Positions 1 to 30,917 of a stretch of DNA of 30,917 nt are shown here, in pieces (positions within the stretch are counted from its first letter, which is position 1; the number at the start of each line of letters is the position of its first letter). The notes below the pieces were generated by a model that worked only from the letters and a program-made list of their open reading frames with translations, had not been told where the DNA came from and did no database searches. The position numbers were made by a program, and so were the translations under genes. The DNA comes from Acidobacteriota bacterium (GTDB taxonomy: Bacteria > Acidobacteriota > Vicinamibacteria > Vicinamibacterales > 2-12-FULL-66-21). The stretch covers positions 1-30,917 of the forward strand of contig JACDCA010000764.1 of the NCBI GenBank assembly GCA_013694635.1. Direction: 5' to 3'.

Positions 1-311
1 TCACGGCACACCCCGACATCAAGGCGGTGTTTGCCACCAACGACCAGATGGCGCTCGGCGCGGTGGAGGCGATCGCGGCGAGAAGGCCGCAGGGCGCGAT
101 TGCGATCATCGGTTTCGACGCCACCGCGGAAGCTGTCCAGGCCATCCTCGAAGGGCGGATGTCGGCCAGCGTGGCGCAGCGTCCTTTCGAGATGGGACGC
201 CGGAGTGTCGAAGCCGCTCTTGCCCTTCTCGACGGAAAGGCCGTGGACCCGCGGATCGACACCGGCACGGAACTGATCACCGCCGAAAACGCCGCGCGCT
301 TCAAGAAATGA
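1..311 (+). CDS. Sugar ABC transporter substrate-binding protein, RbsB/periplasmic binding protein type I (C-terminal part; 5' truncated by window)
   Basis: The frame is open from the window edge (TAHPDIKAVFATNDQMALGAVEAI...IIGFDATAEAVQAILEGRMSASVAQRPFEMG). The FATNDxMALGA, GFD and ASVAQxP motifs are typical of RbsB-like proteins. The TGA stop overlaps the next ATG (ATGA, 308-311). Confidence 0.88.
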   Translation, partial: TAHPDIKAVFATNDQMALGAVEAIAARRPQGAIAIIGFDATAEAVQAILEGRMSASVAQRPFEMGRRSVEAALALLDGKAVDPRIDTGTELITAENAARFKK

Positions 312-1639
312 CGGCATTCACGGTCGCCGCCATCCTTTTCCTCGCCGCCGGTGCCCACCCGTCATCCCGGCTCGATCATCGTTTCATCCTGCCGGTGGGC
401 GGCGAGGCGGTCGCCTCCATCACCGCGGGATGCGACCGGTGTGACTGGGGCCTGGCGGGTCGCGAAGCGGTGGTCGTGCGCGTGACGGTCGACGGGGACT
501 ATTCACAACATCTCATTCTCGCCCGCGGTGCGTCACCGGCCTCGTATCGACTCATGCTGGGAAGGCTGGCCGCCGGACCGCACCGGCTGACACTGGAACG
601 CGACACCGAGCGATCGTCGAGAGATGCCGGAGCCATCAAGGTCCAGGCCCTCTCGGTGCATGCCTTTCGTGAAGGCACGCCGGAGCATGAATGGCTGTCT
701 CATGCGCCGTTTCTCTACGCGCGGCCCGGCACCGTCGAACGGTTCAGCGACCTCCCGGTGATGATGTGGGTCGAGCGCACGCCACCGCCCGCGGATGACT
801 TCCGATACACGGTCATCTTCACGCACGAGGACGGCGGTACGCCGACCGATCGGCTGATGGCGACGTGGGGCCGCACCACCGACATCGAGTTCGTCTACTC
901 GACGGGGCGCGCGCCTGACGGCGTGATCCGTGAGGAGATCCAGGGGAAGAATCACGAGATTCTTCCGTTTCGCGGCAGGCGTTTCGGCGCTCACCCGCTG
1001 CTCTGGGTCGCGACCGACAACAACATGGTCGCCGACAGCGGCCCCGAGACGATCAGGTTCGGACTCGCGCCGGAGCTCGTGTCTCTCGAGAACGTCTCGC
1101 GCGAAGCGGTGATGGACGCCAATCCCTGGACCTATTCGGTGATGTCGGCGGAGCTTCGCCGGGAGGGACGCCTTGACCCGGCCGCGAAGCCGGGGTCCGC
1201 GAAGGTGCCTGACTCGCGCCGTTTCGCCTATCTCGAAGGCTGCGGCGAGCTCGATCGCGCCACCGCCGCCTTTGACGTGGCAATCCGCGCAGGCGGCGGC
1301 GCAACCGAATGGCACGCCACGGATCGCGGGGACCCGCGCTTCCGCATTGCGCGCAGCGGGTGCTTCCGCGCCGCGGTGCCGCTGCCGCCGGGCACGACCG
1401 TGGGGATGATCACCGGGGTACGGATGCGCGCCTTCACGCGACCGCCGCGCGAGGATGAGCCGGCACTTCCACCTGGCACCGGTCGCGTCACGCTGCAGAG
1501 GCTGAACGGCGTCTTCATGCTGGACCAGCGGTATCGTCCCGGGACACCGCGGTTGCGCTGGGCGGGGACTATCGAGACGCGCGGCGAGGCGGAGGCTGTG
1601 CGGGTACCAGTTCCACCGTCCGCAGGCCGGACCCGCTGA
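308..1639 (+). CDS. Hypothetical secreted protein (443 aa), function unknown
   Basis: ATGA coupling to the upstream gene. N-terminal hydrophobic signal-like segment (MTAFTVAAILFLAAGA). Globular-looking composition with a motif-rich core (APFLY...YTVIFTHEDGGT...WGRTTDIE). No family recognised. Confidence 0.8.
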   Translation: MTAFTVAAILFLAAGAHPSSRLDHRFILPVGGEAVASITAGCDRCDWGLAGREAVVVRVTVDGDYSQHLILARGASPASYRLMLGRLAAGPHRLTLERDTERSSRDAGAIKVQALSVHAFREGTPEHEWLSHAPFLYARPGTVERFSDLPVMMWVERTPPPADDFRYTVIFTHEDGGTPTDRLMATWGRTTDIEFVYSTGRAPDGVIREEIQGKNHEILPFRGRRFGAHPLLWVATDNNMVADSGPETIRFGLAPELVSLENVSREAVMDANPWTYSVMSAELRREGRLDPAAKPGSAKVPDSRRFAYLEGCGELDRATAAFDVAIRAGGGATEWHATDRGDPRFRIARSGCFRAAVPLPPGTTVGMITGVRMRAFTRPPREDEPALPPGTGRVTLQRLNGVFMLDQRYRPGTPRLRWAGTIETRGEAEAVRVPVPPSAGRTR

Positions 1640-4310
1640 TCTCGAGGGTGGCCGAGCCGTTCGATACCGTCAGCGGCCGCTGCGCCTCCTCGAGCAGATT
1701 CAGTTCATTCGCCTGGAGAATGCCGCCAGGAATGCGCAGCTCGCCGGACGCGCCGCTGACTGATGGGTTGAACAGCCGTACGGTAAGCGATTCGCGCACG
1801 TCCGTTTTTTTCAGCGCGCTGAGCACGACCCCACCCTCGCTTGCGGTGATCGACAGCATGTCCGCCCTGGGCGCGAGCCGCTGGCCTTTCGCGATCCCCC
1901 CGGTCTGACCCTCCGGCACGTCCGCGATCGCCATGCGAGCGGGGGCCAGGAACGCCGATGCGCCGGCGTAGAGCTCCACTGGCGCTGGTGCCTTCTCCAG
2001 CGGCTCGAACGCGAGGCTGAACGCGTGACTGCCTATGCATTGCGCACCGGGCGCTGCCAGCCCCGGGCCCGCGTGCCCGTGTGGGCGGGTGGCGAGGTCG
2101 TCGCGTGACAGATCGCCGACACACCGGAGCAGCGTTACCGCAATCTGCGCCGGTTCCTCCATCAGCACTTCGTACTCGGTCAGCCCCTGCACGTACACCG
2201 CGGCCCCGCCTACCGCGGCGCAGGCGACGAAGGACTGCATGGGAGCGGAGGTGACCGGCACTTCCGTGCGGATCTGCGCGGGGGCATCGCGCCGCGTGGG
2301 ACGCGCAATCACGCCAAACGCGGTGTCGGACACGGCTTCGGAGGGCTCCCGCAGCCCTGCCGGGAACGCGATCCGCAGGCGGTGGTCCCGAGCGCCATTC
2401 TCGATCCGTACGTCCCACTGCGCGCGCCGGGAGCCGGCGTCCAGCGTGATCTCGACGGTCACCGGTACGCCGATGACGTCGCTGGCGCGGCGGCGCCGGT
2501 CCGTCGTTGCCGCGGCCGGCAGCGGCAGCGTACCGGTGATACGCAGGCGGCCCCGCAACGGTCCGGCGTGGACCTCGGTCACCGACACCTGCTGGAGATC
2601 CGCGCTCTCGACGAGGCGATCGGTCGCTGGCGGCGAGTAGTTGTACTCGTCGCCCACATCCCCCTGGTCGATGAGCGCACCGCAGTGACCGTACGTTTTC
2701 CCGCTGCGCTTGTCGACGATCGTTGCCGTCCCGTCGTCGGCGACCGTGATGCGCAGGGTGTCGTTCTCCAGCGATCGTGCGGCGGTCGTGACGAGCGCCG
2801 CCGTCTGCAACCGTGACGGCGCGCCGATGTGGAGGTCGAGAGATGCATAGCCGCAGCCCGGCAGCTCGACCAGCGCGGCAAACCGGACACGCTTCGCATG
2901 AAGCGCCCAGGGCGTATCGAGCCTGCTCCTGATCCAGCTGATGACATCTGTTTCCTCGAGAATCTGCAGCGGCACACTGGTGCCGTCCGGCAGCGAGGCC
3001 GCCGTGATCGTCGAGCCTTCCGGATGAAAGACGACGGGCGCGTCGAGCGCCTCGGCGTCCATGTGACGATGGGGTTCGGCGTTGCCGAAGGGCAGATCGA
3101 CGGAGCCTTCGACCACGCCGACGCGCGGATGTCCGGACGTCTGGAAGAACACCGCGCGCACCCTGTCTGTGGCCGCGGGAGCGACGCGCCGCGCGAGCGA
3201 CACCGCCGCGCGCTCGATGAGGTCGTCCGCCACCTGCCCGGCCCTGGCAAAGCGTGACATGTTCTCGTCATGCACTTCGTCGATGCTGCAGCCGCAGATG
3301 CTGTCGTGCGGATGGTTCTGGAGCAACACCTTCCAGGCGTATTGAAGCGCTGCCGCGGGATAGCGGTCGCCGAGCATCCACGCCCAGGTGCTGAGCGGCT
3401 CCCCCCACCGCTCCAGGGCGTTCTGGACCCGCGCATTCGCCTGTTTCAGATATGTGCGCGCCGACAGCACCCCCGGCAGAAGCGGCGCGTATTGCTCACC
3501 GCCACGCAGCTCTCCCCGGATCACCTCGAGCGACGACGCGTCGCCGGCGGCGGCGGTCCGGACCGCGTGGACGTATGCAGGGAGTGTTGACTGGCGGATC
3601 GTGTGAGACCGCTGCCGCAGCGCTGTGACGAGTGCCGGAATCGTCTCCTGCGGCTCGACGTGATCGAGGCCGTTCATGAGCAGCACGACACCGTATTTCG
3701 TGCGCGACGCTTCGCGTTCGATCGCGGCTTCGGTGCGCTGTACCATCTGGTCGGGAACCAGCGCGACGCGCGTGGCGTTGCAGTAACCCTCGGGTGGCAG
3801 GTGCATCATCAGGACCCGTGAGCCGTCAGGCGCCTCCCACCAGTACTCCGCCCGCGGCCCGCCGAACCCGCGCCAGAGGATCGCGTTGTCGAGGCCGAAC
3901 TGCCGGAGGATCTGCGGCATCTGCCCCACGTGGCCGAACAGATCCGGCAGATAGCCGACCGGCATGGATTCACCGAAGGACCGCGCGACGGCGTGGCCGA
4001 GCGCGAGGTTCCGCACCAGCGATTCGCCGCTCACGAGAAACTCGTCGGGCATGACGTACCACGGGCCGACGAGCAGCCGACCCGACCGGACCAGCTCGCG
4101 AAGGTCCTCGGCCCGCTCGGGCCGGATCTCCAGGTAATCCTCGAGCACGATCGTCTGCCCGTCGAGATGGAAGTACGTATAGCCGCTGTCGGCGTGAAGC
4201 ATGTCGATGACACGGTCCACGAGGTCGACGAGGCGGAGCCGGAACTGTTCCCGCGTCAGATACCACTCGCGGTCCCAGTGCGTATGTGAAATGAGGTGGA
4301 CGTCGATCAT
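1569..4310 (-). CDS. Glycoside hydrolase family 38 alpha-mannosidase (MngB-like), cytoplasmic, about 913 aa
   Basis: The true start MIDVHLISHTHWDREWY is at 4310, with an ATGA overlap with the upstream permease stop. Motifs: Zn-binding HxHWD, LDGQT, GPWY, nucleophile GYLPDLFG and HPHDSICG. No signal peptide. Confidence 0.95.
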   Translation of the reverse strand: MIDVHLISHTHWDREWYLTREQFRLRLVDLVDRVIDMLHADSGYTYFHLDGQTIVLEDYLEIRPERAEDLRELVRSGRLLVGPWYVMPDEFLVSGESLVRNLALGHAVARSFGESMPVGYLPDLFGHVGQMPQILRQFGLDNAILWRGFGGPRAEYWWEAPDGSRVLMMHLPPEGYCNATRVALVPDQMVQRTEAAIEREASRTKYGVVLLMNGLDHVEPQETIPALVTALRQRSHTIRQSTLPAYVHAVRTAAAGDASSLEVIRGELRGGEQYAPLLPGVLSARTYLKQANARVQNALERWGEPLSTWAWMLGDRYPAAALQYAWKVLLQNHPHDSICGCSIDEVHDENMSRFARAGQVADDLIERAAVSLARRVAPAATDRVRAVFFQTSGHPRVGVVEGSVDLPFGNAEPHRHMDAEALDAPVVFHPEGSTITAASLPDGTSVPLQILEETDVISWIRSRLDTPWALHAKRVRFAALVELPGCGYASLDLHIGAPSRLQTAALVTTAARSLENDTLRITVADDGTATIVDKRSGKTYGHCGALIDQGDVGDEYNYSPPATDRLVESADLQQVSVTEVHAGPLRGRLRITGTLPLPAAATTDRRRRASDVIGVPVTVEITLDAGSRRAQWDVRIENGARDHRLRIAFPAGLREPSEAVSDTAFGVIARPTRRDAPAQIRTEVPVTSAPMQSFVACAAVGGAAVYVQGLTEYEVLMEEPAQIAVTLLRCVGDLSRDDLATRPHGHAGPGLAAPGAQCIGSHAFSLAFEPLEKAPAPVELYAGASAFLAPARMAIADVPEGQTGGIAKGQRLAPRADMLSITASEGGVVLSALKKTDVRESLTVRLFNPSVSGASGELRIPGGILQANELNLLEEAQRPLTVSNGSATLEISGSGLRTVELVPAQPPPRRASR

Positions 4311-5143
4311 CCTTTTACCGCCCCGGCCGTGAGGCCGGCGATGAAATACCGCTGCAGCAGAACGAACGCCGCCACCACCGGCAGCAGCCCGACAATGCTC
4401 GCCGCGGCAACAATATGCCATTCCGTCTCGTACGCCCCCTGGAGGCTGAAGAGACCGACCGGCACCGTGAAGCGTTCCTGGGCGTCCAGCAGCACGAGCG
4501 CCAGCGAGAATTCGGCCCAGTACGACGCGAGATTGAAGATCGCGGCAGCGGCGAGGCCGGGGCCGGCCAGCGGCAGTGCAATCGCCCGAAACGTGAGCCA
4601 GCGTCCCGCGCCGTCCACGCGTGCGGCGTCGAAGAGCGCCGGAGGGAGTGCGTCGAAGAACGATTTCATCAGCCAGATCGTGAGCGGCACCTGCAGGGAC
4701 GCATAGACGAGGACCAGTCCCGCATGGGTGTCGACGAGGCCGAGGCGCTGCATCAGGCCGTAGATAGGCACCAGCAATACGACCGGCGACAGCATCTGCA
4801 TCCCGAGCAGGGCGCCGAGGATCGGTCCGCGGGCGCGAAATCGCTCGCGTGAGAGCACGAACGCCGCCGGCAGCGAGACGGCAAGCGTGAGCAGCGTCGA
4901 CAGACCCGCAACCTTGAAACTGTTCCACAGGTACCACGGCACCTGCGTCCGCAGGAGTGCAAAGACGTAGTTGGCCGTCGTCGGATCGTCAGGAATCAGC
5001 CGTGGCGGGTACTGGTAAACGGCCGACTTCTCCTTGAACGACAGCGACAGGAGCCACAACTGCGGCACGAGAAACACGAGCGTGATCGCGACCAGCGCGG
5101 CGACGTACGGCCAGCGCGATCCATACCGCGCGCTGCCGCTCAC
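4307..5143 (-). CDS. Carbohydrate ABC transporter permease (CUT1, MalG-type), about 278 aa
   Basis: GTG start at 5143 overlaps the upstream stop (GTGA). About six TM segments, EAA loop FFDALPPALFDAARVDGAG, and a typical C-terminus LQRYFIAGLTAGAVKG. Confidence 0.93.
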   Translation of the reverse strand: MSGSARYGSRWPYVAALVAITLVFLVPQLWLLSLSFKEKSAVYQYPPRLIPDDPTTANYVFALLRTQVPWYLWNSFKVAGLSTLLTLAVSLPAAFVLSRERFRARGPILGALLGMQMLSPVVLLVPIYGLMQRLGLVDTHAGLVLVYASLQVPLTIWLMKSFFDALPPALFDAARVDGAGRWLTFRAIALPLAGPGLAAAAIFNLASYWAEFSLALVLLDAQERFTVPVGLFSLQGAYETEWHIVAAASIVGLLPVVAAFVLLQRYFIAGLTAGAVKG

Positions 5144-7446
5144 GCGGTCACCCGCGCGGGTCGTGCCGGGCGCCCGGCGGCGAGCCGCGTCGCGAACCAG
5201 ATCAGCGGCACGTTGAACGCCAGCATGACCACGGCCGTCGCGGCCGCCATTCCGGCATCGAGGTCGTAGAAGGCGAGCCGGTACATGAACAGCGATGCGA
5301 CCTCGGTCTGCCGTGCGGGGCCGCCGCCGGTGAGCGGCAGAATCAGATCGAAGGTATTGAAGGTGTAGAGCGTCACGAGCACGGCGTTGAGCGCGATCAC
5401 CGGCGCAACTGCGGGCAGCACGACCACGCGCAGCCGCTGCGACATCGAGGCCCCCTCGAGATCGGCGGCTTCGTGCAGCTCGCGGGGAATCCGCTGGAGT
5501 CCCGCGTACTGCAGCACCATGCTGAATGCACACCCGCGCCACGTGTTCGCGATGATGAGCGAGACGACAGCGAACGACCCGGTCGAGAGCAGAGGCAACG
5601 GGCCGACGCCGAGCGCCGTGAACCAGTAGTTCACGAGCCCGGAGCGATTCTCCATCAGCAGAATCTTCCAGAGCACGCCGACGAGGACGCCCGGGACCAC
5701 CCATGCGCTGACGACGGCCACGCGGGCCGCAAGACCGCCCGGCACGCGCCTTCGCCTCGCGCCGTCCATCAGGTAGGCCATGCCGAAGCCGAGACCCAGT
5801 TGCAGCACGACGCTGGCCACGACGAAGAGGCACGTGATCCCCATCATCGGCCAGAAGTGCGGATCGCGGAAAAGCTCCGTGAACGACTCGAGGGTATAGC
5901 CCGCGCCGCGCTGCCCTGTGGTCGCGCGGGTGAACGCCAGCCGGATCAGCTCGAAGATCGGATAGAGCACGAAGAGCCCGGCGAGCGCCGCCGCGGGCGC
6001 GAGCCAGGCGCGGGGCATGGGGCCTCGACCTGGGAACAACACCCAGGCAATCAGACCCGCGGCGAGCACGATGGGCACCCAGGCGAGGAGGTCGAGTCCA
6101 GCGCGGCGTGCCGGCGCGGCGTTTCGCCGCTCCCACGCCTGCAGCACGTTGGCATACGCCGCGTCTACCGCGGCTTCGGGGGTGCGATCACCCGATATCG
6201 CGTAGCCAATGGCCAGCTGCAACTCCGTCGAGATCGCCGGATACATCGGGACGGCCGGACGAGCCTGGCCGCTCGCGACGATTTCGCCGAACCGCGCGTA
6301 CCACCCTTCCCGGAATGTCGGGAACTGCTGATAGACGCTTCGGCGTACCGGCAGGTGCCCCGTTGCTTCGCTGATGCGTGCGGCATTGGCCGGAGCCTCG
6401 ACGCGCCGAATCAACTCGACAGCCGCGCGGCGCCGTTCCGGATCCGTCGCAAACACCACCCAGATCCAGCCACCGGTTCCGGTCGATGAGGTCGCGGGAT
6501 CGCGCTGCGGAATCGGGGCGACGTCCCACTTCGCGAACTCCTCTGCGCTGAGATTGGCCTTCAGGTCCGCCAGTTGCCAGTTGCCGCCGAGGAACATCGC
6601 CACGTCGCCGGCGGCGGCAGCGGACGTCAGCTGCTGGTAGTCCATTGACGCAAGCACCGATCGTGGTGACGCGCCGGTGCGGATCGTGTCGCGCAGGAAG
6701 GCGAGCACGTTGACCATGCGCTGGCGGTCTGCCCCTTCGCCGAACACCGGCCGCCCCGCGCCGTCCACGAGCGTCCCCCCCTGCGCCCAGAACATCGCGA
6801 GATGATCGAAGACCGTCGCCTCCCAACGGCCCGCGTTGTAGAGATAGCCGGCGATATTCTGCTCGCGCGAGATCCGCGGCGCGATCTCCAGCAGTTCCGC
6901 CCACGAACGCGGCGCCCGTGGAACAAGATCCTTGCGGTAATACAGCACGCGACAGTCGGTTTCGTGCCACAGGCCGTAGACGTGGCCCGCCGGATCAGAC
7001 AGGGTCGAGATCGTAAACGGAAGGAAGTCCTGACGGTCCTCCGCCGGCCAGTAGTCGTCGAGCGGCTGCACTGCGCCGCTGTCGAGAAAGAGCGGAAGCC
7101 AGAAGCTGTCGATCGACGCGACGTCGGGCAGTCGGCCGGCGGACGCGGCGAGCAGCAGCTTGGCCTTGTGCTGCTCGAGCGCAGGCATCACCGAGACGCG
7201 CAGGTTGACGTCGGGCGTCGCGCGCGCCCAGTCCGAGAACACATCCGTGAAGACCTGCGCGATCGCCGGCCGGGAGGCGAGATGCGAGTAATCCTGCTGG
7301 GCCCACACGGTCAGCGTCGTCCGCGCTTCGGGATTTCCCACGCGGATGGGCGTGACGAGAGGCGGCTGTGCGGAAGCGCTCCGCGCGAGTCCGCACAGCA
7401 GCAGCGCGATCGGGAAGACGATCCGAAGGTGGCGGAGCACGCTCAC
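5140..7446 (-). CDS. Fusion protein: N-terminal extracellular solute-binding domain (family 1) + C-terminal MalF-type ABC permease, about 768 aa
   Basis: GTG at 7446 overlaps the PHP stop (GTGA). Signal peptide (LRIVFPIALLLCGLARSASA-Q), SBP motifs (GRLPDVASID, VLYYRKDL, PRSWAEL, MFLGGNW, GTGGW), then TM helices and EAA loop GLQRIPRELHEAADLEGAS, all in one uninterrupted frame. Confidence 0.9.
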   Translation of the reverse strand: MSVLRHLRIVFPIALLLCGLARSASAQPPLVTPIRVGNPEARTTLTVWAQQDYSHLASRPAIAQVFTDVFSDWARATPDVNLRVSVMPALEQHKAKLLLAASAGRLPDVASIDSFWLPLFLDSGAVQPLDDYWPAEDRQDFLPFTISTLSDPAGHVYGLWHETDCRVLYYRKDLVPRAPRSWAELLEIAPRISREQNIAGYLYNAGRWEATVFDHLAMFWAQGGTLVDGAGRPVFGEGADRQRMVNVLAFLRDTIRTGASPRSVLASMDYQQLTSAAAAGDVAMFLGGNWQLADLKANLSAEEFAKWDVAPIPQRDPATSSTGTGGWIWVVFATDPERRRAAVELIRRVEAPANAARISEATGHLPVRRSVYQQFPTFREGWYARFGEIVASGQARPAVPMYPAISTELQLAIGYAISGDRTPEAAVDAAYANVLQAWERRNAAPARRAGLDLLAWVPIVLAAGLIAWVLFPGRGPMPRAWLAPAAALAGLFVLYPIFELIRLAFTRATTGQRGAGYTLESFTELFRDPHFWPMMGITCLFVVASVVLQLGLGFGMAYLMDGARRRRVPGGLAARVAVVSAWVVPGVLVGVLWKILLMENRSGLVNYWFTALGVGPLPLLSTGSFAVVSLIIANTWRGCAFSMVLQYAGLQRIPRELHEAADLEGASMSQRLRVVVLPAVAPVIALNAVLVTLYTFNTFDLILPLTGGGPARQTEVASLFMYRLAFYDLDAGMAAATAVVMLAFNVPLIWFATRLAAGRPARPARVTA

Positions 7447-8840
7447 TTGACGGTCACGTAAACCGGGTTCGTGAGCGCCACGATCGTCGTGCCGCTCCGC
7501 ACGGCCACGCGAAGATATCCGTTTCCGCCGGCGCGGCGGACACGAACGGTTCCGTCTGCCGCCGGATGAGTCGTGGCGCTGTCTCCGTTCCACGAGAGCT
7601 CCACCGTGCAGCTCGCCGGGCACGCTCCGAGGCCGGGACTCGTGAAAGCGGGGATCGAAACGTGGACGTCGAGCTCCGCACCAGGCGAAATCTCGAGCGT
7701 CTCGCCGGTTCCGGCTGTACGTCCGGCGGACGTCACGGTCACCACCGGCGGTGGGGACGCGGGATCACGCATCATGACGACCGCGCCCGCGGCCACGGCA
7801 TCGAGGATCGCCGGTTCCGTCAAGGCCTCGGCGAATACGCGCACGCTGCCGGCGCCGATGTACCCAGGCGCGCGGTGCCAGTCGCTCGAGGCCACGCCGG
7901 TGACCCGCCTGCCTTTCGCGAGCAGCTTGTCCCATATGGCGATCGCCCCTGGCTGCGGCCCGAGGCCGCCGTTCCAGACTTCGATCGCATCGACGCGTTC
8001 CGGTGTGGGCTGCTTCCAGTCACACGCGTCGCAGTCGGCCACCGGGTGATTGATCGAGAACAGCGCACCGCGTGCATGGGCCGCGGCCGCAACGTCGATC
8101 ATGCGCGTGTCGTTTGCAGCCATCCGGAAGTCGAGCCAGTCGCCCGGTTTCAAGCCCCACACGTTCGCATGTCCGCCGGGCGTCGTAATCTCTTCTCCAA
8201 CGATGTGCAGCGGCTTGCGGTCAGGGTCCGGCGGGCGGGCAACAGCGTGTGTGGTGTTGTTGTGATCCGTGATGGCCACGAAGTCGAGGCCGGAGGCGCG
8301 CGCCATCTCCAGCACCTGCGCCGGCTCGAAGCTGCCGTCGCTGTGGACGGTGTGCAGGTGAAGGTCACCCGCGTACCAGCGTCGCACGGTGGTTGCGCCG
8401 GTCCCCGTCGTGATCCGAAGCGTGACGTCGATCCCCTGCGCCGCCACCTTGTACAGTCCGAGGATGACGTGCCAGCGTCCGGCCGGGAGTGGCCCCGCGC
8501 GATATCCCGGAGAGGCCGTCCCGGGCGTGAGCACGATCTCCGTGCGTGCGCCGCCGCTCCAGCCGCGCAACGCGCGCGATCCAAAATCGATCGAACCCGG
8601 CTCCATGAGCCCGAGGTCCACGGCGTTTGCGCCCCCCGCCTTGTCGTATGCCTGCTCGATCCTGACGGAGGTGGCATGGGCAGGAACATCGAACGGCACG
8701 TATTGGTAGCGCCCCGAACGGCGATCCTCAGGTGTGTAGCGGCGCGTGATCTCGATCGTTTCGCCGGGCGGGGCCCCTGCACCGGCCTCCAGACCGGAAC
8801 AGAACAGGACCATCAGGAGCACCTGGAGCGCGCGTGACAT
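7443..8840 (-). CDS. Secreted PHP-domain metallohydrolase, CehA/McbA family (paralog 1), about 465 aa
   Basis: Start MSRALQVLLMVLFCSG at 8840 looks like a signal peptide. PHP metal motifs GDLHLHTVHSDG, DFVAITDHN, GEEITTPGGH, SINHP, IEVWNG and SSDWH, preceded by an N-terminal beta-sandwich-like region. Confidence 0.88.
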   Translation of the reverse strand: MSRALQVLLMVLFCSGLEAGAGAPPGETIEITRRYTPEDRRSGRYQYVPFDVPAHATSVRIEQAYDKAGGANAVDLGLMEPGSIDFGSRALRGWSGGARTEIVLTPGTASPGYRAGPLPAGRWHVILGLYKVAAQGIDVTLRITTGTGATTVRRWYAGDLHLHTVHSDGSFEPAQVLEMARASGLDFVAITDHNNTTHAVARPPDPDRKPLHIVGEEITTPGGHANVWGLKPGDWLDFRMAANDTRMIDVAAAAHARGALFSINHPVADCDACDWKQPTPERVDAIEVWNGGLGPQPGAIAIWDKLLAKGRRVTGVASSDWHRAPGYIGAGSVRVFAEALTEPAILDAVAAGAVVMMRDPASPPPVVTVTSAGRTAGTGETLEISPGAELDVHVSIPAFTSPGLGACPASCTVELSWNGDSATTHPAADGTVRVRRAGGNGYLRVAVRSGTTIVALTNPVYVTVK

Positions 8841-8850
8841 GCGGGCGGCA

Positions 8851-8858
8851 ATTATAAT
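8851..8858. promoter_or_regulatory. Palindromic ATTATAAT giving a perfect -10 hexamer (TATAAT) on both strands
   Basis: Lies in a 24-bp gap between divergent starts (8840 minus, 8865 plus). The + strand TATAAT at 8853-8858 is 6 nt before ATG 8865. The - strand TATAAT at 8856-8851 is 10 nt before ATG 8840. It is an AT-only octamer in very GC-rich DNA. Confidence 0.65.
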
Positions 8859-8864
8859 CGGCGA

Positions 8865-9731
8865 ATGCTCGAACCGGTGTACATGCTCGCCATCGACCAT
8901 CGGTGGCAATGGGAGGAATGGTGCGACACCAACGGTGTCGCGCGCGCGCGGATCCCGGAGATAAAGGGGCTCGCGGCTGACGCGTTTCTCGCCGCTCGCG
9001 AACGGTCCGAAGCGATCCAACGTTCGGGGGCCCTGCTGGTGGATCTCACCTACGGCCGGGACGCATTCGAGACAGGACGCCGGGCAGGCGCCGTTGTCGG
9101 GACACCCGCGGAACGCGCCGGTGCCTTCCCTCTCGAATGGACGGCCGCTTTCGACGTTGCCCTGCCTGGCAACTTTGTCAAGGTCCTCGTCCGACACCGC
9201 TCGGACGTTGCCGCCGTCATCGTCGATGCCCAGCGCAAGCAGTTGCTGGAGCTCCAGCGCTGGTGCATCGATCACGACAAACCCCTGGTGCTCGAGGTGC
9301 TCATCTCACCGGTCGCGGGGGAAGAGCACGGCTTCGAGACCGACGGACGTCCACGGCTACTCGCCGCATACATCCGCGACGCGTACAGCCTTGACATCGT
9401 GCCGGCCTACTGGAAGATCGAAGGGATGCCAGACCGCCGCAGCTTCGCTCTCGTGGACGACGCAATCCGCGAGGTCGATGGCCCGAGACAGCTGATTCTC
9501 GGAAAGGGCGCGGGGATGGACCAGGTGCGCGGATGGTTCGAAGCGGCAGCGGGCGCTTCGACGGCGGCCGGCTTCGCGATTGGCCGCACGGTGTACTTCG
9601 CCGCCGCGTCCGAATGGCTCCTCGGCCGCCTGGAACGACGCGCGGCGGTCGATCGAATCGCTGCCAATTACCAAGCGATCATCGATCTGTGGCGCCAAGC
9701 TGTCACCCCTCAGCCGTCAGCTCTCAGCTGA
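8865..9731 (+). CDS. Stand-alone DUF2090-like protein; putative 2-deoxy-5-keto-D-gluconate-6-phosphate aldolase (class I TIM barrel), 288 aa
   Basis: Motifs MLAIDHR, VKVLV, LVLEVL, putative Schiff-base lysine in YWKIEG, LILGKG and GFAIGRT match the domain found C-terminally fused to proteobacterial IolC and LacD-like aldolases. Adjacent to iolD. Confidence 0.8.
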   Translation: MLEPVYMLAIDHRWQWEEWCDTNGVARARIPEIKGLAADAFLAARERSEAIQRSGALLVDLTYGRDAFETGRRAGAVVGTPAERAGAFPLEWTAAFDVALPGNFVKVLVRHRSDVAAVIVDAQRKQLLELQRWCIDHDKPLVLEVLISPVAGEEHGFETDGRPRLLAAYIRDAYSLDIVPAYWKIEGMPDRRSFALVDDAIREVDGPRQLILGKGAGMDQVRGWFEAAAGASTAAGFAIGRTVYFAAASEWLLGRLERRAAVDRIAANYQAIIDLWRQAVTPQPSALS

Positions 9732-9736
9732 TAGCT
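9710..9736. repeat. Short 7-bp tandem repeat (TCAGCCG TCAGCTC TCAGCTG ATAGCT) containing an 18-bp near-perfect palindrome
   Basis: AGCT-C-TCAGCTGA-T-AGCT at 9719-9736 has one mismatched pair. It spans the stop of the DUF2090 gene and abuts the iolD stop. Confidence 0.5.
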
Positions 9737-11607
9737 TAAAAGAACCTCCTCTGCTTCTTCCGCCCCTCCTCGTACTCGCGGCGCGCCTGCTGAACCCTCG
9801 GCTGCTCCGAGACCTCAGACACCGGCACGTCCCACCAGCAGCCGTAGCCAGGCGCACGCGCCGCGGGATCGACGGGGATGTGCACGACCGCCGTTCGATC
9901 GGCCGCCCGCGCAGCAGCCAGCGCCGTTTCGAGCGATGCGCGGTCTGTCGCCCGGAACAATCGGGCGCCGAGAGACTCGGCGTTGGCCCCGAGATCCACG
10001 GGCAGCGGCGGTCCGTCCAGCAATCCGCTGCGCGGATCGCGGAAGCGGTAATCGGTCCCGAACCCTGCCGACCCGACCGAGCGCGACAGGCCCCCGATGC
10101 TCGCGAAGCCGCCGCTGTCCAGCAGGACGATGATCAGCGGGTAGTCTTCCTGCACCGACGTCACGATCTCCTGCGCCATCATCAGGTAGGAGCCGTCCCC
10201 CACCATCACGTATACGTGGCGGTCGGGGGCCGCCATCTTGACGCCGAGCCCCCCGGCGATCTCGTATCCCATGCAGGAATAGCCGTACTCCACGTGGTAC
10301 CCCTTGGGATCGCGGGCACGCCACAATTTGTGCAGCTCGCCGGGGAGGCTTCCCGCCGCGCAGACGACGACATCGGCCGGACTCGACGCCTGGTTGACGG
10401 CGGCGATCACCTCCGCCTGCACCATCGGCGATGCGCCGGTGGGCGCCGTCACGCGATCGCTTTCCTCGATCCACGCAGTTCGCAGCTGCTCGACGCGCTC
10501 GCGGTAGCCCGGGGCGGTCGTGAAGCCCGCAACCATCTCGTGCAGCTCTTCGAGCGCCGCACGCGCGTCGGCGAGCACGGGCAACGCCGCGTGCTTGAAC
10601 GCGTCCATCTCGACGACGTTGATGCCGATAAATCTGACGCGGGGGTCATGGAACGCGGTTTTGGACGCGGTCGTGAAATCGGTCAGGCGGCAGCCAACGG
10701 AAATCACGAGGTCCGCGTCGCGGCAGATATCGTGCGCGGCGGAGCTTCCGGTAACACCGGCAGCGCCCAGGGCCATCTGATCATCCCACCTCATCGTCCC
10801 TTTCCCGGCCTGTGTTTCGAGAACGGGGATGCCACACGAGCCAGCGAAGCGTCGGAGTGCGGGGGACGCCTCGCTGTAGAGGACGCCGCCGCCGGCAATG
10901 ATCACCGGTCGATGGCTGCCGCGAATGAGCGAGGCAGCGCGTTGCAGGATCTCGTGATCGCCGCGGGACCTCTGCACCGTCCAGATTCGCTCAGCGAAGA
11001 AGGCGGCGGGATAGTCGAACGCTTCGGCCTGGACGTCCTGCGGCAGCGCCAGCGTGACGGCCCCCGTCTCTGCCGGCGATGTCAACACCCGCATGGCGTC
11101 GGGCAGCGATGAGAGGAGCTGCTCCGGACGGTAGATGCGGTCCCAGTAGCGCGACACGGGCTTGAAGCAGTCGTTGACCGAGACGTCCTGCGAGTGCGGG
11201 GATTCCAGCTGCTGGAGGACCGGGGCCGGCAGGCGGCTGCCGAAGATGTCCCCGGGGAGCAGGAGGACGGGGAGCCGGTTGATGGTGGCGCCCGCGGCAC
11301 CCGTCAGCATGTTCGTGGCGCCGGGGCCGATCGACGTCGTGCACGCGAGCATGCGCAGTCGGTTGTGCATCTTCGCGTAGGCCGCGGCCGTGTGCACCAT
11401 CGCCTGCTCGTTGCGGCACTGGTAGTACGGCATGAGGTCGTGCATCTGGTCGAGCGCCTGCGCGACGCCTGCGACGTTGCCGTGCCCGAAGATGCCGAAC
11501 ATGCCGCCGAAGAGCGGCTGCCGGTTGCCGTCCCGCTCGGTGCGCTGTGCGGCGAGAAACCGCACCAGCGCCTGCGCCATCGTCAATCGAACCGTTCCTG
11601 GTTCCAT
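9736..11607 (-). CDS. iolD: 3D-(3,5/4)-trihydroxycyclohexane-1,2-dione acylhydrolase (ThDP-dependent), 623 aa
   Basis: RLTMAQALVRFL N-terminus, GIFGHGNVAG, RNEQAMVH, TTSIGPGATNM, EYGYSCMGYE, ThDP motif VGDGSYLM, and the typical WWDVPV C-terminus. Confidence 0.97.
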   Translation of the reverse strand: MEPGTVRLTMAQALVRFLAAQRTERDGNRQPLFGGMFGIFGHGNVAGVAQALDQMHDLMPYYQCRNEQAMVHTAAAYAKMHNRLRMLACTTSIGPGATNMLTGAAGATINRLPVLLLPGDIFGSRLPAPVLQQLESPHSQDVSVNDCFKPVSRYWDRIYRPEQLLSSLPDAMRVLTSPAETGAVTLALPQDVQAEAFDYPAAFFAERIWTVQRSRGDHEILQRAASLIRGSHRPVIIAGGGVLYSEASPALRRFAGSCGIPVLETQAGKGTMRWDDQMALGAAGVTGSSAAHDICRDADLVISVGCRLTDFTTASKTAFHDPRVRFIGINVVEMDAFKHAALPVLADARAALEELHEMVAGFTTAPGYRERVEQLRTAWIEESDRVTAPTGASPMVQAEVIAAVNQASSPADVVVCAAGSLPGELHKLWRARDPKGYHVEYGYSCMGYEIAGGLGVKMAAPDRHVYVMVGDGSYLMMAQEIVTSVQEDYPLIIVLLDSGGFASIGGLSRSVGSAGFGTDYRFRDPRSGLLDGPPLPVDLGANAESLGARLFRATDRASLETALAAARAADRTAVVHIPVDPAARAPGYGCWWDVPVSEVSEQPRVQQARREYEEGRKKQRRFF

Positions 11608-11640
11608 ATCAGTCGTTTGTTGGCGCGAATCTGCGCTGGT

Positions 11641-12486
11641 TCAGGGCCGCGGGACGACGGGAACGCGGGGGTCCGGGGGCGGCCAGGCCGCCCGTAGCGC
11701 CGCGTACTTCGGATCGTCGCTTGCCGCCATCGAACGGCGCTCCCCCGCCAGGACGTTCAGGTAGTAGGCATCGTATCCGTACGCCGTCACGAACGGATGG
11801 TAGCCGTCGCGGATGAGAACGACGTCCCCGTGCACGACCTTTACCGTCGCGTCGCGCGCGCCGTCGGCGGTGTACAGCCGCTGAAACCCATACCCGTCGG
11901 CGTCTCTCATTCTGTAGTAGTAGATCTCTTCCAGATCGACCTCCACCGGCGGGTTGTCGACGTCATGCTTGTGCGGCGGATAACTCGACCAGTTGCCCGA
12001 CGGCGTGAATACCTCGCAGAGCATCAGCCGATGCGCCGGAAACTGCGGTGAAAGGATGTCCACGATCTGCCGCGTCGCGTTCCCCCCGCCGCGGATCTCG
12101 AAGCCGCAGTCACGCGGCCCCACGAGCTTCGGCTCGAGCGGCATCTCGGAGGGCGCGCGACATTCGGCGATCTCCGACACCTCGGATGCGCGAAACGCGG
12201 CGCCGTGCCCATGGGGTAAGTAAACGGCATGCGGATAGCTCGCGAATACGTCGGCGCGCGGCCCGAACGTCCGCGGCGCTTCGCGGTCGATCGCGACCTC
12301 TCCGCTCCCGCGCAGCAGGACGACGCAGCACTCCTCGCCGCGCGCGCGCGTCCGCCATGTCTCCCCCGCGGCAAGACGGCGGACAGTGAAGCGGATGAAC
12401 TCCCACCCCGCCGTTCGCGGCGTGACATCCACCAGCACTCCGGATTGATCACCCTGCAGCTGCCGGGATTTGAGGACTGTTTTCAT
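11641..12486 (-). CDS. iolB: 5-deoxy-glucuronate isomerase, about 281 aa
   Basis: Start MKTVLKS at 12486. VTPRTAGWEF, GNWSSYPPHKHD, LEEIYYY, GYGFQRLY, GYHP and YYLNVLAG are KduI/IolB motifs. Confidence 0.95.
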   Translation of the reverse strand: MKTVLKSRQLQGDQSGVLVDVTPRTAGWEFIRFTVRRLAAGETWRTRARGEECCVVLLRGSGEVAIDREAPRTFGPRADVFASYPHAVYLPHGHGAAFRASEVSEIAECRAPSEMPLEPKLVGPRDCGFEIRGGGNATRQIVDILSPQFPAHRLMLCEVFTPSGNWSSYPPHKHDVDNPPVEVDLEEIYYYRMRDADGYGFQRLYTADGARDATVKVVHGDVVLIRDGYHPFVTAYGYDAYYLNVLAGERRSMAASDDPKYAALRAAWPPPDPRVPVVPRP

Positions 12487-12525
12487 GGAGAAACGGCGAC
12501 AACGCGACACAGACCGCGAGCGCAG

Positions 12526-12555
12526 AGTATCGAGGCTTGCCCGCGCAGGTGTCAA
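12526..12555 (-). promoter_or_regulatory. Putative sigma70 promoter for iolB-iolD
   Basis: Minus strand TTGACA (12555-12550), an 18-nt spacer, then GATACT (12531-12526), about 40 nt upstream of the iolB ATG. Confidence 0.55.
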
Positions 12556-12568
12556 GGCGCCGCACCGA

Positions 12569-12577
12569 TGGTAGACT
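12569..12577 (+). promoter_or_regulatory. Putative extended -10 promoter for iolC-iolE-dehydrogenase
   Basis: TG-G-TAGACT ends 9 nt upstream of the iolC GTG start. No Shine-Dalgarno sequence is present. Confidence 0.45.
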
Positions 12578-12586
12578 CCCCTGCCG

Positions 12587-13546
12587 GTGACGCACGACAT
12601 CCTCTGCATGGGACGAAGCAGCATCGATCTCTACGCGCACGAGATCGGCGTGCCCATGACCGGCGTGAAGAGTTTCGACGCGTACGTCGGGGGCTGTCCG
12701 ACCAACGTGAGCGTCGGCACCCGCCGGCTGGGCCTCCGGTCGGCGCTGCTGACCGCGGTCGGCACTGACCAGGTCGGGGACTTCGTCCTCGCGTTTCTCA
12801 GGAACGAAGGGGTGGACGTGGACTCCGTGCCTCGCATCCCTGAGCGCCGCACGAGCGCGGCGCTGCTGACGATCCAGCCCCCCGACTGCTTTCCGCTGAC
12901 GTTCTATCGCGATAACTGCGCGGACCTCGCGCTCACCATCGAAGACGTCCGGCGCGCGCCCGTGGACGGCAGCCGCGTGCTCTTCGTGACAGGTACCGGC
13001 CTCAGTGCCGACCCGAGCCGCACCGCCACGCTGTTTGCCGCCGAGCACGCTGCCGCTCGCGGAACGACAGTGGTGGTGGATATCGACTACCGCGCAGGGC
13101 TGTGGCCCTCTGCCGAGGCGTTCGGCACGAACGTGCGTCCACTCCTCGCGCGGGCCGGGCTCGCCATCGGGACGGAAGACGAGGTCTGCGCGGCATCAGG
13201 CCAGGACGATGCGCGGGCCGGTGCCGGGCGTCTCCTCGAGGCGGGTCTCCCGGTACTCATTCTCAAGCGCGGCGGCGACGGAGCGGCCGTCTACCGGCGC
13301 GGCGGCGAGCCCGTGGCCGTTCCGCCGTTCGTCGTGGACGTGCTGAATGTGCTCGGCGCAGGGGACGCTTTCGCGAGTGGATTCATTTACGGATATGTGA
13401 ACGGCTGGACGCTGGAGGATGCCGCCCGCTTCGGCAACGCCGTCGGCGCCATCATCGTCACGCGCCACGGCTGCGCCAACTTCATGCCGACGCTCGCGGA
13501 GGTCCACGACTTCCTCCAGCAGCAGGACGTCCGGATCGCGCCATGA
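12587..13546 (+). CDS. iolC: 5-dehydro-2-deoxygluconokinase (PfkB family), 319 aa, without a DUF2090 extension
   Basis: DILCMGRSSIDLY, YVGGCPTNVSVG, FYRDNCADL, DIDYR and PfkB signature VLNVLGAGDAF...ANAVGA-like. Located in the iol cluster. Confidence 0.95.
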   Translation: MTHDILCMGRSSIDLYAHEIGVPMTGVKSFDAYVGGCPTNVSVGTRRLGLRSALLTAVGTDQVGDFVLAFLRNEGVDVDSVPRIPERRTSAALLTIQPPDCFPLTFYRDNCADLALTIEDVRRAPVDGSRVLFVTGTGLSADPSRTATLFAAEHAAARGTTVVVDIDYRAGLWPSAEAFGTNVRPLLARAGLAIGTEDEVCAASGQDDARAGAGRLLEAGLPVLILKRGGDGAAVYRRGGEPVAVPPFVVDVLNVLGAGDAFASGFIYGYVNGWTLEDAARFGNAVGAIIVTRHGCANFMPTLAEVHDFLQQQDVRIAP

Positions 13547-14463
13547 CCTCTACGTCCACCAAGGTCCGCGTCGCGAATGCCCCCTGCTCCTGGGGCGTGC
13601 TCGAATTCGAAGAGCAGTCGGCTGCCGGATACGAGTACGATCGCGTGCTGGACGAAATGGCGACGGCCGGATACGCAGGGACGGAGCTCGGCGACTGGGG
13701 CTTCATGCCGACCGACCCGCCGGCGCTCGCCGGCGCGCTCGCGAGCCGCTCGCTTGCGCTCGTCGGCGCGTTCGTCCCCGTGCGGCTTGCCGATCCGGGC
13801 GCCACAGACGAGGGGGGGGCAGCGGCGATCCGGACGGCGCGACTGCTTGCAGGCGCCGGCTTCCCTGGTGCGTTCGTCGTGCTGGCGGACGACATCGCAG
13901 CGAGCCCGGAACGCACGGCCATCGCGGGACGTGTCGGCCCGGCTGATGCGCTGCCCGACGCCTCGCGGGAGATCTTCGCGCGCAATGCGGAGCATATCGC
14001 CCGCGCCGTTCGAGAATCGACTGGACTCCGCACCGTTTTTCATCACCACTGCGCGTCGTTCGTCGAGACCATGGAAGAGATCGTGGATCTCATGAATCGT
14101 ACGGATCCCTCGGTGCTCGGTCTCTGTCTCGACACCGGCCACCTGACCTACGCCGGCGGCGATCCACTTCAGGCACTGGACCGCTTCGGCAGCCGCATCT
14201 GGCATGTGCATCTGAAGGATTGTTCCGAGCCTGTCGCCGCGCGGGCGCGTGACGGTAAATGGGACTACAATGCCGCCGTTCGACACGGCGTTTTCTGCGA
14301 GCTTGGCCACGGCGTAGTCGATTTTGCCGGTGTGCTGGACCGCCTGGACGCCATCGGCTACACGGGATGGGCGGTCGTCGAGCAGGACGTCCTCCCATCG
14401 CTCGGGACGCCGGCAGCGAGCGCGCGGCGGAACCGCGAGTTCCTGCGCCGCTTCTCGCTGTGA
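13543..14463 (+). CDS. iolE: myo-inosose-2 dehydratase (xylose isomerase-like TIM barrel), about 306 aa
   Basis: ATG 13543 overlaps the iolC stop (ATGA). ANAPCSWG, GTELG, FHHHC, LCLDTGH, HVHLKD and WAVVEQD motifs. Confidence 0.9.
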   Translation: MTSTSTKVRVANAPCSWGVLEFEEQSAAGYEYDRVLDEMATAGYAGTELGDWGFMPTDPPALAGALASRSLALVGAFVPVRLADPGATDEGGAAAIRTARLLAGAGFPGAFVVLADDIAASPERTAIAGRVGPADALPDASREIFARNAEHIARAVRESTGLRTVFHHHCASFVETMEEIVDLMNRTDPSVLGLCLDTGHLTYAGGDPLQALDRFGSRIWHVHLKDCSEPVAARARDGKWDYNAAVRHGVFCELGHGVVDFAGVLDRLDAIGYTGWAVVEQDVLPSLGTPAASARRNREFLRRFSL

Positions 14464-14479
14464 CTCTCCACGCCTGACG

Positions 14480-15508
14480 ATGCCGACCCACCCGTCCACC
14501 ATGCTGGCAGCCGTGTTCGCACGCGAGGGCGTGCTGGAACTGCAGGAGCGGCCCGTGCCGCGAGCGACGCTTCCCGGCGACGTGCTCATCGACGTGGAAG
14601 GATGCGGAATCTGCGGCACCGATCTGCACATTCTCGAATCTCCCCCCGCGCATCCCGCGACACCGGGATCGATCCTCGGACACGAGTTTATCGGGCGAAT
14701 CGCCGACGCGGGTGAGGGCGTCACCGGACTCCGACCCGGCCAGAGAGTCGCCGTGGCGCCGAACCTGTGCTGCGGGCGCTGCGCGTCGTGCCGGTGCGGC
14801 CGTCCGAATCACTGCGCCGACTTCTCGACGCTGGGAATATTCCGCGATGGCGGACTGGCCCGATTCTGCGTCGCGCCCGGCGCCGCGTGCCATCCACTTG
14901 CCGAAACGGTGATGTTCGAGGACGCGATCTGGGTGGAAGTTCTGTCGTGCGTGGTGAACAGCGTCGACAACATCAGCGCGCGGGCGGGAGAAAACGTAGT
15001 CGTCATCGGCGGCGGGCCGGTCGGCGCGCTCCATGCGCTGTTGTTTGCCGCCGGCGGCGCCCGCGTCATCGTGTCGGACGTATCCGACGCGCGGCTCGAT
15101 GTGTTGCGCTCGGCGGGCATCGCGGCAACCGTCAACCCCGCACGCGAGCCAATGGAAGAGGCCGTCCGTAGTTTTGCTAGTGGCGGCGCCGATGTCGTCG
15201 TCGACTGCGTCGGCACCCAGCTGGATGCCGCGCTGGATGTCGTCCGCACCGGCGGGCGCATCTCGCTTTTCGGCATGAACGCCCGCGCGCGCCCCGCGGT
15301 GCGTCAGAACATGATCACGCGCAACGAGCTGACGATCTACGGCAGCTACGTGGGCGTGAATACGTTCCCGCGCGCGATTTCGCTGCTCGAGCGCGGGGTG
15401 ATCTCTCCGTCCGTGATGATTTCATCCGTGATGCCGCTGAGCGGCATTCACGACGCGCTTGGTCTGCTGCGGTCGGGCAGCGCGATGAAGGTCGTGATCA
15501 GGCACTGA
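14480..15508 (+). CDS. Zinc-dependent medium-chain (polyol/inosose) dehydrogenase, about 342 aa
   Basis: CGICGTDLH, GHE, structural Zn site CGRCASCRCGRPNHC and NAD-binding GGGPVG. Start at 14480 (alternative 14501). Confidence 0.9.
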   Translation: MPTHPSTMLAAVFAREGVLELQERPVPRATLPGDVLIDVEGCGICGTDLHILESPPAHPATPGSILGHEFIGRIADAGEGVTGLRPGQRVAVAPNLCCGRCASCRCGRPNHCADFSTLGIFRDGGLARFCVAPGAACHPLAETVMFEDAIWVEVLSCVVNSVDNISARAGENVVVIGGGPVGALHALLFAAGGARVIVSDVSDARLDVLRSAGIAATVNPAREPMEEAVRSFASGGADVVVDCVGTQLDAALDVVRTGGRISLFGMNARARPAVRQNMITRNELTIYGSYVGVNTFPRAISLLERGVISPSVMISSVMPLSGIHDALGLLRSGSAMKVVIRH

Positions 15509-15567
15509 AAAAAGGGGACAGCCACCTTTTTACGGATTTCGAAAAAAGGTGGCTGTCCCCTTTTTCA
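15506..15567. terminator. Long inverted repeat acting as a probable bidirectional intrinsic terminator (possibly REP-like)
   Basis: Perfect 23-bp arms AAAAAGGGGACAGCCACCTTTTT (15509-15531) and AAAAAGGTGGCTGTCCCCTTTTT (15543-15565) with an 11-nt loop. U-tracts on both strands. It fills the gap between two convergent stop codons. Confidence 0.85.
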
Positions 15568-17040
15568 GCGGAAATACACCGGGTTCGCGATCACCGTAAC
15601 GCCTGCCGAGTCCCGAAGATTGATGCGCACCCAGTCTCCCCGCTGCACCGGGATGTCGAACTCGACCACGGCCTCGTTCTGCGCGATCGGTGGCGCCGGC
15701 GCGGGCGAGACGAGGGTGCCGTTGCGGATCACGTCGATCTGCTGGCCCCGGGCCCGTTCCGCTGCCAGGCGAAAGCGAACGATGCTGGAGGCCGTGGGCA
15801 GCTGGATCGTGCCGCCCATGCTGGTGTGGAACGCCGGCGCCGAGAACCGCACCTCCGGTCCATCCGGGCCGCGTACCTTGATATAGACGCGTCCGCGGCG
15901 GATCCCTGCGAGCAGCGCCTCCTCCGTCAACGTCTCCGCTTCGATCACTGTCGTCGGCACGCCGACCGCGGAGCCCGCGCGCGTGCTGGCGCCGTGATCG
16001 TCGCTGCCGCCGATCCCGGTGAGCCGGTGCTTCTCGTTCAGCCGCGCGTGCCAGAAGGGTTCTCCCGCCGTGGGTCCTGACACCGTGAATCCATTCACGA
16101 CCTCGATGGCGTCCACCAGCGCGTAGTCTGTGCCCGGCGCGTTCCAGCCGCAGCCGGTGCAGCGTTCCCCCGTCTCACGTCCGGGATGGTTGATCGACAC
16201 CAGCGCGCCGAGTTGCCGGGCGCGCGCGAAAACGTCGCGAGCCGCGAGGCCGGCGGCGCCGATGCGGAAATCGAGCACCTCACTTGTACCGAAGACGTTC
16301 GCGTGCCCGTAGAACGTCGTCACCTCCTGGCCGCGCAGCAGGAGGAGGCGTCTGCTCGTCAGCTGCAGCGCCGCCATGTCGGCGTGATGGCTCGTAGTGT
16401 TGTGATCGGTCACCGCCAGGAAGTCCAGTCCGAGGCGCGTTGCGGCGTCGACCACCTGGTGCACCGCGCACGGACCGCTCCCCCCGTAGCCGTCCGCGCA
16501 GCCATAGCCGTCGCTGTGCAGCGTGTGGGTGTGCAGATCTCCCTGATACCAGCGAGGGCCCGCAGCCGCCGCAGTGGCTGGCAGCGTGAAGGGCGTCGGC
16601 TGCACCGGACCTTCGGACGTCATGCGGATGACAACGCGGTATGTGGAGACAATGCCGTCGCGAATGCTCGGCACACCCATCAGCAGCCGCCACGTGCCGG
16701 CCGGAAGTTCTCCCGGATGATAGGCGGGGGTCGCGGTGGTGCGGGCGATGAAGAAGCCGGTCTTGCTCGTGCGACTCGCCCCCCGGAAGCGGACCGGGTC
16801 GTAGAGGCCGAATTCGATCGCCGTCCCCTCGGTGCGATGGCCGTAGTTCGTCTCCACGTCGATTCGCGCGGTGCCCGCCGGGACGTCGAACGCGCGCTCG
16901 AGCCACGCGAGCCGGTCGGCCGCCGAGATCGTTCCCTCCAGCACGATCTCGCGCGTTGCGGGCCTCTCGATCGGTGCCTGGTGGCGCGCAGGGAGAGTAC
17001 TCACAGAGAAGATGAGGGCAAGAGCTGCGATACCGCGCAT
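15565..17040 (-). CDS. Secreted PHP-domain metallohydrolase, CehA/McbA family (paralog 2), 491 aa
   Basis: Signal-like N-terminus. Motifs GDLHTHTLHSDG, DFLAVTDHN, GQEVTTFYGH, SINHP, IEVVNG and GGSDDH. Collinear with paralog 1, including the N-terminal FDVP..G..PAGxW region. Confidence 0.9.
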   Translation of the reverse strand: MRGIAALALIFSVSTLPARHQAPIERPATREIVLEGTISAADRLAWLERAFDVPAGTARIDVETNYGHRTEGTAIEFGLYDPVRFRGASRTSKTGFFIARTTATPAYHPGELPAGTWRLLMGVPSIRDGIVSTYRVVIRMTSEGPVQPTPFTLPATAAAAGPRWYQGDLHTHTLHSDGYGCADGYGGSGPCAVHQVVDAATRLGLDFLAVTDHNTTSHHADMAALQLTSRRLLLLRGQEVTTFYGHANVFGTSEVLDFRIGAAGLAARDVFARARQLGALVSINHPGRETGERCTGCGWNAPGTDYALVDAIEVVNGFTVSGPTAGEPFWHARLNEKHRLTGIGGSDDHGASTRAGSAVGVPTTVIEAETLTEEALLAGIRRGRVYIKVRGPDGPEVRFSAPAFHTSMGGTIQLPTASSIVRFRLAAERARGQQIDVIRNGTLVSPAPAPPIAQNEAVVEFDIPVQRGDWVRINLRDSAGVTVIANPVYFR

Positions 17041-17051
17041 GTGCGTCGCAG

Positions 17052-17060
17052 ATTATGGCA
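17052..17060 (-). promoter_or_regulatory. Putative extended -10 element upstream of PHP paralog 2
   Basis: Minus strand TG-C-CATAAT ends 11 nt before ATG 17040. No SD sequence. Confidence 0.4.
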
Positions 17061-17185
17061 TGGGGTGCACGGGGGTCAGATCCTGTTTCGTGCAGGTTTA
17101 TCCTCTAGTCGTGACAACCACCGCGCCCCAGCCCTCGAATCATCCTCGCAGCGGGTCCCTGGTTCGTTCACCCGCGCAGAAGCGT

Positions 17186-17210
17186 GCGCAGCCCTGAAGG
17201 GCTGGACTAC
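17186..17210 (-). repeat. GTAG-tagged REP-like palindrome
   Basis: The minus strand reads GTAG-TC-CAGCCC-TTCA-GGGCTG-CGC, a GTAG tetranucleotide followed by a 6-bp stem and 4-nt loop. The GTAG contains the esterase stop codon. Confidence 0.55.
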
Positions 17211-18145
17211 GGCCGAGGCTTCCACTGGACGAACCCCATCTCCACCAGCCACATTTCGCACAGCGTCGTCCAGGACTCGGTCGAGCCCGGATTATTCCGC
17301 AGCGCGATGGCGTGACCGCCGCGTGGAAACAGGTGCAGGCTCGCCGACACACGGTTCTCCACCAGCGCTTTGACAAACAGCAGGCTGTTGCGAACATCGA
17401 CGGCCTTGTCGTCAGAGGCGTGCACCACGAATGCGGGGGGCGTTGCCGGCGTCACCTGCCGCTCCACCGAGTACGCGCGCACCAGCTGCTCCGGCGGATT
17501 CGGGCCGAGGAGCCGGGTCCTGCTTCCTGCGTGCGCGTGTTCCCCCATCGTGATGACGGGTGACACGAGAATCATGAAATTTGGAGCGAACGATCTCTTG
17601 TCTACTTGATCGTCGATCCCGCCGGCGTCCGCAGTGGACGTTCCAAGAACTGCCGCCAGGTGGCCGCCTGACGAAGTGCCCATGACGCCGAGCTTGTCAG
17701 GGTTGATGCCCCACGTGGCGGCTCTGGACCGGATCACCCGCATCGCCCGCTGCGCATCCTGCAGCGGAGCGAGGTGTCGCTCCTTTACGTCCGGCGACTC
17801 GGGCAGGCGATAAGTCAGCACGAACGCGCTGACACCCATGGAATTGAACCACTTCGCCAACTGCGTTCCGCTGATGACGTGCGCGAGCCAGGCGTATCCT
17901 CCTCCGGGACAAATCAGGACCGCCGCGCCCGTGTTTTCCTGCGACGAGGGGAAAAAGGCATGGATCCCCGGGGTGCCGACCTGGCGGATCCGTTCGTTCT
18001 CGATGCGGTCCTCGAGCGCAATCCCCCGCGAGTTGGGCATCGACCCTTTGGGCCAGAGTGGAATGAACTCCTGGGCGCTCGCGGACTGTGCGCTCAGTCC
18101 AACGCTCAGTCCAAGAACGAGAACCACGACACACGAACGCAGCAT
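17207..18145 (-). CDS. Secreted alpha/beta-hydrolase (carbohydrate/acetyl esterase-like), about 312 aa
   Basis: Start MLRSCVVVLVLG at 18145 (signal peptide ending SASA-Q). CPGGGY oxyanion motif, GTSSGG nucleophile elbow, SDD and GGH for the catalytic Asp and His. Confidence 0.88.
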   Translation of the reverse strand: MLRSCVVVLVLGLSVGLSAQSASAQEFIPLWPKGSMPNSRGIALEDRIENERIRQVGTPGIHAFFPSSQENTGAAVLICPGGGYAWLAHVISGTQLAKWFNSMGVSAFVLTYRLPESPDVKERHLAPLQDAQRAMRVIRSRAATWGINPDKLGVMGTSSGGHLAAVLGTSTADAGGIDDQVDKRSFAPNFMILVSPVITMGEHAHAGSRTRLLGPNPPEQLVRAYSVERQVTPATPPAFVVHASDDKAVDVRNSLLFVKALVENRVSASLHLFPRGGHAIALRNNPGSTESWTTLCEMWLVEMGFVQWKPRP

Positions 18146-18149
18146 GCTT

Positions 18150-21100
18150 CTAGCGCATGCCCGCCAGGCTCTCGGAATGTGACGGCACGACCGGAAGCTT
18201 CTTGGTGGACGAGGGATCGGCGGCGGCACGCAGGAGGTTGATTGCGAACAGACGCGCGGCTGGGTCGACGGTCACCGATTCTTCGAGATCCATATCGCAG
18301 ATCCACACGCGGCCGCGACCAAGCGGAATCTCGAACAGCACCGTCAGGTACTGCTCCGGCACGCGCTCGGCGGCAATGTACCCGTGCGCCGGGATGAACC
18401 GTATCAGTTCCCGCGCTGCGCCGCCAGCTTTCAAACGATGCGCGCTGCTCGCGACAAAGACACGCCAGTCATCCTTGCGTCCCCACCACTTGATGTCCAT
18501 GGGGCGGAGTCCGGCCGTCAGCAGCGTCCCGGCGGACGGGGCGTAATCGGCGAACTCCCCGGTGACGGCCCTGACCGCCGACACGTCACTGGGGAACAGG
18601 TCAACAGCGCTTCTGCCGGGGGAGAACAGAACGGCAGTCGCCCCCTGTTCTATCAGTTGACGCAGGCGTCCACCCACTGCCATCGCGGTCTGCGCTGCGC
18701 CGGGCCCGACGAGGACGACTGAGCGCGACGCCTCGCCACCCGCAGGCAAGTCGTCGATCACCTGTTCGAACATTCGCGCCTCGGTCACCAACTGCCGCAA
18801 CCCCGGGCCCAATGAGATAGCGGTGGCCTGGCTCTTCGACGGCGGTGCGGCCGGCTGAGCGTTCCGCGGAAACACTTCGACCCTGTCCAGCGTCCGGCTC
18901 ACCTCGCGCTTGCCGTCCGCAAGCCGCAGCTCGAGATGCATGGAGACGCGCGCGTCCTTCGTCTCCGGCACGCGAAGGCGCAGCGGGTGGCGGGTGGTCG
19001 CGTAATAAGGAAGACTCTCGATGATCCCAGCGTCGATCGTGGAGATTTCGCGTCGGGTACGTTCGTCCACGAACACGGCACTCAGCTTCAGCCGCTGCAG
19101 GCCACGAAACTGCTCATCGTCATTGGTGAGGAAGACACCGGTGTCGATCTCTTCTCCCGCATGAAAGCGCCGCCGCCCCGTTTCCAGCGCCAACCCGACG
19201 GGAGCCCACGCGTGGCGCATCGCCTGATACACGGGATACGGCGCGACCCGCCGCGCGTCGTAGCTGTGCGCGAACCAGCACTCCGCCGAGAACAGCATGA
19301 ATCCGGCAGTGCGATCGCCGCGCTGAAAGCGGAGCTGCTCGGCCCAGCGTTTCGTCACCGCGCGGTTGTGTTCGAGAAACACCGCCGGAGCGCGACCGGG
19401 ATACGCGTCCTGCCCGACCCAGGCCTGGGGCGTCACCAGATCCCTGGTGTAGCGCAACACCGGCAGCCCGGTGTCGAGGTCCGGGTAGCCGGTGGACATC
19501 TCCTGCCCGATGAGCGGACGGTCCGGCGTCAGGTTCCTGATGTCGGCCAGTGAATCCACCACGAACGGCGAATCGCTGTACCACCCGCGATATCGATGAA
19601 TATCATCCGCATCCCCATCGTCTATCCCGTTCGGCTGGAGTGTCTTTTCATAGAACTCCGCTTCACGTTGATGCGTCGAGTCAGCAATGACCGGACGATA
19701 GGGATCGAGACGACGAGTCTGTTTGACGACCTGGGACAGCAGCTTCCATTTGTCGAGATTCTTCGCGTCGCGCAAGAGCATTTCGTTGCCGACGGTCCAC
19801 AGCAGGATGCTCGGATGGTTCCGCCCGCGCCTGACGACATCCTCGTTTTCCATCAGCCAGTGGTTGAACACGTCAGGCGGCGGCGGGCCGATGAGCCCGG
19901 CCAGCGCCCAGGGACGGATGCCTTCGATACTCACCCCCAACCCGATTTCATCCGCTGCTCTCAGCCACTCCTCATTCCACGGGGTGGCGTGCGTCCGCGT
20001 CACGCGCTGATTGCCGTCGTGCATCAACTGAATCAGCGTGCGCGGCAGTGCAGGGTCCCAGGAGTTCTTGCCGTAGGGAAGCTGGTTCGCGCCGCGCAGC
20101 CAGTACGGCTTGCCGTTCAGGAAAAACCGGTTGCCGCGTGCTTCGAACGTGCGGAAGCCGACGTTGTGCGTCCACTGATCGAGCACTTCCCCGGATGCGG
20201 CTTCGAGCATCACGTCCAGTCGGTAGAGGTTCGGATCCGCAGGCGTCCACAGCTTCGGCTGCACGTTACGCAGCGTGAGCTCCTGCGTCACCCGGCTTTC
20301 GCCGAGCTGCAGCGTGACCGGGCCGGCGGTCGCGAACACGGTGCCGGTCTTCGCGTCGGTCCATCGTGCTTTCAGAACGGCAGGCTGCGGGCCCGCCAGG
20401 CTGCGCATCTCCACCTGCACCCTCGCGCCCTCGAGCGTCGGGACGAACCACGCATCGTCAATCATCGCGCCGCCGCGGACGACCAGCTGCACCGGCTGCC
20501 AGATGCCGTGCAGGTCGTAACTGCGATTGTTCGCATCGGGCGAAAGGGGGCCGAACATGCCCTTGCTCAACGTCAGGATCTTCGAAGCCGTGAGATTCAC
20601 CGTGACGGCCTGGCCGAGTGACAGCGTTGAGCTGGGAATCTTTTCCATCGAGACGAACACCGACAGCCGGTTGCGCCCGGCCCTCAGGTGCGGCGTCAAG
20701 TCATACCCGAAGCGGCTGAACATGCCGACGTGTTCGCCGAGGAGCTGGCCGTTGAGGAAGGCGCGGCTCTTCATCGCGACGCCGTCGAACTCGATGAAGA
20801 TGCGCCGACCGCGCGGCAAGGCGGGCACCTCCAACTGCAGCTGATACCAGCCGTCTTCCGCCCGCTCGGTATCGAAGCCGAGTTTCCGGAGTCGCGCCGC
20901 TTCGAACGCCTTGAAGTCTTCCGAGTCGTCCAGCCACCATTGCGTGCGATTGAGAAGCTGTGGAACCGGAACCGCGACATAACCAGTCAGCGACTCGTCC
21001 AGCTGCGGCTGTTCGGTCGGCTGCACGAGATAGCCCGGCTTGTACCGCCACTGCCCCGTCAGGTCGATCGATCGCCCCGGCTGCAACTGCGTCGCCGCGA

Positions 21101-21248
21101 CGCTCACCGAGCCGGCCGGGACAATCGTCTGCGCGAACACATCTTCCGGCTGAAGTCTGAAGCCAGCGGCCAGGAAGCCACCGCCCACTACGACCGCGAC
21201 GGCAACCGGAACGAGCAAGGATCGATGCCGCAGGCCGAGAACGCTCAT
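18150..21248 (-). CDS. Secreted glycoside hydrolase family 2, about 1032 aa, with a C-terminal extension
   Basis: ATG 21248 overlaps the MFS stop (ATGA). IDLTGQWRY, IEFDGVAM..FLNG..LGEH.GMF, GIWQPV, WTPADPNLY, VGFRTFE..FFLNGKPYWLRG, acid/base WTVGNE and probable nucleophile IGQE. Confidence 0.92.
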   Translation of the reverse strand: MSVLGLRHRSLLVPVAVAVVVGGGFLAAGFRLQPEDVFAQTIVPAGSVSVAATQLQPGRSIDLTGQWRYKPGYLVQPTEQPQLDESLTGYVAVPVPQLLNRTQWWLDDSEDFKAFEAARLRKLGFDTERAEDGWYQLQLEVPALPRGRRIFIEFDGVAMKSRAFLNGQLLGEHVGMFSRFGYDLTPHLRAGRNRLSVFVSMEKIPSSTLSLGQAVTVNLTASKILTLSKGMFGPLSPDANNRSYDLHGIWQPVQLVVRGGAMIDDAWFVPTLEGARVQVEMRSLAGPQPAVLKARWTDAKTGTVFATAGPVTLQLGESRVTQELTLRNVQPKLWTPADPNLYRLDVMLEAASGEVLDQWTHNVGFRTFEARGNRFFLNGKPYWLRGANQLPYGKNSWDPALPRTLIQLMHDGNQRVTRTHATPWNEEWLRAADEIGLGVSIEGIRPWALAGLIGPPPPDVFNHWLMENEDVVRRGRNHPSILLWTVGNEMLLRDAKNLDKWKLLSQVVKQTRRLDPYRPVIADSTHQREAEFYEKTLQPNGIDDGDADDIHRYRGWYSDSPFVVDSLADIRNLTPDRPLIGQEMSTGYPDLDTGLPVLRYTRDLVTPQAWVGQDAYPGRAPAVFLEHNRAVTKRWAEQLRFQRGDRTAGFMLFSAECWFAHSYDARRVAPYPVYQAMRHAWAPVGLALETGRRRFHAGEEIDTGVFLTNDDEQFRGLQRLKLSAVFVDERTRREISTIDAGIIESLPYYATTRHPLRLRVPETKDARVSMHLELRLADGKREVSRTLDRVEVFPRNAQPAAPPSKSQATAISLGPGLRQLVTEARMFEQVIDDLPAGGEASRSVVLVGPGAAQTAMAVGGRLRQLIEQGATAVLFSPGRSAVDLFPSDVSAVRAVTGEFADYAPSAGTLLTAGLRPMDIKWWGRKDDWRVFVASSAHRLKAGGAARELIRFIPAHGYIAAERVPEQYLTVLFEIPLGRGRVWICDMDLEESVTVDPAARLFAINLLRAAADPSSTKKLPVVPSHSESLAGMR
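21143..21181. repeat. Degenerate REP-like palindrome inside the GH2 signal/N-terminal coding region
   Basis: CTTCCGGC-TGAA-GTCTGAAG is an imperfect hairpin with the same TGAA loop as the 17186 element, followed by GGAAGCCAC. It resembles, from memory only, the GTGGCTTCCGGCTTCAGCCGGAAG repeat of Vicinamibacteria. Confidence 0.3.
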
Positions 21249-22528
21249 GCTCGGGATTCTCCAAGTGACTGGCCAGCGGGTCTGAATGTGGAGATCAGAA
21301 GGTGCATCACGCCGAGCGCCAGCAGGTAGACGGTTCCGAAGCACAGAAACACGGGCCCGTAAGAGCCGCCGGACCAGTCGAGCCAATACCCAATGAGCGG
21401 CGACGTGAGCATGCCCGAGATAGCACCAGCCGTGCCGCCGATGCCGACAACCGAGCCCACCGCGCGACTCGGCACCATGTCGGCGACGAGCGTGAACAGA
21501 TTCGCGGACCATCCCTGGTGCGCCGCGGTCGCCAGGCTGATCAGCGCCACGGCACCCCACAGGTTGTCGCCGAGGCGGCTCACCAGCATCACCGGCACAA
21601 CGGCCAATGCGCAGATCAGCATCGCGGTCTTACGCGCGGCGTTGAGTGACCAGCCACGCTTCAGCAGAGACGACGAGAGCCACCCTCCGCCGATGGACCC
21701 CACATCCGCGGCCAGGTAGATGGTGATGAGCGGCACGCCCATCTGCAGGATGTTGAGACCGTGCGTCCGATCGAGAAATCCCGGCAGCCAGAACAGATAG
21801 AACCACCACACGGGATCCGTCAGGAATTTCCCGATCGCAAAGACCCATGTGGCGCGCACGGCGAAGAGGCTGCTCCACGGGATCGCCGGCAAAGGGATCG
21901 TCGTCGCCTCGCGGCCTTCCCTGATGAACGCCAGTTCTGCCGGCGCGAGCCGCGGGTGTTCTTCCGGCTTCCGGTAGAACCAGAGCCACAGCGCCAGCCA
22001 CAGAAAACCAACCGCTCCAGTGAGCAGGAAGGCGGCCTGCCAGCCCCACTTCACCGCGATGATCGGGACGACCAGCGGTGCAACGATGGCCCCCACGTTC
22101 GAGCCGCTGTTCAGGATGCCTGTGGCGAGCGCCCGCTCGCGCGCGGGGAACCATTCGGTGACCGTCTTGATGCACGCTGGAAAGTTCGCCGCTTCTCCAA
22201 TTCCGAGGGCAAACCGCGCCGCCGCGAAGCCGCTCGCGCTGCGCGCAAGCGCGTGGGCCATTCCCGCCACGCTCCAGACGACGATCGCGACCGCAAAGCC
22301 GGTGCGGGTGCCGAACAGGTCGAGCAGGCGCCCGGCAAACAGAAGCATGAGGCCGTACGCGCCCTGGAAGGAAAACGCGATCCATCCGTACTCCGCTTCG
22401 CTCCAGTTCAATTCGCGCGCGAGCATCGGCTTCAACAGACCGAGCACCTGCCGGTCGACGTAGTTGATGGCGGTGGCGAGAAACAGCAGCCCGCAGATGT
22501 ACCACCGCAGGTGCGGGAGGGGTTTCAC
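21245..22528 (-). CDS. MFS transporter, ExuT-like hexuronate/anion:cation symporter family, 427 aa
   Basis: LRWYICGLLFLATAINYVDRQ, GIGEAANFPACIK..EWFP.RER..ATG..NSG and DPVWWFYLFW. About 12 TM helices. GTGA coupling to the SDR. Confidence 0.92.
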   Translation of the reverse strand: MKPLPHLRWYICGLLFLATAINYVDRQVLGLLKPMLARELNWSEAEYGWIAFSFQGAYGLMLLFAGRLLDLFGTRTGFAVAIVVWSVAGMAHALARSASGFAAARFALGIGEAANFPACIKTVTEWFPARERALATGILNSGSNVGAIVAPLVVPIIAVKWGWQAAFLLTGAVGFLWLALWLWFYRKPEEHPRLAPAELAFIREGREATTIPLPAIPWSSLFAVRATWVFAIGKFLTDPVWWFYLFWLPGFLDRTHGLNILQMGVPLITIYLAADVGSIGGGWLSSSLLKRGWSLNAARKTAMLICALAVVPVMLVSRLGDNLWGAVALISLATAAHQGWSANLFTLVADMVPSRAVGSVVGIGGTAGAISGMLTSPLIGYWLDWSGGSYGPVFLCFGTVYLLALGVMHLLISTFRPAGQSLGESRA

Positions 22529-23322
22529 GAGTTCACTCCCGACGCCAGGAAGCCGCCGTCGATGACGATGGCCTGACCGGTGATGAAGCTGGCGGCGTCC
22601 GACGCCAGGAACGCGGCAGCGCCGACAACCTCTTCAGGCCGGCCGAATCGCCCCATCGGGGTCCGCATCAACAACTCGCGGCCGCGCGGCGTGCCGTCGA
22701 GGAGCGCGGCGTTCAAGTCGGTCCGGAATACGCCGGGCACGACGGCGTTCACGTTCACGCCCTGCGGGGCCCATTCCGTGCCGAGGCTGCGAGTGAGCGA
22801 TAGAACCGCGGCCTTCGACGCGCCGTAAGCCGCGACCTCGTGAAAAGCGACGAACGAAGACAACGATGCGATATTGACGATGCGGCCCCGGCGGTGGCGC
22901 GACAGCGCCGCGAAGAACGCCTGGCAGGCGTATAGCGTGCCGGTCAGGTTGGCCTCGAGCACGGAGGCCCATTCATCGCCGGTGACGTCCGCCGTCGGAC
23001 GACGGGCCGTGCGGCCGGCCGCGTTCACCAGCACATCCACGCCACCCAGCTGTGCGCACACGGCATCGCACAACGCGTCCACCGAATCGCGGGAGACAAC
23101 GTCCACGCCCTGCTCGAGTGTCCGCCGGCCCATCCCGCGAATCTCGGCGCATGTCTCTGCGACGAGTGCGGTGCGTCGGCCTGCGGGAACAACGTCCGCA
23201 CCGCACTCTGCAAGACCGATGGCAATGGCGCGGCCGAGGCCGGATGTGCCGCCGACAACCACGGCGACCCTGCCGGTCAGGTCGGTGAAGTTTCGAGGGT
23301 AGCGCTCAACCGGCGCTGTCAC
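22525..23322 (-). CDS. Short-chain dehydrogenase/reductase (KduD / gluconate-5-dehydrogenase / SDR-type mannonate oxidoreductase-like), about 265 aa
   Basis: GTG 23322 overlaps the uxaC stop. GGTSGLG, NAAG, NIAS, YGASK, VNAVVPG and TPMGRFGRPEE...VIDGGF motifs. Confidence 0.9.
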   Translation of the reverse strand: MTAPVERYPRNFTDLTGRVAVVVGGTSGLGRAIAIGLAECGADVVPAGRRTALVAETCAEIRGMGRRTLEQGVDVVSRDSVDALCDAVCAQLGGVDVLVNAAGRTARRPTADVTGDEWASVLEANLTGTLYACQAFFAALSRHRRGRIVNIASLSSFVAFHEVAAYGASKAAVLSLTRSLGTEWAPQGVNVNAVVPGVFRTDLNAALLDGTPRGRELLMRTPMGRFGRPEEVVGAAAFLASDAASFITGQAIVIDGGFLASGVNS

Positions 23323-24614
23323 GCCGACTGCCTCGACGGCGTCCACTGCAGAAAGTTGTCGGCGAGGAGGCGACCGACGTCGCGTTCGATCTCGGCAACA
23401 GTCACCGGGCGTCCATTCTCGACGACACGCACGTACTGGTCCGCAAGGGCGAGGGAGATTTCGCGCCTCGCGTGTGGCCACTTGTAGAGCAGTTGCTCGA
23501 GCACTCGCGCGTCGGAATGCTGGGCGATGAAGCTCGTGCCGAGCATTTCGAGCCGCTCGCGCGTGATCTCGGAAACGATCGACGGATTGTTGAGAAACCA
23601 CCAGCAGCCAAACGGCATCAGGTTCGAAAACTTCCGCGCCGCCACGCACAGGTCATGCTGGTTCTCCCGCGACAGCATCGTCACCAGGAACCGGTTGTCA
23701 GGATGCTCGGCACACATCCGCTGGACAGCGGTCACGTCAGCGCGGCCCAGTCCGTCGCCCGCGTCGTGGAGCTCGGGGTTCACGGCGCGGCGCACGCCGA
23801 TCATCATCGCGAAGGGCAGGCCATGATCGCGGCAGGCGGGCAGGACGACATCGCGAATGAGCAGCCCCCGCGGTCCGTCGCCAGGCCATGCGAAGTCATC
23901 GGGTAGCGAGACCGCCAGGTACAGCGGAGCCATGCGTGCGATCCACGCATCAATGAAACGGCGAGCCTGAACGACGGTTGCGGCGTCCGGCTCCGCAGCG
24001 GCGGCGTATCCTGCGGCGATCAGTCGCTTGCGACCCTCTGGCCAGTCGTTCAACAGCGTGTCGAGACGAAGGGCGGTGTGGAAGCGGTCGTCGAGCTCGG
24101 GTCCCTCGTCCCACACGCGAACTTCTCGCGTGTCGAAAGGGTCGTTGGTCATGACGACCCCCCCGACGCGCGCGCGATCGAACACCCGGGCCAGGTGATC
24201 CGATGGCGTGACGTCGCGAAAGAACTCACGGGCCTCTGTCAGATTCGGCGCCGACGGGTCGAGACCGAGCGCCGAGAGGACGGCGACTACTCCGCACGTG
24301 GCTTCGGAGAGCGGGGTGTTGCGGACGAACAGCGCGTCCCACACAAGGTCGGCCTGCGCGGGTTTCGTCAGACGGCGAAACTGCTCCGGGCGCATCTCGA
24401 CCGCGCGCATCAACTCGGCGACCAGGTAGTGGTACGTGAGCAGGTCGTCGATGCCCGACCTGGTCAACTCGGTGAACGCAGGCGGGAACAGGTGCGTGTG
24501 CATGTCGAAGACCGCCATCTCCTGCACCACTCTCGCGGTGTGGAGGCGCACGTCCTCGGCCCCGTGAAGAGGCTGCTGCGGCACCGCGGTTCGGTTCTCG
24601 ACGATCTCAGTCAC
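23319..24614 (-). CDS. uxaC: Uronate (glucuronate/galacturonate) isomerase, Bacillus halodurans BH0493-type, about 431 aa
   Basis: [56 protein letters not shown] and [14 protein letters not shown]. Start GTG 24614 (alternative ATG 24635). Confidence 0.92.
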
Positions 24615-25848
24615 GCATGAATGGCTCCCGGTCATCTGCAGGATCGGCCCAGCGATCGTTGGGGACGAGCGGCGCCCATCCCGGACGGCCCGGATCCTGA
24701 TCGTACGGATACGGGCCGAGCTCCCGGTACAGCTCGGCGTACTGCGCGAGCTTGTCGCGGTCCAGCCGCACGCCCAGCCCGGGTCCCTCGGGCACACGGA
24801 TGCTTCCGCTGTCGTAGGTGAACTTTCCCCCCTCGATGATGTCGTCGGTGAGGTGGTGGTAATGCGCGTCGGCGGCAAACGACAGATTCGGGATCACTGC
24901 GCCGAGGTGCAGCATGGTGGCGAGCTGGATCCCGAGCTCGCCGGAGGAGTGAACAGCGACCCCGAGCTGGAAGGTCTCACAGACACCGGCCGCCTTGACG
25001 CACGCCCGGATGCCGCCCCAGAAGGTCGTATCGAGCAGAATGACATCGACGGCGCGGTGCAGCGCGTTGGCGGCGAGCTGCTCGAAGTTCACCACCACCG
25101 TGTTGGTGGCGAGCGGCAGCCGCAGCTTCTCCCGCGCATGCCGCATCCCGGTCAGCCCGAACACCGGATCCTCGAGGTAGTCGTTGTCGAGATCCTCGAT
25201 CGCGCGGCCGAACCGCACCGCCTGTTCGGTCGTCCAGACGGCGTTCGGGTCGAATCGGAACGTGTCGCCTGGCAGTGCAGCGGCGAGGGCGCGGTAGCAT
25301 TCGAGCTCGTAGTCGGGCCGGAACACCCCGCCTTTCATCTTGTGCGAGCGGAAGCCGTACTGCTCCTTCAGCTCCAGTGCGTGTGCGACGAGCTGCTCCA
25401 CTGTCCGGACGACACCCCGCCCGTTCGCTGATGCGTACCGGAAAAACAAGTACGAGGCGAACGGCACGCGATCGCGAACGCGCCCGCCAAGAATGTCGGA
25501 GACCGGGACGCCCCATGCCTGACCGAGCAGGTCGAGACAGGCAAACTCCAGCGCGGCGACGACCTGCGTCCTGTTGTTGTAGAGCGACGCGGTCGGATTG
25601 GCGAGCAGGAAGCGCATCTCTTCGAGACGCGCCGGATCACGCCCGAGCAGGCATGCCTTCAACGACTGCACCACCGCGACCGCTGACTCGCCGCCACCGC
25701 CCATCTCTCCGAGGCCGATGAGACCCGTGTCGGTCTCGATCTCCACGATCGTGCGGACGAACCGGCCCCAATGGCATCCGTTCGCGTGGCGCAGCGGCGC
25801 CTCGAGCGGAACGGTCACCGTCGTCGCGCGAACATCAGTGATCTTCAT
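24607..25848 (-). CDS. Enolase-superfamily acid-sugar dehydratase, glucarate dehydratase-like subgroup, about 413 aa
   Basis: ATG 25848 overlaps the upstream stop (ATGA). KMKGG, DPN, EDP, ATN and His motifs follow the GlucD layout. HSSGE and DAHY differ from the HSNNH and DTHW of canonical GudD. Confidence 0.88.
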
Positions 25849-28805
25849 GGAGTTCTGTCGGGGAGCTTGGCCGGGTCGACCGTCCGCGGCAGCTCTTTTT
25901 CCACGAGCCCGATCCGCCGCGCGGCGGAATCCCGGGCCGAGCGCCAATAGCGAAGGACGTAATCCATCGCGGACTCTTCCACGGCTCTGCTGTCGGAACC
26001 GCCGACGATCAGCCATGTCGCGTCACCGCCCGCGGCGGGTTCGACGCGCTGCACGAAGCTGCCGGCGGCGGGGAGCCTATCGGCGATCCGCGCCATCAGC
26101 GCGTGCGACTTGGGGGTGCCGACGAGAATGAGCGTACCTGGCTCGACCGCCGCGGGTAGATCGTCCAGTTGATAGATGTCCACCGGGCGTCCGCTCGCGC
26201 TCTCGAGGGTGCTGGCGAGCACATAGGCGGCTTCCATTTCGAGCACGGGCGCATTCTGCCCGTACACCACGCGAATCGGTTTCGCGTAATCGAAGTCGAC
26301 GGTTCCGGCGGCCAGACCCGGATATGCGACAAGGGATCGCGCCTTTGAATCGAACACAGGTCGCGCGGCCAATCGTGCTTCGTTCCACACGTACCGCAGC
26401 GAACCGTCAGCCCGTTGCAGACGCAGGAACCAATGATAGAAGCCCGGCGTTGCTCCGCGGGTGGAAAGCGCGACAGTGAACTTGTGGGTCCCGCCGGGAG
26501 CCACGTCGGCGACAGCCGGGGAGGTGAGCGTCCCGCGAAGGTCTGACGGACCTTCCACGGTCGCTCGGACACGTTCGGCGCTCGTGCCGCGGTTTGTCAG
26601 AGTCAGGATCGCGGTCCCCCGGCCACGTGCGTCCAGGGATGTAACGGTGTGTGACGCGTCGAGTTGGCGGATCGGATCTTCCGGCGCCACGAAGCGGTGC
26701 ATCAGCCGCATCAGCTCGAATGCTTCCGGCTTCGGGCGGCGGCTGAGGCGCAGCGGCTCGTAATGACGGATGCCCGTGCGGCCCAGCCGCGGATTGACGG
26801 TGAGCGTTTCCTGGAACTGGAACTGATGGAACTCGCCGATCGCGCGGCTCTCGAGCGCCCCACCGATGATGTCGGGATAGACCGTGGCCCGCGCTTCCGG
26901 CGTCATCCGCGTCAACCCACGCCAGTTCCACTCGGTGATCACGGCTGGTTTCCCCGCCTTCGAAGCGTAGTTCGCCATCGCGAGCGCGAACCCGCGGCCG
27001 CTCGGAATGGCGTCGAGGCTGTCGATGTAGGCGTGCCCGCCGACGCGATCGAACTTCACGCCGAGCTGCTCGAGTCTCGTGAAGATGCCGGTGTTCGTAT
27101 GTGCCGTGAGGTGGACCGGCACATCGGGCGCGACAGACTTGACCGCGTCGTAGACCGCGTTCCAGTAGCGGGGACGATCCTGTGGAATGCCCCAGATCAG
27201 GATCTCGTTTTCCAGTTCGACCGATTCGACGACATCGCGGTAGCGCGAGACCATGGCAGCCATTTGTGCCGGCGTGAAGCGCGCGTCAGAAGGACTCAGC
27301 ATCGCGCGAAGTTTCAGATGCCGCAGCTCGCTGAAAAGAAAATCGAGGTACTCGCGCTGGACGCGGGCGTCCAGTTGCGCGATCACGTCGAGATAGTGGA
27401 GGCGGATAACGTGGAAGCCCATCGCTTTCGCGATGCGCAGGTCACGCCGGATCGCGTCGGCAAACAGCGGCCACTGCTGCACCGTGTCGGCCGCCAGCGG
27501 CCAATAGCCCTCGCTGTCCATCCCGGGCAGCTTCAGCCGGTCGAAGTTTTCGCCGAGAGTGGAGTACGGAAAGTAGCTGGTGCCGAATCGCACATGCGGG
27601 ACGCCGAAGGAGAGAGTCACCTCCGCATCACGACGGTCTTGCCGCCAGTACCCCGTGTACGCGAGGAATTGCTCGGTCGCACGTACGTCGGAGATGGGCG
27701 CAGGTTCGAATGCGAGTCTCGATCCGAAGCTGACGCTCTCGCCGGCCGGCGGCAGGATGTTGTCGACGAGGCGATCCCGATACGACTGGATGTTCGTCCG
27801 TGCGATCTCCGTAATCCAGAAGAGCGCCTCCGGCGCGGCCTGCGCTTCCGAGCCGAGCTGCGGAATATTCGCCCCGGTGTAGCGCGGCTGGCGGAAGCGA
27901 TTCTCGGACGAGTCCTGAAGGATAGTGAACGAGTCCGCAAAGTCGTTCATCCACGCGACCGATGCTCCTGCAGTTGTGCGCAGCGTCAGCCAGTCGACGC
28001 CACGCTGGACGAAGTGATGCCGTCCCTCGCCGGCGCGAAACGGGGTGCGGCCGGTCGCTGCCAGTGGAGCGATGCGGTTGTCGTAGCAGATCCGGCGCTC
28101 GGCGGCGTCGGCGGCGTGCGTCAACCGGCTCACGACCGCCGCGTACACGCCCGATGTGCGAGCGTCAGGCTCGGTGGTCACGCGCGTGGAGAGGTCGAGA
28201 AATCCCTCACGGTAGGCGCGCAGTGTGAGGGCGACGGACAGGCCGTGGCGGGAGCCTTTTGCCGTCCACGTATCGAAAACGTGCCCCTGTACCGTGCGCG
28301 TGAACTCGAGTGGCAACGCCTCGAAGGTGGGTGCGAGATCCTGGGGTGGAGTCGCGGTGCTTGTTTTCGGCGCGCTCGCGGCGGCGGACAGATGAACACT
28401 CCAGGAGAGGTTGCCGATCGGCTGTCCATCAAAGGACACGCGGACACCATCGTCGATCGTGTCAATCACGAGCCGCCGGTCCGGCTCGGAACGCCGGCTT
28501 GCCGGCAGCAGAGCCAAACGCCGCGATGCGTTCGCGTTGACACTACCGATCAAGACGACTCCGCTATCCACCGGCTGGACGGCAGCCCCTTCCGCCATCA
28601 AGTGTTCGGCAGTGTCACCGGTGATCCCGGAGACCTCCATCGGCATGCGGATGGCGAACGGCTGGTTGTTGACGAGCACGATCGCCGACGGGCGCCTACC
28701 ACCGTCGTCCGCGCCGGTCGGGGCCATCCAGACCCAGGCTGCGGCGAGCGCGATGCCCCAGCAACCTACGCCACCCGCGAGAGACTTAGAACGAGAAGCG
28801 CGCAC
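25845..28805 (-). CDS. Large secreted multidomain protein with a clan GH-A-like TIM barrel (unclassified glycoside hydrolase), about 986 aa
   Basis: GTG 28805 gives a signal peptide ([32 protein letters not shown]). Central RFGTSYFP...[16 protein letters not shown]...ELENE...GGHAY...VITEW pattern, followed by an Ig-like domain and a C-terminal alpha/beta domain. Confidence 0.82.
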
Positions 28806-30917
28806 CGAACCGGATCTCGCGTTCGCCGAACGAGGAGCTGATGCGACCGAAGGTGCCGGCGTTGGCAAAGCTGCCGCTCGGATTGCGATAGTGCGGCGTG
28901 TTCGTGAGGTTGAACGCCGACGCGTTGACCATCAGGCGCTTGTCTCCGCGCAGCCGGAAGGTCCGTGACAGCGTCATGTTGTAGTTGACATACCCGGGGC
29001 CCCGGACGCTGTTGCGACCCGCGTTCCCGAGAGTACCGGGAGCGGGCTCGACGAAGACGCTGGTATCGAACCAGAGCTCGGTGGGACCCGTTCCCCCCAG
29101 AATGGCAGGCTGGCCGGTGACATTCGGCCGGTTGGTGAAACCCGTACCCTGTGGCATGTTGGCGGTCAGCCGAACGCCCGTGATGTCGACCGGGGACCCT
29201 GAGCGCGCGGCGAACACACCGTTGATGTTCCACCCGCCGAGTACCGCCGCCGCGATCCCGTCCCGCAGGAAGCGTCCATCGCGCCCGAACGGCAGCGGCG
29301 TCACGTGGCTGACCACCAGGTTGTGGCGGCGATCGAAACCCGAGGGTCCACGATTGGCCTCGAGATCCAGCGGATTCTGGACCGTGAAGGCGGCCGAGTA
29401 ATCTTCTGACTTGCTCAGCGTGTACGCCGCAGTGATCCGCCCCGCGCTGCCAAGCCGTCGCTCCACCTTCGACTGAAACGCGTGATAGGACGAGCCGAGG
29501 ATGAAATCCGACAGGAGCGTGTCGGCGGTGCGTCCAAACCGGATTGCGAGTGGACGATTCGCCTGGGTGGCACCCGGACCGGCCGCGTTCAGGTTTCTCG
29601 TGCCCGGCAGCCGTCTGCCAAGCGAGCCGACATAGGACGCATCGACCACGAAGCCGAAAAGATCGCGCTGCACCGTTGCGTTGAACGACTGCACATACCC
29701 GCGCTTCGGATTTTCGTTGATCACGGGCAGAACGACGTTGACCGGAGGGGAGGTGACGACGCCGGTGGTGACATCGACGATCGGCACCGTTGGAATCCCT
29801 GTCGAAAGGTTGCCCGCCGGCAGGAAGCTGTTGGCCCCCGCCACGCTGAGTTGCACCTGAGCCGGATACCCGACGCCCGCCAGCGTGTTGATCCCGAGGG
29901 GGATGTAGCCGATGCCGTAACCGCCGCGCAGCACCGTCTTGTCGTCAAGCCTGTAGGCGGCGCCGAGCCGCGGCGCGACGTTGTCGTATTCGGTCCTCAC
30001 GTTCAGCCGCTTCGACACCGACCCGTAACCGCCAACCAGGATCTCATTGGTCTCCGGCAGGTACCGCGACTGGTCGCCCGCATTCGGAACCGTCGCAAAT
30101 GGATAGATCTCGTAGCGCACACCGTAATTGAGCGTCAGGCGGCTGGTCGGCTGCCAGCGATCCTGGACGAAGAAGAAATACTGCTGCAGCTCGTACCCGC
30201 TCGACTGGTTGATCTGAGTACGCGCCATCGACTGTGGCAGGCCCAGCAGGAATGCCGCAACGGCATTCGCCGACGACGAGGTCGGTCCACCGCTGAGCGA
30301 CGTGGGGCCGGTCGTGAACGTGAACGTCCCACGAGGATCGCCGGCTGACGCCTGGCCCTTGTCGAGCCCGAGGTTCCGCAGGTCCATACCGAACCGGACC
30401 GTGTGCTTCCCCTTCTGCATCGTCCAGTTATTGACGACGTTGTAGCTGGTTTCGATGATTCTGAACGGCAAGGTTCCGGCGGCTCCGAGAAAGGCGTAGC
30501 CGCTGATAGCGATGCGGGAGATTCCGTTGGTGAAGACGTCACCCGTGTTGATGCCCGGGATACCCAACCGTGTCGCCAGATCGGCTTCCGTCGGCGACGC
30601 GCCCTCGATGCGTACGCGCACGAAGCCGGCGCGGAATTCAGAGACGATGGTCGGAGAAAAGGCGTGCGTGAGATTGAGCGAGCCGCTCTGATTTCGGGCC
30701 TCGCCGATGGCCGCCGTCGCGCCGCCGCTCGTCGATGGTCCGCCGAGGACGCCGAAGGAGGGGGCGTCGGCGGTGTCGGCCTGGAAATAGCTGTAGCGGA
30801 CGAAGCCCTGCGTCCGGTTGCCGAAGGAGTGATTCACCTTGACGTCGCCGGAGTGGCGGTCCTGGACGAACTGGCCTGTGGCTTCGTAGTTCAAGGTGGC
30901 ACCAGGCCCTGTGGGGT
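28786..30917 (-). CDS. TonB-dependent receptor, Oar-like (C-terminal about 710 aa; 5' part outside the window)
   Basis: The frame is open to the window edge. FFVQDRWQPTSRLTLNYGVRYE, NVAPRLGAAY, SFNATVQRDL, YTLSKS, DRRH, NAGRN..RGPG..N and a C-terminal Phe (IRFGARFSF). Confidence 0.93.
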   Translation of the reverse strand, partial: PTGPGATLNYEATGQFVQDRHSGDVKVNHSFGNRTQGFVRYSYFQADTADAPSFGVLGGPSTSGGATAAIGEARNQSGSLNLTHAFSPTIVSEFRAGFVRVRIEGASPTEADLATRLGIPGINTGDVFTNGISRIAISGYAFLGAAGTLPFRIIETSYNVVNNWTMQKGKHTVRFGMDLRNLGLDKGQASAGDPRGTFTFTTGPTSLSGGPTSSSANAVAAFLLGLPQSMARTQINQSSGYELQQYFFFVQDRWQPTSRLTLNYGVRYEIYPFATVPNAGDQSRYLPETNEILVGGYGSVSKRLNVRTEYDNVAPRLGAAYRLDDKTVLRGGYGIGYIPLGINTLAGVGYPAQVQLSVAGANSFLPAGNLSTGIPTVPIVDVTTGVVTSPPVNVVLPVINENPKRGYVQSFNATVQRDLFGFVVDASYVGSLGRRLPGTRNLNAAGPGATQANRPLAIRFGRTADTLLSDFILGSSYHAFQSKVERRLGSAGRITAAYTLSKSEDYSAAFTVQNPLDLEANRGPSGFDRRHNLVVSHVTPLPFGRDGRFLRDGIAAAVLGGWNINGVFAARSGSPVDITGVRLTANMPQGTGFTNRPNVTGQPAILGGTGPTELWFDTSVFVEPAPGTLGNAGRNSVRGPGYVNYNMTLSRTFRLRGDKRLMVNASAFNLTNTPHYRNPSGSFANAGTFGRISSSFGEREIRFGARFSF

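Follow-up and report, generated by a model that had tools for sequence, protein, structure and literature searches.

The window, that is, the whole stretch of 30,917 nucleotides analysed here, is an entire contig of a Vicinamibacterales MAG, the source being a soil acidobacterium. Its left 17 kb is a single conserved block containing the genes for two exported PHP proteins (PHP1 and PHP2), a CUT1 importer, GH38, a CUT2 importer, unk1, iolB, iolC, iolD and iolE, a DUF2090 protein and Zn-ADH, and its right 14 kb is a uronate operon (Table 1). The left end runs on into contig C762 of the same genome; window positions 1-294 match the last 294 bp of C762 (97.6%). This contig carries the remainder of the CUT2 binding-protein gene and its operon, with genes for a MalK-like ATPase, the CUT2 ATPase and the CUT2 permease. 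All genes listed in the initial annotation were confirmed in the window.

Table 1 Features of the window with their positions, strands and supporting matches
Feature	Position	Strand	Basis
CUT2 (ribose/inositol-type, Peripla_BP_4) binding protein, C-terminal 102 aa	3-311	+	PF13407, E 2.7e-20
unk1, exported 443-aa protein	308-1639	+	three predicted domains: CBM6/35/36-like, NLP (Nep1-like)-like, PLAT/C2-like
Cytoplasmic GH38 alpha-mannosidase, MngB-like bacterial clade	1569-4310	-	Pfam GH38 N, middle and C domains
CUT1 permease 2 (perm2, MalG-like)	4307-5143	-	NCBIfam MalG, E 7.6e-39
CUT1 solute-binding protein fused to MalF-like permease	5140-7446	-	Pfam SBP_bac_1/8 + BPD_transp_1, one ORF
PHP1, exported PHP-superfamily (CehA/McbA-type) putative metallo-phosphoesterase	7443-8840	-	NF038032, 200 bits (cut-off 80)
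24-bp divergent gap PHP1/DUF2090	8841-8864		palindrome ATTATAAT, read off sequence
Stand-alone DUF2090 protein	8865-9731	+	Pfam DUF2090, E 4.4e-44
iolD	9736-11607	-	TIGR04377, 913 bits (cut-off 715)
iolB	11641-12486	-	TIGR04378, 292 bits (cut-off 205)
iolC, kinase-only form	12587-13546	+	TIGR04382, 381 bits (cut-off 300)
Divergent IolE-family TIM-barrel protein	13543-14463	+	AP_endonuc_2, PF01261, E 2.4e-25
Zn-dependent MDR dehydrogenase (Zn-ADH)	14477-15508	+	Pfam ADH_N + ADH_zinc_N
PHP2, second exported PHP (CehA/McbA-type) putative phosphoesterase	15565-17040	-	NF038032, 257 bits (cut-off 80)
Uronate/pectin-type operon	17207-30915	-	family matches, refined starts
PaeX-like esterase	17207-18145	-	
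GH2	18150-21248	-	
MFS transporter	21245-22528	-	
SDR	22525-23322	-	
Bh0493-type uronate isomerase, 399 aa	23319-24518	-	PDB 2q08, E 1.6e-132
Enolase-superfamily dehydratase	24607-25848	-	
1007-aa protein with clan GH-A motifs	25845-28805	-	
TonB receptor	28786 to beyond 30915	-	

When compared with canonical myo-inositol catabolism (B. subtilis iolABCDEG and iolJ), IolD, IolB and IolC of the window scored above the equivalog cut-offs, and the window also encodes a member of the IolE family and an aldolase domain of the DUF2090 type. The core of iolB, C, D, E and an aldolase gene noted initially is, thus, present, with the iolE-like gene falling below the TIGR04379 cut-off (187 bits against 290); the closest solved structure to its product is IolE (PDB 3cny, E 6.5e-27). 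The longest iolB ORF extends to position 12624, the ATG at 12486 being the likely start, and a promoter-like site (12555-12526) lies by the start of the gene. The DUF2090 protein aligns to positions 360-585, the aldolase half, of the kinase/aldolase fusion model NF047869 (NCBIfam) and is probably a 5-dehydro-2-deoxyphosphogluconate aldolase that substitutes for IolJ. Unlike in the canonical system, IolC and DUF2090 are encoded by separate genes, and genes for exported phosphoesterases, a second importer (CUT1), GH38 and an NLP-fold protein are interspersed among those of the pathway. A further difference is that neither the window nor the genome, which is 91% complete, yielded an IolG or IolA above cut-off, and Zn-ADH occupies the expected dehydrogenase site. 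Zn-ADH scored 177 bits on the IolM model (cut-off 450), and its position is kept in the same-genus genomes G006, G003, G001 and G009; it is a candidate replacement for the missing IolG.

The CUT2 binding protein, which shares 82% identity with its G003 counterpart, matched ribose-binding proteins better (E 5.8e-52) than it did IbpA, which binds inositol (E 1.6e-28). A ribose-type CUT2 importer adjoining iol genes resembles the arrangement in Caulobacter, where idhA-iolCDEB occurs with the ibpA-iatAP ABC importer (PMC2597717). The start codon of unk1 overlaps the stop codon of the CUT2 binding-protein gene (ATGA). No Pfam family was found for unk1, which belongs to a family of at least 1694 members, chiefly from Vicinamibacterales. 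In its AF2 model (pLDDT 86.6), whose quality is poor at the most conserved loop, PLAT-like matches reached Z 8.0-8.6 and CBM matches Z of about 5. When the middle domain alone was aligned with VIA-align, the NLPs 3st1 (Z 8.5) and 9wsc (Z 8.2) stood above the next match (3.3), and Foldseek ranked NLPs top in PDB and Swiss-Prot (prob up to 1.0). NLP cytolysins (Pfam NPP1; NLPPya, MpNEP2) were the sole structural matches of this domain, and actinoporins and fungal lectins ranked far below, as expected of the fold group. The match is at the level of the fold only, with TM-scores below 0.5 (0.42-0.47 in PDB, 0.35-0.48 in Swiss-Prot) and an rmsd of 5-8 Å; neither a sequence signal nor an NPP1 Pfam match to NLPs was obtained. 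Unlike NLPs, unk1 lacks the conserved GHRHDWE, its GRTTDIE retaining just G, D and E at equal spacing, and the domain is flanked by CBM-like and PLAT-like domains and encoded in an ABC-importer operon, suggesting a role in nutrient capture or hydrolysis rather than toxicity. NLPs recognise GIPC by its sugar head group, which is bound at an acidic Mg2+ site (PMC6743777), and the predicted NLP-like domain is a further hint of inositol lipids.

PHP1 heads the CUT1-GH38 operon, in which the successive stop and start codons of PHP1, the SBP-permease fusion gene, perm2 and GH38 overlap. The fusion protein consists of a signal peptide, the binding protein, an extra TM helix and the permease, in this order, and is retained over residues ~30-755 in 41 loci; the solved proteins nearest to its binding part are di- or oligosaccharide binders. 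GH38, the sole GH38 gene of the genome, encodes no signal peptide and sits beside an importer, as do E. coli MngB and Streptococcus pyogenes SpGH38 (PDB 2wyh). MngB was its best family model, and the closest solved structures were Enterococcus and Streptococcus enzymes (3lvt and 2wyh). Since GH38 scored 536 bits on the NCBIfam mannosylglycerate hydrolase model with a cut-off of 1138, it is not an MngB equivalog. In contrast to the MngB and SpGH38 systems, import here is via an ABC transporter instead of a PTS, and GH38 lies among genes for inositol catabolism and an exported phosphoesterase rather than beside glycerate or N-glycan genes. A GH63 MGH-like gene, whose best NCBIfam model is glucosylglycerate hydrolase, joins the CUT1 operon in several relatives (G014, G017, G163) and occupies the place of the absent GH38 in G055. 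Both families include hydrolases of small 2-O-alpha-glycosides. Some relatives combine the core with glpFK in place of iol genes.

PHP1 and PHP2 share 31% identity, both have signal-peptide-like N-termini, and the PHP metal-ligand set is complete and invariant in both clades. Because CehA/McbA members of the PHP family are carbamate hydrolases, phosphoesterase activity of the two enzymes is assumed. In relatives, PHP2 orthologues at 57-67% identity have an N-terminal GDPD/PI-PLC-like domain, and these fusions are located behind a TonB receptor; they are a second hint of inositol lipids. Among the 120 best PHP2 matches, 18 were proteins of 718-826 aa; the N-terminal extension matched no window protein in the six long matches checked, and was GDPD/PI-PLC-like in all six tested. 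GDPD matches were sub-threshold in all five extensions scanned, and one extension was GDPD/PI-PLC-like by both atlas features (0.90) and structure (TM 0.67-0.72). No orthologue of the TonB receptor in the relatives' blocks was found in the window's own genome.

The PHP1-CUT1-GH38 core was found again at 41 loci in Vicinamibacteria. A block of PHP2-ZnADH-iolE-iolC, iolB, DUF2090, PHP1-SBPperm-perm2-GH38 and unk1 is shared by three genera of the family, namely the window's own (G006, G001, G009) and those of G014 and G017, and in G072, from another family, the module is again linked with iolD, iolE and iolB, a TonB receptor and MalK. Of the SBP-anchored loci, 24 had flanks of 8 kb or more in both directions; perm2 was found in all of these, GH38 in 20, PHP1 in 18, and the CUT2 binding protein and an IolG-like gene in 19 each, while some iol gene (usually IolG) lay within 10 kb of the core in 20. 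The IolG-like gene of the relatives scored 351.8 bits on TIGR04380 (cut-off 355), and unk1-anchored metagenome loci carried the operon PfkB-unk1-CUT2-IolG. IolG alone of the iol genes adjoins the module in most distant relatives, and the remaining pathway can be 1 Mb from it (G055). Across 151 class-level genomes, iolD was present in 18 of the 19 with the fused SBP-permease and 7 of the 132 without it, and in 20 of 26 unk1 genomes (with in-frame stops in three of the six exceptions); the genomes are related, so these counts overstate independence. G003 has lost PHP1, CUT1 and GH38 together, its PHP2 is broken, and iol, CUT2 and unk1 are retained. These observations tie PHP, CUT1 and GH38 to inositol catabolism across genera and families, as had been proposed initially, and the left block is probably one inositol-linked functional unit.

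Four of the 24 full-flank loci had no iol gene (GH63 was present in three of them and glpFK in two), so the core is not strictly inositol-specific. It is conceivable, if rather unlikely, that two salvage systems with different substrates are neighbours here. One system, comprising the PHPs, CUT2, unk1 and iol genes, would consume inositol in free or phosphorylated form (GroPI, products of phytate breakdown), and in the other, CUT1 with GH38/GH63 would import and split small alpha-glycoside osmolytes or heterosides, candidates being mannosylglycerate, glucosylglycerate, glucosylglycerol and short alpha-mannosides. The best NCBIfam models of GH38 and GH63, the glpFK-bearing loci, the similarity of the CUT1 binding protein to disaccharide binders generally, and the occurrence of unk1, CUT2 and IolG without CUT1/GH38 in G003, G082, G076 and G122 are consistent with this. 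However, translation of PHP1 is coupled to that of CUT1 and GH38, which suggests that an exported phosphoesterase acts ahead of import, and free osmolytes require no such enzyme. The co-occurrence of CUT1 with iolD, the decay of PHP2 alongside the losses in G003, and the fact that glycerate kinase was seen in none of the loci also argue against two systems.

The uronate isomerase aligns end to end with Bh0493 of Bacillus halodurans; its partners are an enolase-superfamily dehydratase and an SDR, not UxaA/UxaB or UxuA/UxuB. The gene initially called uxaC does, thus, encode a uronate isomerase, of the Bh0493 type and without a Pfam UxaC match. Seven genes of the operon were found in none of the 41 SBP-anchored, 80 unk1-anchored and 20 other related loci, and the core of the operon occurred in 2 of 40 relatives, the same-genus G009 and G001, on other contigs. 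This absence from all related inositol loci indicates that the operon is independent; judging from these comparisons, it is an unrelated neighbour outside the inositol system. The initial annotation had it serve an inositol-glycoside system, which these loci contradict, and had itself cautioned that no alpha-glucuronidase was visible and that the right half could be a separate PUL. That the entire 31-kb window is a single system for plant GIPC (Hex-GlcA-inositol-P-ceramide), with the operon handling glucuronate, is highly improbable. The operon directly adjoins PHP2 on the same strand in this contig, glucuronate is a component of GIPC and the unk1 fold is NLP-like, but synteny largely refutes this reading. 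Besides, a 166-bp gap with a promoter-like site (17079-17052) separates PHP2 from the operon upstream, alpha-glucuronidase is absent, and the PaeX-like esterase, GH2 and galacturonate-type isomerase better suit pectin or another acidic glycan.

Among the closest known systems are the F. johnsoniae phospho(inositol)lipid utilisation loci Pus1 and Pus2, which target PtdIns, GroPI, IP1 and possibly GIPC-derived inositol phosphoglycans. In these, substrates pass from a TonB-dependent receptor to periplasmic phosphodiesterases and phosphatases exported via Sec, and PhoA1 of Pus2 is a GDPD_2-like domain fused to a phosphomonoesterase (bioRxiv 10.64898/2026.09.03.749221). Inositol-phospholipid head groups would be the target here as well, and the GDPD-like-PHP2 fusions behind a TonB receptor in Vicinamibacterales resemble PhoA1. 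In contrast to Pus, which has SusD-like lipoproteins, a classical PI-PLC, a calcineurin-like phosphatase and PhoA, the window locus has PHP-superfamily enzymes and no SusD, and no GDPD/PI-PLC domain was detectable in its own genome. The Pus study deals with phosphorus alone and is silent on inositol catabolism, glycosidases and inner-membrane sugar importers (bioRxiv 10.64898/2026.09.03.749221), whereas the wiring of the window module to CUT1, CUT2, GH38 and iol genes points to carbon use. We consider it improbable that the PHPs and the relatives' TonB receptors acquire phosphorus from organophosphates in the manner of Flavobacterium Pus, the adjacency of iol and GH38 having little mechanistic meaning. 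G033, which has the TonB receptor and GDPD-PHP2 fusion and no iolD or CUT1 gene, fits phosphorus scavenging, the P0178 locus likewise has no nearby iol genes, and phosphorus supply was demonstrated for Pus1 and Pus2 (bioRxiv 10.64898/2026.09.03.749221). However, 18 of 24 loci have PHP1 inside the CUT1-GH38 operon, each of the four same-genus loci has PHP2 next to iolC-iolE-ZnADH or iolD, and the block contains no pho-type regulator or Pst genes; carbon and phosphorus salvage can, moreover, coexist.

The initial interpretation is, thus, partly supported: the inositol-linked left block stands and the membership of the uronate operon does not, and PHP, ABC importer and GH38 genes recur beside iol genes where that operon does not. 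To call the system complete was an overstatement, as we detected no IolG, IolA, phosphodiesterase or glucuronidase in the genome. The block most likely strips phosphate and mannose from inositol-lipid head groups and then catabolises the inositol. That window positions 1-17040 and C762 together serve to salvage inositol head groups that are glycosylated and phosphorylated is a tentative proposal, quite possible though short of probable, and a mannosylated phospho-inositol head group as the substrate is put forward with similar reserve. The mannosyl-inositol-phosphate units would probably come from actinobacterial PIMs, fungal MIPC or GIPC, a substrate assignment that is inferred, and plain phosphoinositol from PI or GroPI is a likely source as well.

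From the gene content, conserved synteny, genome co-occurrence, predicted folds and domain fusion observed, we infer the following route. Head-group fragments would enter the periplasm, possibly through a TonB receptor such as that in the relatives' block, which in this MAG may lie past the contig end, and unk1, with its CBM-like, NLP-like and PLAT-like domains, may bind or present the glyco-inositol head group. Phosphate would then be removed by the exported PHP enzymes, inositol phosphate, or what a GDPD/PI-PLC-type cut releases, being the substrate of PHP2 and mannosyl-inositol phosphate that of PHP1. Free inositol would be taken up by the CUT2 importer and mannosyl-inositol by the CUT1 importer with its tethered binding protein, and cytoplasmic GH38 would split the latter into mannose and inositol. 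Ring cleavage would be begun by a dehydrogenase (Zn-ADH here, IolG in relatives) and finished by IolE, IolD, IolB, IolC and DUF2090. In general, the PHP1-CUT1-GH38/GH63 core appears to be a module for salvaging alpha-glycosyl-polyol-phosphates.

Because the GC content of the window is 67%, its genes were called by codon-position GC together with family matches. The window is contig C607 over its full length of 30,917 bp, and the MAG from which it comes comprises 3.7 Mb in 783 contigs and is 91% complete. Homologues of its proteins carry the names Vicinamibacterales or Acidobacteriota. A minus-strand ORF called from GC3 in the iolE region (13387-14724) was rejected as spurious, since a plus-strand Pfam match ruled it out. 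No Rfam match was found in the window, no RNA-seq run was found to contain its DNA, and a promoter and terminator scan of it gave nothing above chance. At the left end, the contig breaks inside the gene of the CUT2 binding protein: the last 294 bp of C762, the adjoining contig of the same genome, were 97.6% identical to positions 1-294 of the window, and C762 carries the remaining CUT2 operon (ATPase, permease and binding protein) and a divergent MalK-like ATPase. This break is an assembly split, which probably arose from strain heterogeneity. The genes of GH38, the MalG-like permease, the CUT1 binding protein fused to a MalF-like permease (SBP-permease) and PHP1, an exported PHP protein, have overlapping stop and start codons throughout. 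The divergent start codons of PHP1 and the DUF2090 gene are only 24 bp apart, and the palindrome ATTATAAT in this gap would supply a -10 box on both strands, leaving the transcripts near-leaderless.

Genes and other features of the window
Feature	Position	Strand	Remark
Peripla_BP_4 binding protein, C-terminus	3-311	+	CUT2
unk1	308-1639	+	
GH38	1569-4310	-	
MalG-like permease	4307-5143	-	
Binding protein fused to MalF-like permease (SBP-permease)	5140-7446	-	
PHP1	7443-8840	-	
Gap with palindrome	8841-8864		
DUF2090	8865-9731	+	
iolD	9736-11607	-	
iolB	11641-12486	-	
iolC	12587-13546	+	
IolE-family protein	13543-14463	+	
Zn-ADH	14477-15508	+	Zn-dependent MDR dehydrogenase
PHP2	15565-17040	-	
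Right operon, tightly packed	17207-30915	-	TonB receptor at right end down to esterase at 17207; 166-bp gap from PHP2
Isomerase, dehydratase and SDR of right operon	22525-25848	-	
1007-aa protein of right operon	25845-28805	-	

The left block (1-17040) is probably one inositol-linked unit. The initial annotation had read the whole window as a candidate complete system for scavenging glycosylated (phospho)inositols, and the genes it listed were all present as family matches. IolD, IolB and IolC passed the NCBIfam equivalog cut-offs (TIGR04377, 913 bits against 715; TIGR04378, 292 against 205; TIGR04382, 381 against 300). The IolE-like protein matched TIGR04379 as its sole NCBIfam model at 187 bits, under the cut-off of 290, and its nearest solved structures were IolE 3cny and 9zmu. 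The DUF2090 protein (E 4.4e-44) aligned with the aldolase half of the NF047869 kinase/aldolase fusion model. The system can hardly be called complete, as no IolG or IolA over the cut-off was found in the window or in the 91%-complete genome: the best IolG match (157 bits vs 355) lay on another contig, and that for IolA (TIGR01722) reached 283 bits vs 448.5. Nor was an orthologue of the relatives' IolG-like gene found in the genome. A Zn-ADH stands at the end of the operon after the iolE-like gene. In the window's genus this Zn-dependent MDR dehydrogenase follows iolE and IolG is lacking, while in more distant relatives a near-cut-off IolG (351.8 of 355 bits, TIGR04380) adjoins the CUT2 binding protein (locus L077, 2968-4056); the enzyme of the first pathway step thus seems to have been replaced by a non-orthologous one.

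We searched 40 relatives for PHP2, the second exported PHP protein, and fetched the loci. The left block recurred in three genera of the family, namely the window's own (G006, G001 and G009) and those of G014 and G017, and unk1, which encodes an exported 443-aa protein, was found in every locus long enough to span its position. The genome G003 has retained iolD, iolB, iolC, iolE, the Zn-ADH, DUF2090, unk1, a CUT2 importer and a TonB receptor. PHP1, CUT1 and GH38 are absent from it, and frameshifts and stop codons interrupt its PHP2. This amounts to a joint loss of the three elements whose proposed task is the handling of the phosphorylated glycoside. The PHP2 pseudogene lies at about 39082-40477 of its contig C14 (L022/L023), in several frames and with two in-frame TGA codons. 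Anchoring on the SBP-permease in contigs from one genome per species gave 41 loci, all labelled Acidobacteriota save one Bifidobacteriaceae, which was taken as a mislabel; 24 of them were flanked by 8 kb or more on either side. The second, MalG-like permease was present in all 24 of these full-flank loci, GH38 in 20, PHP1 in 18, the CUT2 binding protein in 19, an IolG-like gene (351.8 bits against the TIGR04380 cut-off of 355) in 19, unk1 in 13, GH63 in four and glpK in two. The recurrence of PHP, CUT1 and GH38 beside iol genes, which the initial annotation had put forward as a check, was borne out (any iol gene in 20/24), and that of the uronate operon was not (any of its genes in 0/24).

Co-occurrence was scored in 151 genomes sampled evenly from the class, with iolD counted over its cut-off. 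iolD was present in 18/19 genomes with the SBP-permease, the lone exception being 84% complete, vs 7/132 without it. The pattern held across families, and within one family (f22) the values were 7/8 and 1/31, spanning six genera. Among the 26 genomes with unk1, 20 had iolD, and three of the six exceptions have in-frame stops. No p-value is attached to these counts because relatives are not independent samples. The spacing of the genes varied: they lie up to 1 Mb apart in the single-contig genome G055, and G072, from another family, has iolD-iolE-iolB-TonB receptor-MalK-CUT2-IolG-GH38-CUT1-PHP1 within 30 kb.

The CUT1 importer has all its parts, comprising a family-1 binding protein and two BPD_transp_1 permeases (Pfam and NCBIfam) and the MalK-like ATPase on C762, which shows 72% identity to the ATPase gene beside unk1 in G006. 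Comparison of the binding protein placed the importer in the di-/oligosaccharide type. The SBP-permease is an in-frame fusion via an extra TM helix; since it is intact over residues ~30-755 in 41/41 related Vicinamibacteria loci, an assembly error can be dismissed and the design is shared throughout the lineage. The GH38 carries all its domains (PF01074, E 4.4e-37; PF09261, E 4.1e-13; PF07748, E 3.9e-13; PF17677, E 1.3e-06), has no signal peptide and is the only GH38 of the genome. Its best model was the mannosylglycerate hydrolase MngB (NF007331), at 536 bits vs an equivalog cut-off of 1138, which it thus failed to reach. In several relatives, the gene immediately upstream of PHP1 is a GH63 'MGH1-like' one, which matches the model of glucosylglycerate hydrolase best (variant loci: the region 10824-19342 of L074 in G055; L028, L027, L046, L051, L054 and L079). 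In G055, GH63 is the sole glycosidase of the operon and takes the place of GH38; as a general rule such a replacement was rejected, because both co-exist in G014, G017 and G163. GH38 and GH63 both include enzymes for small 2-O-alpha-glycosides of polyol-like aglycones, and this favours a heteroside such as mannosyl-inositol over N-glycan fragments. In some variant loci of the PHP1-CUT1-GH38 core, iol genes are absent and glpK lies close by, together with a MIP channel; these variants appear to be tied to glycerol, not inositol. The core may therefore serve glycosyl-polyol-phosphates generally, the neighbouring polyol genes indicating which polyol.

PHP1 and PHP2 matched the CehA/McbA domain model NF038032 with 200 and 257 bits vs a cut-off of 80, and both have signal-peptide-like N-termini. 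Their metal ligands (H170, H172, D177, D212/H213, E239, H246, H285, D347 and H349) are invariant across both clades. As PHP1 heads the CUT1-GH38 operon, a metallo-phosphoesterase that is exported would act before the importer and the cytoplasmic alpha-mannosidase. Orthologues of PHP2 (57-67% identity) in many Vicinamibacterales are ~810 aa long, with an extra ~320 aa at the N-terminus. This extension is predicted to be a PLC-like/GDPD TIM barrel: its ESM-atlas features scored 0.90, its structure gave TM 0.67-0.72 to GDPD_2 clusters, and sub-threshold GDPD matches were consistent in 5/5 proteins scanned. The fusion is encoded directly behind a TonB receptor in relatives, and a TonB receptor lies inside the block in G006, G003, G072 and G055. 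In the genome of the window, tblastn did not find the GDPD-like domain, and no orthologue of this TonB receptor was found. Their family, and the GDPD-like fusion seen in relatives, lead us to infer a phosphoesterase action of PHP1 and PHP2 on inositol phosphates. The TonB receptor and the GDPD/PI-PLC-like-PHP2 fusion also occur as a two-gene unit (L024, on C78 of G033, 2994-7624; L030, 6706-12454), in genomes without iolD and the CUT1 core; by analogy, this unit is possibly a phosphorus-scavenging counterpart of Flavobacterium Pus2.

In the confidently predicted model of Unk1 (pLDDT 86.6), a CBM6/35/36-like and a PLAT/C2-like sandwich flank a middle domain, making three domains in all; the PLAT/C2-like one is similar to the domains by which lipoxygenases, pancreatic lipase and clostridial alpha-toxin bind membranes (Z 8.0-8.6). 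The middle domain, which holds most of the invariant residues of the family, matched only Nep1-like proteins (NLPs) when modelled alone (VIA-align Z 8.5 and 8.2, the next 3.3), and its top 12 PDB and top 13 Swiss-Prot matches in Foldseek were all NLPs. With TM-scores of 0.35-0.48, this match is at the level of the fold only. It required the domain-only model, as Foldseek with the whole model gave the CBM-like domain only; sequence and profile searches of the PDB returned no NLP or other relative, and neither an NPP1 sequence profile match nor any Pfam or NCBIfam match, on either strand and even at E up to 10, was obtained. The GHRHDWE heptapeptide is not conserved, the aligned position reading GRTTDIE. 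The proteins known to bind the sugar head groups of GIPC are NLPs (PMC6743777). Similarity did not bear out an assignment of the adjacent CUT2 binding protein to the inositol binders of the IbpA type, ribose binders scoring higher; its proposed role with inositol rests on the adjacent IolG in relatives. On metagenome contigs anchored on unk1, an operon of a PfkB kinase, unk1, CUT2 ATPase, permease, binding protein and IolG was recurrent. The kinase at its head (L128, L131, L134, L140, L153 and L163; L076, 18421-19458) is ribokinase-like and distinct from iolC, with 124 bits to the ribokinase model and 102 bits to the iolC model, both under the cut-off, and mannose, inositol and ribose are candidate substrates; its best match in the genome of the window is 53% identical and lies on contig C407.

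The right operon reads, in order, TonB receptor, GH-A-like protein, enolase-superfamily dehydratase, Bh0493-type isomerase, SDR, MFS, GH2 and PaeX-like esterase, and is coupled internally by genes that overlap or abut. The enzyme called UxaC in the initial annotation is indeed a uronate isomerase, of the Bh0493 type (PDB 2q08, E 1.6e-132, full-length similarity over residues 3-392) and without a Pfam UxaC match. Together with the dehydratase, which is glucarate-dehydratase-like (162 bits, under the cut-off of 829), and a KduD-like SDR, and with no UxaA/UxaB or UxuA/UxuB, it forms what is, judged by similarity, a putative non-canonical hexuronate route. The 1007-aa protein directly after the TonB receptor gave no Pfam or NCBIfam match on either strand at E up to 10; the motifs ENE and ITEW, which are characteristic of the clan GH-A barrel, lie at residues ~470-700, and orthologues occurred in 2/40 relatives, both of the same genus. 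The core of the operon was also seen in G009, on a contig without GH2 or esterase. The initial annotation had made this operon a part of the inositol system, with the caveat that it could be an independent PUL. We conclude that it is an independent uronate/pectin-type locus abutting PHP2 by chance here, because none of its genes was in any related inositol locus examined, its core is rare, the neighbours of PHP2 differ (the genes upstream of PHP2 in G006 are housekeeping genes) and PHP2 is preceded by a 166-bp gap, with a promoter-like site that did not exceed chance in the scan.

What remains of the initial proposal is a left module tied to inositol catabolism, for which an action on glycosylated phospho-inositols is plausible. 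Tentatively, and with rather less confidence than in the unit itself, we suggest a mannosylated phospho-inositol head group as the substrate. In such a scheme, the periplasmic PHPs would dephosphorylate inositol phosphate and mannosyl-inositol phosphate, inositol would be taken up via CUT2 and mannosyl-inositol via CUT1, and GH38 would free mannose and inositol from the latter. A dehydrogenase, then IolE, IolD, IolB and IolC and the DUF2090 protein would cleave the ring. Taken as a whole, a wider proposal is conceivable and rather unlikely: that Vicinamibacteria have a previously undescribed pathway for glycosyl-inositol-phosphoryl head groups (fungal MIPC/GIPC and actinobacterial PIM) as a carbon source, in which an NLP-fold protein with CBM-like and PLAT-like domains, drawn from a toxin-type fold, captures or processes the head group, the PHPs are inositol-phosphoglycan phosphatases, and the MngB-like GH38 is the first enzyme known to hydrolyse mannosyl-inositol.

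Inositol lipids (PI, PIM, MIPC and GIPC) are a large soil pool of carbon and phosphorus, and few soil phyla are as abundant and as little cultured as the Acidobacteriota. Work on the bacterial consumption of these lipids has only recently begun; to our knowledge, Pus in Flavobacterium is the first characterised system for it, and was described for phosphorus only. In F. johnsoniae, growth with phosphatidylinositol or GroPI as the source of phosphorus depends on PusCD1 and PusCD2, each a TonB receptor with a lipoprotein, and on the periplasmic enzymes encoded adjacent to them, which comprise a PI-PLC, a calcineurin-like phosphatase similar to a fungal GIPC-PLC, and PhoA1, a PhoA fused to a GDPD_2-like domain (10.64898/2026.09.03.749221). 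This preprint of September 2026 makes no mention of inositol catabolism, glycosidases, ABC importers or Acidobacteria (10.64898/2026.09.03.749221). The GDPD-like-PHP2 fusion behind the TonB receptor in the relatives is analogous in design to PhoA1, but belongs to a different phosphatase superfamily. A Pus-type set of TonB receptor, predicted PI-PLC/GDPD-type diesterase and predicted phosphomonoesterase was seen in the relatives, and neither the GDPD/PI-PLC domain nor the orthologous receptor was found in the genome of the window. Among the literature searched, there was no precedent for a link of GH38 to inositol, for phytases of the PHP type, for inositol use in Vicinamibacter or for bacterial IPC catabolism, nor was any route described by which bacteria use mannosyl-inositol or the head groups of IPC. 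If the proposal is true, inositol-lipid use would extend to Acidobacteriota, would take in, beyond the phosphorus of the head group, the carbon of its glycan and inositol, and would involve other enzyme families (PHP, GH38/GH63 and the NLP-fold protein). Testable functions would also be on offer for three large families whose proteins are named 'hypothetical' or only vaguely: the unk1 family, which has 1694 members or more, the CehA/McbA-type PHPs that are exported, and the CUT1 importers with an SBP-permease fusion.

Follow-up and report, generated by a model that had tools for sequence, protein, structure and literature searches.

The window, i.e., the whole 30,917-nt stretch of DNA analysed here, is contig C607 of a 3.72-Mb MAG (G000) that comprises 783 contigs, is 91% complete, and has a G+C content of 67%. 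It carries a set of inositol catabolism genes around a stand-alone DUF2090 gene, the focal gene of this analysis, and two CehA/McbA-family PHP metallohydrolase genes flank the inositol genes. The features are arranged as follows:

7443–8840, minus strand: CehA/McbA-family PHP metallohydrolase of 465 aa (NF038032, 200 bits), divergent from the focal gene
8865–9731, plus strand: stand-alone DUF2090 gene of 288 aa, encoding a predicted class I 5-dehydro-2-deoxyphosphogluconate (DKGP) aldolase
9736–11607, minus strand: iolD, THcHDO hydrolase (TIGR04377, 913 bits; cut-off 715)
11641–12510, minus strand: iolB, 5-deoxy-glucuronate isomerase (TIGR04378, 292 bits; cut-off 205)
12587–13546, plus strand: iolC, kinase-only, 319 aa (PfkB only; TIGR04382, 381 bits; cut-off 300)
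13543–14463, plus strand: iolE-like inosose dehydratase (TIGR04379, 187 bits, below the cut-off of 290)
14501–15508, plus strand: Zn-dependent MDR dehydrogenase (ADH_N and ADH_zinc_N; start at 14480 or 14501)
15565–17040, minus strand: second CehA/McbA-family PHP metallohydrolase (NF038032, 257 bits)

The focal gene is convergent with iolD, from which it is separated by 4 nt, and this layout recurs in two related genomes (G316 and G433). The start of iolB is uncertain, with candidates at 12486, 12510, and 12624. IolC proved to be short and kinase-only, as the first-pass annotation had claimed, and covers just the N-terminal half of the bifunctional model NF047869. The ATG of the iolE-like gene overlaps the stop codon of iolC (ATGA), and the Zn-dependent MDR dehydrogenase is the final gene of this iolC–iolE operon. 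Its scores as an IolM-like protein (177 bits) and against PRK10083 (YdjJ-like, 183 bits) both lie under the respective cut-offs; a homologue that is 69% identical adjoins iolE in G433. A Gfo/Idh/MocA IolG is absent from the window, and the genome contains neither a canonical IolG (best match 157 bits against a cut-off of 355) nor a clear IolA (best TIGR01722 match 283 bits against a cut-off of 448); the pathway context is therefore not fully canonical. In this lineage, the oxidation of inositol or inosose may fall to the Zn-dependent dehydrogenase.

The PHP metallohydrolase at 7443–8840 has a hydrophobic, signal-like N-terminus, and both PHP proteins could be secreted phosphoesterases that free inositol from a phosphorylated or conjugated source. 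The divergent PHP/DUF2090 pair, with its 24-nt gap, is also present in a related contig. Within that gap (8841–8864), which lies between the divergent ATGs at 8840 on the minus strand and 8865 on the plus strand, a perfect AT-only palindrome, ATTATAAT, occupies 8851–8858 and gives TATAAT on both strands, 6 nt from the plus-strand ATG and 10 nt from the minus-strand ATG. This arrangement suggests a putative back-to-back pair of leaderless or near-leaderless promoters. The palindrome is not conserved upstream of the DUF2090 gene in five related genomes, and a scan for sigma-70 consensus promoters passed over the TATAAT ahead of the focal gene, which has no −35 match. Further along the minus strand, a CUT1-type solute-binding domain (SBP_bac_1/8) and an ABC permease domain (BPD_transp_1) share one open frame (5140–7623); this fusion seems genuine and not a by-product of high G+C content, since a related metagenome contig has the same architecture in one 758-aa gene.

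The ORF at 8865–9731 on the plus strand is a real gene. In a Pfam profile search its product matched PF09863 (DUF2090) with 151.3 bits (E 4e-44), well over the cut-off of 27 bits, across profile positions 37–309 of 310; the missing positions, approximately 1–36, correspond to the linker stretch that precedes the barrel in fused proteins. No other Pfam family, including DeoC/LacD PF01791, matched at E ≤ 0.001, and hence PF09863 outscores PF01791, which is the criterion used by Price et al. The same search gave no match to PF01116 (F_bP_aldolase), the family of IolJ. More than 1,200 homologues of 158–504 aa (clusters at 90% identity) were found, the nearest of which carry the names Vicinamibacterales or Acidobacteria. 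In six related genomes, the DUF2090 N-termini begin a few residues ahead of the same Y(M/V)LAxDHRWQ strand. Upstream of the focal gene, the HMM match continues only across a TGA; this extension was rejected as an alignment artefact, since all relatives share the same short N-terminus. Likewise, a minus-strand ORF at 7443–9275 that overlaps the focal gene was rejected as a high-G+C artefact, because its family match does not begin until residue 299 and position 8840 offers an ATG with a hydrophobic N-terminus behind it, which is the start of the true divergent gene.

The split form is abundant and common in soil metagenomes: the locus occurs in near-identical form in soil, terrestrial, and sediment metagenome runs from approximately 15 studies, and RNA runs are absent from the public runs listed for it. 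Stand-alone proteins of this kind are currently named 'DUF2090 domain-containing protein' (NCBI) or 'IolC' and '5-dehydro-2-deoxygluconokinase' (JGI).

The AlphaFold (AF2) model of the focal protein, for which the input alignment comprised 30 homologues that are 57–76% identical to it, is a (beta/alpha)8 barrel with a pLDDT of 95.1 and a pTM of 0.91. When structures were ranked against this model with Foldseek, the DUF2090 crystal structure 8TNF came first, followed by LacD and YihT. In VIA-align superpositions, the model matched LacD with its DHAP carbanion (3mhg) at Z 28.0 and an rmsd of 2.4 Å over 266 of 288 residues, 8TNF at Z 26.8 and 2.7 Å over 266 residues, YihT (7ag7) at Z 24.6 and 2.9 Å over 253 residues, and eukaryotic-type class I FBP aldolases at Z of approximately 22.7 and 3.0–3.3 Å. 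The model thus superposes on LacD and YihT over most of its length, which is the mark of the class I DHAP-aldolase fold. LacD, 8TNF, YihT, and the class I FBP aldolases are all Schiff-base enzymes that release DHAP. 8TNF, the only solved DUF2090 member, is titled a sulfohexulose-1-phosphate aldolase, a role that its covering paper only suggests. Tagatose-bisphosphate and sulfosugar-phosphate aldolases are the nearest folds with solved structures, and the structural ranking therefore also suits a class I aldolase for some other ketose phosphate (fructose- or tagatose-1,6-bisphosphate, for instance, or a further sugar-acid phosphate), with DKGP cleaved elsewhere, e.g., by a LacD-type paralogue; the family tree and the distribution of the genes, described below, bear on this alternative.

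The predicted active site is encoded by the following elements of the focal gene:

9180–9182, plus strand: codon of Lys106 (FVKVLV), invariant, equivalent to the catalytic lysine of LacD that Price et al. cite
9294–9296, plus strand: codon of Glu144 (VLEVLI), invariant, the predicted general acid/base and counterpart of LacD Glu164
9411–9425, plus strand: WKIEG motif, residues 183–187, with Lys184 as the predicted Schiff-base lysine
9414–9416, plus strand: codon of Lys184, which, like Trp183, is conserved in all three family clades
9501–9587, plus strand: predicted phosphate-binding elements G213-K-G-A-G217 and G240-R241-T, of which G213, G240, and R241 are conserved family-wide

A search of PDB sequences, with both the single protein and a profile, returned 8TNF as the sole match, and for this reason the residue correspondence to LacD and YihT was drawn via 8TNF and from residue spacing. 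In the profile alignment to 8TNF, the segment FVK106VL pairs with VKVL, VLE144VL with VLELL, YWK184IEG with LYKLET, ILGKGAG with LLSGGA, and AIGR241T with LAGRT. Lys106 and Glu144 are 38 residues apart. The catalytic Lys and Glu of LacD, also 38 residues apart, are conserved in the fused proteins, and the pair Lys493/Glu531 of BPHYT_RS13910 has the same 38-residue spacing (PMC9007349). The spacing of Lys184 from Lys106 and Glu144 matches that in LacD as well. In YihT, the Schiff base is formed on Lys193, and the phosphate is bound by Ser226, Ser227, and Arg253 (PMC8006165); the spacing of Lys184, the GKGAG loop, and Arg241 in the focal protein equals that of these residues. The focal protein therefore has the conserved Lys and Glu of LacD together with a predicted Schiff-base lysine. 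Residues D11, H12, R13, K106, E144, W183, K184, G213, G240, and R241 are at least 85% conserved in every DUF2090 clade, and the approximately 68 invariant columns among the 30 homologues with 57–76% identity include every catalytic residue. The first-pass annotation had described a separate, single-domain gene with DUF2090 motifs and a WKIEG lysine, a description that agrees with PF09863 as the only family match (151 bits), the length of 288 aa, the confident model, and the family-wide conservation of Lys184.

An exhaustive search of 1.84 billion cluster representatives recovered 857 clusters at E ≤ 0.001, of which the best 150 are mostly proteins of approximately 300 aa; the first fused protein among the matches appears at 36% identity. 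A maximum-likelihood tree of 124 full-length DUF2090 domains, calculated with no outgroup, has a single deep split (SH-aLRT 100) that separates 39 rows from 85. The 39-row side consists of the clade that contains the window protein (9 rows, SH-aLRT 98), a stand-alone trio, and a 27-row clade (support 95), in which 16 long proteins are PfkB–DUF2090 fusions and 11 are short and may be secondary splits or truncated gene calls; one member of this fused clade, P0200, is a triple fusion of KduI(IolB), PfkB, and DUF2090. On the 85-row side, 81 proteins stand alone, and in the remaining fusions Pfam identifies a GlpX FBPase, a NagB/Pgl-like domain, or other PfkB kinases as partners; GlpX FBPase–DUF2090 and DUF2090–NagB/Pgl-like fusions are found among P0251 and P0249. 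The gene context of tree representatives was also read. Two members of the 85-row side (loci L022 and L023) lie, one beside PfkB and PTS genes and the other, a stand-alone gene, beside glpX, and P0145 and P0136 lie on contigs too short to inform. These architectures and contexts suggest FBP- or ketose-bisphosphate-type aldolases for the larger branch.

With SH-aLRT 100, the window clade is nearer to the IolC-fused domains than to the other DUF2090 proteins, and Q15, P89, and Y174 are common to the window clade and the fused clade and rare on the 85-row side. No representative in the window clade is fused, and the clade is not nested inside the fused clade; with the root on the other branch, a direction that we infer for a tree built without an outgroup, the window clade would therefore be no recent fission product. 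The DUF2090 family is functionally mixed, its larger branch being associated with PTS or PfkB genes and with GlpX. Since many stand-alone members of that branch have such unrelated contexts, a DUF2090 match by itself is insufficient to assign an inositol function, and the same contexts speak for an aldolase of another ketose. Against that alternative, however, the window clade joins the IolC fusions and not the PTS/GlpX branch. Clade membership points to an inositol function, and the assignment favoured here is a prediction from clade and gene context together.

The linkage to inositol genes extends beyond the window. Homologues with 49–69% identity adjoin iol genes in two metagenome contigs, one with the order iolG-like, SBP, DUF2090, iolB, iolC, iolE, and the other with a PHP hydrolase, DUF2090, iolB, iolC, and Zn-ADH, as in the window. 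In five related genomes (G228, G316, G457, G433, and G509), DUF2090 homologues lie 1–6 kb from iolB, iolC, or iolD. An association with iolC, iolB, and iolD is thus seen in the window, the five related genomes, and the two metagenome contigs. In an even sample of 151 genomes from the same order, iolB scored above its cut-off in 24, while IolC was found in 11 and DUF2090 in 10; IolC and DUF2090 occur together in eight of these genomes, IolC only in three, and DUF2090 only, with lower scores, in two. Because the genomes are relatives, these counts are descriptive and carry no statistical test. As 3 of the 11 IolC-positive genomes of the order are without DUF2090 (G513, G432, and G435), DUF2090 is not the sole solution. 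In G513, a DeoC/LacD-family class I aldolase is convergent to iolC–iolD–iolE (contig C18, L041:12331–13320, minus strand); it scores 68.7 bits against PF01791 and only 21.6 bits against PF09863, carries the motifs AIDHRD, AKLLLYY, FLEP, and MKMEFP, and seems to fill the slot of IolJ as another class I aldolase of independent origin. In G432, of the same genus as G513, the contig ends inside iolD.

The absence of IolJ was examined at the level of the genome. Searching all six frames of the MAG (3.72 Mb, 91% complete) recovered no member of the class II aldolase family PF01116, and there is therefore none in the window. This agrees with the first-pass annotation, which had reported the cluster to lack iolJ. 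Given 91% completeness and 783 contigs, a missing IolJ in this MAG alone is no proof; PF01116 is likewise missing from G457, G228, G316, G433, and G464, which are 90–100% complete, and all six of the checked genomes that combine a stand-alone DUF2090 with a bona fide iolB, the present MAG included, are without a class II aldolase.

The only LacD-type aldolase of the MAG (NF009498) is split by contig ends (C763:13423–13965, L003; C108:3570–4142, L004). All 11 sampled genomes of the window's family have a LacD-type gene, with or without iolC, and none of the seven sampled from family f10 does; four of these seven carry iolC and DUF2090. This family-wide occurrence regardless of iolC, and the absence from f10, fit a housekeeping gene that cannot be the general iol aldolase, and the LacD-type protein is probably the glycolytic aldolase, since no class II or other FBP aldolase was detected in the MAG. 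The same observations are relevant to the assignment of the focal protein to another phosphorylated ketose: in its favour, the genome needs a glycolytic aldolase, is devoid of a class II FBP aldolase, and does carry a LacD-type gene; against it, the LacD-type gene is missing from the f10 genomes that have iolC and DUF2090, and the DUF2090 gene tracks IolC (8 of 11 genomes) and lies inside iol clusters. We therefore regard a different ketose as an improbable substrate.

Two complete relatives are informative with respect to the kinase. G429 (C11, L034) and G426 (C4, L035) contain iolB–iolD(–iolE) clusters, and neither IolC, DUF2090, nor PF01116 was found in either genome, a hint that some members of the order may run the lower branch of inositol catabolism without the kinase. 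Such kinase-free routes would lend some plausibility to a focal enzyme that cleaves unphosphorylated 5-dehydro-2-deoxygluconate, or another inositol-derived keto acid, independently of IolC. However, since these two genomes have iolB, iolD, and iolE but neither IolC nor DUF2090, the aldolase travels with the kinase, to which it is fused elsewhere, and its predicted phosphate-binding loop and arginine are invariant; a substrate without phosphate is thus very improbable. That the protein is a TIM-barrel remnant with a non-catalytic or regulatory role, or that the gene is decaying, is scarcely credible, as nothing specific speaks for it beyond a profile match that can be lengthened only by crossing a TGA codon, and the frame is intact, the N-terminus matches that of all relatives, all catalytic residues are among the invariant columns, the model is confident, and the locus recurs nearly unchanged in many soil metagenome runs.

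The focal protein is, in our judgement, most probably a stand-alone DKGP aldolase that acts at the sixth step of myo-inositol catabolism in place of IolJ. This reading starts from what the analysis shows directly: the class I aldolase fold, conserved active-site residues, membership of a clade that groups with the fusions, linkage to iol genes, a distribution that follows IolC, and no class II aldolase in the genomes searched. Substrate, products, and individual residue roles are inferred from these observations. Within the LacD/YihT/DUF2090 superfamily, the protein would be an unfused class I (Schiff-base) aldolase, corresponding to what proteobacterial IolC carries as its C-terminal domain. 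In the proposed mechanism, IolC would phosphorylate 5-dehydro-2-deoxy-D-gluconate to its 6-phosphate product, DKGP, and Lys184 of the focal protein would form an imine with the C5 ketone of DKGP while the G213-KGAG loop and Arg241 hold the phosphate. Assisted by Glu144 and Lys106 in proton transfer, the C3–C4 bond would then be cleaved to give malonate semialdehyde and enamine-bound DHAP, which would finally be hydrolysed off Lys184. DKGP has a ketone beside a CH2-O-phosphate, like the DHAP end of FBP, TBP, and SFP, and the chemistry therefore fits.

A further possibility concerns the history of the clade. The stand-alone clade might be a never-fused lineage which, together with the LacD-family aldolase of G513, would imply two or more recruitments of class I aldolases into the inositol pathway, and the substrate range of the clade could also differ from that of the fusions; this scenario is rather unlikely, yet somewhat less so than the alternatives above. 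If true, the differing substrate range could involve, e.g., a pathway variant whose entry steps use the Zn-dependent dehydrogenase and the putatively secreted PHP hydrolases found in this island.

The idea that DUF2090 stands in for IolJ is already known. Using fitness data and domain analysis, Price et al. proposed DUF2090 in 2022 as the DKGP aldolase in IolC fusions (PMC9007349), and NCBIfam NF047869 names the fusion a bifunctional 5-dehydro-2-deoxygluconokinase/5-dehydro-2-deoxyphosphogluconate aldolase. The replacement of IolJ put forward in the first-pass annotation is upheld as a prediction from fold, conserved catalytic residues, clade, linkage, co-occurrence, and the lack of class II aldolases; it is not new, and a DUF2090 match by itself would be insufficient. 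A literature search found no published DKGP-cleavage assay for any DUF2090 member.

In most bacteria, the DKGP aldolase reaction is the part of inositol catabolism known with least certainty, and IolJ is rare. The DUF2090 proposal has so far come from fusions, in which mutant phenotypes cannot separate the kinase from the aldolase, and a stand-alone DUF2090 protein that tracks a kinase-only IolC, with no class II aldolase present, provides independent comparative support. Such a small, well-folding, single-domain protein is also a simple construct for a first enzyme assay and structure. For annotation, stand-alone proteins are now named after their domain or are wrongly called 'IolC', and a DUF2090 match alone should not be equated with DKGP aldolase.

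Compared with known systems, the focal protein is proposed to catalyze the same reaction as B. subtilis IolJ, i.e., the conversion of DKGP to DHAP and malonate semialdehyde. IolJ, however, is a class II, metal-dependent enzyme of the unrelated family PF01116, in place of whose divalent metal the focal protein has a predicted Schiff-base lysine. With LacD, YihT, and 8TNF, the focal protein shares the (beta/alpha)8 fold (Z 24–28, rmsd 2.4–3.0 Å), the active-site lysine, the glutamate, and the phosphate site, and the release of DHAP from a ketose 1-phosphate-type end would be common to all. It is only 13–22% identical to these enzymes and differs from them in gene context; LacD and YihT belong to PF01791 and the focal protein to PF09863, and its presumed substrate has a distal carboxylate instead of a phosphate or sulfonate.

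The closest counterpart is the fused DUF2090 domain of IolC. The focal protein differs from it in being encoded by a separate 288-aa gene that is not adjacent to iolC, in being at most approximately 36% identical, and in forming a clade of its own (SH-aLRT 98). Against NF047869 it scores 67 bits, with a cut-off of 600, over model positions 360–585 only, and it is not filed under that model because it represents the aldolase half alone. Nevertheless, both lie on the same side of the deepest split in the tree, and they share the Pfam family, the catalytic Lys/Glu/Lys residues, the phosphate-binding residues, the pathway context, and the predicted reaction.

What the first reader, a model, noticed from the sequence alone, without database searches (positions are those of the whole stretch)
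21245..25848. Non-canonical hexuronate pathway: uronate isomerase + GlucD-like dehydratase + SDR, without UxaA, UxaB, UxuA or classical UxuB
Seen: dehydratase, uxaC, SDR and ExuT-like MFS are overlapped and coupled, and the dehydratase has altered GlucD substrate motifs (HSSGE, DAHY). Established: UxaC yields fructuronate or tagaturonate (5-keto-mannonate or 5-keto-altronate); KduD reduces 2,5-diketo-3-deoxygluconate to KDG; SDR-type mannonate oxidoreductases exist. Inference A (novel order): the keto-uronate is dehydrated first to 2,5-diketo-3-deoxygluconate and then reduced by the SDR to KDG, which could serve both glucuronate and galacturonate. Inference B: the SDR reduces first (to mannonate, altronate, L-gulonate or L-galactonate) and the enolase is a new aldonate dehydratase. 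Either way a GlucD-subgroup enzyme would have a new substrate.
Basis: partly seen in the sequence, partly recalled or inferred. Interest (0 to 1): 0.72.

Follow-up and report, generated by a model that had tools for sequence, protein, structure and literature searches.

The report
Alternative glucuronate breakdown operon in Acidobacteria
A soil acidobacterium carries a tightly coupled sugar-acid operon that breaks down uronic acids (from plant and microbial polysaccharides) with three non-standard enzymes. One of them is an uncharacterised but very common soil dehydratase that most likely stands in for the usual mannonate dehydratase.

Summary
On the minus strand, 21245-25848 encodes four genes joined by 4-8-nt overlaps:
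- a GlucD-like enolase-superfamily enzyme (ENO);
- a uronate isomerase of the divergent Bh0493 type (URI; not classical UxaC);
- an SDR;
- an acid-sugar MFS transporter.

They sit inside an eight-gene unit: TonB receptor, unknown 986-aa protein, ENO, URI, SDR, MFS, GH2, esterase.

UxuA, UxaA, UxaC and Mannitol_dh-type reductases were not found in this 91%-complete Vicinamibacterales MAG. A KDPG aldolase and PfkB kinases were found.

ENO orthologues (76-92% identical) are abundant in soil metagenomes. They lie next to URI (43 of 74 URI loci), next to the SDR, or next to GH67 alpha-glucuronidase (30 of 80 ENO loci). Some Pyrinomonadaceae copies of this operon end with a PfkB kinase and a KDPG aldolase.

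The reasons:
- The same SDR family sits beside UxaA-type aldonate dehydratases in 24 genomes.
- It is distinct from true KduD.
- ENO works with either isomerase type.

The diketo route (inference A, or direct uronate dehydration) stays open at about 0.25.

No biochemistry exists. This scan had already met the same enolase on other DNA, in xylan loci. I class it as a new variant of a known pathway.

The parts
28786..30915 (-). TonB-dependent receptor (CarboxypepD_reg/OMP_b-brl_4 type), 5' end cut by the window edge; first gene of the unit
   Evidence: Pfam OMP_b-brl_4 E 6e-167. Orthologues of 54-59% identity head the same gene order in Pyrinomonadaceae and metagenome loci.
25845..28805 (-). Unknown protein of about 986 aa. 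Its stop overlaps the ENO start (ATGA). Probably an exported glycan-active protein.
   Evidence: GC3 0.77, so it looks like a real gene. No Pfam, NCBIfam or PDB sequence hit. The atlas gives only 'hypothetical protein' clusters and weak GH35/cellulase leads. Orthologues of 44-77% identity lie directly upstream of ENO in L042, L046, L048, L089, L108, L156, L157 and L177.
24607..25848 (-). ENO: enolase-superfamily, GlucD-subgroup-like acid-sugar dehydratase, 413 aa. Proposed D-mannonate (and perhaps D-altronate) dehydratase.
   Evidence: Pfam MR_MLE_N/C. GlucD equivalog 162 bits vs cut-off 829; ManD 93 vs 550. Nearest PDB entries are function-unknown structural-genomics targets 4it1, 3vdg and 3vc5. 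The GudD catalytic set is conserved, with N341 changed to S and the R422 segment and a 10-aa loop deleted. Orthologues are 76-92% identical in more than 100 loci.
23319..24614 (-). URI: Bh0493-type uronate isomerase (amidohydrolase superfamily), about 431 aa. GTG start overlaps the ENO stop by 8 nt; an alternative ATG lies at 24635.
   Evidence: E 1e-132 to PDB 2q08 (Bh0493, 'uronate isomerase'), covering residues 21-411. H26, H28, H49, Y50, R170, D355 and R357 of Bh0493 are all matched. No PF02614 hit. Gene callers on related contigs also give an 8-nt overlap.
22525..23322 (-). SDR: classical short-chain dehydrogenase, about 265 aa. Proposed fructuronate/tagaturonate reductase (stand-in for UxuB/UxaB).
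   Evidence: Pfam adh_short. KduD equivalog 214.7 bits, below cut-off 338.85; SDR-type mannonate oxidoreductase 195 bits, below 281. Best PDB hit is 1vl8. In the tree it falls in a 100/99 clade of ENO/URI-linked SDRs, with UxaA-linked SDRs nearest and KduI-linked SDRs distant.
21245..22528 (-). MFS transporter of the anion:cation symporter type (the family of ExuT, GudP and DgoT); proposed hexuronate importer
   Evidence: Pfam MFS_1 E 5e-58. TIGR00893 249.8 bits, below cut-off 395. Orthologues of 55-71% identity follow URI or SDR in other loci and stand with PfkB + KDPG aldolase in L205 and L210.
18150..21248 (-). GH2 glycoside hydrolase, about 1032 aa; its ATG overlaps the MFS stop (ATGA)
   Evidence: Pfam Glyco_hydro_2, _N and _C. 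Best NCBIfam hit is beta-glucuronidase at 117 bits, far below cut-off 544. Orthologues of 59-72% identity stand in the same operon in Pyrinomonadaceae and metagenome loci.
17207..18145 (-). Alpha/beta-hydrolase esterase (BD-FAE type), 4 nt after GH2; last gene of the unit
   Evidence: Pfam BD-FAE E 2e-18. Junction read. Orthologues of 66-78% identity in L042, L043, L046, L089, L157 and L177.

Best explanation
The four genes are the catabolic core of an eight-gene, translationally coupled glycan and uronate utilisation operon of a Vicinamibacterales bacterium. The core is a non-orthologous version of the Ashwell isomerase pathway.

Proposed steps:
1. A hexuronate, released outside or in the periplasm by the operon's hydrolases, enters through the MFS transporter.
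2. The Bh0493-type isomerase turns it into the keto-uronate (fructuronate or tagaturonate).
3. The SDR reduces the 5-keto acid to the aldonate (D-mannonate, perhaps also D-altronate).
4. The GlucD-like enolase-superfamily enzyme removes water to give 2-keto-3-deoxygluconate (KDG).
5. A PfkB kinase and the KDPG aldolase encoded elsewhere (contig C738) finish the route.

Shown here: the gene identities, the coupling, the conservation of the module, and its linkage to glucuronate-releasing enzymes and to kinase and aldolase genes.

Inferred: each substrate and the order of steps.
For: Coupling: 4-8-nt overlaps join six consecutive genes.

URI: E 1e-132 to the solved uronate isomerase Bh0493, with its catalytic residues kept.

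ENO-URI link: an ENO orthologue lies directly upstream of URI in 43 of 74 URI loci from named Acidobacteriota genomes.

ENO-centred view, 80 metagenome loci:
- URI follows ENO in 20 of 60 loci with room to see it.
- The SDR orthologue follows ENO in about 15 of those.
- GH67 alpha-glucuronidase is present in 30 of 80.

Link to KDG use:
- Pyrinomonadaceae copies of this operon (L042, L043, L046) end with PfkB + KDPG aldolase.
- In G136 and G046 the SDR orthologue stands in an SDR-MFS-PfkB-aldolase operon.

Ten high-quality ENO+ genomes:
- 2 have URI and 6 have classical UxaC, never both.
- None has a full-length UxuA match.

Order of steps:
- In 24 of the 36 surveyed genomes with an SDR orthologue, it lies within about 3 kb of a UxaA/GarD-family dehydratase, which acts on aldonates or aldarates.
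- Five such loci were checked. One is an SDR-SAF-GD_AH-MFS operon in a sister Vicinamibacterales genome.
- KBS 96 has no ENO orthologue but has UxuA-like genes, and there the SDR orthologue sits directly upstream of GH67.
- SDR tree: the ENO/URI-linked clade has 100/99 support, UxaA-linked SDRs are nearest, and KduI-linked SDRs are distant.
- The KduI-linked SDR of G307 passes the KduD equivalog cut-off (382 vs 339 bits). The window SDR (215) and a UxaA-linked SDR (249) do not.
- KduI homologues occur in only 1 of 160 loci.

Own genome: no UxuA, UxaA, UxaC or Mannitol_dh_C found, but Eda and PfkB are present.
Against: - No assay exists for any of these proteins.
- ENO keeps the whole GlucD catalytic set. 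GlucD's native chemistry, as I recall it, is C5-H abstraction and 4-OH loss from a gluco-configured acid. That would fit free glucuronate or fructuronate as well as mannonate.
- Enolase-superfamily D-galacturonate dehydratases giving 5-keto-4-deoxyuronate have been reported in a thesis (cited in PMC6353982).
- G160 and G307 (98-99% complete) have ENO, the SDR orthologue, KduI-family genes, a kinase and an aldolase. G307 also has a bona fide KduD. No URI or UxaC was found in either. The reduce-first route cannot start from a uronate there.
- ENO lies next to GH67 more often than next to the SDR.
- The SDR fails the NCBI model for SDR-type mannonate oxidoreductase (195 vs 281 bits).
- The MAG is only 91% complete.
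- Related genomes are not independent, so the co-occurrence counts overstate the support.
Confidence: 0.55

Rival explanations
1. Diketo route. ENO dehydrates the keto-uronate, or free (4-O-methyl)glucuronate or galacturonate. With an isomerisation by URI or UxaC, this gives 2,5-diketo-3-deoxygluconate. The SDR then reduces that to KDG, as KduD does. With 4-O-methylglucuronate the leaving group would be methanol.
For: - The GlucD catalytic residues are all kept, and only the parts aligned to GudD's R422 segment and a 10-residue loop are lost.
- There is precedent for enolase-superfamily D-galacturonate dehydratases forming 5-keto-4-deoxy-galacturonate (PMC6353982 citing Groninger-Poe 2014).
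- ENO is immediately next to GH67 in many loci.
- The ENO-URI overlap of 8 nt is conserved.
- G160 and G307 have ENO and KduI-family genes, and G307 also a true KduD, but no URI or UxaC was found.
- The SDR belongs to the wider KduD / gluconate-5-dehydrogenase cluster of 5-keto-acid reductases.
Against: - The ENO-linked SDRs fail the KduD equivalog cut-off, and a true KduD coexists with an SDR orthologue in G307.
- Their nearest relatives sit beside UxaA-type aldonate dehydratases. In these genomes, which mostly lack Mannitol_dh enzymes, UxaA needs a keto-uronate reductase.
- KduI is almost never near ENO: 1 of 160 loci.
- Corrinoid methyltransferase sets next to ENO in some GH67 loci suggest that demethylation is done separately there.
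- No isomerase is known to act on 5-keto-4-deoxyuronate other than KduI/DhuI (my knowledge).
Confidence: 0.25
2. ENO acts on another acid sugar that is not made from a uronate by this operon, for example an aldonate made by oxidising a released aldose. Its linkage to URI and the SDR would then reflect a shared glycan, not consecutive steps. Alternatively, ENO is an epimerase rather than a dehydratase.
For: - In G160 and G307, ENO sits after a GH38-like protein, an unknown 735-aa protein and an esterase. It sits before a DUF5005-like protein, an FAA-hydrolase-family protein and another SDR.
- The FAA-hydrolase-family protein's best match is 2,4-didehydro-3-deoxy-L-rhamnonate hydrolase (243 bits, cut-off 500). 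That layout resembles non-phosphorylative aldonate pathways.
- Metagenome loci L127, L130 and L149 share the upstream part of that layout: the unknown 735-aa-type protein, with the esterase in L127 and L130, before ENO.
- Several ENO loci have no uronate gene nearby.
- GlucD itself epimerises its substrates (my knowledge).
Against: - The commonest neighbours by far are URI, the SDR and GH67.
- The Pyrinomonadaceae operons join ENO, URI, SDR and MFS to a kinase and an aldolase with no other dehydratase.
- If the shared substrate were D-mannonate, this reading merges with the best explanation.
Confidence: 0.12
3. ENO is an ordinary glucarate or galactarate dehydratase of the oxidative uronate pathway, and undetected uxuA/uxaA genes carry the isomerase flux.
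For: Source databases label the relatives 'glucarate dehydratase'. The MAG is incomplete.
Against: - TIGR03247 scores 162 bits against a cut-off of 829.
- Identity to GudD is only 31%, with the R422 segment and a loop deleted.
- No KdgD above cut-off and no HpcH/GarL aldolase in the genome.
- ENO is coupled to an isomerase-pathway enzyme.
- No full-length UxuA match in 10 genomes of 98-100% completeness that carry ENO.
Confidence: 0.03

Closest known systems
Ashwell isomerase pathway of E. coli and Bacillus (UxaC; UxuB/UxuA for glucuronate; UxaB/UxaA for galacturonate; KdgK; KdgA/Eda; ExuT), as summarised in PMC6353982
   Same: Same logic and same end product under the preferred reading: import, aldose-ketose isomerisation, NAD(P)H reduction, dehydration to KDG, then kinase and aldolase. 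The transporter is of the same MFS family.
   Different: None of the three core enzymes is an orthologue. The isomerase is Bh0493-type (no PF02614 hit). The reductase is an SDR rather than a Mannitol_dh-family enzyme. The dehydratase is an enolase-superfamily protein rather than UxuA or UxaA.
Bh0493 of Bacillus halodurans, a divergent uronate isomerase of the amidohydrolase superfamily (PDB 2q08 and others)
   Same: About 60% identity over the whole length, E 1e-132. The residues I recall as catalytic or substrate-binding (H26, H28, H49, Y50, R170, D355, R357) are all matched.
   Different: The genomic partner here is a GlucD-like enolase. From memory, Bh0493 lies among canonical galacturonate genes. 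I could not read that paper here.
D-glucarate dehydratase GlucD/GudD of E. coli (enolase superfamily, GlucD subgroup; PDB 1ec7)
   Same: Same fold and the same catalytic constellation: K205-x-K207, D235/E260/N289 metal ligands, the D313-H339 dyad, plus Y150, F152, N237, D366 and H368.
   Different: 31% identity. N341 becomes Ser. The segment holding R422 and a 10-residue loop near T103 are deleted. From memory, these bind the distal carboxylate. It fails the equivalog model, and no downstream glucarate genes were found.
ManD, the enolase-superfamily D-mannonate dehydratase subgroup (e.g. Novosphingobium, Caulobacter)
   Same: A precedent, as I recall, for an enolase-superfamily enzyme replacing UxuA in glucuronate catabolism. 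It would catalyse the same reaction as proposed here.
   Different: A different subgroup. The ManD equivalog scores 93 bits against a cut-off of 550, and only the C-terminal part matches. ENO carries GlucD-type catalytic residues.
Enolase-superfamily D-galacturonate dehydratases of Geobacillus and Microscilla, followed by KduI/KduD (Groninger-Poe thesis 2014, as cited in PMC6353982)
   Same: An enolase-superfamily enzyme at the start of a uronate-to-KDG route. This is the model for the rival diketo reading.
   Different: No chain by that name appears among the best 60 PDB sequence matches of ENO. I could not fetch those sequences, so kinship is untested. ENO pairs with URI or UxaC, not with KduI.
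Thermotoga maritima UxaD, a fructuronate reductase outside the Mannitol_dh family (Rodionova 2012, as cited in PMC7953866 and PMC3750489)
   Same: If UxaD is TM0441 (PDB 1vl8), as I recall from the gene order, it is the best PDB match of the window SDR (182 bits). That would be a precedent for an SDR doing the UxuB step.
   Different: The score is only marginally better than that of KduD (4z9y, 167 bits). The TM0441 = UxaD identity rests on my memory.

Membership tests
Enolase superfamily, GlucD subgroup | MR_MLE N- and C-terminal domains. KxK at the end of strand 2, Asp/Glu/Asn metal ligands, and an Asp-His dyad on strands 6 and 7. | tested here: met
   Pfam PF02746 + PF13378. K205, K207, D235, E260, N289, D313 and H339 of GudD are invariant in alignment A1.
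D-glucarate dehydratase (GlucD/GudD, EC 4.2.1.40) | Passes the NCBI equivalog model TIGR03247 | tested here: not met
   162.1 bits against a cut-off of 828.7.
D-glucarate dehydratase (GlucD/GudD, EC 4.2.1.40) | Substrate-end residues N341, R422 and the loop around T103. Their roles are recalled from memory, not checked in a paper here. | tested here: not met
   N341 is Ser. The stretch aligned to GudD 419-422 and 10 residues of the 100s loop are deleted in ENO and all its orthologues.
D-glucarate dehydratase (GlucD/GudD, EC 4.2.1.40) | Genome holds the downstream enzymes (KdgD, or GarL with GarR/GarK) | tested here: not met
   Best KdgD-model hit is 113 bits against a cut-off of 374. No HpcH_HpaI family hit was found. 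The MAG is 91% complete.
ManD subgroup D-mannonate dehydratase | Passes the NCBI equivalog NF043051 | tested here: not met
   93 bits against a cut-off of 550, matching the C-terminal part only. This lowers 'is a ManD', not 'works like a mannonate dehydratase'.
Classical uronate isomerase UxaC (PF02614) | Match to the Pfam UxaC model | tested here: not met
   No Pfam or NCBIfam hit at E up to 10. No PF02614 match anywhere in the genome.
Bh0493-type uronate isomerase (amidohydrolase superfamily) | Full-length similarity to Bh0493, with the HxH motif, H49/Y50, R170 and D355/R357 | tested here: met
   E 1.3e-132 over residues 21-411 of 2q08. All the listed residues are identical in the printed alignment.
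KduD (2-dehydro-3-deoxy-D-gluconate 5-dehydrogenase) | Passes the NCBI equivalog TIGR01832 | tested here: not met
   214.7 bits against a cut-off of 338.85. A KduI-linked SDR of G307 scores 382.3 and passes. The two fall in separate clades.
SDR-type D-mannonate oxidoreductase (NF006132) | Passes the NCBI subfamily model | tested here: not met
   195.4 bits against a cut-off of 281. The UxaA-linked relative scores 229.9. So the proposed reductase role rests on context, not on family membership.
Classical SDR | adh_short Rossmann domain of about 250 aa | tested here: met
   PF00106 E 6e-52 and PF13561 E 5e-59.
ACS-family MFS acid-sugar transporters (ExuT, GudP, DgoT) | Passes TIGR00893 | tested here: inconclusive
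   It is the best hit, at 249.8 bits over the full length, but below the cut-off of 395. MFS_1 is clearly met.

The most novel reading that the evidence does not exclude
ENO acts directly on the uronate or keto-uronate, eliminating the C4 substituent to give 5-keto-4-deoxyuronate or 2,5-diketo-3-deoxygluconate. With 4-O-methylglucuronate, the main acid released from hardwood xylan by GH67, the leaving group would be methanol. That would explain how soil bacteria dispose of the methyl ether without a demethylase. It would also make URI or UxaC act as a KduI-like isomerase and the SDR as a new KduD-type reductase.
Probability: 0.2. Interest if true: 0.8.

Novelty: new variant of a known kind. 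Interest (0 to 1): 0.55.

Why it matters
Glucuronate and 4-O-methylglucuronate are the acidic side groups of xylan, a major input of carbon to soil.

**Abundance and misannotation**
- The ENO family is very abundant in soil metagenomes. At least 8000 database clusters score E <= 1e-20, and the best 120 are 83-100% identical.
- Source databases label it 'glucarate dehydratase', which is probably wrong.
- It sits in xylan and other glycan loci of Acidobacteriota. Earlier notes of this scan also place it in other phyla.

**What an assigned function would give**
- It would correct a widespread misannotation.
- It would complete uronate catabolism in genome-scale models of Acidobacteriota, which otherwise appear to lack UxuA and UxuB.
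- If mannonate is the substrate, it would add a third independent origin of mannonate dehydratase.
- If the rival reading holds, it would add a new uronate dehydratase route.

The test needs only three soluble enzymes and commercial substrates.

Tried and rejected
**ENO-URI fusion.** I looked for natural fusion proteins. The two long representatives with an ENO-like domain (P0203, P0255) show no similarity to URI. In L090 a single open frame matches both URI (56%) and ENO (81%); I did not examine it and do not count it as a fusion.

**Mannitol_dh versus SDR.** Among the 10 high-quality ENO+ genomes, Mannitol_dh_C hits occur only in the two without an SDR orthologue. This looked like evidence that the two enzymes replace each other. 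The G105 hit turned out to be a 383-aa protein, which I take to be MtlD-like, so I dropped the argument.

**UxuA hits.** The PF03786 hits of about 120 bits in Vicinamibacterales, Terriglobia and Bryobacterales genomes are multi-copy. Their best-scoring stretch covers only the C-terminal half of the model. I treat them as UxuA-like paralogues of unknown function. Only G082 and G085 look like true UxuA.

**Other isomerases near ENO.** None of the unknown neighbours sampled in ENO-SDR-GH67 loci was a classical UxaC. tblastn probes found no UxaC in the 160 loci and found KduI in only one, L021.

**Literature.** No open paper holds both 'GH67' and 'glucarate dehydratase', and none describes this enolase. 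The Bh0493 paper and Rodionova 2012 could not be read.

**The 986-aa upstream protein.** It has no Pfam, NCBIfam or PDB sequence match, and the atlas gives only weak leads.

**Not run.**
- A complex prediction for ENO with URI. Six of ten high-quality ENO genomes have no URI, so an obligate complex is unlikely and I make no binding claim.
- A structure model of ENO, because the tools would not let me place a ligand in it.

Full report
**What is in the window**

The window has 65-69% G+C. Third-position G+C picks out one clear reading frame per gene.

From 30915 down to 17207 on the minus strand lie eight co-directional genes:
- a TonB-dependent receptor;
- an unknown protein of about 986 aa;
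- ENO, URI, SDR and MFS (the four genes of the finding);
- a GH2 hydrolase;
- a BD-FAE-type esterase.

Six consecutive genes are joined by overlaps: ATGA, GTGACTGA, GTGA, GTGA, ATGA. The esterase follows GH2 after 4 nt. The finding's coordinates run exactly from the MFS stop to the ENO start.

Upstream, at 8865-15508, lie myo-inositol genes: a KduI/IolB-family protein, a PfkB kinase, a TPP enzyme, an AP_endonuc_2 protein and DUF2090. So the PfkB in the window is probably IolC, not KdgK.

**Identity of the four proteins**

*ENO.* It has both enolase-superfamily domains. Its nearest solved relatives are function-unknown structural-genomics targets (4it1, 3vdg, 3vc5, 2oqh). True GlucD structures score far lower. 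It fails the GlucD equivalog (162 vs 829 bits) and the ManD equivalog (93 vs 550 bits).

I aligned ENO with E. coli GudD, taken from NC_000913:
- It keeps Y150, F152, K205, K207, D235, N237, E260, N289, D313, H339, D366 and H368.
- N341 is Ser.
- DTHW is DAHY.
- Ten residues of the loop around T103 are missing.
- The four residues that include R422 are missing.
- The role of T103 and R422 in binding glucarate's distal carboxylate is my recollection, not something I checked here.

It matches the solved uronate isomerase Bh0493 at E 1e-132 over its full length, with H26, H28, H49, Y50, R170, D355 and R357 conserved.

*SDR.* It scores about equally against KduD, gluconate 5-dehydrogenase and SDR-type mannonate oxidoreductase models, and passes none of them. 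Its best PDB match is 1vl8.

*MFS.* It is nearest to the D-galactonate/ACS subfamily.

**The organism and its other pathway genes**

Close relatives come from Vicinamibacterales and other Acidobacteriota MAGs. The genome is a 783-contig MAG rated 91% complete.

| Searched in the window's genome | Result |
|---|---|
| UxuA (PF03786) | not found |
| UxaA/GarD (PF04295) | not found |
| UxaC (PF02614) | not found |
| Mannitol_dh_C (PF08125) | not found |
| KDPG aldolase next to a PfkB fragment | found on contig C738 |
| KdgD (TIGR03249) | best hit 113 bits, below cut-off 374 |
| HpcH/GarL-type aldolase (PF03328) | not found |

**Conservation of the module**

ENO is a tight orthologue group:
- The best 120 database relatives are 83-100% identical, mostly from soil metagenomes.
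- In the 50%-identity library, one full-length representative stands at 72% identity, and the next full-length ones at 46% or less.
- The group is patchy. It occurs in 10 of 300 evenly sampled high-quality Acidobacteriota genomes and in 1 of 12 genomes of the window's own genus.

I fetched 80 loci around URI homologues from named genomes. ENO lies directly upstream of URI in 43 of the 74 with room to see it. The SDR orthologue lies directly downstream in 12 of 70.

I also fetched 80 metagenome loci around ENO:
- URI follows ENO in 20 of the 60 with room to see it.
- An SDR orthologue (54-70% identical) follows in about 15, typically as ENO-SDR-GH67.
- GH67 alpha-glucuronidase is present in 30 of 80.

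Pfam on cluster representatives gave three recurrent layouts:
1. ROK regulator - TonB receptor - BD-FAE esterase - GH67 - ENO - URI - GH3 - CE15 glucuronoyl esterase - xylose-isomerase-like protein - GH3 - GH31. This is a glucuronoxylan locus.
2. The window's own layout. In the Pyrinomonadaceae loci L042, L043 and L046 it continues with a PfkB kinase and a KDPG aldolase, after a DUF2264 protein in L042.
3. ENO next to a URO-D-type methyltransferase, a B12-binding protein and a RACo activator, near GH67.

ENO is much more conserved between classes (76-92%) than URI (53-75%) or the SDR.

**Which canonical enzymes ENO-bearing genomes have**

Ten ENO+ genomes of 98-100% completeness:

| Feature | Genomes with it |
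|---|---|
| Bh0493-type URI | 2 |
| Classical UxaC | 6 (never together with URI) |
| Neither isomerase | 2 |
| Full-length UxuA match | 0 (3 have only ~120-bit hits to the C-terminal half of the model) |
| SDR orthologue | 8 |

Fifty genomes that carry URI:
- 38 have the ENO orthologue.
- UxuA-family hits occur in 8 of those 38, against 8 of the 12 without ENO.
- A UxaA/GarD-family dehydratase is present in 40 of 50, in both groups.
- Mannitol_dh_C is present in only 6 of 50.

So ENO goes with the loss of UxuA and works with either kind of isomerase. This argues that URI is a plain functional substitute for UxaC. These genomes are related to one another, so I treat the counts as descriptive only.

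**Order of the steps**

The SDR is the informative gene.
- In 24 of the 36 surveyed genomes that hold an SDR orthologue, a copy lies within about 3 kb of the UxaA/GarD-family gene (coordinates).
- I checked five such loci. They show UxaA (SAF + GD_AH_second + GD_AH_C) beside the SDR, followed by MFS in four, by an aldolase in three and by a PfkB kinase in two.
- One is an SDR-SAF-GD_AH-MFS operon with divergent aldolase and kinase genes in a sister Vicinamibacterales genome (L213).
- UxaA-type enzymes dehydrate aldonates or aldarates. These genomes mostly lack Mannitol_dh enzymes. The neighbouring SDR is therefore the best candidate for the keto-uronate reductase.
- Several ENO+ genomes have only this one SDR orthologue.
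- Acidobacteriaceae bacterium KBS 96 lacks the ENO orthologue but has UxuA-like genes. There the SDR orthologue sits directly upstream of GH67 (L215).

A maximum-likelihood tree puts the window SDR in a 100/99-supported clade of ENO/URI-linked SDRs. The UxaA-linked SDRs are the nearest rows. The SDRs next to KduI, PfkB and the aldolase in G160 and G307 form a distant clade.

The G307 KduI-linked SDR passes NCBI's KduD equivalog cut-off (382 vs 339 bits). The window SDR (215) and a UxaA-linked SDR (249) do not. KduI homologues appear in only 1 of 160 ENO or URI loci.

Together these points favour isomerase, then SDR reductase, then ENO as aldonate dehydratase.

**What keeps the rival alive**

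- ENO's catalytic set is that of GlucD. As I recall, GlucD removes the C5 proton and the C4 hydroxyl of a gluco-configured acid. Seen from the carboxylate end, glucuronate, fructuronate and D-mannonate all share that configuration at the first three carbons. This is my own stereochemical reasoning.
- A review reports that enolase-superfamily D-galacturonate dehydratases giving 5-keto-4-deoxy-galacturonate were described for Geobacillus and Microscilla in a thesis (PMC6353982). Direct uronate dehydration therefore has a precedent.
- G160 and G307 carry ENO, the SDR orthologue, KduI-family genes, a kinase and an aldolase, and G307 also a bona fide KduD. No URI or UxaC was found in either.
- In those two genomes ENO stands in yet another layout. 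A GH38-like protein, an unknown protein and an esterase precede it. A DUF5005-like protein, an FAA-hydrolase-family protein nearest to 2,4-didehydro-3-deoxy-L-rhamnonate hydrolase, and another SDR follow it.
- That layout resembles non-phosphorylative aldonate routes. It can be read as mannonate made from mannose, which would fit inference B. It can also be read as a different fate for a uronate-derived keto-deoxy acid. I cannot decide between these.

**Verdict**

The module is a real, conserved, uncharacterised variant of the hexuronate isomerase pathway. A GlucD-subgroup enolase most likely replaces UxuA, and in this genome perhaps UxaA too. An SDR replaces UxuB/UxaB.

| Reading | Odds |
|---|---|
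| These three enzymes make KDG from a hexuronate, in some order | about 0.8 |
| Reduce first, then dehydrate (inference B) | 0.55 |
| Diketo route (inference A, or direct uronate dehydration) | 0.25 |
| Another substrate, or an epimerase | 0.12 |
| Ordinary GlucD | 0.03 |

I found no open paper describing this enolase.

This scan had already noted the same enolase family on other DNA, beside GH67, CE15 and corrinoid methyltransferase genes. My results agree with those notes. They add the Bh0493-type partner, the link between the SDR and UxaA, and the evidence on the order of steps.

Noticed in passing
window 1569-30917: The window holds a GH38 alpha-mannosidase, an SBP-permease fusion, two PHP-domain proteins and the inositol genes (IolB-, IolC-, IolD- and IolE-like, plus DUF2090). 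The uronate operon lies alongside. Mannose, glucuronate, inositol and a phosphodiester are the head-group parts of plant glycosyl-inositol-phosphoceramides. This may be coincidence: the Pyrinomonadaceae copies of the uronate operon showed no inositol genes within 10 kb.
   Followed up: no
window 25845-28805 (minus strand): The 986-aa protein translationally coupled to ENO has no Pfam, NCBIfam or PDB sequence match. It is nevertheless conserved (44-77% identity) directly upstream of ENO in at least eight other loci. It is probably the glycan-active enzyme that defines this locus's substrate.
   Followed up: partly
L160, L165, L187, L168, L146, L176; L198 (G341:C1:1008000-1027900): ENO orthologues lie next to a URO-D-type methyltransferase, a B12-binding protein and a RACo-type activator, close to GH67. 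This is a candidate corrinoid-dependent 4-O-methylglucuronate demethylase set, as earlier notes of this scan proposed.
   Followed up: partly
L194 (G160:C23) and L195 (G307:C42); also L127, L130, L149: ENO appears in a fourth layout. A GH38-like protein, an unknown 735-aa protein and a BD-FAE esterase precede it. A DUF5005-like protein, an FAA-hydrolase-family protein and a different SDR follow it. In these genomes neither URI nor UxaC was found. The layout is unexplained.
   Followed up: partly
L042:16531-18537 and the same gene family in L038, L048 and L049: Some Pyrinomonadaceae copies of the window's operon carry a DUF2264 protein. I believe DUF2264 is the GH154 family, recently re-assigned as beta-D-glucuronate dehydratases acting on glycan ends (PMC12269599). 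The Pfam-to-GH154 link is from memory. The window itself has no such gene.
   Followed up: no
L196 (G160:C52:5346-8800) and L197 (G307:C1, locus 9576-12900): In the two ENO+ genomes without a known uronate isomerase, the SDR orthologue and the MFS orthologue are separated by a 370-aa M24/creatinase-fold protein with no NCBIfam hit at E <= 1e-20. It sits where an isomerase might be expected.
   Followed up: no
L026, L050, L052, L059; L192 (G145:C4): URI or UxaC loci without ENO often carry a LarA-type (Lar_N) protein beside the isomerase or a PfkB kinase. This fits the proposed nickel-epimerase bypass from mannonate to gluconate as an alternative to dehydration.
   Followed up: no
G041, G042, G043, G050, G090, G341 and others: Several Acidobacteriota genomes hold 2-7 scored matches of UxuA-like proteins whose best-scoring stretch covers only the C-terminal half of PF03786, at about 120 bits. 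This looks like an expanded paralogue family of unknown function that could be mistaken for mannonate dehydratase.
   Followed up: no
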